33,765 nucleotides of DNA from Thermoflexales bacterium (GTDB taxonomy: Bacteria; Chloroflexota; Anaerolineae; J036; Brachytrichaceae): assembly GCA_017998555.1 (NCBI GenBank), contig JAGOCU010000002.1:1-33765 (forward strand), read 5' to 3'. The stretch's first letter is position 1; the number at the start of each line of letters is the position of its first letter. Made by a program: the position numbers and the translations under genes. Below, in pieces: positions 1-33,765 of this stretch. The notes below the pieces were generated by a model. The model did no database searches. It was not told the DNA's origin and saw nothing but the letters and a program-made list of their open reading frames with translations.

Positions 1-221
1 GGATCACGACCAGCGGGTTGCACACCGGCGAGTGGCATGGCATCCCGGCCACCAACAAGCCGTGGGCCAATGATGGGGTCTACTTCATCCGAATCGCCGA
101 CGGGCGGATTGTGGAACTCGAATCGCTGTTCAACGAGCTGGATCATGTGCGGCAGCTCGGGGCCACGATCACGCCGCCGGAACGCGCACGCGAGAAGGCG
201 GGCAGCGGCGAGATGTTCTGA
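1..221 (+). CDS. SnoaL-like / ester cyclase family protein, C-terminal fragment (5' end lies outside the window)
   Basis: The frame is open from the window edge. The translation ...ITTSGLHTGEWHGIPATNKPWANDGVYFIRIADGRIVELESLFNELDHVRQLG has the pattern typical of the C-terminal half of SnoaL/ester-cyclase proteins (HTGEf.GIPaT.K ... dGkIvE ... QLG). TGA at 219-221. Confidence 0.6.
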   Translation, partial: ITTSGLHTGEWHGIPATNKPWANDGVYFIRIADGRIVELESLFNELDHVRQLGATITPPERAREKAGSGEMF

Positions 222-228
222 GAGGGGT

Positions 229-241
229 GTGCTAGAATCTA
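229..241 (+). promoter_or_regulatory. Candidate extended -10 promoter (TGcTAGAAT) with overlapping 9-bp palindrome TAGAATCTA, for the antitoxin/toxin operon
   Basis: TG at 230-231, one spacer base, then TAGAAT at 233-238, only 10 nt before the ATG at 249. This implies a very short or absent leader. TAGA-A-TCTA (233-241) is a 4-1-4 palindrome and a possible RHH operator. No convincing -35 was seen. Confidence 0.4.
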
Positions 242-248
242 ATACAGC

Positions 249-467
249 ATGCGCACGACGATGACCATCAGCCTGCCGCCGAAGTTGCAGCGCGAGGTTG
301 CCAAAGCGGCCCGGCGGGATCAGATCACGCTGAGCGAATACGTCCGAAAGGCGATCCAGGACAAACTATGGGAGGACGCCTTTGACGCCTCCCGCCGCGC
401 GGCACTGCCGCGCGCCCAGGCGCAGGGAATCTACACCGACGAGGATGTCTTCAAGCTAGTCTCATGA
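249..467 (+). CDS. Ribbon-helix-helix (CopG/Arc-like) antitoxin
   Basis: 72 aa. The N-terminus MTISLPPKLQREVAKAARRDQITLSEYVRKAI fits a beta-strand + helix-turn-helix RHH pattern. The stop overlaps the start of the downstream PIN gene (ATGA at 464-467). Confidence 0.75.
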   Translation: MRTTMTISLPPKLQREVAKAARRDQITLSEYVRKAIQDKLWEDAFDASRRAALPRAQAQGIYTDEDVFKLVS

Positions 468-871
468 GGCTGGTCCTCGATACCAACATCCTCGTGGCCG
501 CCATCGCCGCCGACGGATTGTGCCGCGACTTGGTTCGTCGTCGCGCGCTCGGGCACGCGCTCATCACGTCGGAGTACCTGCTCGCGGAGTTTCTTGAGGT
601 GATGGCGCGGAAGTTCGATCTCAGCGCCGAGGACATCCCGCTCTTTGCCGCATACCGTGACCGGGCCGAGCTCGTTTCGCCTGCGCCGTTGGCGATGCCG
701 GTCTGCGCTGATCCTGACGACGACAACGTGCTGGCTGCGGCGGTTGCCGGTGGAGCGGACGCGATCATCACCGGTGATGCGGATCTCCTGGTTCTTGGCG
801 CTTATGCCGGCGTGCGCATCGTGGCGCCGCGCGCATTTGTTGAGCTGATGGATCGGCCTATGACGGGCTAG
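464..871 (+). CDS. PIN-domain toxin (PIN_3 / TIGR00305-like type II toxin)
   Basis: 135 aa. Shows LVLDTNILV (first acidic residue), SEYLLAEF, PDDDNVLAAAVAGGADAIITGDADLL (the characteristic PIN_3 C-terminal motif). 4-nt overlap with the upstream RHH gene. Confidence 0.8.
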   Translation: MRLVLDTNILVAAIAADGLCRDLVRRRALGHALITSEYLLAEFLEVMARKFDLSAEDIPLFAAYRDRAELVSPAPLAMPVCADPDDDNVLAAAVAGGADAIITGDADLLVLGAYAGVRIVAPRAFVELMDRPMTG

Positions 872-904
872 GAGACAGACTAGGCTTGCGGGTACGCCCG
901 GCTA

Positions 905-981
905 TTCCTGAACCTGGGAGGTAGGCGCATGCTGCCTTATGCAGGCGCGGTTCGTGGGCGCCTACCTCCCAGGTTCAGGAA
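905..981. terminator. Long hairpin (24-bp perfect arms, 29-nt loop) between convergent genes; probable bidirectional terminator
   Basis: TTCCTGAACCTGGGAGGTAGGCGC (905-928) is the exact reverse complement of GCGCCTACCTCCCAGGTTCAGGAA (958-981). The right arm overlaps the last codons and stop of the hydrolase gene. No U-tract. Confidence 0.5.
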
Positions 982-1772
982 CTCCGGGGTTCGGGAGCAT
1001 CCCGCAACCAGGCCTTCAGCATCCGGTAGAAATCCTCGCGCACGCCGCGCTCGCGCCAGGGTGAGTGCCCGCAGCGCGGCCAACTGACGTACTCCAGTCG
1101 AGGCATCCACGTCTTCAGGCTGGCATGGATCATCTGGCCCGGGTGCGGGTCATCGTCGCCGTGCAGCATGAGCGCCGGCGCATCGATCGTGGCGAAGGCG
1201 GCCGGATACACTCCCGCCTCCTGCAAACGCAGCATGTCCTGCCAGGTCTCGGCCCCGCCGCGGGCGTCGGCAGGGGGCGAATCGGCATCGTCCGGAAGGA
1301 CGTCGACGTCGTAGATGCTGTCAAAAAGCGCCCCCTCGGCCGATAGGCGCGCGTCCGGGTCTGCGATCTCGTCCAGATCGGCGAGACGAAGCCGAAATGC
1401 CGCATCCATCCGGGTGTCGAGGCGGGCCCGGAATTCGGCCCGCGCGGCTAGGTCAAAGGTTCCGCAACCGACCAGCGCCAGTGATGAGAGCGTGTCCGGA
1501 TGCGCTGCGGCGTAGGCGAGGGCGAGCATCGCCCCCCACGAGTGGCCGACCAGGGCCGGGCGCGGGTCGCCGCAATCGGCCACGATAGCGCGCAGGTCTT
1601 CGATGTGGCGGGCGACGGTCAAGGGCGCGTCATCGGCCCGGCGCTGATACGGCTCCAGCGCACGAAACTCATCCGCAAGCCCGCGCGCCAGCGACGCGGC
1701 CGAGCCCGGCGCGCCTGGCCCGCCGTGCAGGACGATGACGACCCGGCCGGACGCGCCATAAGTGCGGAGCAT
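975..1772 (-). CDS. Alpha/beta hydrolase (proline iminopeptidase-like, S33-type fold)
   Basis: 265 aa. Shows VVIVLHGGPGAPGS (oxyanion region), the nucleophile elbow GHSWGA, and a C-terminal CGHSPW catalytic His region. Confidence 0.8.
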   Translation of the reverse strand: MLRTYGASGRVVIVLHGGPGAPGSAASLARGLADEFRALEPYQRRADDAPLTVARHIEDLRAIVADCGDPRPALVGHSWGAMLALAYAAAHPDTLSSLALVGCGTFDLAARAEFRARLDTRMDAAFRLRLADLDEIADPDARLSAEGALFDSIYDVDVLPDDADSPPADARGGAETWQDMLRLQEAGVYPAAFATIDAPALMLHGDDDPHPGQMIHASLKTWMPRLEYVSWPRCGHSPWRERGVREDFYRMLKAWLRDAPEPRSS

Positions 1773-1796
1773 GGGGGAATTTTACGCATATTCCAT

Positions 1797-1854
1797 TGTT
1801 GGAGGCGATATCCCCGCCCCGGCGTCCGCCGGGGCGGGGATATCGCCTCCAACA
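1797..1854. repeat. Palindromic element copy A (28-bp stem); family core GGAGGCGATATCCCC...CGGCG-apex-CGCCG
   Basis: 1797-1824 pairs perfectly with 1827-1854. Lies 10 nt past the stop of the regulator gene (minus strand) and upstream of the hydrolase start. Shares sequence with copies at 30507-30557 and 31638-31693. Confidence 0.8.
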
Positions 1855-1863
1855 CAACCTTGA

Positions 1864-4800
1864 CTACAAAGCCCATCCAACCGCGGCTTGCGCCGCGTAT
1901 CGCGCGCGGGCGGCGGCGTCTGGAATGCTCCGGCCGCGCGCCTGCAGCAGGGCCCGCGCCTGCGTCAGCAGCGCGCCCGCGCGTGGATCGCGGTCAGCCC
2001 TGAGCGCCTGCCAGCACGCCCAATACACCGCCGATGGCGCGCAGGCCGCCGTCGCGGCGTCGGCGGCGAGAACGCCCAGGATTTCCTCCGCTCGTGCCCG
2101 CGCTTCAGCCGGGCCGCCCCGTCTGAGCGCGACCTCGACCAGGCCGGCCTGCGGGCCCAACCCGGGCAGAGTCCGGCGCTGGGCGGCATACACCGCGCCG
2201 GCAGAGCGATAACCCGCCTCAGCCTCGTCAAGCTGTCCCAGCGCCTGCAACGCGTCGCCTTCTGCGACCAGAGCGATCGCCCGCAGACTGGCGTTGCCGT
2301 CGGCGTCCGCGATCGTCAGACCCTGTCGGGCCAGCGCCAATGCGGTCTCGTTGTCGCCACGGGCATGGGCGACCTCGCTCAGGTTGCTGGCAAAGCCAGA
2401 CTGGCCATACCGGTCGCCGATGGACCGGGCGATGGTCAAGGCCTCCTCCAGACGGACCCGGGCCAGACCGAGGTCGCCAGTTGCCAGAGCCAGCAGCCCC
2501 AGCTCGCCCAGCACGATCTCGACGTTGGGGGGCAGCCCCAACTGCTTGAGCAGGGCCAGGGACGCCTCGAGTCGCGACCCGGCGGCCCCGAAGTCGCAGC
2601 GCATTCGGGCGACGACGCCCAGGTTACTCAGCAGTTTGCCCTCGAAATGCCGGTCGCCGAGGGTCTGGCACAGGGTCAGGGCCTGCTCATACCAGCCCTC
2701 GCTCTCATCCAACCGGTTGCGCCGGCGGGCCAGCACGCCGAGCGAGGTCAGACCCAGCATCTCGCCATAAGCGTCCTGGATCGCGCGATGACGGGCGAGG
2801 GCCTGCTCGAGGGGCGCCTGGGATGGCGCGTATTCCTCCATCTGCAGGTACATCCAGCCGATTCCCCACAGCGCGTCGCCCTCCAACCGCGCTTCGGCCG
2901 CCTCGCGGGCCAGCCCGAGGGCATGCTGGTATTTCTCCAGCGCCGCGGGGAAGGCTCCGCGCTGATACAGCAGATGGGCCCAGGTCAGATCAGCCTGGAT
3001 CTCGACGCCGCGCTCGCCCAGGGTCTGGGCCAGGGCGGCCGCCTGCTCGGCGCTGGCGATGGCTTCGTCATACAGGCCGAGGTTGCCATCCAGGCTGGCC
3101 AGGGCGGCCAGCAGACGCCCGCGCAGTTTGCGTTGACGGTCGAGCGATTCGGGAAGGCGCTCGAGCGCGCTTAGCGCCCAGCCGCGCCCGGCATGGAAGA
3201 CGTTGCTCCGGTCGATATAGACCAACAACCCGTCCAGCCCGCCGGCAATATCGTCCCAGCGCTCCCGGGCAACCCCACGCTGCCAGGCCGCCGCGAGGTT
3301 GCGCTCGTCCTGGCGCAGCACGGCCACGACGATGCGCGCGTTGACCTGACGCAGCGACTGCTCGTGGCTTTGCCACAGGCGCAGGTAGAAGGCGCTGTGC
3401 CGGTCGGCCGCCTCGGCGAGTTGTGTTTCACCGTTGGTCGAGACGCCCGCGCGCTCGCGCGCAAACTGGCGGACCAGGTCATGCATCACGACGCGCTGGT
3501 CGGATGCGGGCAGGAGCAGGGCCTGGCGGGCAAGGCGATCGAGCGCTTCAGCCGCCTCGCCCAGCACGGCCCGGGCCGCCTCGCGGCTGAACCCGCCCTC
3601 AAAAACGGACAGTTGGGCCAGCAGGGTCTGCTCATCCGGGATCAGCCGGGCCCATGTGTATTCGAGGATGGCCCGCATGCTGCGCTGGCGAGGCGGGATG
3701 TCGCGGCGGGCGCTGGCCAGCAGGTCGAGATTGGATTGCAGCGCGCGCAGGATGTCGGCGCAGGGCAGGCTTGCGGCGTGGGCGGCGGCCAGCTTGATCC
3801 CGAGCGGCAGCCCGCCCACCCAGCGGCAGATGGCGATGACATCGGGGAGTTGTCCCTCCAGGTCAAACGAGCCGCCGGCGCGCGCGGCGCGGTCGGCAAA
3901 CAGGCGCACGCTGTCGGCGGCCGCGGCCGCCTGCGGGTCGTCGGGCACGGGCAGCCCGGAAACTCGAAACACGCTTTCGCTGTTCAGATCGAGGGCGACC
4001 CGCGAGGTCACCAGCACGTGCAGGCGCGCCGCCAGCGGGAGCAGCTCGACCAGGAAATCGACCGCGTCGCCATCAAGATAGCGATCAAAATCATCGAGGA
4101 TCAGCAGGCAGTCCTTGTCCTTCAGCCAGGCCAGGATCTGGGCTGAGAGCGGCTGCCCGCCCTTGAAGGCGAACTGAAAGGCGTTGCCCATGCGCAGGGC
4201 GAGCGCTTCGCGCCCGGGCGGGCCGCCGCCAAACGCCGAATCGGCTAACGGCACAAACCATACACCATCGGCGAAGCACGAAGGGCGGCTTTCCAGCAGG
4301 TTTCGGGCGGCGGCCAGCGCCAGGCGGGTCTTGCCGCTGCCGCCCTCGCCAGTCAGGGTGATCAGGGGATGGGCCGGATCGCGCAGGCGCTGAACCAGCC
4401 GGGCGACCTCGGCCGCCCGGCCGATGAAGGACGTCACTTCGCGGGGAAGGTTGTGGGGCGCCGGCAGAGCCGCAGGCTCTGCCGGCGCAACCCGCCCCGG
4501 CGGGGCCGCGGAGCGCGCAAGGGCAAGCGCGGCGTCGGTATCCGGAGAGGGCGCCACGCCCAGGTCGCGGGCCAGGACCAATTTGCAGGCGTCATACACA
4601 CGTTGGGCAGCGGCCCGATCGCCGTTGGCAAAGTGGAGCTGGATGAGGCGCTGGTAGGCCGGTTCGTTCAAGGCGTCCTGGCTGATCCAGCGCTCGACGG
4701 TCTGAATCGCGGGCGGCAGTTGACGGGCCTCGGCCTGGAGCAGAGAAAGCCGGTCGTAGACCTGATCGAGCTGATGGCGCCAGATCGAACGCTGGGTCTC

Positions 4801-5265
4801 GGCCCATGAGTCGAACTCGGGCGCGTCGGTCAGGGAGAAGCCCTCCAGAAACGGGCCGCGGGCCGCGTGCGCCGCCGAGCCCAGGGCCGAGAGCGTCGCG
4901 GGCGCTTCTCCAGTTCCCCGCGACAGGCTGGCGATGGCTTCGGTGATGACGCTCAAGTCGAGGGCGTAGCGGGCGCTGTGGTCGAAACCAATCCGGTCGC
5001 GTTCCAGGATGAGCGGTACGCCGGCCGGCTGCAGCGCCTCGCGCAAGCGGGCGAGGGTGTTGCGCAGGGCCGATTGGGCAAGGTGCGCGTCGCTCTCGGG
5101 CCACAGAAGTGCTTCCAGCTTCCCGCGCGTGTGCAGGCCGTTCTCGACGACGAGATAAGCGAAGAGGGCCAGGGCCTTGCGCGTGGCGAACTTGAGCGGC
5201 GCGCCGTTATTGGCGACCGTAGGGGCGCCCAGGAGAGAGATGTCGAGCCCGCTCAATTCGTACAT
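1864..5265 (-). CDS. AfsR/SARP-family STAND transcriptional regulator (OmpR-type wHTH + BTAD, NB-ARC-like P-loop ATPase, C-terminal TPR array)
   Basis: N-terminus MYELSGLDISLLGAPTVANNGAPLKFATRKALALFAYLVV...LLWPE (SARP wHTH). Then the BTAD-like helices (WRHQLDQVYDRLSLL..., AYQRLIQLHFANGDRAAAQRVYDACKLVLARDLGVAPSPDT). Walker A GEGGSGKTRLA is encoded near 4324-4350 and LLILDDFD is Walker B-like. The C-terminal ~450 aa are TPR-like (repeated A..Y.QAL.L......). The ORF track extends to 5544, but those extra 93 codons read through a hairpin and are low complexity, so I prefer ATG at 5265. Confidence 0.85.
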   Translation of the reverse strand: MYELSGLDISLLGAPTVANNGAPLKFATRKALALFAYLVVENGLHTRGKLEALLWPESDAHLAQSALRNTLARLREALQPAGVPLILERDRIGFDHSARYALDLSVITEAIASLSRGTGEAPATLSALGSAAHAARGPFLEGFSLTDAPEFDSWAETQRSIWRHQLDQVYDRLSLLQAEARQLPPAIQTVERWISQDALNEPAYQRLIQLHFANGDRAAAQRVYDACKLVLARDLGVAPSPDTDAALALARSAAPPGRVAPAEPAALPAPHNLPREVTSFIGRAAEVARLVQRLRDPAHPLITLTGEGGSGKTRLALAAARNLLESRPSCFADGVWFVPLADSAFGGGPPGREALALRMGNAFQFAFKGGQPLSAQILAWLKDKDCLLILDDFDRYLDGDAVDFLVELLPLAARLHVLVTSRVALDLNSESVFRVSGLPVPDDPQAAAAADSVRLFADRAARAGGSFDLEGQLPDVIAICRWVGGLPLGIKLAAAHAASLPCADILRALQSNLDLLASARRDIPPRQRSMRAILEYTWARLIPDEQTLLAQLSVFEGGFSREAARAVLGEAAEALDRLARQALLLPASDQRVVMHDLVRQFARERAGVSTNGETQLAEAADRHSAFYLRLWQSHEQSLRQVNARIVVAVLRQDERNLAAAWQRGVARERWDDIAGGLDGLLVYIDRSNVFHAGRGWALSALERLPESLDRQRKLRGRLLAALASLDGNLGLYDEAIASAEQAAALAQTLGERGVEIQADLTWAHLLYQRGAFPAALEKYQHALGLAREAAEARLEGDALWGIGWMYLQMEEYAPSQAPLEQALARHRAIQDAYGEMLGLTSLGVLARRRNRLDESEGWYEQALTLCQTLGDRHFEGKLLSNLGVVARMRCDFGAAGSRLEASLALLKQLGLPPNVEIVLGELGLLALATGDLGLARVRLEEALTIARSIGDRYGQSGFASNLSEVAHARGDNETALALARQGLTIADADGNASLRAIALVAEGDALQALGQLDEAEAGYRSAGAVYAAQRRTLPGLGPQAGLVEVALRRGGPAEARARAEEILGVLAADAATAACAPSAVYWACWQALRADRDPRAGALLTQARALLQARGRSIPDAAARARYAAQAAVGWAL

Positions 5266-5283
5266 TCTAGTGCTCGGGCAGCC

Positions 5284-5322
5284 CGGCAGATGGACCCACC
5301 TCCCAGGTGGGTCCATCTGCCG
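5284..5322. repeat. 17-bp perfect hairpin with 5-nt loop, immediately upstream of the regulator start
   Basis: CGGCAGATGGACCCACC (5284-5300) / TCCCA / GGTGGGTCCATCTGCCG (5306-5322). It ends 19 nt before the preferred ATG (5265, minus strand). Shares the 11-mer ACCTCCCAGGT with the hairpin at 905-981. Confidence 0.7.
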
Positions 5323-5375
5323 AGATTTGCCACAGAGATTCGTGGCGTTGGCGACGGCTCGGGTTCGCAGAAGTG

Positions 5376-5419
5376 GATACGGGCCTTGATACGGTCTTGG
5401 TACGCCCGGGGGGTAGGGT
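5376..5419 (+). promoter_or_regulatory. Candidate SARP box: three direct heptamer repeats at 11-12 bp phasing followed by a -10-like hexamer
   Basis: GATACGG (5376-5382), GATACGG (5388-5394), GGTACGC (5399-5405). After an 8-nt spacer (CCGGGGGG) comes TAGGGT (5414-5419). The site lies in the divergent region between the SARP gene and the SH3b/giant operon, ~60 nt upstream of the GTG at 5483. Confidence 0.35.
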
Positions 5420-5482
5420 CTGGCTACGAAATCCTCAGGGACTGCATCCCCGCCCGCCCCTTTTGCCCAAACGACCGTTACG

Positions 5483-5728
5483 GTGACCGACCCGGACGGT
5501 GCGGCGGTGCGTGGCGATCCGTCGATGGAGCAGGCGAACATCATCGGTTCCGCCGACCCCGGCAGCCAGTTTCAAGTGCTCGGCGAGTTTCTCCCCTGTG
5601 AGGGTATCGATCTGAATACCGGCTGCGATAGCTGGGCGCGGATCGTCTATCCCGGCCACGAGCAGGCTTGGATCTGTCTCGGATCCGGCACGGCCGTCTA
5701 TGGGCGGTTGGATTACCCCAATGAATGA
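5483..5728 (+). CDS. Small SH3b-like domain protein (81 aa, GTG start, no signal peptide)
   Basis: AAVRGDPSMEQANIIGSADPGSQFQVLGEF....WARIVYPGHEQAWICLG resembles a bacterial SH3 (SH3_3) pattern (vR..Ps....vig.l..G..v.vl.....W.ki...g..GWv). Third-position GC is coding-like. Start choice and function are uncertain. Confidence 0.5.
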   Translation: MTDPDGAAVRGDPSMEQANIIGSADPGSQFQVLGEFLPCEGIDLNTGCDSWARIVYPGHEQAWICLGSGTAVYGRLDYPNE

Positions 5729-5741
5729 CTTCGCGGTTCTT

Positions 5742-5784
5742 GGGGATCGACATCCATCGGCGAAGCCGATGGATGTCGATCCCC
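5742..5784. repeat. Palindromic element copy E (20-bp perfect stem, GAA triloop) in the 75-nt gap before the giant gene
   Basis: GGGGATCGACATCCATCGGC (5742-5761) / GAA / GCCGATGGATGTCGATCCCC (5765-5784). The apex CGGCGAAGCCG is identical to that of copy B (30507-30557). Confidence 0.8.
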
Positions 5785-5803
5785 ATGTCTGTTGGTAAAA
5801 CGC

Positions 5804-8800
5804 ATGCGCAAACAACGCCTCCTCATTCCCGTTCTGATTCTGGTCGCGGCCGGCCTGGCCGCCTTTGGCGGCCGGGCGATGGCCTCCTACGTGCCGGCGC
5901 CCCCGGCGGCGCCACCCAGCGCCGCCGCGCAGCTTGAGACCGCCTGGCAGAACGCCAAAGCCGCGGGCAGATACCGCTACGGCGCGGAAGTCGCCCAGAC
6001 CACCCATCCGACGGCGCGCTTTGAGAACCAGGGATTGAGCAGCAAGACCCAGCACTTCAGGCTCGATGGCGCGATCGATCTGCCGGCCCAGACGATGGAC
6101 CTCAAAATCTGGACGGGGGAAGGCAGCGTCGATTCCGAGGCCGATGCCCTGCAGTTGAAGGTCGCGGATGGCAAGTCGCTCGGCCGCACGGGCGTCGGCG
6201 CCTGGCATGAGTTGGAGGACGCCAGCGCCCTGTTTGCGCCCGAGCATGACGCGCTCAGTTTCCTGGTCGCGGCCCGAAACGTGGCCGTCGCTGGCACGGG
6301 GTCGAGCGCCGGGATCGGCTACACGCGGTATGCCTTCACCGTCGACGGGCCGGCCTATGCTGAGTACATGCGCGGGCGGATGGATGATGAACTGCGCCGG
6401 CGCGGCAAGCTGCCAGCCCAATTCAATACCAGCGTTATCCGCCAGTATGTCGATATGACGAGCAGCGGGGAGATCTGGGTGTCGGACGCGGGCCTGCCCG
6501 TGCGCGAGATTGTGCGGATGAGCTTCCCGCCTCAGGGTCTCGAGTGGGTTGACGCCGAGATCAGCACGGACTTCACCGATTGGGGTGAGACACGGCTTGC
6601 GTTGGGCGGGCCGGGCGATGTGCTCTCCCCATCACAGGTCCTGGAGCGGGCCCTGACCCCGGCGACCGTCGCCGGGTTGTCGCAGGCCGCCACCCTGGCC
6701 ACAATCGCGCTAGGCCTGGCCGCGTTTCTCTTGTTGCTGACCCGCTATGGCGGCTCGCGGCGGGTCTACCGAATGGTGGTGGTGTCAGTGATTGGCGCGA
6801 TGCTGTTTGGGCCCTTGCTGCAAACGCGCCAGGTGTCGGCCTTCATCGACGATCAGCAGGCGGCGCGGACGCGCGCCGATGAGCGGGCGGGCGCCGAAGC
6901 GCAGCAGCAACGCCTGGAGACTGTGCTGAATGCCAATGACTTTGATCCGAACGTCCCACCGTTGATGGCGGTGGCCGATCGTCAGGAAGCAGAGCGGCAA
7001 TTCGCCTTGGCCGGCGGCAGCCCCAGTCGGTTTGTCGCCGATGCCGGCGATCCCGAGCCTGACGACACCGCCGTCTACAACGGCTGCGAGAAAACCAGTG
7101 ATGACGCGGACCCCGACAACGACGGCCTGAGCAACATCCAGGAAGAGGCCCTCGGAACAGATCCGTGCGACCCCGATAGCGACAACGATGGCATCCCGGA
7201 CGGCGCGGAAGTTGTCGGCTTCAGCCTGGGCGGGCTGCGCTTCTATCTCGATCCGCAATCGGTCGACAGCGATCGCGATGGCATTCCGGACAGCATGGAA
7301 TGTGACTTCCTCGAGATGAACGCCGATCCGGCCAAGTGGGGGAGGGCAGAGCTTACAGGGCCGTTCAAGATCTGGGAGCGCCAGAGCAACCCCTTGACGG
7401 CGAAGTCGTGCGAGGACACCGACGCAGACGGCCTTCCTGATGTGTGGGACGACGACTCGGACGGCGATGGCGTGCCGGATGGCATCGATCTTGCGCCCAC
7501 GACCGTTCTCGCCGGCGGTTACGCGGGCGGGGCCCCCGCGGGCTTTGCAAATCAGAGCTTCGATCTGGCGATCAAGAGCCCGACTCCGGGCAAGCCCTTG
7601 ATGGTTGAGTTCCAGCTTCGGCCCGCCAACCCGGACCACCTCTTTCTGCGCCAGAACGTGCTGGACTGGGCGAAGGACGACCGCAAAGGCCAGGTCCAAC
7701 GGGTGAAAGATAGCACCTACGGGGCCAGCGGGCGGGACGCCAACGGCAACATGCGGCTGAACCCGTATCTCGAGATCAAGGTCACCCTGACCAATGGAAC
7801 GGGGGATGGCCTGCCCGTGAAGGCGGGCTACAACCAGAGGCCCATCACCCGCCAGACCCCGCTGGCGCAGTGGCTGGATCGCGAGGCGCTTTCGAGCTTT
7901 GGCATCTCGGTCAAGAGCGTCGATACGGCCGGGAACCTGGTGGTTTACGTGCCCATTCAGGTTGTGCGCGACAGCGTCGGGACCAAGCCCGTGGCGTTTT
8001 CGGCCACGATGTTCTACCGGCCGGGCGCCGCCGCGGACTGGACCAGCCAGGCGAAGCTGGTTTGGCTGATCGAGGCCATGACCGACTACTGCGACACGAG
8101 CGACGCGGACCCCAAGGGGGATGCGGATGCGTACGATAAGTGGTGCGCCGGGACGACCCATTGGAAGACCGTTCCCGATCAAGTCATTCACGCCTACTAC
8201 GACGATTGGTTCATGACCGGGATGTCGTTGCGTGAGGACCGTGGTGTGAAAGTGGGCGTGCTGTTCGAGGATCCCACCTACGCGAGCACCCATGATTTCA
8301 ATGCGAGCAACTACTACGAGGACAACCTCTGGCAATTGTCAGACAATATTGAAGGCAGCTTTCTGGCCGGGCGCGCCGGGATGTCGGTCGACGAACTGAA
8401 AAAGCGCTTCGATGATGGCAGCCCGTACGCCGATGGGGCCAAAGAATTGTGGGGCTTCCCCAAGGGCATGTTCCGGGTGGTCACTTACGCGCTGGAGAGC
8501 CAGGCCATGATGCCGGTGATGGCGATGACGAACACGCCGGCCCTGCTCAATCGCTATTTCACCCCGACCGCCGCCCTCATTGACGCGCCCACCCTCTTGT
8601 TCGCCCGCGAGGAGACCTTTCGCGCCCTGGCCCAGGAACCCGCCGGGCGGAGCGTGGCCAGCCGGCTGGAGTTCAACCTGTCCGAGACGATGCTGCCGGC
8701 CCAGACCATGGGCTCGTTGAACTGGGCCCCGTATCGCTACAAAGGCGCCCGGGTATGGGAGCCGTATCCGATCGCTGATTACATCGATCGCCTGCATGCG

Positions 8801-11800
8801 CGGCTGGGCCCGCTCTTTTCGGACGAGGACGAATTCAAGGACAAGTACGTCCTGGCCGGCGCTTTGCTCAATGCCGACGCGATGTTTGTCGCGCGTTTCA
8901 TGGGCGCCACCAGTGTCGTGCGGGTCGGGGCCGAGGCTGTGACCAACGCCGATGTGGCGGAAAAGGATGACAGCCTCACGGCAAAGATCACGGGCCAAAT
9001 CCCGAAGTTGGGCAAAAAAGCCAAGAAACAAGTTCTGGACCTGGCGAAGAAGCGCTCCACCATCGAGTTTGCGGCCAAGAGGGGTTTCTCGGGCGGGATT
9101 ACGCCGCAGAGCTCGGTGCATCGGACCTCCAAGTATTTGGAGACGATTGGGCAGGGCGCGTATGGAAAGAACCTGGGCGCGAAGCCCAAGCTCAAGAAAG
9201 GCGCCAATACCACCAAAAAGCAGATCGCCAAGGACTTTGCCGTTGTAGCGATCACGGCGGGTCTGATGGCGGGCGCGAACTACGGCGCACAGAAGGGCGG
9301 AGCAGGCGGCACGGGAAAGACCGGCGGCACCCTTGTCGCGATCGCCAAGTCCGTTAATGACATCAAAAAGGCCGCGACAGACGTGCGGGACGCGTACAAA
9401 GCGGTCAAGACCGCCAAGGCGAGCTATGGATCGATCTCGGCCGCGGCCAAGGCCGCGCCCAAAGTGCTGAAGAATGTCAAAGCGGGGACGGCTGCGATCG
9501 GCCTGGTCATCGAGGTCGGGGTCGCGGTCGGGATGTTCTTCCTCGAGTCGGCCGACATGAAGCCGGGCAGCGATGCCTACGACCAGGCCGTCGTGATGCT
9601 GGTGGCGACCATCATCGTGGCCGTCATCATGACGGTGATCGCGGCCATTCCGATCGTCGGTCAGCTCATCGCGGCCGTCATCGCCCTGATCGATGTGATC
9701 GCTGGCGCGATCTGCAAAGCGCTGGGGGTGGAGGCCGACCCCAACGGCAACAGCGCCAAGGACTGGTTATGCAATGGGTTGACCGGTCTGCTGACCAAGG
9801 CGGTTGCCAAGTTCATCTTCAGTTCCAATCCGATCGTCAACCTGAACGACGAGAGCCGACGGGTCGTCGGCGGCATGCAGCAGGACCTGACCGATCCCTC
9901 CAAGGGCTTTCAAGAGGGGAACGGGCTGAAGGTGAGCTTCAAGATCACCAGCACCATCGTGCCCAACGAACCCAACTCATGGATGGCCGAGATCTACTCC
10001 TACCACTATGAGGATTACTATCTCGTGCAGACGGAGATGGTCTATGCGCTTCAACTGCAGGATGCGGAGCTTCACAATGGCCTGCGGACGACCAGCAACG
10101 GGCTCTGGCGCTATTGGAAGAAGAACGCCAGCACCGGGCGCTTCTACACCGTCGCCCAGCCCAGCGTCTCGATCACCCTCACCCACGCCGGCCTGAATCA
10201 ACCGACCCGGATGCGCCTGGCCGAAGGCGTGGCGATCAACAAGCAGAAGTGCGGGTATTTCATCTTCACCGTGGTGTGCTGGCTAACCGACGAGAGCAAG
10301 ACGACGGGCATCCCAATCGACGACATGCAGCTCGATGTGTTTCCAAACACGTTCGCGAAATTCTACAATCTGGTTGACCGCGGCAATGACAGCTATGCGC
10401 TGTCGTGGGATCCAAGCTTCCCGACGTTGTGCGACGCGGATGGCGACGGGCTGCGCAGCAAGGCCTGTGGCGGCGGCGACCCCAACGATCGCAACCCGGA
10501 CTCGGACAACGACGGACTGTCCGATTTTGATGAGATCGTCACCTTCGGCACAAACCCGATCAATGCGGACACCGATGCCGATGGATTGACCGACTACTTC
10601 GAAGTCCGGTCCAACTCCGACCCGCTCCAGGCCGACAGCGACGGGGACGGCCTGTTTGATTGCGAGGAAGTCGCCCATCGGGTCACGGTCGTCGATTCGG
10701 CGAACCTGTGCGGATCGGTGGGGGCCTGGTCGGGCGGCTGGCTGTTCATTTACGCATTTAATGCCGCCAATCAGCCGCTGCGCACCCGGGTGCTGCCCAA
10801 CCCCGACAGTGTCGACAGCGATGGCGACGGGATCCTGGACAACAAGGAGCGGATTTACGGCTTCAACCCGCAGGTCTACTCGCGCCTGGATGTGCTGAGC
10901 CTCAATGCCGAGGTATTCGAGGATGGCGCGCAGACCGACGGATTCGTTGGCCCGGGCCAAACCCTGACTTATACCGCCCGGCTGAAGAACTTCCTGAATG
11001 ACAAGTTCGGGCAGGGCCTGCTGGATGTGGTGTTCCCGGCCGCAGTGGCGAGCGTGGATCTGTTGCCGCAGGCGTTTGTGCTGCAACCCCGCCAGACGGT
11101 CACCAAAACGGGCCGACTGACGGTCAGCCCGAGCATCACCGCGACCCAGCAGTTGACCCTGACCAACCGGGCCGGGGCCGAGATCACCGACTTGTATGGC
11201 AATTCGAATGAGGTGCGCACACTGTGGCTGCACTTCGACGAGAGCGCTGGCGCGACCACGTTTGTCGACAGCTCGGTCAATCAGAATACACCTGGCTGCG
11301 CAGCCTGTCCGCTCAGCGGGCAACCCGGTGTGGTGGGCCAGGGGTTGTTGTTTTCGGGCACTCAGTACATTTCCGGGACCACGATGAGTGGGATCCAACT
11401 GCTTGACTCGAGCTACAGCGTTGCGGTTTGGGTGAGCGTATCGCAGCCGATCTCCGGCGTCGTTATGCAGATTGGGTCAGTAGCCGGGGGTGATCGCGAT
11501 TTGCTTCAGATATCTAACGGCCGGCCGTCCATTTATGCGTTGCGGTGCTACTACGTGGGCTGCTATGGCAATATCGGGACGGCGGCATTCATGAGCGCGA
11601 CTGCGCCGTTGCCGGTGAATCAATGGCACGAGATTGTGTTCCGCTATGACAAGGACAAGCAGGAATACGCGATCTTCGTTGATGGCCGGCTCGATGTGGC
11701 TATTGCCGGCATGCGCGCACTCCGGGCTGCCGGCCCCGTCTTTATCGGCAGTGGGTTCAAGGGAAACTTGGACGAGCTGCAGGTCTTCAATCGGGCGCTG

Positions 11801-14800
11801 AGCGATGTAGAGATCGGCGCGCGGGCCAGCGCGCCGGCGCTGCGCCTGAAGTTCGATGGCGATTTCAAGGACGCATCGCCGTTCAAGCAGGCGGCGGTGA
11901 CTCGCAAGGCCGGTCAGCCCCTGAATTATCCGTGCTGCGATTACGACGATACAGCCAGCAAGACCCGGATCAGCTTTGGGTCCGGAAAATCGGGCAGTGC
12001 GGCGAGATTCTATGGTTGGTACTACGGCACTGCGTACGACACCGGCTACATTGCCAGAAACGGCCGCTGGATCAACGACGGATACTCGAATGCTCCGGTG
12101 GTGGCCGTCCCCGCCAATAGCAGCCTGGATCTGAGCGGGGGGCGCTTCACCCAGGCATTCTGGATTGATCCGAGTATCAAGCCGTATATGGACTTCGAGT
12201 ATTACACCTATGATCATCCGGGCCAGGATTCGGCGCTTTTGCATTCCGAAACTGCGCCAGAGAATGCCCGGGTGGGTGTCCTGGGCGGCGAGTCAGTCTA
12301 TCAAAACGACCCAGAGTATCGGTATCCGTTTGTCGAGCTGGTTGGACCCAATGCCAGGTTCCCGGTATCCGGCAATCCGGGTCTTCGCTTGCGCCTGGGT
12401 TTCAGCAACGTGTGCGTTGCCGAGTCGGCTCCATTGATCTTCGAGGGTGACTTCCAGCATGTGGTGATCAGTTTTGACAACGGCGTCTACACGATCTATA
12501 AAAATGGCGTGCTGCAACAGACCTTGCCATTGCCGGCCGGGTGCCAGAAGCCTGCCTCAATCAACTACATCAGCAACGCGCTGATTGGACGGTCGCGCGA
12601 GGCATATAAGGCCAGCACAGACAAAATACGCGAAGTGCGCCTGTACACCCAGACCAACTACACCGGCGCGTATATCTCGACGTCCATGGATCTGGCCAGC
12701 GTTGTGTATGGTGTTACCGCAAAGTCCGTCAAGTTGATCAACACCTGCGCCCGGCTGTACAGCGCGAATTTCTATACGGGGACGACGGAACTACTGTGCA
12801 GCGATGTGCCCGATATGAGCGGGCACGCAACGAACAACGCCATCCGCTCCGTCGAGTTCGGCCCGCGGGCGCGGGCCTTCAATGGCAGGCTGGACGATGT
12901 TCGGATATACCGCAGCGTGTTCAGCGGCGCGGATGCGCTCGATTTGTACAACGAGTCGCTGCGCCCGGTCGAGCTCAGCCTCGACGAGTCGCCCGGAACG
13001 AAACGTTTCCGCGACAACTCGTTTTCGGACAACAGCGTGACCTGTGATTACGCCGGCGGGCGCTGTCCGACCAGCGGGCTGGGCGGGCGGGTCAGTCAGG
13101 CCGCGCGCTTTGACGGCGTGAACGATACGCTTACACTCGGTCCGGGCGCGGTCAGCCTCTCGTCAGGTTCGTTTGGCGTGGCGGCCTGGGTCAAGACCAG
13201 CGCTGCGGGAACCCAGATCATCGCCCAGCAGCGCGGGCCAATTCCTGATCGGGATGCCTATCTGTTGGAAGTGAACGGCGGCAAGGCGCACTGGATGAGC
13301 ACCTCCGGCGGCGCCTCCTCACCCGCGTTCAACCTGACTTCTACCGTGACGATCACTGATGACCAGTGGCACCATGTGATGGGTTCAGGCGGCGGCAATC
13401 AGGCTCAAATCTATGTGGATGGTGTCGAAGTGGCCACCAATCTGTCGGTGCCAGGCATCGCGTTTGCGACGAATGCGTTGTCGGTGACGATCGGCGGCGA
13501 CTTGCTTTCGAACCGCCGCTACTTCAATGGACTGCTCGATGACGTCAAGATCGTGCGGGACGAGGCCACCTCTGGGGCCGGTGTACAGACGCTGCTGGAT
13601 GCGGCGCCGAATCTCAGCCTGCACCTCGATGACGCCGATGGCGCGCGGGTCTTTGCCGATGACACCCGCCTGCATCTCGACGGCGGCTGTTTTGGGGCGG
13701 CCTGCCCGCAGCCCGGCGCCTTTGGCCAGGTGCGCGGCGCGGCGACCTTTGACGGGATCGATGACATCATTACGGTGCCGGACACCAGCACACTCCGCCT
13801 GCGGACCTTCAGCATCGGCTTGTGGGTTCGTCCCACCGAGATCCGTTCGGGCCGGCAGACCCTGGTGAACCGGGGCGGTTATTCGGAAGCCTGCTCACAG
13901 GACGCCAACGACAAGAATCGGAATTACTACATCGGGATCGAGCCGATGTCGATGACGCTGCGCTTCCTGGCCGGCCAGACGCCCTATGTGTTTCCTGGCG
14001 CGCCGGACCCCGGCAAGCCCGAGGCCTGCGCGACGCTTGCGCCGTTGTTCAACCTGACGACCACCAAGAAACTCAATCTCAAACAGTGGAATCACGTGAT
14101 GGGAACCTTTGATGGCCGCATCGCGCGGCTGTATGTCAACGGTTCACTGGCCGCCAGTTCGCCGGCGGTCAATCCGGCTGCCGTCATGCCGATCATGCCG
14201 AATGCGCCGGTCGAGATTGGCAGGCTTTTCAACCCATCGAGTTTCGATCTTCCGTTCAGAGGCGAGCTTGACGAGCTGAGCATCTATGGGTCGGACCTGA
14301 GCGCTCGGACCATCAAGCAAGTCTATGACTACCAGGCGGCCTGGTTCGACTTCAGCATGGGGACGCGCCTCACGGTCGATGCCGAACGCCCAGCGGTCAA
14401 GATCGACCTGAATGTCCCGCGGATCAAACTGGCCCAGGATACGGTCCTGTGCGCTTTGGCTTCCGATGCCAGCTCGGGTGTGCGTTCCATCGAATACAGC
14501 GAAAATGGCGCGCTCTGGAAGAGCGCCGACATCGGGGCGGGTTATGCCGCCGTCATCACGAGCACCGACGGCAATGGCGCGACGATTACCCGCACCACCA
14601 CCACCGCTGGCTCCCAGCGCAGCGCGGCGGGTTGTTTCGTTACCCCGATCGTATCGAGCGCGGGCGTGAAGACGATGTATGCTCGCGCGACCGACGCGGT
14701 CGGGCTCACCCGCACAACGACCGTAACCTTCTCGGTTGATGGCGCCGGGCCGGTCGTGGCGCTGGCGGCCAGCCTCCAGGCCGCCCCGCGCAGCGCGGTC

Positions 14801-17800
14801 AGCAATACCGTGCTTCTGACCGGCACGGCCACGGATGCGACCGGCGGCGTCGGCTCGGTGACAGTGGCCCTGATTGACGAAACGGGCGCCGGCACGAGCG
14901 GTGCTGTGACTGCAACCTTGACCGCCGGCGGGTGGATGGCCGACTATGCGTTCTCCTTCGCGCCGCATGGCGCGTACACCGTCGCCCTGCGGGCCGCCGA
15001 TGATGTGGGCAATGTCACGCTTCGGTCCAGCGACCGGATCGCCATCGATGGCGCGGGTCCGCTGGCCGACCTCACCTACACCGGCCCAAGCACCCGCAGC
15101 CTGGCCGGGCTTGGTGATCAGCTGCCGGTGATCGCCGGCACGGTCGCGGATGTGCCGTACCCGTCGAATGCCATGCTGCACTTGCACTTTGAAGAGGCCG
15201 CGGGCGCGCCCAGCTATGCCGATGGCTCCACCCATCGCCGCGATGCGGTTTGCGCGAGCACCTGCGGGCAGGCGCCCGGCCTGCTGGGCCAGGCGGTTCA
15301 ACTCGGCGCCGCCAGCGCCCTGACCGTGAATGAGCCAATCACGGTGAGCGACTTCACGCTGGCGCTGTGGGTGAAGCCGCAGACCACCCAGAGCGCCAAC
15401 CTCATCGCCCGGCGGGCTGGCGCCAGCGTGCAGTTTCAACTCCGAATCAACGCCGCAGGCGCCTTCGAGGCGTATGCCTCGGACGGCGGCCCGCAGGTGA
15501 TCTCGGGCACCACGCCGATTGTGGCGAATACCTGGTATCACGTCGCGGCGATGGCGACCAGCCAGGGCGCCTTGCGGCTGTTTGTCAACGGGGTCGAGGA
15601 ACGCGCGGGCGTCAGCATGGGCAATCTGGCCGACGCCGGCAACGAGTACCTGCTCGGCGGCCTCACTCCCGGCGCGGCCGCGCCGTTTGCGGGACTGCTG
15701 GACGAGGTCCTGGTCTATGACTACGCGCTGCGCCACGATCAGATCTTTGCGATTGCCCGGTCGACGGCCAGCGGGGCGCAGAGTGTCGATGTCGGGCTGC
15801 GGCATGTCAAGGACTTCACCGACGATGCGGCCATCGCCTGGTATCCCGCGCTGATGGCGCCGGCCGGGCAGATCTTCGGGACCTGGAGCTTTACCCTGCC
15901 CGAGGGTGTGGAAGGGCCGTTTGACATTGCCCTGCGGGCCCGGGACGCGCTTGGAAACGAGCGGACCGCCCTTGCGGCCTGGTCGGGCGAGGTGGATACG
16001 CTCGCGCCGCGCGTGCTGCTGACGACGACGATCGAGGGCGGACGGGTGCGCTACACCACGACCGCCCAGGACTACAACCTGGCGGCTCAGGGTTTCAATT
16101 CGGCTTGCGGCGCCGATGTCACGACGGGCCGGCGGCTCTACGAGGCCGACTGGTACACCCGTGTGATCTCGCCTGACAAGGGTGACATCAAGGAACCGGA
16201 ACAAACCGCGCTGCGCGGAAAGCTCTTCGAACTCAGCGCCAGCTGTCTCCTTGACGCGCCCCCCTCGATGGCGGAGACGGGTGTTGCCCCGATGTTCTAC
16301 CCGCGGGCCGTTGTCGCCAACGCCAACGCGCTGTATGCCTTCGACATCGGCGTTCGGGTGATTGCCTATGACGTCTCCAATCCCGATCGCCCAATCCAAC
16401 AGGGCGCATGGCCGATGCCCGGCGCTGCAGGCAGGCTGGCCTTGACCGGGAACTTGTTGCTTGCGTCGACCGGCAGCGGGATTGCCATCGCTTCCATCGC
16501 CGCGCCCCTGCAGCCAATCAGCCTTGGATCGGTTGCGCTCACCAATGTCACCTACATTGAGGACATCGCCGTCGCGGGCCAGTACGCCTATGCGGTCGCG
16601 GGGCAGAGCGGTCTGCGCGTGATCGACCTGGCCAACCCGGCGGCGCCGGTCGAAATCGGCGCCTTGAACACATTCAGCCACGCGACGAGCGTGGCCGTCA
16701 GCGGCACGCAGGCCGTGGTCGCCGACTGGTACGGCCGGCTGCGCATTGTCGATATCACGTCTCCGGCCGCGCCGGTGGAGATCGGTCATTTCGACGTGCC
16801 CGGTTTCCTCACGTCGGTCGCCTTGCGTGGGTCACTGGCCTACGTCGCTTCGTATCGCGGCCTGGAGATTGTCGACATCTCCAACCCGGCTGCGACGGTC
16901 CTGGTCGGGCAGCGTGCCTTGCCGGGACATGGGGTGCGGGTGGTCATTTCGGGAACCGACGCCATCGTTGGGCTGTTGGATTCCGGGGTTGCCATTGTGG
17001 ACGTGTCCGACCCGTCCGCGCCGCTGCTCAGCCGCGCCTTCGACACGCCGGGCCGTGCCATCGATGTCGCGCCGCGCGGCGGGCGGATCTATGTCGCCAA
17101 CCTCAGCGACATTCGCGTGCTGAACCCCTTGCTTCGGCCGGCGTCCATCGCTGTTGACACGGCGGGGAATGTCGGGCGACTGGTGTTGCCGGCGCTGACC
17201 AAAGCCCAACTCGCGCAGCTCAACGCCAATCCGGAGGCGCCTTCGGTCGAGTCGGACGCCTTGAGCCTGCAAATCAACAGCATTCCGCCCTTGTTGAGCG
17301 GGGCGCCGTATACCCTGGCCGGCCTGGCCGCCAGCACGGATGGCGCCTCACTCCGGACGCTCAGCGCGACCGTGGACGGCGCGCTGATCTACACCCAGAG
17401 TTGGACCCCGGGCGCGGCGCTGGGGATCGCCTGGAGCGGCGCCTGGACGCCGACCGGCGAGGGCGCGCATGTGGTCGTGTTGCGGGCCGTGGACTGGGTC
17501 GGCGCCAGCGCCGAGGAGACCGCGACCCTCTTTGTCGACACACTCGCGCCGGCGCTCGGGTTGTCGACCACCCTGTTCGGCCCGAGCCAGTTTGGCGCGC
17601 AGGGCGCGATCGATCTGCGCGGGTCGGCCAGCGACGGCAGCGGCATCCGCGACGTCATTGTCCGGGTCGATGGCCAATCGCTCACGGCGACGCTTGACGG
17701 CGCGAACGGCTGGACGGCCCGCTGGCAGACCGGGCTGGCCGCGCTGCCGGACGGGCTGAGCGTTCCCGTCGTCGTCACTGCCACCGACACGGTTGGGCGG

Positions 17801-20800
17801 GAAACAGTGATGTCCAACGGGCTGCTATTGGATGCGGCCCCGCCCGGCGCGGTCGTCGTGTCGCTGAGCTATACCAACAGCCTCGGCGCGCGGGTGGCGC
17901 TGGCGCCCGGCCAGACGATTTACGATGTCCTCACCCCGACCCTGCTGATGACCTGGACGGAGGCTCTGGACGCGGGCGGGCTCGACCACTATCAGGCTGG
18001 CTGGACGGGCGGCGTGACGTTGACAGCCCTCGAACTGGCCGGGCTGCTCACGACGCCGCCTGCGACGCGCGACAACGCGCAGGCCGTGGGCGAAGCGCGC
18101 AAGGTCTACGCCCACGTCATCGCCACCGACCTCATGGGCAATCAGACCGAGAGCACGCTCGGCCCGATGTTTGTCGACTACCGCCAGACCAACGACTACA
18201 TCGCCCTAGATGACGCGGAAGGCATCTATCGCGGGTGGATGAACAGCGGATGCGCGCTGCTCGGGACGGACCTGCGGGTGAGCCGCAGCCTGCCGGAGCG
18301 CTCGCCGCTGGGCGTGCCGCAATCGTTGTTCGCGAGCTGGGACGCGAGCGCGCTGCGCCTGGCCTGGCAGGGCGCGGACTGGGATCGCGACGGCGACCTG
18401 TTCGTGTATCTGGCCGGCCCGGGCGCGGGCACAACGAGCGCTTACAACCCATACGCCCCGGACCGGGCGATCACCCTGCCCATGCAAGCCAACCGCCTGG
18501 TGTGGGTGCGCGGGGCCAATGACTGGTCGTTCCTCAACTGGACCGGATCGGAGTGGGCGGTCATCGACTGGCCGGGGCTTGACTTCCGCTTCACCCAGGC
18601 GCCCGCGTCGCCGTATACAGATCTGTTGCTTCCATTCGCCGCGCTGGGGGTGACGAATCCCGCCACCACCACGCTCGGGCTGCTTGCCCTGGCGGCCGAG
18701 GGTTCGCCGGACGGGCTGCGGGTGTGGGCGACCCTGCCACGGCGTAACGCGCTGAATGCGGCCCGCGTCGTCGGGATGACCGAGGCGGCGGCGCGCGCGA
18801 TAGATGGGCTTGGCGATCCGACCCGGGCCTATGCCCTGGCCCTGGGCGCCGATCGCTGCGCGCAGGAGGCTGTCTACAGCGGAGCCGACCTGGATATGCA
18901 CGCCAGCGCGATCCCGGCCGGACAGGCCAGCGTGTTGTATGAGGATGGCTGGACGGTGTCGGGCGGCGATCTGCAGAGCGCCTTGATCGGATCCGGAGAT
19001 GCGATTGAGTATCGCTTCGATATCGCCAACCTGGGCGTTGGGCCGGCCCTGAACGCCGCCATCGTCCTGACCGGCGACCAGGTCAACCTCGGCAACGCCG
19101 CCGTGGGCGACCATGTATGGGTGAAGACCGTTGTTCTGGGCGACATCGCGGCCGGGGCGACCCGCACGGTGACCGTGACCGGCAGCGTCGACCTGGCGGC
19201 CGGGGCGGTCCGCGGCAACCGGGTGCGCCTCGACAGCGCGCTGGTTTTTGATCACGCGGACGACGCGGGCGACCCGCTGACCTACCGGCGCAGCGAGCAT
19301 GCGGCGGACATCAGCCCGCCCACCCACCTGAAACTGCTGCCGGGCAGCGGCCTGGCCGGGTCCGGCGCGCAGACGGTCAATGGGATCGTCCACGACGATG
19401 GCGCGGTCCCGACCATCACCCTCGAGGTGAAGGCCCCTGGCGACGCTGTGACCTCTGTGGCCTGCCCGGGCGCGCTGCCGGGCGGGAGCTGGCAGTGCGG
19501 CTGGGACAGCGGGGCCAACCCGGCCAATGACGCGCTGTTCCAACTGCGGGCGCAAGCCACCGACGCGTATGGCAACGTCAGCGCCTGGACGGGCTGGACG
19601 GACGTGCGGATCGACACCCAGCCGGTCACCATCAGCCTGAGTTCGGACACCGAGGCCGGGCTGTCAGACGGCATTCTTTCGTCCGGCGAGAACTTCTTCT
19701 CGGGGCGATTGGATGACAACCGGGAGGTCAGCCGGATCGACCTGTGCGCGACGGGCGGCCTGAGTTGCGCGGCCGCTGCGTTGGTGTTTGATGAGCCGGC
19801 GGCACAGCGTCTCTACACCTTCGACGATGCGCCGGAGGCGCCCATCCCGTTTGACGTCCCGCAGCAATGCGCAATCGGTGTGCCGCTGACCCGGACCTTC
19901 ACCGTCAGCGAATCGTTCACCCTCGCGAACGTGAGCCTGGGGCTCAATGCGACGCTGGCAAACCGGGCCGCCCTGTCGGCGACGCTCCGCTCACCGGCTG
20001 GAACGCGGGTGGCGCTGCGCGCGCCGGGCGGCGCGGGCGGCAGCGATCTGGACGTGCGCTGGGATGACAGCGCGGCGATATCGTTGTCGGCCGATGGCGC
20101 CAGTCACAACACGGGCGCCCCCGACTACGACAACCCGCGCTACCCGGCCACCGCCCTGAGTGCCTTTGACGGCCAGGATGCGGCCGGGGTGTGGACGCTC
20201 AGCGTATGCGCGACCGACGGCCAGAGTGGGGCCTACAACCACGCTCAGCTCAGTCTGGAGCGTCAGAGCGTCGCCGTAAACCGCGGCGCGAGCTGGTCCC
20301 ACACCGTGCCCCTGCCCGAGCCGGCGGACGGTCTGTCGCAGACATTGGTGCTGAATGCCTTTGACCTCCTGGGCAATCGGACCGGGCCGCTGACCTTCTC
20401 CTTCCTCGTGGACAACGTCGCGCCGGTGTTGACCCTGACGGAGGCGGCGGCCACGCTGCCCTTCACCCTCGGCACGGCCGCGCTGCCGGTGCTGACCGGG
20501 ACGGTGCTGGACGGCGGGCACGTCAAGAGCGTGTTCGTGACCGTGCGCGCGCCGTCGGGAGAGGTCAGCGCCGAGTTGACCTCGGGCGGAACGCTCGCCG
20601 CCACAAATCGGCCGGAAGCGGCGATCCCGTGGCGCTACGACTTGCAGCCCAACCAATCCGGCGTGTATGGATTGTCGGTTACCGCCGTCGACGATGCGGG
20701 CAACAGCGTCACGATTGGCGCCTACGAGATCACGGTGACGGTCCTGACTGTGCCCGACGTGGTGATCTACCGGGCCAACCTGCCGCTCATCACGGGTGGT

Positions 20801-20968
20801 CCGGCCCCGGCCTTGCAACTGCCGGCCTTGGAGCCGGAGACATCGGTCCCGAATCCGCTGCTGATGGCCGGAGCATCTCCCCCGCGTCCAAGACCACGCT
20901 GGGGCGCCTGGCTGCTCACAAACAAATCTGAACCGCTCTTCGCGCGAATCGGGGGAAGCCATGAGTAA
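5804..20968 (+). CDS. Giant (~5,054 aa) membrane-anchored mosaic surface protein: TSP3 Ca-binding repeats, 5 LamG_3 domains, beta/gamma-crystallin insert, LVIVD beta-propeller, Ig-like/CARDB-like domains, P-domain
   Basis: One uninterrupted ORF (track: 5792..20968 from TTG). I prefer ATG at 5804, which gives MRKQRLLIPVLILVAAGLAAFGGRAMA, a signal-peptide/anchor-like N-terminus. High third-position GC throughout, and many recognisable extracellular modules (see sub-features). The stop TAA at 20966-20968 overlaps the next gene's start. Confidence 0.9.
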   Translation: MRKQRLLIPVLILVAAGLAAFGGRAMASYVPAPPAAPPSAAAQLETAWQNAKAAGRYRYGAEVAQTTHPTARFENQGLSSKTQHFRLDGAIDLPAQTMDLKIWTGEGSVDSEADALQLKVADGKSLGRTGVGAWHELEDASALFAPEHDALSFLVAARNVAVAGTGSSAGIGYTRYAFTVDGPAYAEYMRGRMDDELRRRGKLPAQFNTSVIRQYVDMTSSGEIWVSDAGLPVREIVRMSFPPQGLEWVDAEISTDFTDWGETRLALGGPGDVLSPSQVLERALTPATVAGLSQAATLATIALGLAAFLLLLTRYGGSRRVYRMVVVSVIGAMLFGPLLQTRQVSAFIDDQQAARTRADERAGAEAQQQRLETVLNANDFDPNVPPLMAVADRQEAERQFALAGGSPSRFVADAGDPEPDDTAVYNGCEKTSDDADPDNDGLSNIQEEALGTDPCDPDSDNDGIPDGAEVVGFSLGGLRFYLDPQSVDSDRDGIPDSMECDFLEMNADPAKWGRAELTGPFKIWERQSNPLTAKSCEDTDADGLPDVWDDDSDGDGVPDGIDLAPTTVLAGGYAGGAPAGFANQSFDLAIKSPTPGKPLMVEFQLRPANPDHLFLRQNVLDWAKDDRKGQVQRVKDSTYGASGRDANGNMRLNPYLEIKVTLTNGTGDGLPVKAGYNQRPITRQTPLAQWLDREALSSFGISVKSVDTAGNLVVYVPIQVVRDSVGTKPVAFSATMFYRPGAAADWTSQAKLVWLIEAMTDYCDTSDADPKGDADAYDKWCAGTTHWKTVPDQVIHAYYDDWFMTGMSLREDRGVKVGVLFEDPTYASTHDFNASNYYEDNLWQLSDNIEGSFLAGRAGMSVDELKKRFDDGSPYADGAKELWGFPKGMFRVVTYALESQAMMPVMAMTNTPALLNRYFTPTAALIDAPTLLFAREETFRALAQEPAGRSVASRLEFNLSETMLPAQTMGSLNWAPYRYKGARVWEPYPIADYIDRLHARLGPLFSDEDEFKDKYVLAGALLNADAMFVARFMGATSVVRVGAEAVTNADVAEKDDSLTAKITGQIPKLGKKAKKQVLDLAKKRSTIEFAAKRGFSGGITPQSSVHRTSKYLETIGQGAYGKNLGAKPKLKKGANTTKKQIAKDFAVVAITAGLMAGANYGAQKGGAGGTGKTGGTLVAIAKSVNDIKKAATDVRDAYKAVKTAKASYGSISAAAKAAPKVLKNVKAGTAAIGLVIEVGVAVGMFFLESADMKPGSDAYDQAVVMLVATIIVAVIMTVIAAIPIVGQLIAAVIALIDVIAGAICKALGVEADPNGNSAKDWLCNGLTGLLTKAVAKFIFSSNPIVNLNDESRRVVGGMQQDLTDPSKGFQEGNGLKVSFKITSTIVPNEPNSWMAEIYSYHYEDYYLVQTEMVYALQLQDAELHNGLRTTSNGLWRYWKKNASTGRFYTVAQPSVSITLTHAGLNQPTRMRLAEGVAINKQKCGYFIFTVVCWLTDESKTTGIPIDDMQLDVFPNTFAKFYNLVDRGNDSYALSWDPSFPTLCDADGDGLRSKACGGGDPNDRNPDSDNDGLSDFDEIVTFGTNPINADTDADGLTDYFEVRSNSDPLQADSDGDGLFDCEEVAHRVTVVDSANLCGSVGAWSGGWLFIYAFNAANQPLRTRVLPNPDSVDSDGDGILDNKERIYGFNPQVYSRLDVLSLNAEVFEDGAQTDGFVGPGQTLTYTARLKNFLNDKFGQGLLDVVFPAAVASVDLLPQAFVLQPRQTVTKTGRLTVSPSITATQQLTLTNRAGAEITDLYGNSNEVRTLWLHFDESAGATTFVDSSVNQNTPGCAACPLSGQPGVVGQGLLFSGTQYISGTTMSGIQLLDSSYSVAVWVSVSQPISGVVMQIGSVAGGDRDLLQISNGRPSIYALRCYYVGCYGNIGTAAFMSATAPLPVNQWHEIVFRYDKDKQEYAIFVDGRLDVAIAGMRALRAAGPVFIGSGFKGNLDELQVFNRALSDVEIGARASAPALRLKFDGDFKDASPFKQAAVTRKAGQPLNYPCCDYDDTASKTRISFGSGKSGSAARFYGWYYGTAYDTGYIARNGRWINDGYSNAPVVAVPANSSLDLSGGRFTQAFWIDPSIKPYMDFEYYTYDHPGQDSALLHSETAPENARVGVLGGESVYQNDPEYRYPFVELVGPNARFPVSGNPGLRLRLGFSNVCVAESAPLIFEGDFQHVVISFDNGVYTIYKNGVLQQTLPLPAGCQKPASINYISNALIGRSREAYKASTDKIREVRLYTQTNYTGAYISTSMDLASVVYGVTAKSVKLINTCARLYSANFYTGTTELLCSDVPDMSGHATNNAIRSVEFGPRARAFNGRLDDVRIYRSVFSGADALDLYNESLRPVELSLDESPGTKRFRDNSFSDNSVTCDYAGGRCPTSGLGGRVSQAARFDGVNDTLTLGPGAVSLSSGSFGVAAWVKTSAAGTQIIAQQRGPIPDRDAYLLEVNGGKAHWMSTSGGASSPAFNLTSTVTITDDQWHHVMGSGGGNQAQIYVDGVEVATNLSVPGIAFATNALSVTIGGDLLSNRRYFNGLLDDVKIVRDEATSGAGVQTLLDAAPNLSLHLDDADGARVFADDTRLHLDGGCFGAACPQPGAFGQVRGAATFDGIDDIITVPDTSTLRLRTFSIGLWVRPTEIRSGRQTLVNRGGYSEACSQDANDKNRNYYIGIEPMSMTLRFLAGQTPYVFPGAPDPGKPEACATLAPLFNLTTTKKLNLKQWNHVMGTFDGRIARLYVNGSLAASSPAVNPAAVMPIMPNAPVEIGRLFNPSSFDLPFRGELDELSIYGSDLSARTIKQVYDYQAAWFDFSMGTRLTVDAERPAVKIDLNVPRIKLAQDTVLCALASDASSGVRSIEYSENGALWKSADIGAGYAAVITSTDGNGATITRTTTTAGSQRSAAGCFVTPIVSSAGVKTMYARATDAVGLTRTTTVTFSVDGAGPVVALAASLQAAPRSAVSNTVLLTGTATDATGGVGSVTVALIDETGAGTSGAVTATLTAGGWMADYAFSFAPHGAYTVALRAADDVGNVTLRSSDRIAIDGAGPLADLTYTGPSTRSLAGLGDQLPVIAGTVADVPYPSNAMLHLHFEEAAGAPSYADGSTHRRDAVCASTCGQAPGLLGQAVQLGAASALTVNEPITVSDFTLALWVKPQTTQSANLIARRAGASVQFQLRINAAGAFEAYASDGGPQVISGTTPIVANTWYHVAAMATSQGALRLFVNGVEERAGVSMGNLADAGNEYLLGGLTPGAAAPFAGLLDEVLVYDYALRHDQIFAIARSTASGAQSVDVGLRHVKDFTDDAAIAWYPALMAPAGQIFGTWSFTLPEGVEGPFDIALRARDALGNERTALAAWSGEVDTLAPRVLLTTTIEGGRVRYTTTAQDYNLAAQGFNSACGADVTTGRRLYEADWYTRVISPDKGDIKEPEQTALRGKLFELSASCLLDAPPSMAETGVAPMFYPRAVVANANALYAFDIGVRVIAYDVSNPDRPIQQGAWPMPGAAGRLALTGNLLLASTGSGIAIASIAAPLQPISLGSVALTNVTYIEDIAVAGQYAYAVAGQSGLRVIDLANPAAPVEIGALNTFSHATSVAVSGTQAVVADWYGRLRIVDITSPAAPVEIGHFDVPGFLTSVALRGSLAYVASYRGLEIVDISNPAATVLVGQRALPGHGVRVVISGTDAIVGLLDSGVAIVDVSDPSAPLLSRAFDTPGRAIDVAPRGGRIYVANLSDIRVLNPLLRPASIAVDTAGNVGRLVLPALTKAQLAQLNANPEAPSVESDALSLQINSIPPLLSGAPYTLAGLAASTDGASLRTLSATVDGALIYTQSWTPGAALGIAWSGAWTPTGEGAHVVVLRAVDWVGASAEETATLFVDTLAPALGLSTTLFGPSQFGAQGAIDLRGSASDGSGIRDVIVRVDGQSLTATLDGANGWTARWQTGLAALPDGLSVPVVVTATDTVGRETVMSNGLLLDAAPPGAVVVSLSYTNSLGARVALAPGQTIYDVLTPTLLMTWTEALDAGGLDHYQAGWTGGVTLTALELAGLLTTPPATRDNAQAVGEARKVYAHVIATDLMGNQTESTLGPMFVDYRQTNDYIALDDAEGIYRGWMNSGCALLGTDLRVSRSLPERSPLGVPQSLFASWDASALRLAWQGADWDRDGDLFVYLAGPGAGTTSAYNPYAPDRAITLPMQANRLVWVRGANDWSFLNWTGSEWAVIDWPGLDFRFTQAPASPYTDLLLPFAALGVTNPATTTLGLLALAAEGSPDGLRVWATLPRRNALNAARVVGMTEAAARAIDGLGDPTRAYALALGADRCAQEAVYSGADLDMHASAIPAGQASVLYEDGWTVSGGDLQSALIGSGDAIEYRFDIANLGVGPALNAAIVLTGDQVNLGNAAVGDHVWVKTVVLGDIAAGATRTVTVTGSVDLAAGAVRGNRVRLDSALVFDHADDAGDPLTYRRSEHAADISPPTHLKLLPGSGLAGSGAQTVNGIVHDDGAVPTITLEVKAPGDAVTSVACPGALPGGSWQCGWDSGANPANDALFQLRAQATDAYGNVSAWTGWTDVRIDTQPVTISLSSDTEAGLSDGILSSGENFFSGRLDDNREVSRIDLCATGGLSCAAAALVFDEPAAQRLYTFDDAPEAPIPFDVPQQCAIGVPLTRTFTVSESFTLANVSLGLNATLANRAALSATLRSPAGTRVALRAPGGAGGSDLDVRWDDSAAISLSADGASHNTGAPDYDNPRYPATALSAFDGQDAAGVWTLSVCATDGQSGAYNHAQLSLERQSVAVNRGASWSHTVPLPEPADGLSQTLVLNAFDLLGNRTGPLTFSFLVDNVAPVLTLTEAAATLPFTLGTAALPVLTGTVLDGGHVKSVFVTVRAPSGEVSAELTSGGTLAATNRPEAAIPWRYDLQPNQSGVYGLSVTAVDDAGNSVTIGAYEITVTVLTVPDVVIYRANLPLITGGPAPALQLPALEPETSVPNPLLMAGASPPRPRPRWGAWLLTNKSEPLFARIGGSHE
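6680..6825 (+). other. Predicted transmembrane hairpin (2 TM helices) ~300 aa into the giant protein
   Basis: LSQAATLATIALGLAAFLLLLT - RYGGSRRVYR - MVVVSVIGAMLFGPLL. Two hydrophobic ~20-aa stretches are separated by an Arg-rich loop (positive-inside pattern). Confidence 0.6.
7100..7490 (+). other. Thrombospondin type-3-like calcium-binding repeat cluster 1 (about 5 DxDxDGxxDxxE units)
   Basis: DADPDNDGLSNIQE, DPDSDNDGIPDGAE, SVDSDRDGIPDSME, DTDADGLPDVWD, DDSDGDGVPDGID. Confidence 0.75.
8985..9725 (+). other. Lys/Ala-rich low-complexity segment followed by a cluster of 3-4 predicted TM helices, inside the giant protein
   Basis: KITGQIPKLGKKAKKQVLDLAKKRS...KPKLKKGANTTKKQIAKDF; weak TM DFAVVAITAGLMAGANYG (9233-9286); KAATDVRDAYKAVKTAKASYGSISAAAKAAPKVLKNVKAG; TM AAIGLVIEVGVAVGMFFL (about 9482-9545); then AVVMLVATIIVAVIMTVIAAIPIVGQLIAAVIALIDVIAGAICKAL (about 9587-9723, two helices). 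Local GC is visibly lower because of AAG/AAA codons. Confidence 0.6.
10430..10870 (+). other. Thrombospondin type-3-like calcium-binding repeat cluster 2 (about 5 units)
   Basis: CDADGDGLRSKAC, NPDSDNDGLSDFDE, NADTDADGLTDYFE, QADSDGDGLFDCEE, SVDSDGDGILDNKE. Confidence 0.75.
11220..15760 (+). other. Array of five LamG_3 / concanavalin-A-like lectin domains interspersed with Ig-like domains
   Basis: Each unit starts like LWLHFDE.aG...f.D.S and contains an F(S/T)..(A/L)W(V/I) strand and a WHH(V)/WHE(I) strand. Each ends with the LamG_3 tail: FKGNLDELQVFNRALS, FNGRLDDVRIYRSVFS, FNGLLDDVKIVRDEAT, FRGELDELSIYGSDLS, FAGLLDEVLVYDYALR. Confidence 0.75.
12630..12865 (+). other. Beta/gamma-crystallin-like double Greek-key domain nested inside the second LamG domain
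   Basis: VRLYTQTNYTGAYISTSMDLASVVYGVTAKSVKL and ARLYSANFYTGTTELLCSDVPDMSGHATNNAIRSVEF. Both carry the Y-x4-Y-x-G signature followed by a conserved Ser. The segment sits between the LamG IG.. strand (ALIGRS) and the LamG tail FNGRLDDVRIY. Confidence 0.55.
16290..17140 (+). other. LVIVD-repeat beta-propeller (about 7 blades)
   Basis: VRVIAYDVSNPDRPIQQG, GIAIASIAAPLQPISLG, LRVIDLANPAAPVEIG, LRIVDITSPAAPVEIG, LEIVDISNPAATVLVG, VAIVDVSDPSAPLLSR, IRVLNPLL. Each is preceded by a ...YAYVA/AVVAD-type strand. Confidence 0.75.
19870..20260 (+). other. Proprotein-convertase P-domain-like module (no adjacent subtilase domain)
   Basis: FTVSESFTLANVSLGLNATLANRAALSATLRSPAGTRVALRAPGG..DLDVRWDDSAA...LSAFDGQDAAGVWTLSVCATDGQSGAYNHAQLSL follows the P-domain pattern (i.dv.v.l.i.H....dL...L.SP.Gt...L....g......fdD.a......f.G....G.WtL.v.D......G.l..w.L). 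Confidence 0.6.
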
Positions 20969-23900
20969 TCGCAATCACACCGGTCTCGGCGCGCTGATCG
21001 GGATGACGGCGCTGGCGGGCGGCCTGGCGGCCGCGGCCTCGCTGCTGATGGGTGCCGCCCCTGTCCAACGGGCCAGCGCGAGCGCGCCCGAGCGCGCCGC
21101 CAGCACCCGGGTCGTGACCAGCACCGCGGACGGCGGGGCGGGCAGCCTGCGCGAGGCCATGGCCGCGGCGAGCGCCGGCGACCTGATCCAGTTCGCCTTG
21201 GCGTCCAACGCCGTGATCAGCATCAATTCAACGATCATTGCCGCTGTCAATGCAACCATCGACGGAGCGGGCCAATCGGTGACCGTGCATGGCCAGAACG
21301 CAGTGCGCGTGCTGGACATCAACCCGAGCGTGACGTTGACGCTGACCAGAATGACGCTGGAAGGAGGACGCGCCAGCGGGCATGGCGGGGCCGCGCGTAA
21401 TCTGGGCATTCTTCTGATCGATCACAGCGTGATTCGAAACAGCAGCGCTACCGGCGACGGCGGCAACATCTACAACGCGGGCATTTTGCGGATCGCCTAC
21501 AGCGAGATTGTGGCGGGTAGCGCCGTCACCGGCGCGGGTGGCGGCATCGCCAACGCTGTGGGCGGCTCTGCAGTGATCTTGAACGGCCTCTTTCACAGCA
21601 ATGCCGCCCAGTCATCGGCGATCAGCAACCTGGGAGTGGCGGAGGTACGCAACACCAGCTTCTACTACAACAATGTCATCAGCAGCGCCATCCCTGGCGC
21701 CACATCGGGCATTTCCACGAGTGGCATCCTCACGATCGTAAACAGCACGATTGCGGCGGTTGGCGGGTTTGGCTTAAACACCACGGGCGGGACGGCGACC
21801 CTGCTTAACACCAGCATGGCGGACGGCGTCGCCTGTGGCGGAACCCAGCCCATCGACGGAGGCGGGAACCTGGATGTCGGCAACACGTGCGGCTTTGCGG
21901 TTGGGGCGCCGAAGTACTCCCTGATCAACACAAGCCCTGGAGTGGATTTTGGCGATGTCTACCTGAGTCCGCTGCCTGGCGGGGCAGTCATCGACGCGGG
22001 CCAGAACGGGGCCGTTGGCGCGGACACGCTGGATGCGCTCGGGCAGCCGCGAATCCGAAATGGGCGGGTCGATATTGGGGCGACGGAGTACCTCCAGCCC
22101 TTTGTGTGTTCGGGCATCTTCGCGCCGGGCAGCCCGATCTTCAACCGCACGGATCCGGGCAATCCGCCGACGGCGTTGGCGCCCGGCCCCGGCACGGCCG
22201 CCTACCATCGTCCGATGACGTTCACGGTGTCCTCCACCGGCTTGTACTCGATGGCGATGTCGGGCGGGATGGATGGGTTTTACGCGTTGTATCAAGGCAG
22301 CTTCAATCCCGGCGCGCCGCTCTCCAACGTGCTTGAAGCGACCGACGACATTATCGGCGCCAATCCGGCCATCTACCGCGCCATGACGGCCGGCACCCAG
22401 TATGTACTGGTCGCGACGACCTACTTCGACTATGAGACGGGCTCATATACCAACACCCTTGACGGTCAAGGTGCCGTCCTCGGCGATTGTCCGCGGATCG
22501 TGACCAGCGGCGCGGACAGCGGTCCGGGCAGCCTGCGCGCCGCGCTCGCTGCAGCGAGCGCTGGCGACGCGATCGGCTTCGCCCTGCCAGGCAACTCGGT
22601 CATCACCCTCACCTCGACCCTGACGGTCAACGTGGCCGGAACCATCGACGGATCGGGGCAATCCGTGAAGTTGTATGGCGTCGATCCGGTTCCCTCGCTC
22701 CTTATCAATCCGGGCGTCGCTCTGACGTTGACCGGGTTTGACTACGCGAGCGGCGGCGGGAGCATCGACGCTTCGATTTTCAACTCGGGCACGCTATCGC
22801 TTTCGCATGTGGACCTGGGTGTAGTCAACGCCGCAATCGTCAACGCGGGCACGCTCAACTACAGTGACGGGATCAATCAGGGCACCAATAACAGCAATAT
22901 CACCAACACGGTGGGAGGCTTGGCGACCTTCTCACGGGTTGCCTTCATCAGCCAGGCACCGGCCATCGTCAACCAGGGCGCGGCCACGGTTCGAAACTCG
23001 GTGTTCGTCTATGGCATCGGCGACGCGATCACGGCGACGCTGGGCATCTCGAATAGCGGCGCGCTCACGGTTGTGAACAGCACCTTCGGGGTCCAGAGCG
23101 GGATACAGATCTTCAACGCGGGTGGAACGGCAACGCTGTACAACACGATTCTGGCTGGTGACACTGTCAGCACGACGGTGAACTGCGCGGGTATCGCGCC
23201 GATCGACGGCGGCGGGAACCTTGACAGCGGCCACTCCTGCGGGTTCACGTCTGGAGCGCCGAAGTACTCGATCATCAACATGGATCCGTTGATCGATGGC
23301 GGCGACATCTACCTGCGCCTCTTGGCGGGCAGCCCGGCCATCGACGCTGGGCAGAACGCGGCTGTGGGGGGCGACACGATGGACGCGCTTGGGCAGCCTC
23401 GGATCCGGAACGGGCGAGTCGACATCGGGGCGACGGAGTATGTCCAGCCCTTCGTGTGCTCGGGGGTCTTCGCGCCGGGCGGGCCGACCTACAACCGGTC
23501 GGCGATCGGCAATCCGCCGGTAGGTCTGGCGTCCGGCCCTGGCACGAGCGTCTTTTATCGCCCCATCACCTTCTCGGTCTCATCCAGCGGCCCGTATTCG
23601 CTGGTGATGTCGGGCGGGCTGGATGGGTTTTACACGTTGTATCAGGGTGGCTTCAACCCTGGCGCGCCTCTCGTCAATGCGCTCGAGGCGGTCGACGACT
23701 TCGTCGGGTTGAATCCGGCCATCTACCGGATTCTGATCGCCGGGACGCAATACGTGCTTGTGTCGACGACCTACACCGACAATGCGACCGGCGCCTTCAC
23801 CGATAGCATCGACGGGCCCGGCGCTGCGCTTGGGTCTTGCAACCCGGTCGCGACGGCGCCGCCAACGCCCACGCCGACCAGCACGCCCACCCATACACCG

Positions 23901-26900
23901 ACCCCCACCCGCACGCCCACGCCCACGCCGACCCCGGCCATCACCTGCAACATGTATTACCCCTCGGATATGCCGAGGACGCTGGGCGACATCGCCGCCT
24001 TGAGCTCGCTGGTCATTGTGACCGACACCTTCATGGTCAGCGATGTCAATATCGTCGGTTTTGGTATGACGCATCAGAACGTGGGCGATCTGGGCATCTT
24101 CCTTTCCTCGCCGGACTTCACCCAGGTCGTCCTGTCCTTCCGGAATGGCGGGACGGGGGACAACTTCAGCGGGACCAGCTTCGACGATGCGGCGGCGTTT
24201 TCCATCGTCACGGGAACAGCGCCCTACTCGGGCACGTTCCGCCCGGAAGAACCGCTCAGCCTCTACAACGGCATGAACGCCCCGGGGAACTGGACGTTAA
24301 GCCTGAATGACAACTCCGTTCCCTTCACCGGGACTTTGACCAACTGGGCGCTGCAACTGTGCGGCAACATCGCCACACCGACGCCGACAAACACGCCGAG
24401 CAACACCCCCACCGCGACACCGACGAGTACGCCGACGAGCACCCCGACGGCGTTGTGCACGGGTCTGGACGCCTGCACCGGCGCTACAGGCAGCATCGGC
24501 ACGAACTCCTGCAACGGGGATTACGCCTGCTACGGGGCCACCGGCCCCATCGGCAACAACGCCTGCAACGGCGATCAGGCCTGCAATGGCTCGAATGGGC
24601 CGATCGGCAACAACTCGTGCGACGGCGTGCAGGCCTGTTACGGCACCGGCCACATCGGCGAAAACTCCTGCAACGGCGAATTTGCCTGCGAGCTCATCAG
24701 CGGCCCGGTCGGCGACGACGCGTGCAACGGTTACGCGGTCTGCTATCACCGCGCTTCGCCGGTCGGGGATTGCGAGTTCAACGACCCGGTCATCGCCTGC
24801 ATCACCCGCACGCCGACGCCGACCTCCACCGCCACCGCCACCGGCACGGCCACGCCAACGCCGACGCGGACCTCGACACCCACGGTGACGCCGACGTCGA
24901 CGAACACGGCGACCTCGACGGTGACGCCGACGGCGACACCCACCCTGGTCCCGGGCACCGTGGGCGCAACCAACAACAGCCCAACCCTGCTCGGCAGCCC
25001 AACCTTTCTGACCTCGACCGCGACGCTCAACACGCCGGTCTTTGCCTGGCGCTTTGGGGATGGGACGTTTGGCAGTGGCGCGGCGCTCAGCCATGTCTAT
25101 CCTGCGATCGGTAACTACACTGCGGTCGTCACGGCCAGCAACGGCATCTTCACCCTGACCACGTCGACCCTGGTCAGTATCCTGGATGTGCCCATTGCCG
25201 GGCTGGCGTCGGTCAATGACAGCCCGACCTGGAACGGGCGCCCGAGCGTGCTGACCGCGACGAGCAGCGCTGGAAGCAATATCGGCTATCTGTGGAACTT
25301 CAGCGGGAGTGTGAGCGCCGGCTCGGTGGTCAGCCATGCCTATGCGCTGCCGGGCACGTATGCTTACGTCATCACGGCGACCAACACCCGCGGCAGCGCA
25401 ACGGTGACGGGAACCGTCAGCGTCGTCCAGGCCCGTTTCCTGGCGCCGGGCGGGGCGGACAGCGGCGACTGCCGCGCGCCAGCGAGCCCGTGCGCGACGT
25501 TTGCGTATGCGCTGGATCAGGCGGCGCCGGGCGACTACATCGGCCCAGCGGCCGGGACCTACATCCAGCCGAATGTGATCGTGACCAGGAACGTCATCAT
25601 CCAGGGCGCCGGGGCAGGCGCCACCTTTGTCCAGGCGGCGGCTGCGCCAACGCTCTCCAACCTGCGCGTCTTCCGGATTCTCTCGGGCACAGTAGCCACC
25701 CTGCGCGGGATGACGATCCGTTACGGGGCTGGCATCCAGAATGACGGCGCGTTGCAACTCGAGGACAGCGCCATCGTCAGCAACACCGCCACCTTCGACG
25801 GGGGCGGGATCTTCAACATCGGCCGGCTGGGCGTGCGCGACAGCAGCATCATGTCGAACACCGCCAACCGGGGCGGCGGGGTTTACAACGCCGGGACGAT
25901 GACGGTCACGGACAGCGCGATCTCGAACAACCGGGCCGTCGACAGCGCCGGGTTGCACAACGCTGGCGTGCTCACCCTGACCCGGGACCTGATCGCCGGC
26001 AACGCGGCCACGGACGCGGGCGGCGGCCTCTACAACACGACCGGAGCGACCCTGACCGTGCGCAGCAGCGCGCTGGTGAGCAACAGCGCCAGCGTTGGCG
26101 GCGGGCTGGCCAACGCGGCCGGCGGGCTGATCGATATCGGCAACAGCACCATCGCCGCCAACACTGCCGTCAACAGCGCCGGAATCAACAACAACGGCGC
26201 GCTGACCCTGAGCAACAGCACCCTGGCCGGCAACATTGCGTCGAACAAGGGTGGCGGGATCTACAACAGCGCCGCGGCGGCCTTCCATGTCCGGCACACG
26301 ATCCTGGCTGGCAACACGGCCGCCAGCGACGCCAACTGCAGCGGATTGGGAAGCATCGACACGCTTGGCTACAACCTGCAGTACCCAGGCGCGGGCTGCG
26401 GCGGGCTGACGGCCGGCGATCCGAAACTCGGGCCGCTGGCTTCCAACGGAAACGCGCTACCCAGTATGGCGCCATTGGGCGGCAGCTTTGCCGTCGATGA
26501 GGGCGACCCGACCGGCTGCGCCGACAGCGCAGGCGCAGCCGTGCTGTTCGATCAGCGCGGGACGGCCCGCCCGCAGGGCGCGCGCTGCGATATCGGCGCG
26601 TATGAACACGTCCCCTCGGCCCTCACTGGCATCAGCGCCAGCGCGACGACGCCCACCCGCTTCGGGAGCGCAACGGTCTTCACGGCCAGCATCGTTGGGG
26701 ATGACCGCGCGCTGTACACGTGGAGCTTTGGCGATGGCGGGGTCACGCTCACCACTCATTCGCCCGTAATCAGCAAAACCTATACCCAGCTTGGGGTCTA
26801 CACCGCCCGGGTGACGGCCACCAACGGGATCAGCACGGCCACGGCCAGCGCCGCGCTCAGCGTGATCGACACGCCAATCACCAGCCTGGTCGCGACCAGC

Positions 26901-29795
26901 ACCAGCCCGACCCGCTTTGGCGAGGTCACGACCTTCACCGCCAGCGCGAGCGGCAGCCACATCGTCTTCACCTGGAACTTCGGGGATGCCGGGGCGGCGC
27001 CGGCGCAGCGCACGGGCGCCGGCTCTGTCGTCACACACACGTATTCGGCCGGTGGATTCTTCACCGCCCAGATCACCGCCACCAACGGCGTCAGCGCGGT
27101 GGTGACCACCCGCCAGGTGGCGGTCGCCAATCAGGTGTATGTGAACGCGGCCGCGACCGGGGCGAACAACGGGCTGACCTGGGTCGATGCTTACCGCGAC
27201 TTGCAGACCGCCCTGTTGGGCGCCGCCAGCGGGCAGGAGCTGTGGGTGGCCCAAGGCACGTATTTCCCGGCCCCGCCGCGTGGGAATCCCTTGCTCAGCT
27301 TCCAGCTTCGCAACAGCGTGGCGCTCTATGGCGGTTTCTCCGGCGCCGAGACCACCCGCGGCGAGCGAAACCCCGGCAGCCATCCAACAATCCTGAGCGG
27401 TCTCATCAGCGGCCCGAACATTGTTCCGAGCCAGCATGTGGTTGACGGCAGTGGCGTGAATGAGACTGCCGTTCTGGATGGCTTCACCGTGACCGATGGC
27501 TGGGCGAGCCTGCCTCGGTTCGGCGGGGGCTTGTACATTGTGGGCGGCAGCCCGACGGTAAGCGATACGAAATTCGTTGGCAATCGCGCCCTCTACGACG
27601 GCGGGGCGATCTATATCCTGAATGGCAATCCGCGGCTGACCGGGCTCGCGTTCAGCGCCAATACGGTGTTCTCCAGCACGGGGCGCGGCGGCGCGATCTA
27701 CATCGGCGCCGGAAGCGCGCCCATCATCGAATCGAGCGTCTTCAGCGGCAACACGGCCTTCAATGGCGGCGCGATCTATCACACCGGGATCAGCGCCACC
27801 CTGCGCAATTTGACGTTCACTGGCAACAGCGCGCTCACGGCGTCGCTGAACGTGCGCGGCAGCGGCGGTGGCCTCTACGTCGCAACCCTCGCGGATATGG
27901 GCTCGCTGCGATTCCAGGGCAACTTCGCGGCTGGCTTTGGCGGCGGGATGTATATCGCCTCCGGAAATCAGGCTCTCTCGAACGCCACCTTCGACGCCAA
28001 CTACGGCTTCCACGGGGGTGGACTCCACGTTGATGCGGGCGCGCTGACGCTGATGGATGCGACCTTCACGGGCAATTCCGCTGGCGCCGGGGGTGGCATG
28101 GAAACTGGCTATGCCGCCACCGCCACGCTGAGCCGAGTTTCCTTCCTGGCGAACACGGCCTACAACGGCGGCGGGGTAAGCGCCGGTTTCGAAATGACCT
28201 ACACCAATGTGATCTTCGCAGCCAATGCAGGCCAGCAATATGGCGGGGCAATCTTCAACGGGAGCAATGGCGCCACGCAATTGACGAACGTTACGGTCGC
28301 GGGTAACAGCGCCGGATACAAGGGTGGCGCCATTGCCAATCTGACCGGGGGGGTGCCGTCGATCCGCAACAGCATCCTGTATGGAAACGTGACCGGGGAC
28401 GGCCTGCAAATCTATTCGTACCTGGCCCCGGTCGTCAACGACAGCCTCATCGAGGGCGGCTGGGTCGGCGGGGTCAATATCGCGCGCCTCAATCCGCGCT
28501 TCATCCGTGAACCTGGGACCAACGGCAGCGCGGATGCGGGCGATCTGCATCTGCAGCCCGGTTCGCCGGCGCGCAACGTTGGCAACAACGCCACCTGCGC
28601 TGCGGTTGACCGGGACGGCAATGCACGCCCACGCACCGTTGGCAACCCGTGCGACATGGGCGCCTACGAGTACAGCGGGCTGCTTCTGAATGTTCCAGGG
28701 AATCGACCGCAGACCGACGCGCCGGAAACGGGTGTGTTCGCGGCGCCGCCCGGCGATGTGCTCGTACAGGCGCCGCAGGGTGCGGTCATCGCTACGACCG
28801 AACTGGCGTTCAGCGCCGGCCCGAATGCCGAGTCACGGGTGCCCGAGGCCTATCGCTCCGTGAACGTCTTCAGTTTGGACGCCTGGCAGGCCGATGAGAG
28901 GGTGGCCGGCTTCCGCTTCGCCACGCCGGTCACGCTCGTCATCGGCTACGAGCGGACCGACTTGAGCGAGGACGAGGCCCAGGCCCTGATCGTGCGCGCC
29001 TACGACATGGCGACGGGCGAATGGACGAGCGATGGCATCGAAGTCGTCGCTCAGGACGCGGAGGCCCGGACGGTGACGGTCGCGACGACGCGGACCGGGG
29101 CGTTCGGCCTGTTTATTGCCCCGCTCAAACTCAACGCTCGGATCATCGCCAGCGGCCCAACGGGCACGCGCAACCTGGCGGCGGGCGCGCAGGTACTGTA
29201 TCGGGTCGTGGTCGACAACCCGACCGATCAGCCGGTGACCGGCGCGTCACTGTCAGTCGCGCTGCCGGCCGGAATGATCTTCGAAGCCTGGCAGGAGCAG
29301 GGCGGCGCAGCTGAGTCGAATGGCGTCGTAACGCTCGTGTCGTTTGACCTCGGGCCGCACAGCAACGCGCTGCTCGCGTTCAGCGCGCGGACCGGCAGCG
29401 ATCCGGCCCTGGCCGGGACGACCCTGCCGGCTGTGCTGACGCTCAACGCTGACGATCTGGCACCCTTCACCGAGCGGGCGGAGGTCAGCCTGAACGGGCC
29501 GGTGTCGGCGGTGGCGGACACGATCACGACGACGCTGGGCGGAGCGGTGGCGGTCGCCGTCCTGGCCAACGATCTCAACCCTGACGCCAGCCCGCTCGTG
29601 TTGGCCGTGGTCGGCGCGCCGGGCAAGGGCCGGGCCGAGATCGTCGGGCATGCGGTCGTCTACACACCGGACGTCGGCACGAGCGGCTCGGACGCGTTCA
29701 GCTATACCGTGCAGGACGGGGCTTTCAGCGCGGAAGGGACGGTGACGGTCTGGATCGCCGGGCGGACGCTGTATCTGCCGGTGCTGGGGCGATAG
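20961..29795 (+). CDS. Giant (2,944 aa) secreted mosaic protein: CSLREA-type/parallel beta-helix (Pmp-like, choice-of-anchor-Q-like) modules, P-domain, Cys-rich repeats, 4 PKD domains, DUF11-like and cadherin-like domains
   Basis: ATG at 20961 follows a purine-rich GGGGGAAG and overlaps the upstream stop (ATGAGTAA). The N-terminus MSNRNHTGLGALIGMTALAGGLAAAASLLMGAAPVQRASA is signal-peptide-like. The ORF runs uninterrupted to TAG at 29793-29795 and contains many recognisable modules (see sub-features). Confidence 0.9.
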   Translation: MSNRNHTGLGALIGMTALAGGLAAAASLLMGAAPVQRASASAPERAASTRVVTSTADGGAGSLREAMAAASAGDLIQFALASNAVISINSTIIAAVNATIDGAGQSVTVHGQNAVRVLDINPSVTLTLTRMTLEGGRASGHGGAARNLGILLIDHSVIRNSSATGDGGNIYNAGILRIAYSEIVAGSAVTGAGGGIANAVGGSAVILNGLFHSNAAQSSAISNLGVAEVRNTSFYYNNVISSAIPGATSGISTSGILTIVNSTIAAVGGFGLNTTGGTATLLNTSMADGVACGGTQPIDGGGNLDVGNTCGFAVGAPKYSLINTSPGVDFGDVYLSPLPGGAVIDAGQNGAVGADTLDALGQPRIRNGRVDIGATEYLQPFVCSGIFAPGSPIFNRTDPGNPPTALAPGPGTAAYHRPMTFTVSSTGLYSMAMSGGMDGFYALYQGSFNPGAPLSNVLEATDDIIGANPAIYRAMTAGTQYVLVATTYFDYETGSYTNTLDGQGAVLGDCPRIVTSGADSGPGSLRAALAAASAGDAIGFALPGNSVITLTSTLTVNVAGTIDGSGQSVKLYGVDPVPSLLINPGVALTLTGFDYASGGGSIDASIFNSGTLSLSHVDLGVVNAAIVNAGTLNYSDGINQGTNNSNITNTVGGLATFSRVAFISQAPAIVNQGAATVRNSVFVYGIGDAITATLGISNSGALTVVNSTFGVQSGIQIFNAGGTATLYNTILAGDTVSTTVNCAGIAPIDGGGNLDSGHSCGFTSGAPKYSIINMDPLIDGGDIYLRLLAGSPAIDAGQNAAVGGDTMDALGQPRIRNGRVDIGATEYVQPFVCSGVFAPGGPTYNRSAIGNPPVGLASGPGTSVFYRPITFSVSSSGPYSLVMSGGLDGFYTLYQGGFNPGAPLVNALEAVDDFVGLNPAIYRILIAGTQYVLVSTTYTDNATGAFTDSIDGPGAALGSCNPVATAPPTPTPTSTPTHTPTPTRTPTPTPTPAITCNMYYPSDMPRTLGDIAALSSLVIVTDTFMVSDVNIVGFGMTHQNVGDLGIFLSSPDFTQVVLSFRNGGTGDNFSGTSFDDAAAFSIVTGTAPYSGTFRPEEPLSLYNGMNAPGNWTLSLNDNSVPFTGTLTNWALQLCGNIATPTPTNTPSNTPTATPTSTPTSTPTALCTGLDACTGATGSIGTNSCNGDYACYGATGPIGNNACNGDQACNGSNGPIGNNSCDGVQACYGTGHIGENSCNGEFACELISGPVGDDACNGYAVCYHRASPVGDCEFNDPVIACITRTPTPTSTATATGTATPTPTRTSTPTVTPTSTNTATSTVTPTATPTLVPGTVGATNNSPTLLGSPTFLTSTATLNTPVFAWRFGDGTFGSGAALSHVYPAIGNYTAVVTASNGIFTLTTSTLVSILDVPIAGLASVNDSPTWNGRPSVLTATSSAGSNIGYLWNFSGSVSAGSVVSHAYALPGTYAYVITATNTRGSATVTGTVSVVQARFLAPGGADSGDCRAPASPCATFAYALDQAAPGDYIGPAAGTYIQPNVIVTRNVIIQGAGAGATFVQAAAAPTLSNLRVFRILSGTVATLRGMTIRYGAGIQNDGALQLEDSAIVSNTATFDGGGIFNIGRLGVRDSSIMSNTANRGGGVYNAGTMTVTDSAISNNRAVDSAGLHNAGVLTLTRDLIAGNAATDAGGGLYNTTGATLTVRSSALVSNSASVGGGLANAAGGLIDIGNSTIAANTAVNSAGINNNGALTLSNSTLAGNIASNKGGGIYNSAAAAFHVRHTILAGNTAASDANCSGLGSIDTLGYNLQYPGAGCGGLTAGDPKLGPLASNGNALPSMAPLGGSFAVDEGDPTGCADSAGAAVLFDQRGTARPQGARCDIGAYEHVPSALTGISASATTPTRFGSATVFTASIVGDDRALYTWSFGDGGVTLTTHSPVISKTYTQLGVYTARVTATNGISTATASAALSVIDTPITSLVATSTSPTRFGEVTTFTASASGSHIVFTWNFGDAGAAPAQRTGAGSVVTHTYSAGGFFTAQITATNGVSAVVTTRQVAVANQVYVNAAATGANNGLTWVDAYRDLQTALLGAASGQELWVAQGTYFPAPPRGNPLLSFQLRNSVALYGGFSGAETTRGERNPGSHPTILSGLISGPNIVPSQHVVDGSGVNETAVLDGFTVTDGWASLPRFGGGLYIVGGSPTVSDTKFVGNRALYDGGAIYILNGNPRLTGLAFSANTVFSSTGRGGAIYIGAGSAPIIESSVFSGNTAFNGGAIYHTGISATLRNLTFTGNSALTASLNVRGSGGGLYVATLADMGSLRFQGNFAAGFGGGMYIASGNQALSNATFDANYGFHGGGLHVDAGALTLMDATFTGNSAGAGGGMETGYAATATLSRVSFLANTAYNGGGVSAGFEMTYTNVIFAANAGQQYGGAIFNGSNGATQLTNVTVAGNSAGYKGGAIANLTGGVPSIRNSILYGNVTGDGLQIYSYLAPVVNDSLIEGGWVGGVNIARLNPRFIREPGTNGSADAGDLHLQPGSPARNVGNNATCAAVDRDGNARPRTVGNPCDMGAYEYSGLLLNVPGNRPQTDAPETGVFAAPPGDVLVQAPQGAVIATTELAFSAGPNAESRVPEAYRSVNVFSLDAWQADERVAGFRFATPVTLVIGYERTDLSEDEAQALIVRAYDMATGEWTSDGIEVVAQDAEARTVTVATTRTGAFGLFIAPLKLNARIIASGPTGTRNLAAGAQVLYRVVVDNPTDQPVTGASLSVALPAGMIFEAWQEQGGAAESNGVVTLVSFDLGPHSNALLAFSARTGSDPALAGTTLPAVLTLNADDLAPFTERAEVSLNGPVSAVADTITTTLGGAVAVAVLANDLNPDASPLVLAVVGAPGKGRAEIVGHAVVYTPDVGTSGSDAFSYTVQDGAFSAEGTVTVWIAGRTLYLPVLGR
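21111..23840 (+). repeat. Diverged tandem duplication of a ~1.37-kb (~460-aa) module: CSLREA-like motif + beta-helix + ...RIRNGRVDIGATEY + unassigned ~150-aa C-terminal subdomain
   Basis: Module 1 runs about 21111-22495 and module 2 about 22498-23840. Matching landmarks: VVTSTADGGAGSLREAMAAASAGDLIQFAL / IVTSGADSGPGSLRAALAAASAGDAIGFAL; identical DALGQPRIRNGRVDIGATEY; QPFVCSG(I/V)FAPG...MSGG(M/L)DGFY.LYQG.FNPGAPL...AGTQYVLV.TTY...LG(D/S)C. Confidence 0.85.
23938..24366 (+). other. Proprotein-convertase P-domain-like module flanked by Pro/Thr linkers
   Basis: MVSDVNIVGFGMTHQNVGDLGIFLSSPDFTQVVLSFRNGGTGDNFSGTSFDDAAAFSIVTGTAPYSGTFRPEEPLSLYNGMNAPGNWTLSLNDNSVPFTGTLTNWALQLCG. PT linkers lie at about 23853-23940 and 24372-24452. 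Confidence 0.7.
24456..24800 (+). repeat. Cys-rich tandem repeat, ~18 aa x 6-7 (C-N-G-x-x-A-C-x-G-x-x-G-P-I-G-x-N-S/A), 14 Cys in ~115 aa
   Basis: CTGLDACTGATGSIGTNS / CNGDYACYGATGPIGNNA / CNGDQACNGSNGPIGNNS / CDGVQACYGTGHIGENS / CNGEFACELISGPVGDDA / CNGYAVCYHRASPVGD / CEFNDPVIAC. Followed by a third PT linker at about 24804-24955. Confidence 0.8.
24960..25430 (+). other. Two PKD domains
   Basis: FAWRFGDGTFGSGAALSHVYPAIGNYTAVVTASNG and YLWNFSGSVSAGSVVSHAYALPGTYAYVITATNTRGS (WxFGDG...H.Y...G.Y.v.l.v.n pattern). Confidence 0.8.
25430..26615 (+). other. Parallel beta-helix repeat block ending in a choice-of-anchor-Q-like motif
   Basis: Repeated GGG(I/V/L)(F/Y)N.G.l.v..S.i..N.A units (GGGIFNIGRLGVRDSSIMSNTANRGGGVYNAGTMTVTDSAISNNRA...), ending in LFDQRGTARPQGARCDIGAYEH. 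Confidence 0.7.
26625..27130 (+). other. Two PKD domains
   Basis: YTWSFGDGGVTLTTHSPVISKTYTQLGVYTARVTATNG and FTWNFGDAGAAPAQRTGAGSVVTHTYSAGGFFTAQITATNG. Confidence 0.8.
27130..28675 (+). other. Parallel beta-helix / polymorphic-membrane-protein-like repeat block
   Basis: VYVNAAATGANNGLTWVDAYRDLQTAL...LWVAQGTYFP...LYGGFSG.ETTRGERNP, then repeated GGAIY...F.GN.A units, ending in VDRDGNARPRTVGNPCDMGAYEY. Confidence 0.7.
29500..29760 (+). other. Cadherin-like / bacterial Ig-like terminal domain
   Basis: AVADTITTTLGGAVAVAVLANDLNPDASPLVLAVVGAPGKGRAEIVGHAVVYTPDVGTSGSDAFSYTVQDGAFSAEGTVTVWI (the A.dD...t..g..v.i.vLaND.d.d...l.......p..G.....g..v.YtP..g..G.DsF.Ytv.D pattern). Preceded by a DUF11-like segment at about 29135-29480. 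Confidence 0.65.
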
Positions 29796-29797
29796 AC

Positions 29798-29847
29798 GTT
29801 TCTGGAGAGATACACCCGACGTACGCCGGGTATATCTCTCCGGAAAC
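29798..29847. terminator. Palindromic element copy D (21-bp stem, 8-nt loop) between convergent stops; probable bidirectional terminator
   Basis: GTTTCTGGAGAGATACACCCG (29798-29818) / ACGTACGC / CGGGTATATCTCTCCGGAAAC (29827-29847). One G-U and one mismatch on the plus-strand RNA. Lies 3 nt after the giant-gene stop and 6 nt before the DUF47 stop. The apex CGACGTACGCCGG resembles copies A and C. Confidence 0.65.
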
Positions 29848-29852
29848 ATCAC

Positions 29853-30470
29853 TCACGACAGCTTCATCACCACCATCCCAAACACGTTGGCGGTGGTGTC
29901 GGCCCGGTCGGACATATTTGAGACGTGCCGATAGACCTCGCGCCGGTTGAGCACGGACGGCAGGTTCTCTCCGGTGGCCTTGGAGAACAAGTCGGCCACC
30001 GCGACGCGGTAAAGGTGATCGACCTCGCCCTCGAGCTTCTTGGCTCTCCGGGCATGGTCGCCGGCTACCCGCGGGTTGGCGCTCAGGCGTTGGGCGGCCA
30101 TGTGCAGCTCCTGGGCTTCCTGGCGCACCAGTGCCACCATTTTGCGCAAATAGTCGTCGCCCTGGACCTTGAGCAGCACCAGTTCCTCGAGTGTCGACAG
30201 GGCGTAATCGAGCATGTCGTCCATGTAGAGCGACAGGTTGAACAGGTCCTCGCGATCGACCGGGGTGACAAAGGTGTTGTGCAGTTCGTCGATCAGGATC
30301 CGGCGCGTCTCGTCGGCGTCCATCTCGACCGCGCTCAGCTTGTCGATCCCGGCCTGGTCGGGGTGGTCAATCAGCGACTCCAGCAGCTCGATGCCCTTGA
30401 CGGTCTTGGCGGCCTGCTCGATCAGCAGAACGATAAAGCGATCTTCTTCCTTCTTCTTGCGTCCAAACAC
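29853..30470 (-). CDS. DUF47 / PhoU-like phosphate-transport regulator (YkaA-type partner of PiT transporters)
   Basis: ...FGRKKKEEDRFIVLLIEQAAKTVKGIELLESL...ETRRILIDELHNTFVTPVDREDLFNLSLYMDDMLDYALSTLEELVL...EGEVDHLYRVAVADLF fits DUF47 (TIGR00153-like). The track ORF starts at TTG 30500. I prefer GTG 30470 because a perfect AAGGAG (30485-30480, minus strand) lies 9 nt upstream of it. Confidence 0.85.
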   Translation of the reverse strand: MFGRKKKEEDRFIVLLIEQAAKTVKGIELLESLIDHPDQAGIDKLSAVEMDADETRRILIDELHNTFVTPVDREDLFNLSLYMDDMLDYALSTLEELVLLKVQGDDYLRKMVALVRQEAQELHMAAQRLSANPRVAGDHARRAKKLEGEVDHLYRVAVADLFSKATGENLPSVLNRREVYRHVSNMSDRADTTANVFGMVVMKLS

Positions 30471-30506
30471 AATCTTTTTCTCCTTCAAAGCCACTGACAA
30501 AACTTC

Positions 30507-30557
30507 TTCCCGGAGGCGATATCCCCCGGCGAAGCCGGGGGATATCGCCTCCGGGAA
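30507..30557. repeat. Palindromic element copy B (24-bp perfect stem, GAA triloop) between the PiT and DUF47 genes
   Basis: 30507-30530 pairs perfectly with 30534-30557 (TTCCCGGAGGCGATATCCCCCGGC / GAA / GCCGGGGGATATCGCCTCCGGGAA). The outer stem GGAGGCGATATCCCC is identical to copy A. Confidence 0.85.
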
Positions 30558-30585
30558 TGGTTTTGTTGCGAGTCCTTAGGCCTGA

Positions 30586-31575
30586 TCAGACCAGGTTTCG
30601 CACAACCAAATACAGCAACGCGCTTAACGCGGCGGTGGCGGGGATCGTCAGCAGCCAGGCCAGCACGATGTCGTTCAGAACCCCCCAGCGCACCTGCGAA
30701 GCCCGCTCGGCCGCGCCCACCCCGAGCACCGACATGCTCACCACGTGGGTGGTGCTGACCGGGCCCCCGAGCAGCGACGCGCCCAGGATGACGACCGCCG
30801 ATGCGATCTGGGTGCTGAAACTGTGGATGGGCCGGATGCGGTAGAACTTGCGCCCGAGGGTGTTGATGATGCGCCAGCCGCCAAACACCGTGCCCAGTCC
30901 GATGGCGGCTGCGCTGATGACGATCACCCACCAGGGCACTTCGAACGTCGGCTGAAAACCCAGCACGACCAGGCCCAGGGTGATGATGCCCATGGTCTTC
31001 TGGGCGTCGTTGGTGCCGTGGCTGAGGGCCAGGATGAAACCGGTGGGGAGCTGGGCCCGTTTGAACAACGCATTCACTTTGGGTGTGGCGTCGCGCGACA
31101 TCTGGCGGGTCAGGAACATGACGAGATAGCCGGCCGCAAAGCCGATGAGGGGCGAGGTGAAGAGGGCGATTGCGACCTTGGCCAGCCCGGCCAGTTCGAG
31201 CGCGCCTACGCCCGAGCCCAGAATCACCGCGCCAAGCAGGCCGCCGATCAGGGCGTGCGATGAGCTGGCCGGGATGCCGAAATACCAGGTGATGAGATTC
31301 CACGCGCTGGCGCTGAGCAGCGCGGCCAGCACGACCGCGATGGTGATCGCCGAAGGCAGGGCGACCTCCGAGCCGATGGTCTTGGCCACGGCCACGCCAA
31401 AGACAAACGGCCCGACAAAGTTGGCGACGGCGGCCAGCAGAAGCGCGTCGCGGGGCGTCATTGCCTGCGACGAGATGATCGTGGCGACCACGTTTGCGCT
31501 GTCGTGAAAGCCGTTCAGGAAATCAAAAGTGATCGCGACCGCGATCAGGATGGCGATGAGGGCAAGAGACGACAT
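30586..31575 (-). CDS. pit: Inorganic phosphate transporter, PiT family (PHO4)
   Basis: 329 aa. The N-terminus AITFDFLNGFHDSANVVATIISSQAM and the second-half ALSHGTNDAQKTMGII are the duplicated PiT signature (GxxDxxN / GxNDxxK). Multiple TM helices. Confidence 0.9.
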   Translation of the reverse strand: MSSLALIAILIAVAITFDFLNGFHDSANVVATIISSQAMTPRDALLLAAVANFVGPFVFGVAVAKTIGSEVALPSAITIAVVLAALLSASAWNLITWYFGIPASSSHALIGGLLGAVILGSGVGALELAGLAKVAIALFTSPLIGFAAGYLVMFLTRQMSRDATPKVNALFKRAQLPTGFILALSHGTNDAQKTMGIITLGLVVLGFQPTFEVPWWVIVISAAAIGLGTVFGGWRIINTLGRKFYRIRPIHSFSTQIASAVVILGASLLGGPVSTTHVVSMSVLGVGAAERASQVRWGVLNDIVLAWLLTIPATAALSALLYLVVRNLV

Positions 31576-31637
31576 GGTCTGTTGGCCGGCCCGCTAAGGA
31601 ACCAGACGCCAAGCTTAACATAAGCATAACTTCTGTT

Positions 31638-31693
31638 TCCGGAAGCGAAATCCCCGCCTCGGCGTACGCCGGGGCGGGGATTTCGCTTCCGGA
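31638..31693. repeat. Palindromic element copy C (27-bp stem with one G-U, 2-nt apex) in a divergent intergenic region
   Basis: TCCGGAAGCGAAATCCCCGCCTCGGCG (31638-31664) / TA / CGCCGGGGCGGGGATTTCGCTTCCGGA (31667-31693). Differs from copy A by paired (compensatory) substitutions. Confidence 0.85.
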
Positions 31694-31770
31694 GCATTGC
31701 GCACAGAACTCGCGACAACTTCGCCCTACGGTGAGAGATTGCGACGGCAATACAGGGCCATACTCGATCC

Positions 31771-32127
31771 ATGCTCAATCTGACCAAACGCCAGCGCCAT
31801 GGCCTTGAACTCAGCCTGCGCTTTCACAGCACCCGCCCGCCCACCCTGGGCGATCTGATGGGCCGGGACGCGCCGGTTGTTCTCTCGCACTTGGTCATTG
31901 GCGCAGTGTTGTCGACCTTCATGTTCGCCATCGGCGTGCCCGTCGCCGGGGCGTTCTGCTTTGGGATGTTCCTCGGCGCCGTGTTGCGCCTGATTCGCGG
32001 CCATCGCACCTATGTCAGCAACTGGCCGGTGGTGGATCGGATAACCCAGTGGGATCTTGTCGAGGCGCTCGTTCATCCGCCCGCCCCTGTCGCCGAGGCC
32101 GCGGCGCCTGTGGAACCACCCCTGTGA
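31771..32127 (+). CDS. Hypothetical small membrane protein (2 predicted TM helices)
   Basis: 118 aa. VVLSHLVIGAVLSTFMFAIGVPVAGAFCFGMFLGAVLRLI is a hydrophobic hairpin. Third-position GC is coding-like. The stop TGA (32125-32127) overlaps the GTG of the next gene. No family recognised. Confidence 0.55.
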   Translation: MLNLTKRQRHGLELSLRFHSTRPPTLGDLMGRDAPVVLSHLVIGAVLSTFMFAIGVPVAGAFCFGMFLGAVLRLIRGHRTYVSNWPVVDRITQWDLVEALVHPPAPVAEAAAPVEPPL

Positions 32128-32600
32128 AGATCGCTTTGGCTCTGGTCGCCGGTCTCCTGTTGGCAAGCTGCGCCGTGACACCCACGCCCATCGGTGTGCC
32201 ACCCGCGCCGACGCCTTCGGCCACCCCGCGCTATGGCGAGGCGTTCACCCTGCGCGGCGGACAGGAGGTCCGCTTCGTCGCCTCGCCACCCACCCTGCCC
32301 GCAGCCGAACTGCTCGTGCGCTTTGTTGAGGTCGTGAGCGATGAGCGCTGCCCGGCCCGGGTGACCTGCGCCTGGGCCAACCCGCCCGTCATTGTGCTCG
32401 AGGCGGGCTTCGCCGGGCGTCCGCCCCGGCGCTACACGATCAAGGGCAACTACAACGTCAATCGCGTCCAGTTCGACGGCCTGGCCCTCGAGTTCATCGA
32501 CCTCAACCCCTACCCGCAGCAGCCGGATGAGTTCGCCAAGGTCAAGTCATTGTCGACCTATGTCGTGACGCTGAGGGCCACTGGCGCGCGGGTGGAGTAG
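32124..32600 (+). CDS. Hypothetical lipoprotein
   Basis: The track ORF starts at 32049, but the in-frame GTG at 32124 (GTGA overlap with the upstream stop) gives VKIALALVAGLLLASC, a classic signal peptide with a lipobox (L-A-S-C). The mature part contains VSDERCPARVTCAWANPPVIVLEA, a motif I have seen in uncharacterised lipoproteins. No named family. Confidence 0.6.
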   Translation: MKIALALVAGLLLASCAVTPTPIGVPPAPTPSATPRYGEAFTLRGGQEVRFVASPPTLPAAELLVRFVEVVSDERCPARVTCAWANPPVIVLEAGFAGRPPRRYTIKGNYNVNRVQFDGLALEFIDLNPYPQQPDEFAKVKSLSTYVVTLRATGARVE

Positions 32601-32628
32601 ATGGGCCGGGGCCGTCTCAGTTTTTCAC

Positions 32629-32679
32629 CACAAAGGCACAAAGACACAAAGTCCGTCCAACTGTCAGGAAACTGTCAGG
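32629..32679 (+). promoter_or_regulatory. Phased direct repeats in a low-GC 141-bp intergenic region (candidate operator/promoter elements)
   Basis: CACAAAG x3 at exact 8-nt phasing (32629, 32637, 32645). ACTGTCAGG x2 at 11-nt phasing (32660-32668, 32671-32679), each containing the 7-bp palindrome CTGTCAG. A -10-like TAGACT lies at 32701-32706, and the ATG of the next gene is at 32742. Confidence 0.4.
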
Positions 32680-32741
32680 TTCATTTTGCCGCCCACTCCA
32701 TAGACTCCCTTCAGGCCGTTTGACCGCGGCCCAAGCTGTCT

Positions 32742-33737
32742 ATGTTCTGGGAAATCGACGCGTTCTCCGCGCAACCCGCCTGGCTTGTCCCTGTGATCGG
32801 GACGCTCGTCGCGCTGGCCGGCTTTGGCTTGCTCGCGGCGTTTGGTCTGCGCTACGACCCGGCCTGGTCCGGCCCTCCCGCCGGCGCGCGCGCAGTGGCT
32901 CGGCCGCGAACCGCCCTGACCGTTGGCACCGCTTGTGTCCTTGTGGCCGCTCTTGGCGCGCTGTCCCAGACGATCCCCATTGAGGCGCGCGGCATCGCCC
33001 TGGCCCAGGCTGCCCTGATGGCCGCCGCGGCCGTCTGCGACTGGCGCAAGTGGCAGCTCCCGCTGCCCTTCACCCTCGGCGGGATTGTGTTGGGCGTCGT
33101 CGGTCTCGCCCTGGCGGGCTCGCCCCTGTTGTGGGGGCTCGCCGCCGTCACCGTCCTCGCCGCGCTGGGCATCAACGCCCTGGCGACCGCCGGCACGTTG
33201 CAGGGCGGGGATGTCCTGGCCACCCTCTGGATCGGCCTGGCGTTGCCGGTGATCGGGCTCCTGGCTTTTGCCTTCGGTCAGGCCGGCCTGGGGGTTGCCC
33301 GCCTGCGCGGGCGCTGGCCGCGGGCGACCCGCGCCCCCGTCGGTGGGGCCTGGTTGATGGCGGCCGTGGCGCTGCTGTCGTTGCCCGGGTTGCCAGCGCT
33401 GGTCGAACCCCTGGCCGCGCCGCCCATGCCGGCGCGTGCCGCCGCTCAGATTGCACCCGCGCAAAATCCATCGTGGCGCGAGACTGTTCGCGCGGCTGCG
33501 GATGCAACGGCCTGGGTGGCCTTCGCCGAGGGCGGCCCGGAGCGCGTCGCGCGGGCCGGCCAGGCGGCCGCGCGCGTGCGCGCCCTCGCGGATGACTCCG
33601 ATGTACCCAGAGCGGTCGTCGGCGCGCTCCGCGATCTTGCCGCCGCCCTCGAGGCCTATGACCTCGACGCCATCCGGGTTGTCAGCGCGCGGCTTTCCGA
33701 TCTTCGCGCCGACGCGACATTCACCAAGGAGCCCTGA
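32742..33737 (+). CDS. Polytopic membrane protein, A24 (prepilin/type IV leader) peptidase-like, with ~120-aa soluble Ala/Arg-rich C-terminal extension
   Basis: Several TM helices. AAAAVCDWRKWQLPLPFTLGG resembles the first A24 Asp motif (D.r...iP). TLQGGDVLATLWIGLAL resembles the second (G.GDvKL), but with Leu in place of Lys. The opposite-strand 359-aa ORF is Arg/Gly-rich shadow. Confidence 0.45.
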   Translation: MFWEIDAFSAQPAWLVPVIGTLVALAGFGLLAAFGLRYDPAWSGPPAGARAVARPRTALTVGTACVLVAALGALSQTIPIEARGIALAQAALMAAAAVCDWRKWQLPLPFTLGGIVLGVVGLALAGSPLLWGLAAVTVLAALGINALATAGTLQGGDVLATLWIGLALPVIGLLAFAFGQAGLGVARLRGRWPRATRAPVGGAWLMAAVALLSLPGLPALVEPLAAPPMPARAAAQIAPAQNPSWRETVRAAADATAWVAFAEGGPERVARAGQAAARVRALADDSDVPRAVVGALRDLAAALEAYDLDAIRVVSARLSDLRADATFTKEP

Positions 33738-33741
33738 CCGC

Positions 33742-33765
33742 ATGCGCAGAATGACCCTGATCCTC
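33742..33765 (+). CDS. Possible 5' end of a further gene (MRRMTLIL...), truncated by the window edge
   Basis: ATG lies 4 nt after the previous stop. Only 8 codons are visible, so this is barely supportable. Confidence 0.2.

Follow-up and report, generated by a model that had tools for sequence, protein, structure and literature searches.

Why does a Thermoflexales genome commit most of a 33,765-nt stretch of DNA (the window) to two giant overlapping genes, and do their products form one apparatus? The two ORFs together span 23,992 nt, or 71% of the window. ORF1 encodes 5,054 residues from its ATG (5,058 from a TTG start at 5792) and ORF2 encodes 2,944; the end of ORF1 and the beginning of ORF2 share the 8 nt ATGAGTAA at 20961-20968. 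Both are real, intact genes, neither chance frames nor artefacts. GC content peaks at the in-frame third codon position in all 900-nt windows of both ORFs, with GC3 minima of 0.74 in ORF1 and 0.80 in ORF2. An ENA contig (L001) matches positions 12168-30474 without gaps at 99.97% identity, and its only two differences within the ORFs are synonymous and lie in ORF2. The NCBI MAG contig JAGMXL010000001.1 (L002) matches positions 1-11772, also gapless and at 99.97%, and its annotation likewise gives a 5,054-aa product for ORF1. The coordinates, the coding periodicity and these indel-free independent assemblies thus uphold a first-pass annotation that had described two uninterrupted ORFs, and no frameshift or stop splits either one.

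What kind of proteins are these? That annotation had seen mostly binding and structural modules in both, and Pfam and NCBIfam matches agree, returning TSP3_bac, Laminin_G_3, LVIVD, PKD, P_proprotein, beta-helix (choice_anch_Q, Chlam_PMP, DUF1565), Big_9/Cadherin_5 and Cys-rich DUF7640 (Table 1). A supposed beta/gamma-crystallin segment was not confirmed: in a scan at E<=10, ORF1 aa 2151-2300 score as Laminin_G_3 only, with no Pfam Crystall match, although the HMMER filters could miss a very weak one. The inventory of ORF1 also overlooked five or six internal TM helices.

Table 1. Features of the locus in window coordinates
Feature	Position	Strand	Basis or remark
SARP/STAND-type regulator, BTAD + NB-ARC/AAA_16 + TPR, divergent	1864..5262	-	Pfam
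Small 81-aa ORF, weakly SH3_3-like	5483..5728	+	Called as gene in L002, L004; status uncertain
Perfect 21-bp stem, 3-nt loop	5741..5785	+	19 nt 5' of ORF1 ATG
ORF1	5804..20968	+	
ORF1 aa 1-27, putative signal peptide/signal anchor, MRKQRLLIPVLILVAAGLAAFGGRAMA/SY	5804..5884	+	Cleavage site (slash) by eye
ORF1 aa 40-260, LolA/LprG/LppX-like half-barrel (first unnamed region)	5921..6583	+	AF2 pLDDT ~90
ORF1 aa 289-341, TM helical hairpin (TM2/TM3), Arg-rich turn	6668..6826	+	Hydropathy, AF2 model
ORF1 aa 430-565, first TSP3 array, predicted Ca2+-binding	7091..7498	+	TSP3_bac; invariant Asp columns
ORF1 aa 575-1060, beta-rich domain A, family-specific (second unnamed region)	7526..8983	+	AF2 pLDDT mostly >85
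ORF1 aa 1061-1227, Lys-rich low-confidence linker	8984..9484	+	pLDDT <50
ORF1 aa 1228-1307, TM helix, then ~50-aa hydrophobic helical hairpin	9485..9724	+	Hydropathy, AF2
ORF1 aa 1308-1545, beta-sandwich domain B, family-specific (third unnamed region)	9725..10438	+	pLDDT mostly >85
ORF1 aa 1546-1710, second TSP3 array, predicted Ca2+-binding	10439..10933	+	TSP3_bac 64.8 bits
ORF1 aa ~1790-3330, about seven LamG (Laminin_G_3) jelly-rolls, Ig-like domains between them	11171..15793	+	Pfam
ORF1 aa ~3500-3860, LVIVD-repeat beta-propeller, accessory	16301..17383	+	LVIVD 113 bits, four stretches
ORF1 aa 4100-4480, conserved nameless domain(s) (fourth unnamed region)	18101..19243	+	~55/157 relatives align
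ORF1 aa 4708-4806, proprotein-convertase-type P-domain	19925..20221	+	P_proprotein 29.9 bits, cut-off 21
ORF1 aa 4988-4999, IYRANLPLITGG, degenerate YLPLV-type tail	20765..20800	+	Comparison with relatives' C-termini
Putative ribosome-binding site GGGGGAAG	Directly upstream of ATGAGTAA	+	Sequence; possible only
ORF2, predicted secreted protein, four beta-helices, 2,944 aa	20961..29795	+	Pfam/NCBIfam
ORF2 aa 48-1005, tandem duplication of ~460-aa unit	21102..23975	+	Copies 55-70% identical
ORF2 aa 1034-1290, P-domain, then Cys-rich DUF7640 repeats	24060..24830	+	Pro/Thr linkers either side
ORF2 aa 1340-2560, PKD x2, beta-helix 3, PKD x2, beta-helix 4	24978..28640	+	Pfam, tile scans
ORF2 aa 2738-2930, weak DUF11/CARDB-like + Big_9/cadherin-like	29172..29750	+	Big_9 54.7 bits; DUF11 E=0.0017
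ORF2 aa 2937-2944, LYLPVLGR tail	29769..29792	+	Common to ORF1 family and other Chloroflexota secreted proteins

By its sequence, ORF1 is a giant polytopic, membrane-anchored envelope protein. Its family shares a base of ~1,800 aa made up of a signal peptide, a LolA/LprG-like domain, a TM hairpin, TSP3 arrays, beta domains A and B, and a TM bundle. Both had been called surface proteins with signal-like N-termini. Those segments are there (hydrophobic aa 5-23 in ORF1, a helix at aa 4-29 in the AF2 model, and aa 12-30 in ORF2), but the conserved polytopic base argues against a purely secreted ORF1. The strongly hydrophobic internal helices of ORF1 lie at aa 295-313, 321-339, 1229-1247 and 1264-~1307. 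Hydrophobic helix positions are kept in 84 full-length relatives, as is the TM pair at aa ~280-345 in ORF1 relatives, and nearly all relatives begin with an N-terminal hydrophobic segment. The AF2 models of the base have pLDDT values of 80 and 77.

Four ORF1 regions had resisted naming, and all four are without a significant Pfam match; the only scores are BB_PF in domain B (E=0.071) and CARDB in aa 4100-4480 (E=0.088). For the first of them, aa 40-260, the AF2 model has the half-barrel fold of the LolA/LprG/LppX superfamily. Foldseek places it with M. tuberculosis LprG, LppX and LprF at E 4e-7 to 5e-5 and probability 1.00 (TM(target) 0.49-0.59 against 3mh9, 3mh8, 2byo and 4qa8), with LolA among the matches too. 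Domain A has nothing at E<=1e-3 by Foldseek against PDB and BFVD and no sequence match in Pfam or PDB; the same Foldseek search found no structural relatives of domain B, and aa 4100-4480 match no PDB sequence.

The helical hairpin of the TM bundle is 53-57 aa long in nearly all relatives, and conservation reaches 144/144 for G1286, 138/144 for the mid-membrane D1297 (with four more Glu) and 141/142 for C1304, followed by C1323 (137/139) and G1325 (138/139) in domain B. A nearly invariant Asp in mid-membrane suggests more than passive anchoring. Upstream, aa 1001-1250 hold 33 Lys, a richness not conserved across the family, together with a weak possible extra TM at aa ~1134-1152 (mean hydropathy ~1.2, low pLDDT); many relatives have a hydrophobic segment in this linker, usually a stronger one. 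This helix matters for the predicted topology, since three clear TMs at aa 1228-1307 would leave the stalk in the cytoplasm unless the weak fourth helix is real.

Is ORF1 the unprecedented mosaic it had been taken for? No: its N-terminal third, where naming had failed, is what marks out a large Chloroflexota family. Searching with aa 570-1540 and counting cluster representatives, we detected 895 clusters at E<=1e-3, of which 484 reach E<=1e-30; the closest match is 44% identical over query aa 7-971. The module of domain A, TM bundle and domain B (~1,000 aa) always lies at aa ~550-1600 of members, which typically have 3,000-7,000 residues and reach 7,141 aa. Along ORF1 aa 50-1800, 102-154 of 157 relatives align. 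With P0069, P0072 and P0073 (tblastn; L010, L012 and L013) colinearity runs end to end; in L012, for example, ORF1 aa 43-1863, 2358-3494 and 3868-4998 align in order. Members share the sequence of N-terminal LolA-like domain, TSP3, LamG array and C-terminal Ig and P-domain region, and the MAGs that contain the 13 named relatives are all assigned to Chloroflexota, Anaerolineae, Anaerolineales or Thermoflexales. ORF1 has the ~1,000-aa module, the colinearity and the TM hairpin with its Gly, Asp and flanking Cys pair, and on sequence grounds it belongs to a large, lineage-specific and so far unnamed family of giant envelope proteins in the Chloroflexota. Anaerolineae carry giant genes comparatively often, and the products are presumed to be surface proteins (PMC10608941). 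One relative, P0224, has domain A fused to RHS/YD-shell repeats, which hints that the domain A module has been put to other uses. At another locus (L007), a truncated member has a YD-shell fragment and an Imm5-like gene in its vicinity.

Beyond the base, the stalk is built of binding modules. A C....CP motif precedes each LamG domain of ORF1. Twelve full-length relatives were scanned; all 12 contain LamG and the same binding-module classes as the ORF1 stalk, and none contains a toxin or a recognised enzyme family. Jelly-rolls of the 3keto-disac_hyd and sialidase types also occur in the family. The LVIVD region aligns in ~18 of 157 relatives, and aa 4100-4480 have colinear matches in L010, L012 and L013. 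The P-domain has no protease domain attached and is 30% identical to that of ORF2. At the C-terminus, ORF1 has only the degenerate IYRANLPLITGG in place of the canonical [YF][LFMI]P[LVIMF][VILMAF] tail, and a further 55 residues follow it, running into ORF2.

ORF2 is of another build, with no TM helix besides its signal-type N-terminus. Each ~460-aa unit of its tandem duplication consists of a choice-of-anchor-Q beta-helix and a ~125-aa unnamed domain; aa 385-511 have no Pfam match. The choice_anch_Q model (NF041518) reaches 148.6 bits (cut-off 25) over four stretches, the best at aa 1820-1882, and PKD scores 108.7 bits, also in four. P_proprotein and DUF7640 reach 37.8 and 114.8 bits within aa 1034-1290, and beta-helix 4 carries Chlam_PMP repeats (39.9 bits, cut-off 20.6) with a weak DUF1565 match.

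The canonical tail motif matches ORF2 just once, two residues from the C-terminus. Among 97 large members of the ORF1 family, 36 have it within 80 aa of the C-terminus, whereas the rest of these proteins yields 0.007 matches per 80 aa, an enrichment of ~50-fold; eight of the 97 end in a TM segment with an Arg-rich tail. The motif is also found in unrelated Chloroflexota beta-helix proteins (L015, L044); none of 637 ORFs at non-Chloroflexota loci has it. We found no earlier description of this [YF]LPL[VI]x[RK]-type tail, carried at the C-terminus by ORF2 and by about a third of the ORF1 family; it probably has a role in sorting or attachment.

How might these parts work together? We favor, with a probability of about 0.55, a two-gene transcription unit of an uncultured Chloroflexota bacterium, probably of the Anaerolineae, encoding a membrane-anchored, Ca2+-stiffened binding fibril and a co-expressed accessory surface protein. 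The N-terminal signal peptide would export the ~1,800-residue base of ORF1, which would be fixed in the cytoplasmic membrane by the TM hairpin at aa 289-341 and the bundle at aa ~1228-1307, possibly helped by the weak fourth helix. Between or beside these TMs, the LolA/LprG-like domain (a candidate hydrophobic-ligand domain), domains A and B and the two presumed Ca2+-binding TSP3 arrays would face the outside. The variable stalk of ~3,300 residues would extend outward with its LamG, Ig-like, beta-propeller and P-domain modules. Its domain classes make an adhesive or binding role the most likely, with glycans or other surfaces as targets and adhesion, cohesion or substrate capture as the outcome. 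ORF2, lying immediately downstream and thus expected to be co-expressed, would be exported by Sec and not anchored, without being dedicated to ORF1, and its tail would serve sorting or attachment. The sheath, adhesion or matrix role first suggested is a reasonable guess.

Several known systems resemble parts of this fibril. Giant adhesins (RTX/T1SS proteins such as SiiE, LapA and MpIBP, and the LPXTG giants) likewise have several thousand residues, Ca2+-binding and Ig- or lectin-like modules and project from the cell; their genes are often the largest in the genome and sometimes tandem, as in the Giant1-5 genes of Apilactobacillus kunkeei (PMC12863079). Unlike the RTX class, which lacks an N-terminal Sec signal, ORF1 and ORF2 carry Sec-type hydrophobic N-termini, and by Pfam and NCBIfam they have no HemolysinCabind repeats, T1SS signal, retention module or autotransporter barrel. 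Neither C-terminus has the LPXTG motif, hydrophobic helix and basic tail of sortase substrates. ORF1 differs from all of these in its anchor, a conserved polytopic base at the N-terminus that includes a LolA/LprG-like domain; we know of no characterised adhesin anchored in this way. LolA, LprG and LppX are envelope lipid or glycolipid carriers, and the ORF1 domain has their half-barrel-with-helix fold at a predicted site just outside the membrane; it is, however, part of a 5,054-aa protein and not a small lipoprotein, shows just 13-15% identity, and has no lipobox Cys (aa 1-250 contain zero Cys). The beta-helices of choice-of-anchor Q proteins (NF041518) and chlamydial Pmp are typical passenger or surface modules, and ORF2 has four such units plus Chlam_PMP repeats, but it lacks an autotransporter beta-barrel or recognised C-terminal anchor. 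Like ORF1, the Myxococcus envelope proteins CglD (adventurous gliding) and MtsD (cell-cell cohesion) carry TSP3 Ca2+-binding arrays. Membership of either group was ruled out for ORF1, which scores 36.5 bits against CglD (NF033765, equivalog cut-off 400) and 37 bits against MtsD (NF047639, cut-off 800), with similarity confined to the TSP3 repeats at aa 1546-1710.

Could the locus instead serve to degrade what it binds? As first reported, neither protein has a toxin or recognised catalytic domain by Pfam, NCBIfam or PADLOC. Many pectate and polysaccharide lyases adopt a right-handed beta-helix. Beta-helices like those in ORF2 can be polysaccharide lyases or hydrolases, so the missing matches do not prove the absence of a catalytic domain. 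A cellulosome-like scaffold, on which LamG would hold glycans while active ORF2 beta-helices cleave them, would suit the family's LamG, 3keto-disac_hyd-type and sialidase-type jelly-rolls, the weak DUF1565 and Beta_helix matches of ORF2, and the GH3, GH2, GH8 and sugar ABC transporter genes that adjoin relatives. Glycoside hydrolase neighbours, however, occur at just two of six loci, no glycoside hydrolase or sugar transporter adjoins ORF1-ORF2 in the window, and neither protein has a significant match to a CAZy-type catalytic family, which leaves capture and degradation an unlikely function.

Do ORF1 and ORF2 form a conserved pair? We found no ORF2 homologue (tblastn, E<1e-8) beside six relatives of ORF1, from a family of hundreds of clusters, and no ORF1 module within 10 kb of ORF2-like genes at 78 genome loci. 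The pair is therefore local and not a conserved system; ORF2 is unrelated to the ORF1 family and not its regular partner. The six relatives instead neighbour paralogous giants, glycoside hydrolases and unrelated genes. These counts weigh against the distinctive two-component apparatus first envisaged, a sheath, adhesion or filament-matrix assembly with ORF1 as membrane dock and ORF2 bound to this dock or forming a polymer on it, as does the ~41% identity, over segments, of the nearest ORF2 relatives. The overlap and common orientation, the P-domain type shared by both proteins and the family-type tail of ORF2, which the LolA-like domain could in principle hold, speak for such an assembly, and we regard it as quite improbable.

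More speculative still is the idea that the base is a new envelope device of monoderm-like Chloroflexota, combining an ion-coupled or partner-binding Asp bundle with a LolA/LprG-like pocket, and the tail a lineage-specific sorting or attachment signal; we give this little weight, although, if it were true, [YF]LPL[VI]x[RK] tails might dock into such pockets or be processed by an enzyme. An energised machine, in which Asp1297 would couple ion flow to stalk movement or tension, for instance in gliding or controlled adhesion on the model of MotB, ExbD and TolR, would account for that residue at the midpoint of the last TM helix together with the invariant Gly1286, for a conserved base under a variable stalk, and for the weak CglD/MtsD resemblance; but that resemblance comes from TSP3 repeats alone, no similarity to known stators or transporters was found, and the buried Asp could do no more than help helices pack by pairing with a basic residue, so that we hold such a machine to be very improbable. 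Equally hard to credit is contact-dependent antagonism of the kind mediated by RHS/YD-shell polymorphic toxins (PMC3482391), likewise large, secreted and variable in architecture, with the base as a delivery or translocation module whose hydrophobic hairpin enters a target membrane: P0224, the L007 neighbourhood and non-significant echoes of pore-formers (gasdermin, alpha-hemolysin, BB_PF at E=0.07) point that way, but the Foldseek matches all have probability <=0.14, ORF1 and ORF2 lack RHS repeats, a C-terminal toxin and immunity domains, PADLOC has no match, no immunity gene accompanies them (a convergent PhoU-like gene follows ORF2), and family members end in conserved tails or TM anchors where a toxin would have a variable tip.

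How would the proposed binding fibril and its accessory protein be expressed? Co-transcription of ORF1 and ORF2 is plausible because they share one orientation and overlap by 8 nt, with no terminator-like site detected downstream of ORF2, where the convergent gene is of the PhoU_div type. For translational coupling, what was seen is the 8-nt overlap and the lack of any predicted terminator or promoter. The divergent regulator likely starts at MYELSG..., giving 1,133 aa as in the MAG annotation (L002). Its BTAD (41.3 bits, cut-off 22.1) and TPR_12 (71.7 bits) matches, with AAA_16 and NB-ARC under their cut-offs, identify it by domain content as a SARP-type regulator. A BTAD/NB-ARC/TPR gene lies upstream of the relative P0227 in L008 (28.6% identity over 680 aa), and an ORF1 relative in L007 has a MalT-type STAND regulator close by. 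The SH3-like ORF (SH3_3 at E=9.8e-4 and 19.7 bits, under the 27-bit cut-off) was unmatched by tblastn at E<1e-8 in all relatives' loci searched. The stem between this small ORF and ORF1 folds as RNA at -49.6 kcal/mol (z = -7.7), has zero Rfam family matches, and could either end transcription of the small ORF or form a stem in the 5' leader of the giant mRNA. Similar long hairpins lie 5' of family genes in L009, L010 and L013.

Filamentous bacteria of the Anaerolineae and related groups abound in sludge, sediments and hot springs. Little is understood of their cell envelope or their adhesiveness, and to our knowledge almost none of them is genetically tractable. Giant modular surface proteins are already known as a kind, and a length of 5,054 aa is not exceptional. 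What, then, does ORF1 add? New are a conserved polytopic base with a LolA/LprG-like domain, two domains (A and B) without structural relatives in PDB or BFVD, and a C-terminal tail motif, all without annotation in Pfam and NCBIfam. The base extends across about 900 clusters and the tail occurs in about a third of the large members examined. The family so defined comprises the biggest proteins of Anaerolineae and their relatives, which share this unannotated membrane base.

ORF1 and the giant beta-helix gene ORF2 jointly take up 71% of the window. The first-pass annotation had described two uninterrupted giant ORFs with an 8-nt overlap, and coordinates, codon G+C and two gap-free contig matches all agree with it. 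G+C peaks at the third codon position in every 900-nt window of both genes (minimum 0.74 in ORF1, 0.80 in ORF2), the same pattern as in the flanking housekeeping genes, ruling out chance ORFs of GC-rich sequence in both frames. An assembly artefact is likewise ruled out by the two contigs: an ENA metagenome contig (L001) matches window 12168-30474 without gaps at 99.97% identity, the only differences inside the ORFs being two synonymous changes, both in ORF2, and the NCBI MAG contig JAGMXL010000001.1 (GCA_018006875.1; L002) matches window 1-11772, also gap-free at 99.97%, with the 5,054-aa product called in its own annotation. No Rfam family matched anywhere in the window. The ORF1 start is preceded, at a distance of 19 nt, by a perfect 21-bp stem-loop (-49.6 kcal/mol, z = -7.7), which may act as a terminator, leader or operator; similar long perfect hairpins are found just 5' of family genes in three relatives' loci (L009 1000-1043, L010 9696-9733 and L013 9936-9964).

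Coordinates of features in the window
Feature	Position	Strand	Remark
PIN-domain gene	464-871
Stem-loop	5741-5785		5' of ORF1
ORF1	5792/5804..20968	+	5,054 aa counted from ATG
Lys-rich stretch	8984-9484		ORF1 aa 1061-1227
ORF1/ORF2 overlap	20961-20968		ATGAGTAA
ORF2	20961..29795	+	2,944 aa
ORF2 tail match	29769-29792		LYLPVLGR
Difference from L001	30475-30572		between PhoU-like and PHO4 genes
Membrane ORF	32742-33737	+	331 aa

Pfam and NCBIfam assign to ORF1 two TSP3_bac arrays, about seven Laminin_G_3 domains, four LVIVD repeats, the Ig-like Big_7 and Big_13, and one P_proprotein. ORF2 carries four choice-of-anchor-Q beta-helices, four PKD domains, DUF7640 Cys-rich repeats, a P-domain, Big_9/Cadherin_5, Chlam_PMP repeats and a weak DUF11, with aa 50-510 repeated at aa 512-960 (55-70% identity). 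Most of the domain list in the first-pass annotation is thereby recovered, but its beta/gamma-crystallin was not found. Its statement that neither giant has a recognised catalytic or toxin domain stands: Pfam, NCBIfam and PADLOC scans revealed no toxin, recognised enzyme or defence family in ORF1 or ORF2. What it overlooked are four strongly hydrophobic stretches deep in ORF1 (aa 295-313, 321-339, 1229-1247 and about 45 aa within 1264-1307). Because these helices sit far from the N-terminus, ORF1 is predicted to be a polytopic membrane protein, more than simply secreted. Lys is unusually frequent in one stretch of ORF1, with 33 residues in aa 1001-1250; this is peculiar to ORF1, and a Lys-rich linker was rejected as a family trait because relatives do not conserve it. 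A sortase/LPXTG reading of 'LPLITGG' was rejected too, as neither a TM segment nor a basic tail follows it.

AlphaFold2 modelled ORF1 aa 1-575 at pLDDT 77: behind a signal helix comes an 11-strand half-barrel plus helix (aa 40-260), and TM helices at aa 289-315 and aa 319-376 separate this domain from the TSP3 region. By Foldseek, the predicted fold of the half-barrel resembles LolA and the Mycobacterium tuberculosis proteins LprG, LppX and LprF (best E 4e-7, probability 1.00). With family alignments, the model of aa 575-1560 is confident (pLDDT 80, pTM 0.67); it contains a large beta-rich domain A at aa ~585-1055, the Lys-rich linker at low confidence, long helices at aa 1177-1338, three of them hydrophobic, and domain B, a beta-sandwich. 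Foldseek against PDB and BFVD gave zero matches to this model at E<=1e-3, and its pore-former and S-layer echoes, at probability <=0.14, were discarded as evidence. Pfam and PDB sequence and profile searches with the domain A and B regions found no significant match, and PDB sequence searches with the unnamed regions and profile A1 returned noise or Ca2+-loop matches only. The aa 575-1560 model thus yields two confidently predicted domains with no relative in PDB or BFVD. The hydrophobic architecture recurs in 84 full-length relatives: one segment at the N-terminus, paired TM helices at aa ~280-345, then one or two more segments and a 53-57-aa hairpin. In the hairpin region Gly1286 is present in 144/144 relatives, and two cysteines are also conserved (Cys1304 in 141/142, Cys1323 in 137/139).

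How widely is this base distributed? Exhaustive HMMER searching with ORF1 aa 570-1540 identified 895 representatives of 50%-identity clusters at E<=1e-3, 484 of which also pass E<=1e-30; nearly all are proteins of 3,000-7,141 aa matched at aa ~550-1600. This search alone brought the family to light, not word-indexed searches, which with ORF1 aa 1-1560, aa 570-1540 or profile A1 retrieved mainly TSP3-only proteins or only 4-17 members. The ORF1 regions that the first reading could not name are indeed nameless in Pfam but are not unprecedented, since they define this large family. By BLAST coverage of 157 retrieved relatives, aa 50-1800 are alignable in 102-154 and the LamG region in most. About a third cover aa 3850-4330 and 4500-4950, and no more than ~18 the LVIVD propeller; relatives in L010, L012 and L013 are colinear with ORF1 from end to end. 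Its module classes recur in all 12 full-length relatives scanned, and no toxin or recognised enzyme family was present in these. The family is multi-copy, with members often in tandem or near other giant genes (L010, L012, L013), and two of them (P0095 and P0131) share one 256-kb contig. The 13 relatives for which a source is named all trace to Chloroflexota MAGs (Anaerolineae, Anaerolineales, Thermoflexales), where they are annotated as 'hypothetical', 'LamG domain-containing', by single-domain names or by mis-assignments. Thousands of giants that now carry the label "hypothetical" or "LamG domain" would be better annotated if the family were named and modelled.

The C-termini of many members read RIYLPLVVRN, TIYLPLIFKN, IYLPLVKR or the like, a [YF]LPL[VI]x[RK]-type tail seen also in L010 and L013. 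Searched as [YF][LFMI]P[LVIMF][VILMAF], it lies within the final 80 residues of 36 of 97 large members (P0071-P0219), against a frequency of 0.007 per 80 residues over the rest of these proteins, a C-terminal enrichment of about 50-fold; a TM helix with an Arg-rich tail is the alternative ending in 8 of the 97. The sole match in ORF2 is at its extreme end, and the tail also terminates unrelated Chloroflexota beta-helix proteins (L015, L044), with 0/637 ORF ends matching in non-Chloroflexota loci. ORF2-like Chloroflexota beta-helix proteins in L014, L016, L017 and L067 have a different, common C-terminal end, ...NRPQLVIQYYVP. ORF1 retains no more than a degenerate version, IYRANLPLITGG, and continues for another 55 residues into ORF2, which suggests that its original C-terminal end has decayed. 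No description of a YLPLV-type tail was found in the searchable literature; it may be a new sorting or attachment signal.

What might such a protein do? We favour, at a probability of roughly 0.55, a membrane-anchored, Ca2+-stiffened giant envelope fibril. A signal peptide would come first, followed by the LolA-like domain outside, a TM hairpin, and TSP3 array 1 and domain A outside; a four-helix pass, whose first helix is weak in ORF1, would then place the remainder, from domain B through TSP3 array 2 to the stalk, outside as well. This topology would place the conserved Cys pair on the oxidising side. The variable LamG/Ig/propeller stalk would bind glycans or surfaces, and ORF2 would be a co-expressed, secreted beta-helix surface protein with the same kind of tail as the ORF1 family. 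The fibril fits the report that Anaerolineae are rich in giant genes, presumed to encode surface proteins (PMC10608941); otherwise, the literature on giant genes and Anaerolineae provided general background only. A scaffold for glycan capture or degradation, with catalytically active ORF2 beta-helices, is an unlikely alternative. Glycoside hydrolase genes (GH2, GH3, GH8) come after family members in two loci, one of which (L013) also has sugar ABC transporter genes downstream.

Do ORF1 and ORF2 form a dedicated two-protein apparatus, as the first-pass annotation envisaged in a unique paired operon? We inspected the contexts of six ORF1 relatives: L010 and L013 each hold two tandem paralogues, L012 has a different 4,046-aa giant upstream and another member 8 kb off, in L009 a DEAD-box helicase gene comes next, and the L007 copy is truncated. 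In L008 (10001-28685), four ORFs with overlaps of 14-35 nt come after P0227; their homology to ORF1 aa 3908-4571 led us to reject them as partners, since they are likely pieces of that giant itself, a gene of ~6,200 aa that frameshifts in a long-read assembly have probably broken up. No tblastn match to ORF2 at E<1e-8 occurred in any of the six loci. Conversely, ORF2 matched 78 loci among 185,579 species-representative genomes, wide coverage being confined to Chloroflexota (Streptomyces and others match single beta-helix units), and the ORF1 N-terminal domain, domains A and B and the aa 3850-4480 region are absent from all 78. Because ORF2 is missing from the former loci and ORF1 modules from the latter, the pairing appears from synteny to be local, it is probably not a general two-gene system, and a dedicated apparatus is quite improbable. 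Two neighbours had been suggested for the synteny check. A SARP-like BTAD/NB-ARC/TPR gene is again found upstream of the relative in L008; the 81-aa SH3-like ORF has no match at E<1e-8 in the locus of any relative. The L007 relative has a MalT-type STAND regulator nearby.

One RHS fusion, the 1,309-aa P0224 from a Chloroflexota MAG with domain A joined directly to RHS/TEN_YD-shell repeats, hints at a polymorphic-toxin or delivery role, which we regard as very improbable; separately, in L007 (15564-17935) a truncated family gene has a YD-shell fragment, an Imm5-like gene and a transposase in its vicinity. Similarly, a buried Asp suggests an ion-coupled machine, a highly unlikely one in our estimate: Asp1297 sits midway along the last helix and is retained in 138/144 relatives, with Glu in 4. 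Naming and modelling the family would also provide concrete targets, namely the tail, Asp1297 and the LolA-like pocket, for work on surface assembly in these bacteria.

The flanks yielded three further observations. Between the PhoU-like and PHO4 genes about 98 nt are swapped for 6 nt in L001, past which identity to the window falls from 99.97% to 91.7%, apparently a strain-level indel or the boundary of a recombination event. The 331-aa polytopic membrane ORF (GC3 0.84) has a weak Peptidase_A24 (prepilin-peptidase) match, under cut-off at E=6.8e-4, and the minus-strand ORF overlapping it looks spurious. The PIN-domain gene and a small 72-aa gene upstream, visible in L002, are likely a toxin-antitoxin pair bearing no relation to the giant genes.

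What the first reader, a model, noticed from the sequence alone, without database searches (positions are those of the whole stretch)
6680..9725. Giant protein 1 appears to cross the membrane several times far from its N-terminus, with a Lys-rich low-complexity segment
Giant adhesins normally have one N-terminal signal and at most a terminal anchor. Here, after the signal-like N-terminus, there is a TM hairpin at about aa 300-345 (6680-6825) with an Arg-rich connecting loop. About 800 aa later comes a Lys/Ala-rich stretch (8985-9480) with visibly lower GC, followed by 3-4 strong TM helices (9233-9286, 9482-9545, 9587-9723). TSP3 calcium-binding repeats, which are typically extracellular, lie between the two TM clusters, and about 3,700 aa of extracellular-type modules follow. 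This implies a large protein threaded through the membrane with a basic, possibly cytoplasmic, loop. That would be a potential signalling or anchoring core rather than a passive adhesin.
Basis: partly seen in the sequence, partly recalled or inferred. Interest (0 to 1): 0.65.

Follow-up and report, generated by a model that had tools for sequence, protein, structure and literature searches.

The report
Multi-pass membrane anchor in giant protein
The 5,058-residue surface protein almost certainly crosses the cell membrane six or seven times, using two helix clusters that belong to a conserved, undescribed 1,600-residue N-terminal module found in hundreds of giant proteins of Chloroflexota bacteria.

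Summary
ORF 5792-20968 (5,058 aa) has an N-terminal signal or anchor, a hydrophobic hairpin at aa 295-343, and a Lys-rich stretch at aa 1065-1230 holding 30 of the protein's 125 lysines. It then has three strongly hydrophobic helices (aa 1231-1253, 1261-1284, 1289-1311), preceded by a weak one (1148-1165).

These features are neither artefact nor chance. The N-terminal ~1,600 aa are collinear in at least 923 cluster representatives, mostly 3,000-7,000 aa. All 30 genome loci recovered are Chloroflexota. The helices are among the best conserved parts: G1290 in 116/116 sequences, D1301 in 108/116.

The hairpin loop is net positive in 116/116. The loop before helix C is positive in 83-89%. Conserved cysteine pairs and calcium-binding TSP3 repeats lie on both sides of the second cluster. 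AlphaFold2 gives confident helices 23-39 residues long.

The likeliest reading is a polytopic membrane anchor, with the internal helices re-starting export and about 3,750 aa outside the cell.

The extreme lysine richness is particular to this protein. The GC dip comes from Lys codons, not foreign DNA. A signalling role is not supported. The N-terminal domain has a LolA/LprG-like fold. The remaining domains of the module match nothing known.

The parts
5792..20968 (+). Giant ORF, 5,058 aa. The listed start is TTG at 5792; the likely true start is ATG at 5804.
5810..5887 (+). N-terminal hydrophobic segment (aa 7-32), a signal peptide or signal anchor, followed by AMA|S.
   Evidence: KD 2.06. 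The family mean KD at this position is 1.84.
5921..6577 (+). LolA/LprG/LppX-like alpha+beta domain (aa 44-262), predicted extracytoplasmic.
   Evidence: AF2. Foldseek hits LprG 3mh9 at E 2e-7, prob 1.0, target TM-score 0.5-0.56. Two of 26 relatives weakly hit Pfam LppX_LprAFG.
6674..6751 (+). TM1 of the hairpin (aa 295-320).
   Evidence: KD 2.22. AF2 helix 293-319. Family mean KD 2.0.
6743..6769 (+). Arg-rich loop RYGGSRRVY (aa 318-326), predicted cytoplasmic.
   Evidence: In the family it carries 2.95 K/R and 0.07 D/E in 9 aa and is net positive in 116/116. S322, R/K323 and Y326 are conserved.
6764..6820 (+). TM2 of the hairpin (aa 325-343), ending in the near-invariant P341.
   Evidence: KD 1.91. 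AF2 helix 323-380. P341 is present in 114/116.
7109..7501 (+). First TSP3 calcium-binding repeat cluster (aa about 440-570), containing the conserved pair C504/C540.
   Evidence: Pfam TSP3_bac E 2.9e-10. The Cys pair is at least 94% conserved.
7514..8926 (+). Beta-rich conserved domain of unknown fold (aa 575-1045), containing the conserved pair C767/C785.
   Evidence: AF2 pLDDT 80-95. No Pfam or PDB match. Conserved in all relatives.
8984..9481 (+). Lys/Ala-rich, poorly conserved linker (aa 1065-1230). Its second half (aa 1166-1230) is probably the cytoplasmic loop.
   Evidence: 30 Lys. AF2 pLDDT below 50 up to aa 1191, then amphipathic helices. Family identity about 0.1, but length is conserved at a median of 182 aa.
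9233..9286 (+). Weak hydrophobic helix A (aa 1148-1165), a candidate TM helix running from outside to inside.
   Evidence: GES 1.12. 72% of relatives have one or two strong hydrophobic helices in this linker, with KD up to 3.6 and helix A about 57 aa before helix C.
9482..9550 (+). TM helix C (aa 1231-1253).
   Evidence: KD 2.15. AF2 helix 1215-1253, with pLDDT 78-91 across helices C-E (aa 1231-1310). Family mean KD 1.95.
9572..9643 (+). TM helix D (aa 1261-1284).
   Evidence: KD peak 2.99. AF2 helix. Family mean KD 2.2-2.5 with 44-49% identity.
9656..9724 (+). TM helix E (aa 1289-1311), carrying the invariant G1290 and the mid-helix D1301. It probably acts as the signal-anchor that starts export of the C-terminal ~3,750 aa.
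   Evidence: G1290 in 116/116; D1301 in 108/116. AF2 helix.
9713..9772 (+). Conserved cysteine pair C1308/C1327 just after helix E, a putative juxtamembrane disulfide on the outer face.
   Evidence: Each Cys is present in 113/116.
9818..10411 (+). Beta domain of unknown fold (aa 1343-1540), containing the conserved pair C1487/C1496.
   Evidence: AF2 pLDDT above 90. No Foldseek hit below E 0.01. No Pfam or PDB match.
10454..10831 (+). Second TSP3 repeat cluster (aa about 1555-1680). LamG, LVIVD, Ig-like and P-domain modules follow.

Best explanation
The hydrophobic stretches are true transmembrane helices. They belong to a conserved ~1,600-residue N-terminal module that anchors a giant surface protein in the cytoplasmic membrane of a Chloroflexota bacterium.

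Proposed topology (inferred):
1. The N-terminal signal or anchor exports the LolA/LprG-like domain.
2. TM1 stops transfer.
3. The Arg-rich 9-residue loop stays in the cytoplasm.
4. TM2 restarts export of about 700 aa: a coiled segment, TSP3 repeats and a beta-rich domain.
5. Helix A (weak here, strong in most relatives) stops transfer.
6. A basic amphipathic loop of about 65 aa stays inside.
7. Helix C goes out, followed by a 13-aa acidic outside loop.
8. Helix D returns inward and makes an uncharged tight turn (IPxVG).
9. Helix E acts as the internal signal-anchor for the remaining ~3,750 aa (beta domain, TSP3, LamG, LVIVD propeller, Ig-like domains).

The result is a six- or seven-pass anchor. 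Disulfide-stapled, calcium-stiffened juxtamembrane parts sit on the outside, holding a very long extracellular tether or adhesin in an organism reported to lack a classical outer membrane.

Shown here: the presence of the helices, their conservation, the charge asymmetry, the helix predictions, and the Cys and TSP3 distribution. Inferred: the actual insertion, the exact number of helices upstream of C, the side of the first half of the Lys-rich linker, and the biological role of the ectodomain.
For: Conservation:
- A phmmer search with aa 575-1560 finds 923 representatives at E<=1e-3 and 508 at E<=1e-30. Most are 3,000-7,000 aa and match collinearly at their aa ~570-1570.
- All 30 genome loci are Chloroflexota. 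Every locus whose sequence extends far enough upstream carries the N-terminal domain about 3.6-3.75 kb upstream of the TM cluster.
- Family-mean hydropathy peaks at the same four places. Helices D and E are among the best conserved parts of the module.
- G1290 is in 116/116, D1301 in 108/116 and P341 in 114/116. Substitutions in the helices are almost all apolar.

Charge asymmetry:
- The TM1-TM2 loop has 2.95 K/R and 0.07 D/E and is net positive in 100% of sequences.
- The loop before helix C is net +2.0 to +2.4 and positive in 83-89%.
- The C-D loop is net -0.6 and the stretch after E is net -1.7.

Sidedness of the flanks:
- Conserved Cys pairs 504/540 and 767/785 lie between the clusters; 1308/1327 and 1487/1496 lie after them. 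None lies in the linker.
- TSP3 calcium-binding repeats sit on both sides.

Structure prediction:
- AF2 gives helices 1215-1253, 1261-1284 and 1289-1311 at pLDDT 78-91.
- AF2 gives the hairpin as helices 293-319 and 323-380.
- Helix 1018-1037 packs into the globular domain, so it is not an extra TM helix.
- Helices D and E have a low hydrophobic moment, 0.12-0.34, so they are hydrophobic all round.

Other:
- The TopPred-like scan gives 4 segments in the window's second cluster and 4 or 5 in 88 of 116 relatives.
- P0001, from an Anaerolineae MAG, is a complete 1,134-aa gene that ends right after a strong hydrophobic helix lying in the linker, about where helix A sits. That fits a helix running outside-to-inside.
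- Chloroflexota are considered monoderm and lack BAM and LPS genes (PMC13319060, read).
Against: - No dedicated topology predictor (DeepTMHMM, TOPCONS) was available. My hydropathy and TopPred-like scans over-call segments in the Ala/Gly/Val-rich beta domains.
- Helix A is weak in this protein (KD about 1.2), and AF2 does not model it (pLDDT below 50).
- By a KD 1.6 threshold, relatives have 0, 1 or 2 hydrophobic helices upstream of C (25%, 39%, 33%). True parity cannot vary, so some of these calls must be wrong.
- The 15 residues before helix A are also net positive in the family (+1.2 to +1.8). In this protein aa 1046-1147 carry 22 K/R against 8 D/E, which does not fit the positive-inside rule if that part is outside.
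- The D-E turn carries no charge in any sequence, which is unusual for a cytoplasmic turn.
- No experimental data exist for any family member.
Confidence: 0.75

Rival explanations
1. The membrane core is more than an anchor and is a functional device. One version is ion- or proton-coupled, or mechanosensitive. It would use the near-invariant mid-membrane Asp (D1301) and the basic cytoplasmic loop to pass information or force between the giant ectodomain and the cell. A second version has the core working with the LolA/LprG-like domain to move lipid or glycolipid towards the outer envelope layers.
For: - The helices are more conserved than most of the soluble parts of the module.
- G1290 is invariant. 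D1301 is 93% conserved in the middle of helix E, and no conserved basic partner is seen.
- Linker length is conserved at a median of 182 aa despite sequence divergence, and Lys is enriched about 3-fold over the rest of the module.
- The N-terminal domain has the fold of the lipid carriers LprG, LppX and LolA.
- BTAD-AAA-TPR regulators recur next to family members: the window, L023, L029 and L033.
Against: - No recognisable cytoplasmic output domain (kinase, cyclase, DNA-binding) is present. The only cytoplasmic parts are a 9-aa loop and a disordered linker.
- No conserved small partner gene was found in the flanks.
- A conserved Asp and Gly could simply serve helix packing or oligomerisation.
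- Lipid binding was not tested.
Confidence: 0.15
2. The protein is released from the cell. On this view the hydrophobic helices are a latent insertion or translocation region that enters a target membrane, like the hydrophobic hairpins of colicins, diphtheria toxin T domain or large clostridial toxins. The Lys-rich amphipathic helices would shield them.
For: - Lys-rich amphipathic helices (hydrophobic moment 0.5-0.6) precede a 55-aa hydrophobic hairpin.
- The top Foldseek hits of the downstream beta domain are pore-forming proteins, but these are not significant (E 0.017-0.5, prob <=0.2).
- There is one weak Pfam BB_PF hit (E 0.07).
Against: - No toxin or enzymatic effector domain is present.
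- BB_PF hits only 1 of 15 relatives.
- Lys richness is not conserved in the family.
- The family also has a second, N-proximal hairpin whose loop is positive in 116/116, the signature of a resident inner-membrane protein.
- Helices D and E are hydrophobic on all faces. Segments this hydrophobic would normally be integrated by the Sec machinery during export (established knowledge).
Confidence: 0.05
3. The hydrophobic stretches are buried core elements of soluble domains, or an assembly or insertion artefact, and the protein is an ordinary secreted adhesin.
For: - Shuffles of this Ala/Leu/Val-rich protein often reach KD 2.0-2.2 by chance.
- Beta domains of the same protein give false positives in the TopPred-like scan.
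Against: - The segments are conserved in position and sequence in more than 100 aligned relatives from independent assemblies.
- GC3 is unchanged across the region.
- AF2 predicts helices 23-39 residues long, not strands.
- The 55-aa stretch contains a single charged residue.
- The D/E peak of KD 2.99 was reached in 1 of 1000 shuffles.
Confidence: 0.03

Closest known systems
Membrane-anchored giant adhesins of monoderm bacteria (for example S. aureus Ebh, with a C-terminal TM anchor, and LPXTG-anchored giants); from my own knowledge
   Same: A very long chain of extracellular adhesive or Ig-like modules is held at the cell by an element in or near the cytoplasmic membrane.
   Different: - Those proteins have one N-terminal signal and one C-terminal anchor.
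- This one has no C-terminal hydrophobic segment or sorting motif.
- Its anchor is an N-proximal, multi-pass module with two helix clusters separated by about 700 exported residues.
Omnitrophota giant proteins ('Archaeovorins'), West-Roberts et al., bioRxiv 10.1101/2023.11.21.568195
   Same: Giant bacterial proteins predicted to have numerous transmembrane regions, with most domains extracellular.
   Different: - Those are over 30,000 aa and carry SecA DEAD helicase domains. Their authors themselves call the TM predictions unreliable.
- This protein has no SecA domain and a different phylum.
- Its TM helices are few and positionally conserved, and lie within a defined module.
T1SS RTX adhesins (LapA, SiiE, MpIBP type); from my own knowledge
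   Same: Giant size, calcium-binding repeats and Ig-like repeats.
   Different: - No RTX nonapeptide repeats and no C-terminal T1SS signal were detected.
- RTX adhesins have no TM helices and are retained in an outer membrane, which Chloroflexota are reported to lack.
LolA / LprG / LppX lipid-carrier fold
   Same: The N-terminal domain (aa 44-262) matches LprG and LppX structures (Foldseek E 2e-7 to 1e-5, prob 1.0, target TM-score 0.5-0.56).
   Different: - Sequence identity is only 8-14%.
- The domain is fused to a TM hairpin inside a giant protein instead of being a small lipoprotein or periplasmic carrier.
- Ligand binding is untested.
Polytopic proteins with large ectodomains: polycystin-1 and adhesion GPCRs in eukaryotes, YhgE/Pip-EsaA in Firmicutes; from my own knowledge
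   Same: Large adhesive ectodomains are combined with a multi-helix membrane core, and a big exported loop is flanked by TM helices.
   Different: - No sequence or fold similarity was detected.
- The main ectodomain here is C-terminal to the membrane core.
- There is no channel or G-protein-coupling domain.

Membership tests
Chloroflexota giant-protein family sharing the N-terminal ~1,600-aa module (undescribed; defined here) | Collinear order: signal, LolA-like domain, TM hairpin, TSP3, beta-rich domain, variable linker, three conserved TM helices, beta domain, TSP3. | tested here: met
   The window matches P0004-P0152 end to end, 115 aligned relatives, and the genome loci wherever they extend far enough.
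Chloroflexota giant-protein family sharing the N-terminal ~1,600-aa module (undescribed; defined here) | Signature residues: P341, G1290, D1301, and Cys pairs 504/540, 767/785, 1308/1327 and 1487/1496. | tested here: met
   All are present in the window and at least 90% conserved in 116 sequences.
Integral polytopic membrane protein | Hydrophobic helices about 20 residues or longer, with positive-inside charge asymmetry. | tested here: met
   KD 1.9-3.0. AF2 helices of 23-39 aa. Hairpin loop positive in 116/116; pre-C loop positive in 83-89%; outside loops acidic.
Integral polytopic membrane protein | Experimentally shown membrane insertion and topology. | not testable with these tools
   Needs PhoA/GFP fusions, cysteine accessibility or fractionation.
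Integral polytopic membrane protein | A consistent even number of helices in the second cluster, so that both flanking ectodomains lie outside. | tested here: inconclusive
   The window has 4 segments by the GES scan. The family gives 4 in 46 sequences, 5 in 42, 3 in 11 and 6 in 14. Helix A is weak in the window.
LPXTG / C-terminally anchored Gram-positive adhesins | C-terminal sorting motif, then a hydrophobic segment, then a basic tail. | tested here: not met
   There is no hydrophobic segment after aa 3736 and no LPXTG motif in the C-terminal sequence. Only 6 of 90 full-length relatives have a C-terminal hydrophobic tail.
RTX / T1SS giant adhesins | RTX nonapeptide repeats, a C-terminal secretion signal and no TM helices. 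| tested here: not met
   No HemolysinCabind or RTX hit in Pfam or NCBIfam. TM helices are present.
Omnitrophota Archaeovorin-type giant proteins | SecA DEAD helicase domain within the giant protein, and size over 30,000 aa. | tested here: not met
   No SecA domain. The protein is 5,058 aa. Family features were taken from the paper read.
LolA-like superfamily (LprG, LppX, LolA) | Half-barrel beta sheet with helices forming a hydrophobic cavity. | tested here: met
   Foldseek prob 1.0, E 2e-7, target TM-score 0.5-0.56. Pfam LppX_LprAFG is weakly hit in 2 of 26 relatives. The window itself has no Pfam hit.
LolA-like superfamily (LprG, LppX, LolA) | Binding of a lipid, lipoprotein or glycolipid ligand. 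| not testable with these tools
   Needs biochemistry.
Pore-forming or translocation regions of secreted toxins (colicin, TcdB, beta-PFTs) | Recognisable pore-forming domain together with a toxic effector domain. | tested here: not met
   Only non-significant hits: Foldseek E>=0.017 and BB_PF at E 0.07 in 1 of 15. No effector domain.

The most novel reading that the evidence does not exclude
The conserved three-helix membrane core would be an active device, not a passive anchor. Its parts are the invariant Gly, the mid-membrane Asp and the length-conserved basic cytoplasmic loop, fused to a LolA/LprG-like lipid-carrier domain and two beta domains of unknown fold. One possibility is an ion-coupled or mechanosensitive link between a >3,700-residue extracellular tether and the cytoplasm. 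Another is a role in moving lipid or glycolipid to the enigmatic outer layers of the Chloroflexota envelope.
Probability: 0.15. Interest if true: 0.85.

Novelty: new variant of a known kind. Interest (0 to 1): 0.6.

Why it matters
Giant bacterial surface proteins are usually pictured as secreted chains with one terminal anchor. This protein belongs to a family of at least 923 clusters, confined in my sample to Chloroflexota. Here the anchor is a conserved multi-pass membrane module that is absent from Pfam and NCBIfam and that I did not find in the literature.

Chloroflexota are abundant filamentous bacteria in soils, sediments and wastewater sludge. Their envelope is poorly understood: they stain Gram-negative yet lack BAM and LPS genes.

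This family offers three things:
- a concrete, testable candidate for how very long proteins are exported and held in such envelopes;
- two confidently predicted domains with no known fold;
- a membrane core with a near-invariant buried Asp that invites mutational study.

It also gives annotators a usable signature. At present these proteins are named only after their C-terminal LamG, Ig or P domains.

Tried and rejected
1. Word-indexed homology search. It found only 4 relatives with the single sequence and only 1 with a 15-sequence profile, probably swamped by TSP3 and hydrophobic words. The exhaustive phmmer search was needed.
2. The genome scan with a single sequence found nothing. The 15-sequence alignment was too divergent to seed patterns. 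A 4-sequence alignment worked.
3. Foreign DNA or insertion as the cause of the Lys-rich, low-GC stretch. Rejected, because GC3 is unchanged, the dip lies in codon position 1, there is no tandem repeat of note, and the linker is present with conserved length in relatives.
4. A sixth TM helix at aa 1020-1045, which is hydrophobic in P0001, P0002 and some others. Rejected, because AF2 packs it into the globular domain with a following strand at pLDDT 84-89.
5. Colicin-like or beta-pore-forming identity of aa 1046-1560. Rejected as non-significant and not recurrent in the family.
6. A Wzy_C (O-antigen ligase) match at the hairpin, seen in 6 of 26 relatives with best E 0.0019 and far below cut-off. 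Treated as generic TM-hairpin similarity.
7. Search for a conserved partner gene. ORF clustering across 33 loci gave only shadow ORFs and other large surface-protein genes. Called genes around P0001, P0004, P0009 and P0032 share no small partner.
8. A whole-protein TopPred-like topology. It was too noisy, with false positives in beta domains, so I used it only for counting helices in the cluster.
9. Four literature searches found no description of this family.

Full report
**The gene.** The window holds a single 15.2-kb ORF, 5792-20968 on the + strand, encoding 5,058 aa. The likely start is the ATG at 5804. Its stop overlaps by 8 nt the ATG of a second large ORF of 2,944 aa that carries PKD, DUF7640 and choice-of-anchor Q domains. 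A BTAD-AAA-TPR regulator is encoded divergently upstream. In the first 1,700 aa, Pfam sees only bacterial TSP3 repeats, in two clusters at aa about 440-570 and about 1555-1680. Further on come five Laminin_G_3 domains, LVIVD repeats, Ig-like domains and a P-domain.

**Checking the observation.** A Kyte-Doolittle scan finds hydrophobic segments at aa 7-32, 295-320, 325-343, 1231-1254 and 1261-1315. The last is 55 aa with a peak of 2.99.
- Nothing beyond aa 1700 exceeds KD 1.80.
- aa 1065-1230 contain 30 of the protein's 125 lysines. In 1000 shuffles no 166-aa window held more than 16.
- The GC dip is modest and lies in codon position 1 (0.52). GC3 is 0.78 against 0.82 for the gene, so it reflects AAR Lys codons and not foreign DNA.
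- There is no DNA tandem repeat of note.
- Peaks of KD 2.0-2.2 arise often in shuffles of this Ala/Leu/Val-rich protein. Hydropathy alone is therefore weak evidence, and the case rests on what follows.

**Relatives.** The word-indexed searches found only five relatives. One of them, P0004, is collinear with the window over aa 43-1597 at 25% identity and includes both helix clusters.
- The exhaustive phmmer search with aa 575-1560 found 923 cluster representatives at E<=1e-3 and 508 at E<=1e-30. Most are 3,000-7,000 aa and match at their own aa ~570-1570.
- A pattern scan of one genome per species returned 30 loci, all from Chloroflexota. They span Anaerolineales, Caldilineales, Ardenticatenales, Thermoflexales and Chloroflexia, including Oscillochloris.
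- Every locus whose sequence extends far enough upstream carries the N-terminal domain 3.6-3.75 kb upstream of the TM cluster.
- Source names are generic, such as 'Ig-like domain-containing' or 'LamG-like jellyroll fold domain-containing'.
- Pfam, NCBIfam and PDB sequence searches give nothing for the module apart from calcium-binding repeats.
- Four literature searches found no description.

**Family-level evidence that the helices are transmembrane.** I aligned the N-terminal 1,950 aa of 115 relatives with the window.
- Mean hydropathy peaks at window aa ~10-25, ~305-345, ~1235-1250 and ~1265-1305. The last has mean KD 2.2-2.5 and 44-49% identity to the window, which places it among the best conserved parts of the module.
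- G1290 is invariant (116/116). D1301 is present in 108/116, with Glu or Asn in the rest. P341 is in 114/116 and Y326 in 101/116. Other helix positions vary only among apolar residues.
- The 9-residue loop of the first hairpin carries on average 2.95 K/R and 0.07 D/E and is net positive in all 116 sequences.
- The loop just before helix C is net +2.0 to +2.4 and positive in 83-89%.
- The C-D loop (-0.6) and the 15 residues after helix E (-1.7) are acidic.
- Four cysteine pairs are at least 90% conserved: 504/540 and 767/785 between the clusters, 1308/1327 immediately after helix E, and 1487/1496 in the next domain. None lies in the linker.

Paired conserved cysteines and TSP3 calcium sites on both flanks argue that both flanks are extracytoplasmic. 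That in turn requires an even number of helices in the second cluster.

**Structure prediction.**
- AF2 on aa 1001-1560 (24-sequence alignment) leaves aa 1001-1191 disordered, with pLDDT below 50.
- It then gives helices 1181-1211, 1215-1253, 1261-1284 and 1289-1311, with pLDDT 78-91 over the hydrophobic helices. A beta domain at 1343-1540 follows at pLDDT above 90.
- That model has no Foldseek match in the PDB below E 0.01.
- AF2 on aa 1-1060 (pLDDT 76) gives an alpha+beta domain at 44-262, hairpin helices at 293-319 and 323-380, and a beta-rich domain at 575-1045 with pLDDT 80-95.
- The moderately hydrophobic helix 1018-1037 packs into that last domain and is followed by a strand, so it is not an additional TM helix.
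- Foldseek matches the N-terminal domain to the mycobacterial lipid carriers LprG, LppX and LprF, and more distantly to LolA, EPDR1 and VioE (E 2e-7 to 1e-3, prob ~1.0). Two of 26 relatives also weakly hit Pfam LppX_LprAFG.

**The Lys-rich linker.** The region equivalent to aa 1046-1230 is the least conserved part of the module, with identity about 0.1. Its length is nevertheless conserved, with a median of 182 aa and a 5-95% range of 153-209.
- Lys is about 3-fold enriched there family-wide (6.1% against 2.1%).
- The window is the extreme of the 116 sequences, at 16.8% K and net +23 against a median net +1.
- Most relatives carry a strongly hydrophobic helix (KD 2-3.6) about 57 aa before helix C. 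One third have a second, more amphipathic one, and a quarter, including the window, fall below KD 1.6.
- The window's weak helix 1148-1165 lies at the corresponding distance, 65 aa before helix C. It passes the 'certain' GES cut-off in my TopPred-like scan, which gives 4 segments in the window's cluster.
- P0001, a complete 1,134-aa gene in an Anaerolineae MAG, ends immediately after a strong hydrophobic helix lying in the linker. That is compatible with a helix running from outside to inside.

**Most likely mechanism.** The protein is a resident polytopic membrane protein whose internal helices alternately stop and restart Sec-dependent export.
- The LolA-like domain, the 700-aa middle region and the C-terminal ~3,750 aa end up outside.
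- The 9-aa Arg loop and the ~65-aa basic amphipathic loop before helix C stay inside.
- Helix E serves as the signal-anchor for the giant ectodomain.

In a phylum regarded as lacking a classical outer membrane (PMC13319060), this yields a six- or seven-helix anchor for a very long surface tether or adhesin. The insertion itself, the parity of the second cluster and the location of aa 1046-1147 are inferred, not shown.

**Unresolved.**
- The stretch before helix A is also positively charged, both in the family and very strongly in this protein.
- Threshold-based helix counts vary among relatives.
- The D-E turn is uncharged in every sequence.
- The conserved mid-membrane Asp has no visible basic partner.

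The high conservation of the helices and this Asp leave room for a more active role of the core. There is no cytoplasmic output domain and no conserved partner gene. BTAD-AAA-TPR regulators do recur next to family members.

**Verdict.** The thing itself is a member of a large, undescribed, Chloroflexota-restricted family, and it is best classed as a new variant of the known kind 'membrane-anchored giant surface protein'.

Noticed in passing
window 5741-5785: A perfect 21-nt inverted repeat with a 3-nt loop (TGGGGATCGACATCCATCGGC / GCCGATGGATGTCGATCCCCA) ends 18 nt before the likely ATG start (5804) of the giant gene. It could be a 5'-UTR regulatory hairpin or a protein-binding palindrome.
   Followed up: partly
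window 20961-20968: The stop codon of the giant ORF overlaps the ATG of the next ORF by 8 nt. That ORF is 2,944 aa, with a signal peptide and PKD, DUF7640, choice-of-anchor Q, P-domain and Big_9 domains. The overlap suggests one operon with coupled translation. ORF2 lacks the N-terminal membrane module.
   Followed up: partly
window 1864-5544 (-); L023, L029, L033: A 1,226-aa BTAD-AAA/NB-ARC-TPR (SARP/AfsR-like) regulator lies divergently upstream. Similar regulators lie next to family members in at least three other loci, with two copies in L033.
   Followed up: partly
window 5921-6577 (aa 44-262): The N-terminal domain has a LolA/LprG/LppX-like lipid-carrier fold that Pfam does not detect in this sequence.
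   Followed up: yes
window 7514-8926 and 9818-10411: Two confidently predicted beta-rich domains (pLDDT 80-95 and above 90) have no Pfam family, and no convincing PDB relative was found. They are candidate new folds or families. For aa 575-1045, the Foldseek list of the 1,060-residue model was dominated by the LolA-like domain, so a structure search with that domain alone was not done.
   Followed up: partly
L001 (P0001); P0002 and P0153, both with a 24,592-nt longest contig: Some relatives are short. P0001 is a complete 1,134-aa gene that ends right after a hydrophobic helix in the linker, with a transposase gene about 8 kb upstream. P0002 (1,128 aa) and P0153 (569 aa, covering the TM cluster) look like one gene split in two, if they lie on the same contig. 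They may be decayed copies, frameshifts or true stand-alone N-modules.
   Followed up: no
L022 and L030; L034 34416-39308: One Anaerolineae MAG (JAUIAP01) carries two paralogues of the family. In L034 another giant gene (6,616 aa, with LamG, Cadherin and Big_9 domains) lies 5 kb downstream of the family member, after an ABC/MacB-FtsX gene.
   Followed up: no
window 6665-6850 (aa 292-353): The TM hairpin gives weak hits, far below cut-off, to Pfam Wzy_C (O-antigen ligase) in 6 of 26 relatives (best E 0.0019; window E 0.24). This is probably generic TM similarity.
   Followed up: no
window 29853-31575 (-): A PhoU_div (DUF47) plus PHO4 phosphate-transporter gene pair lies downstream. They look like ordinary housekeeping genes.
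   Followed up: no
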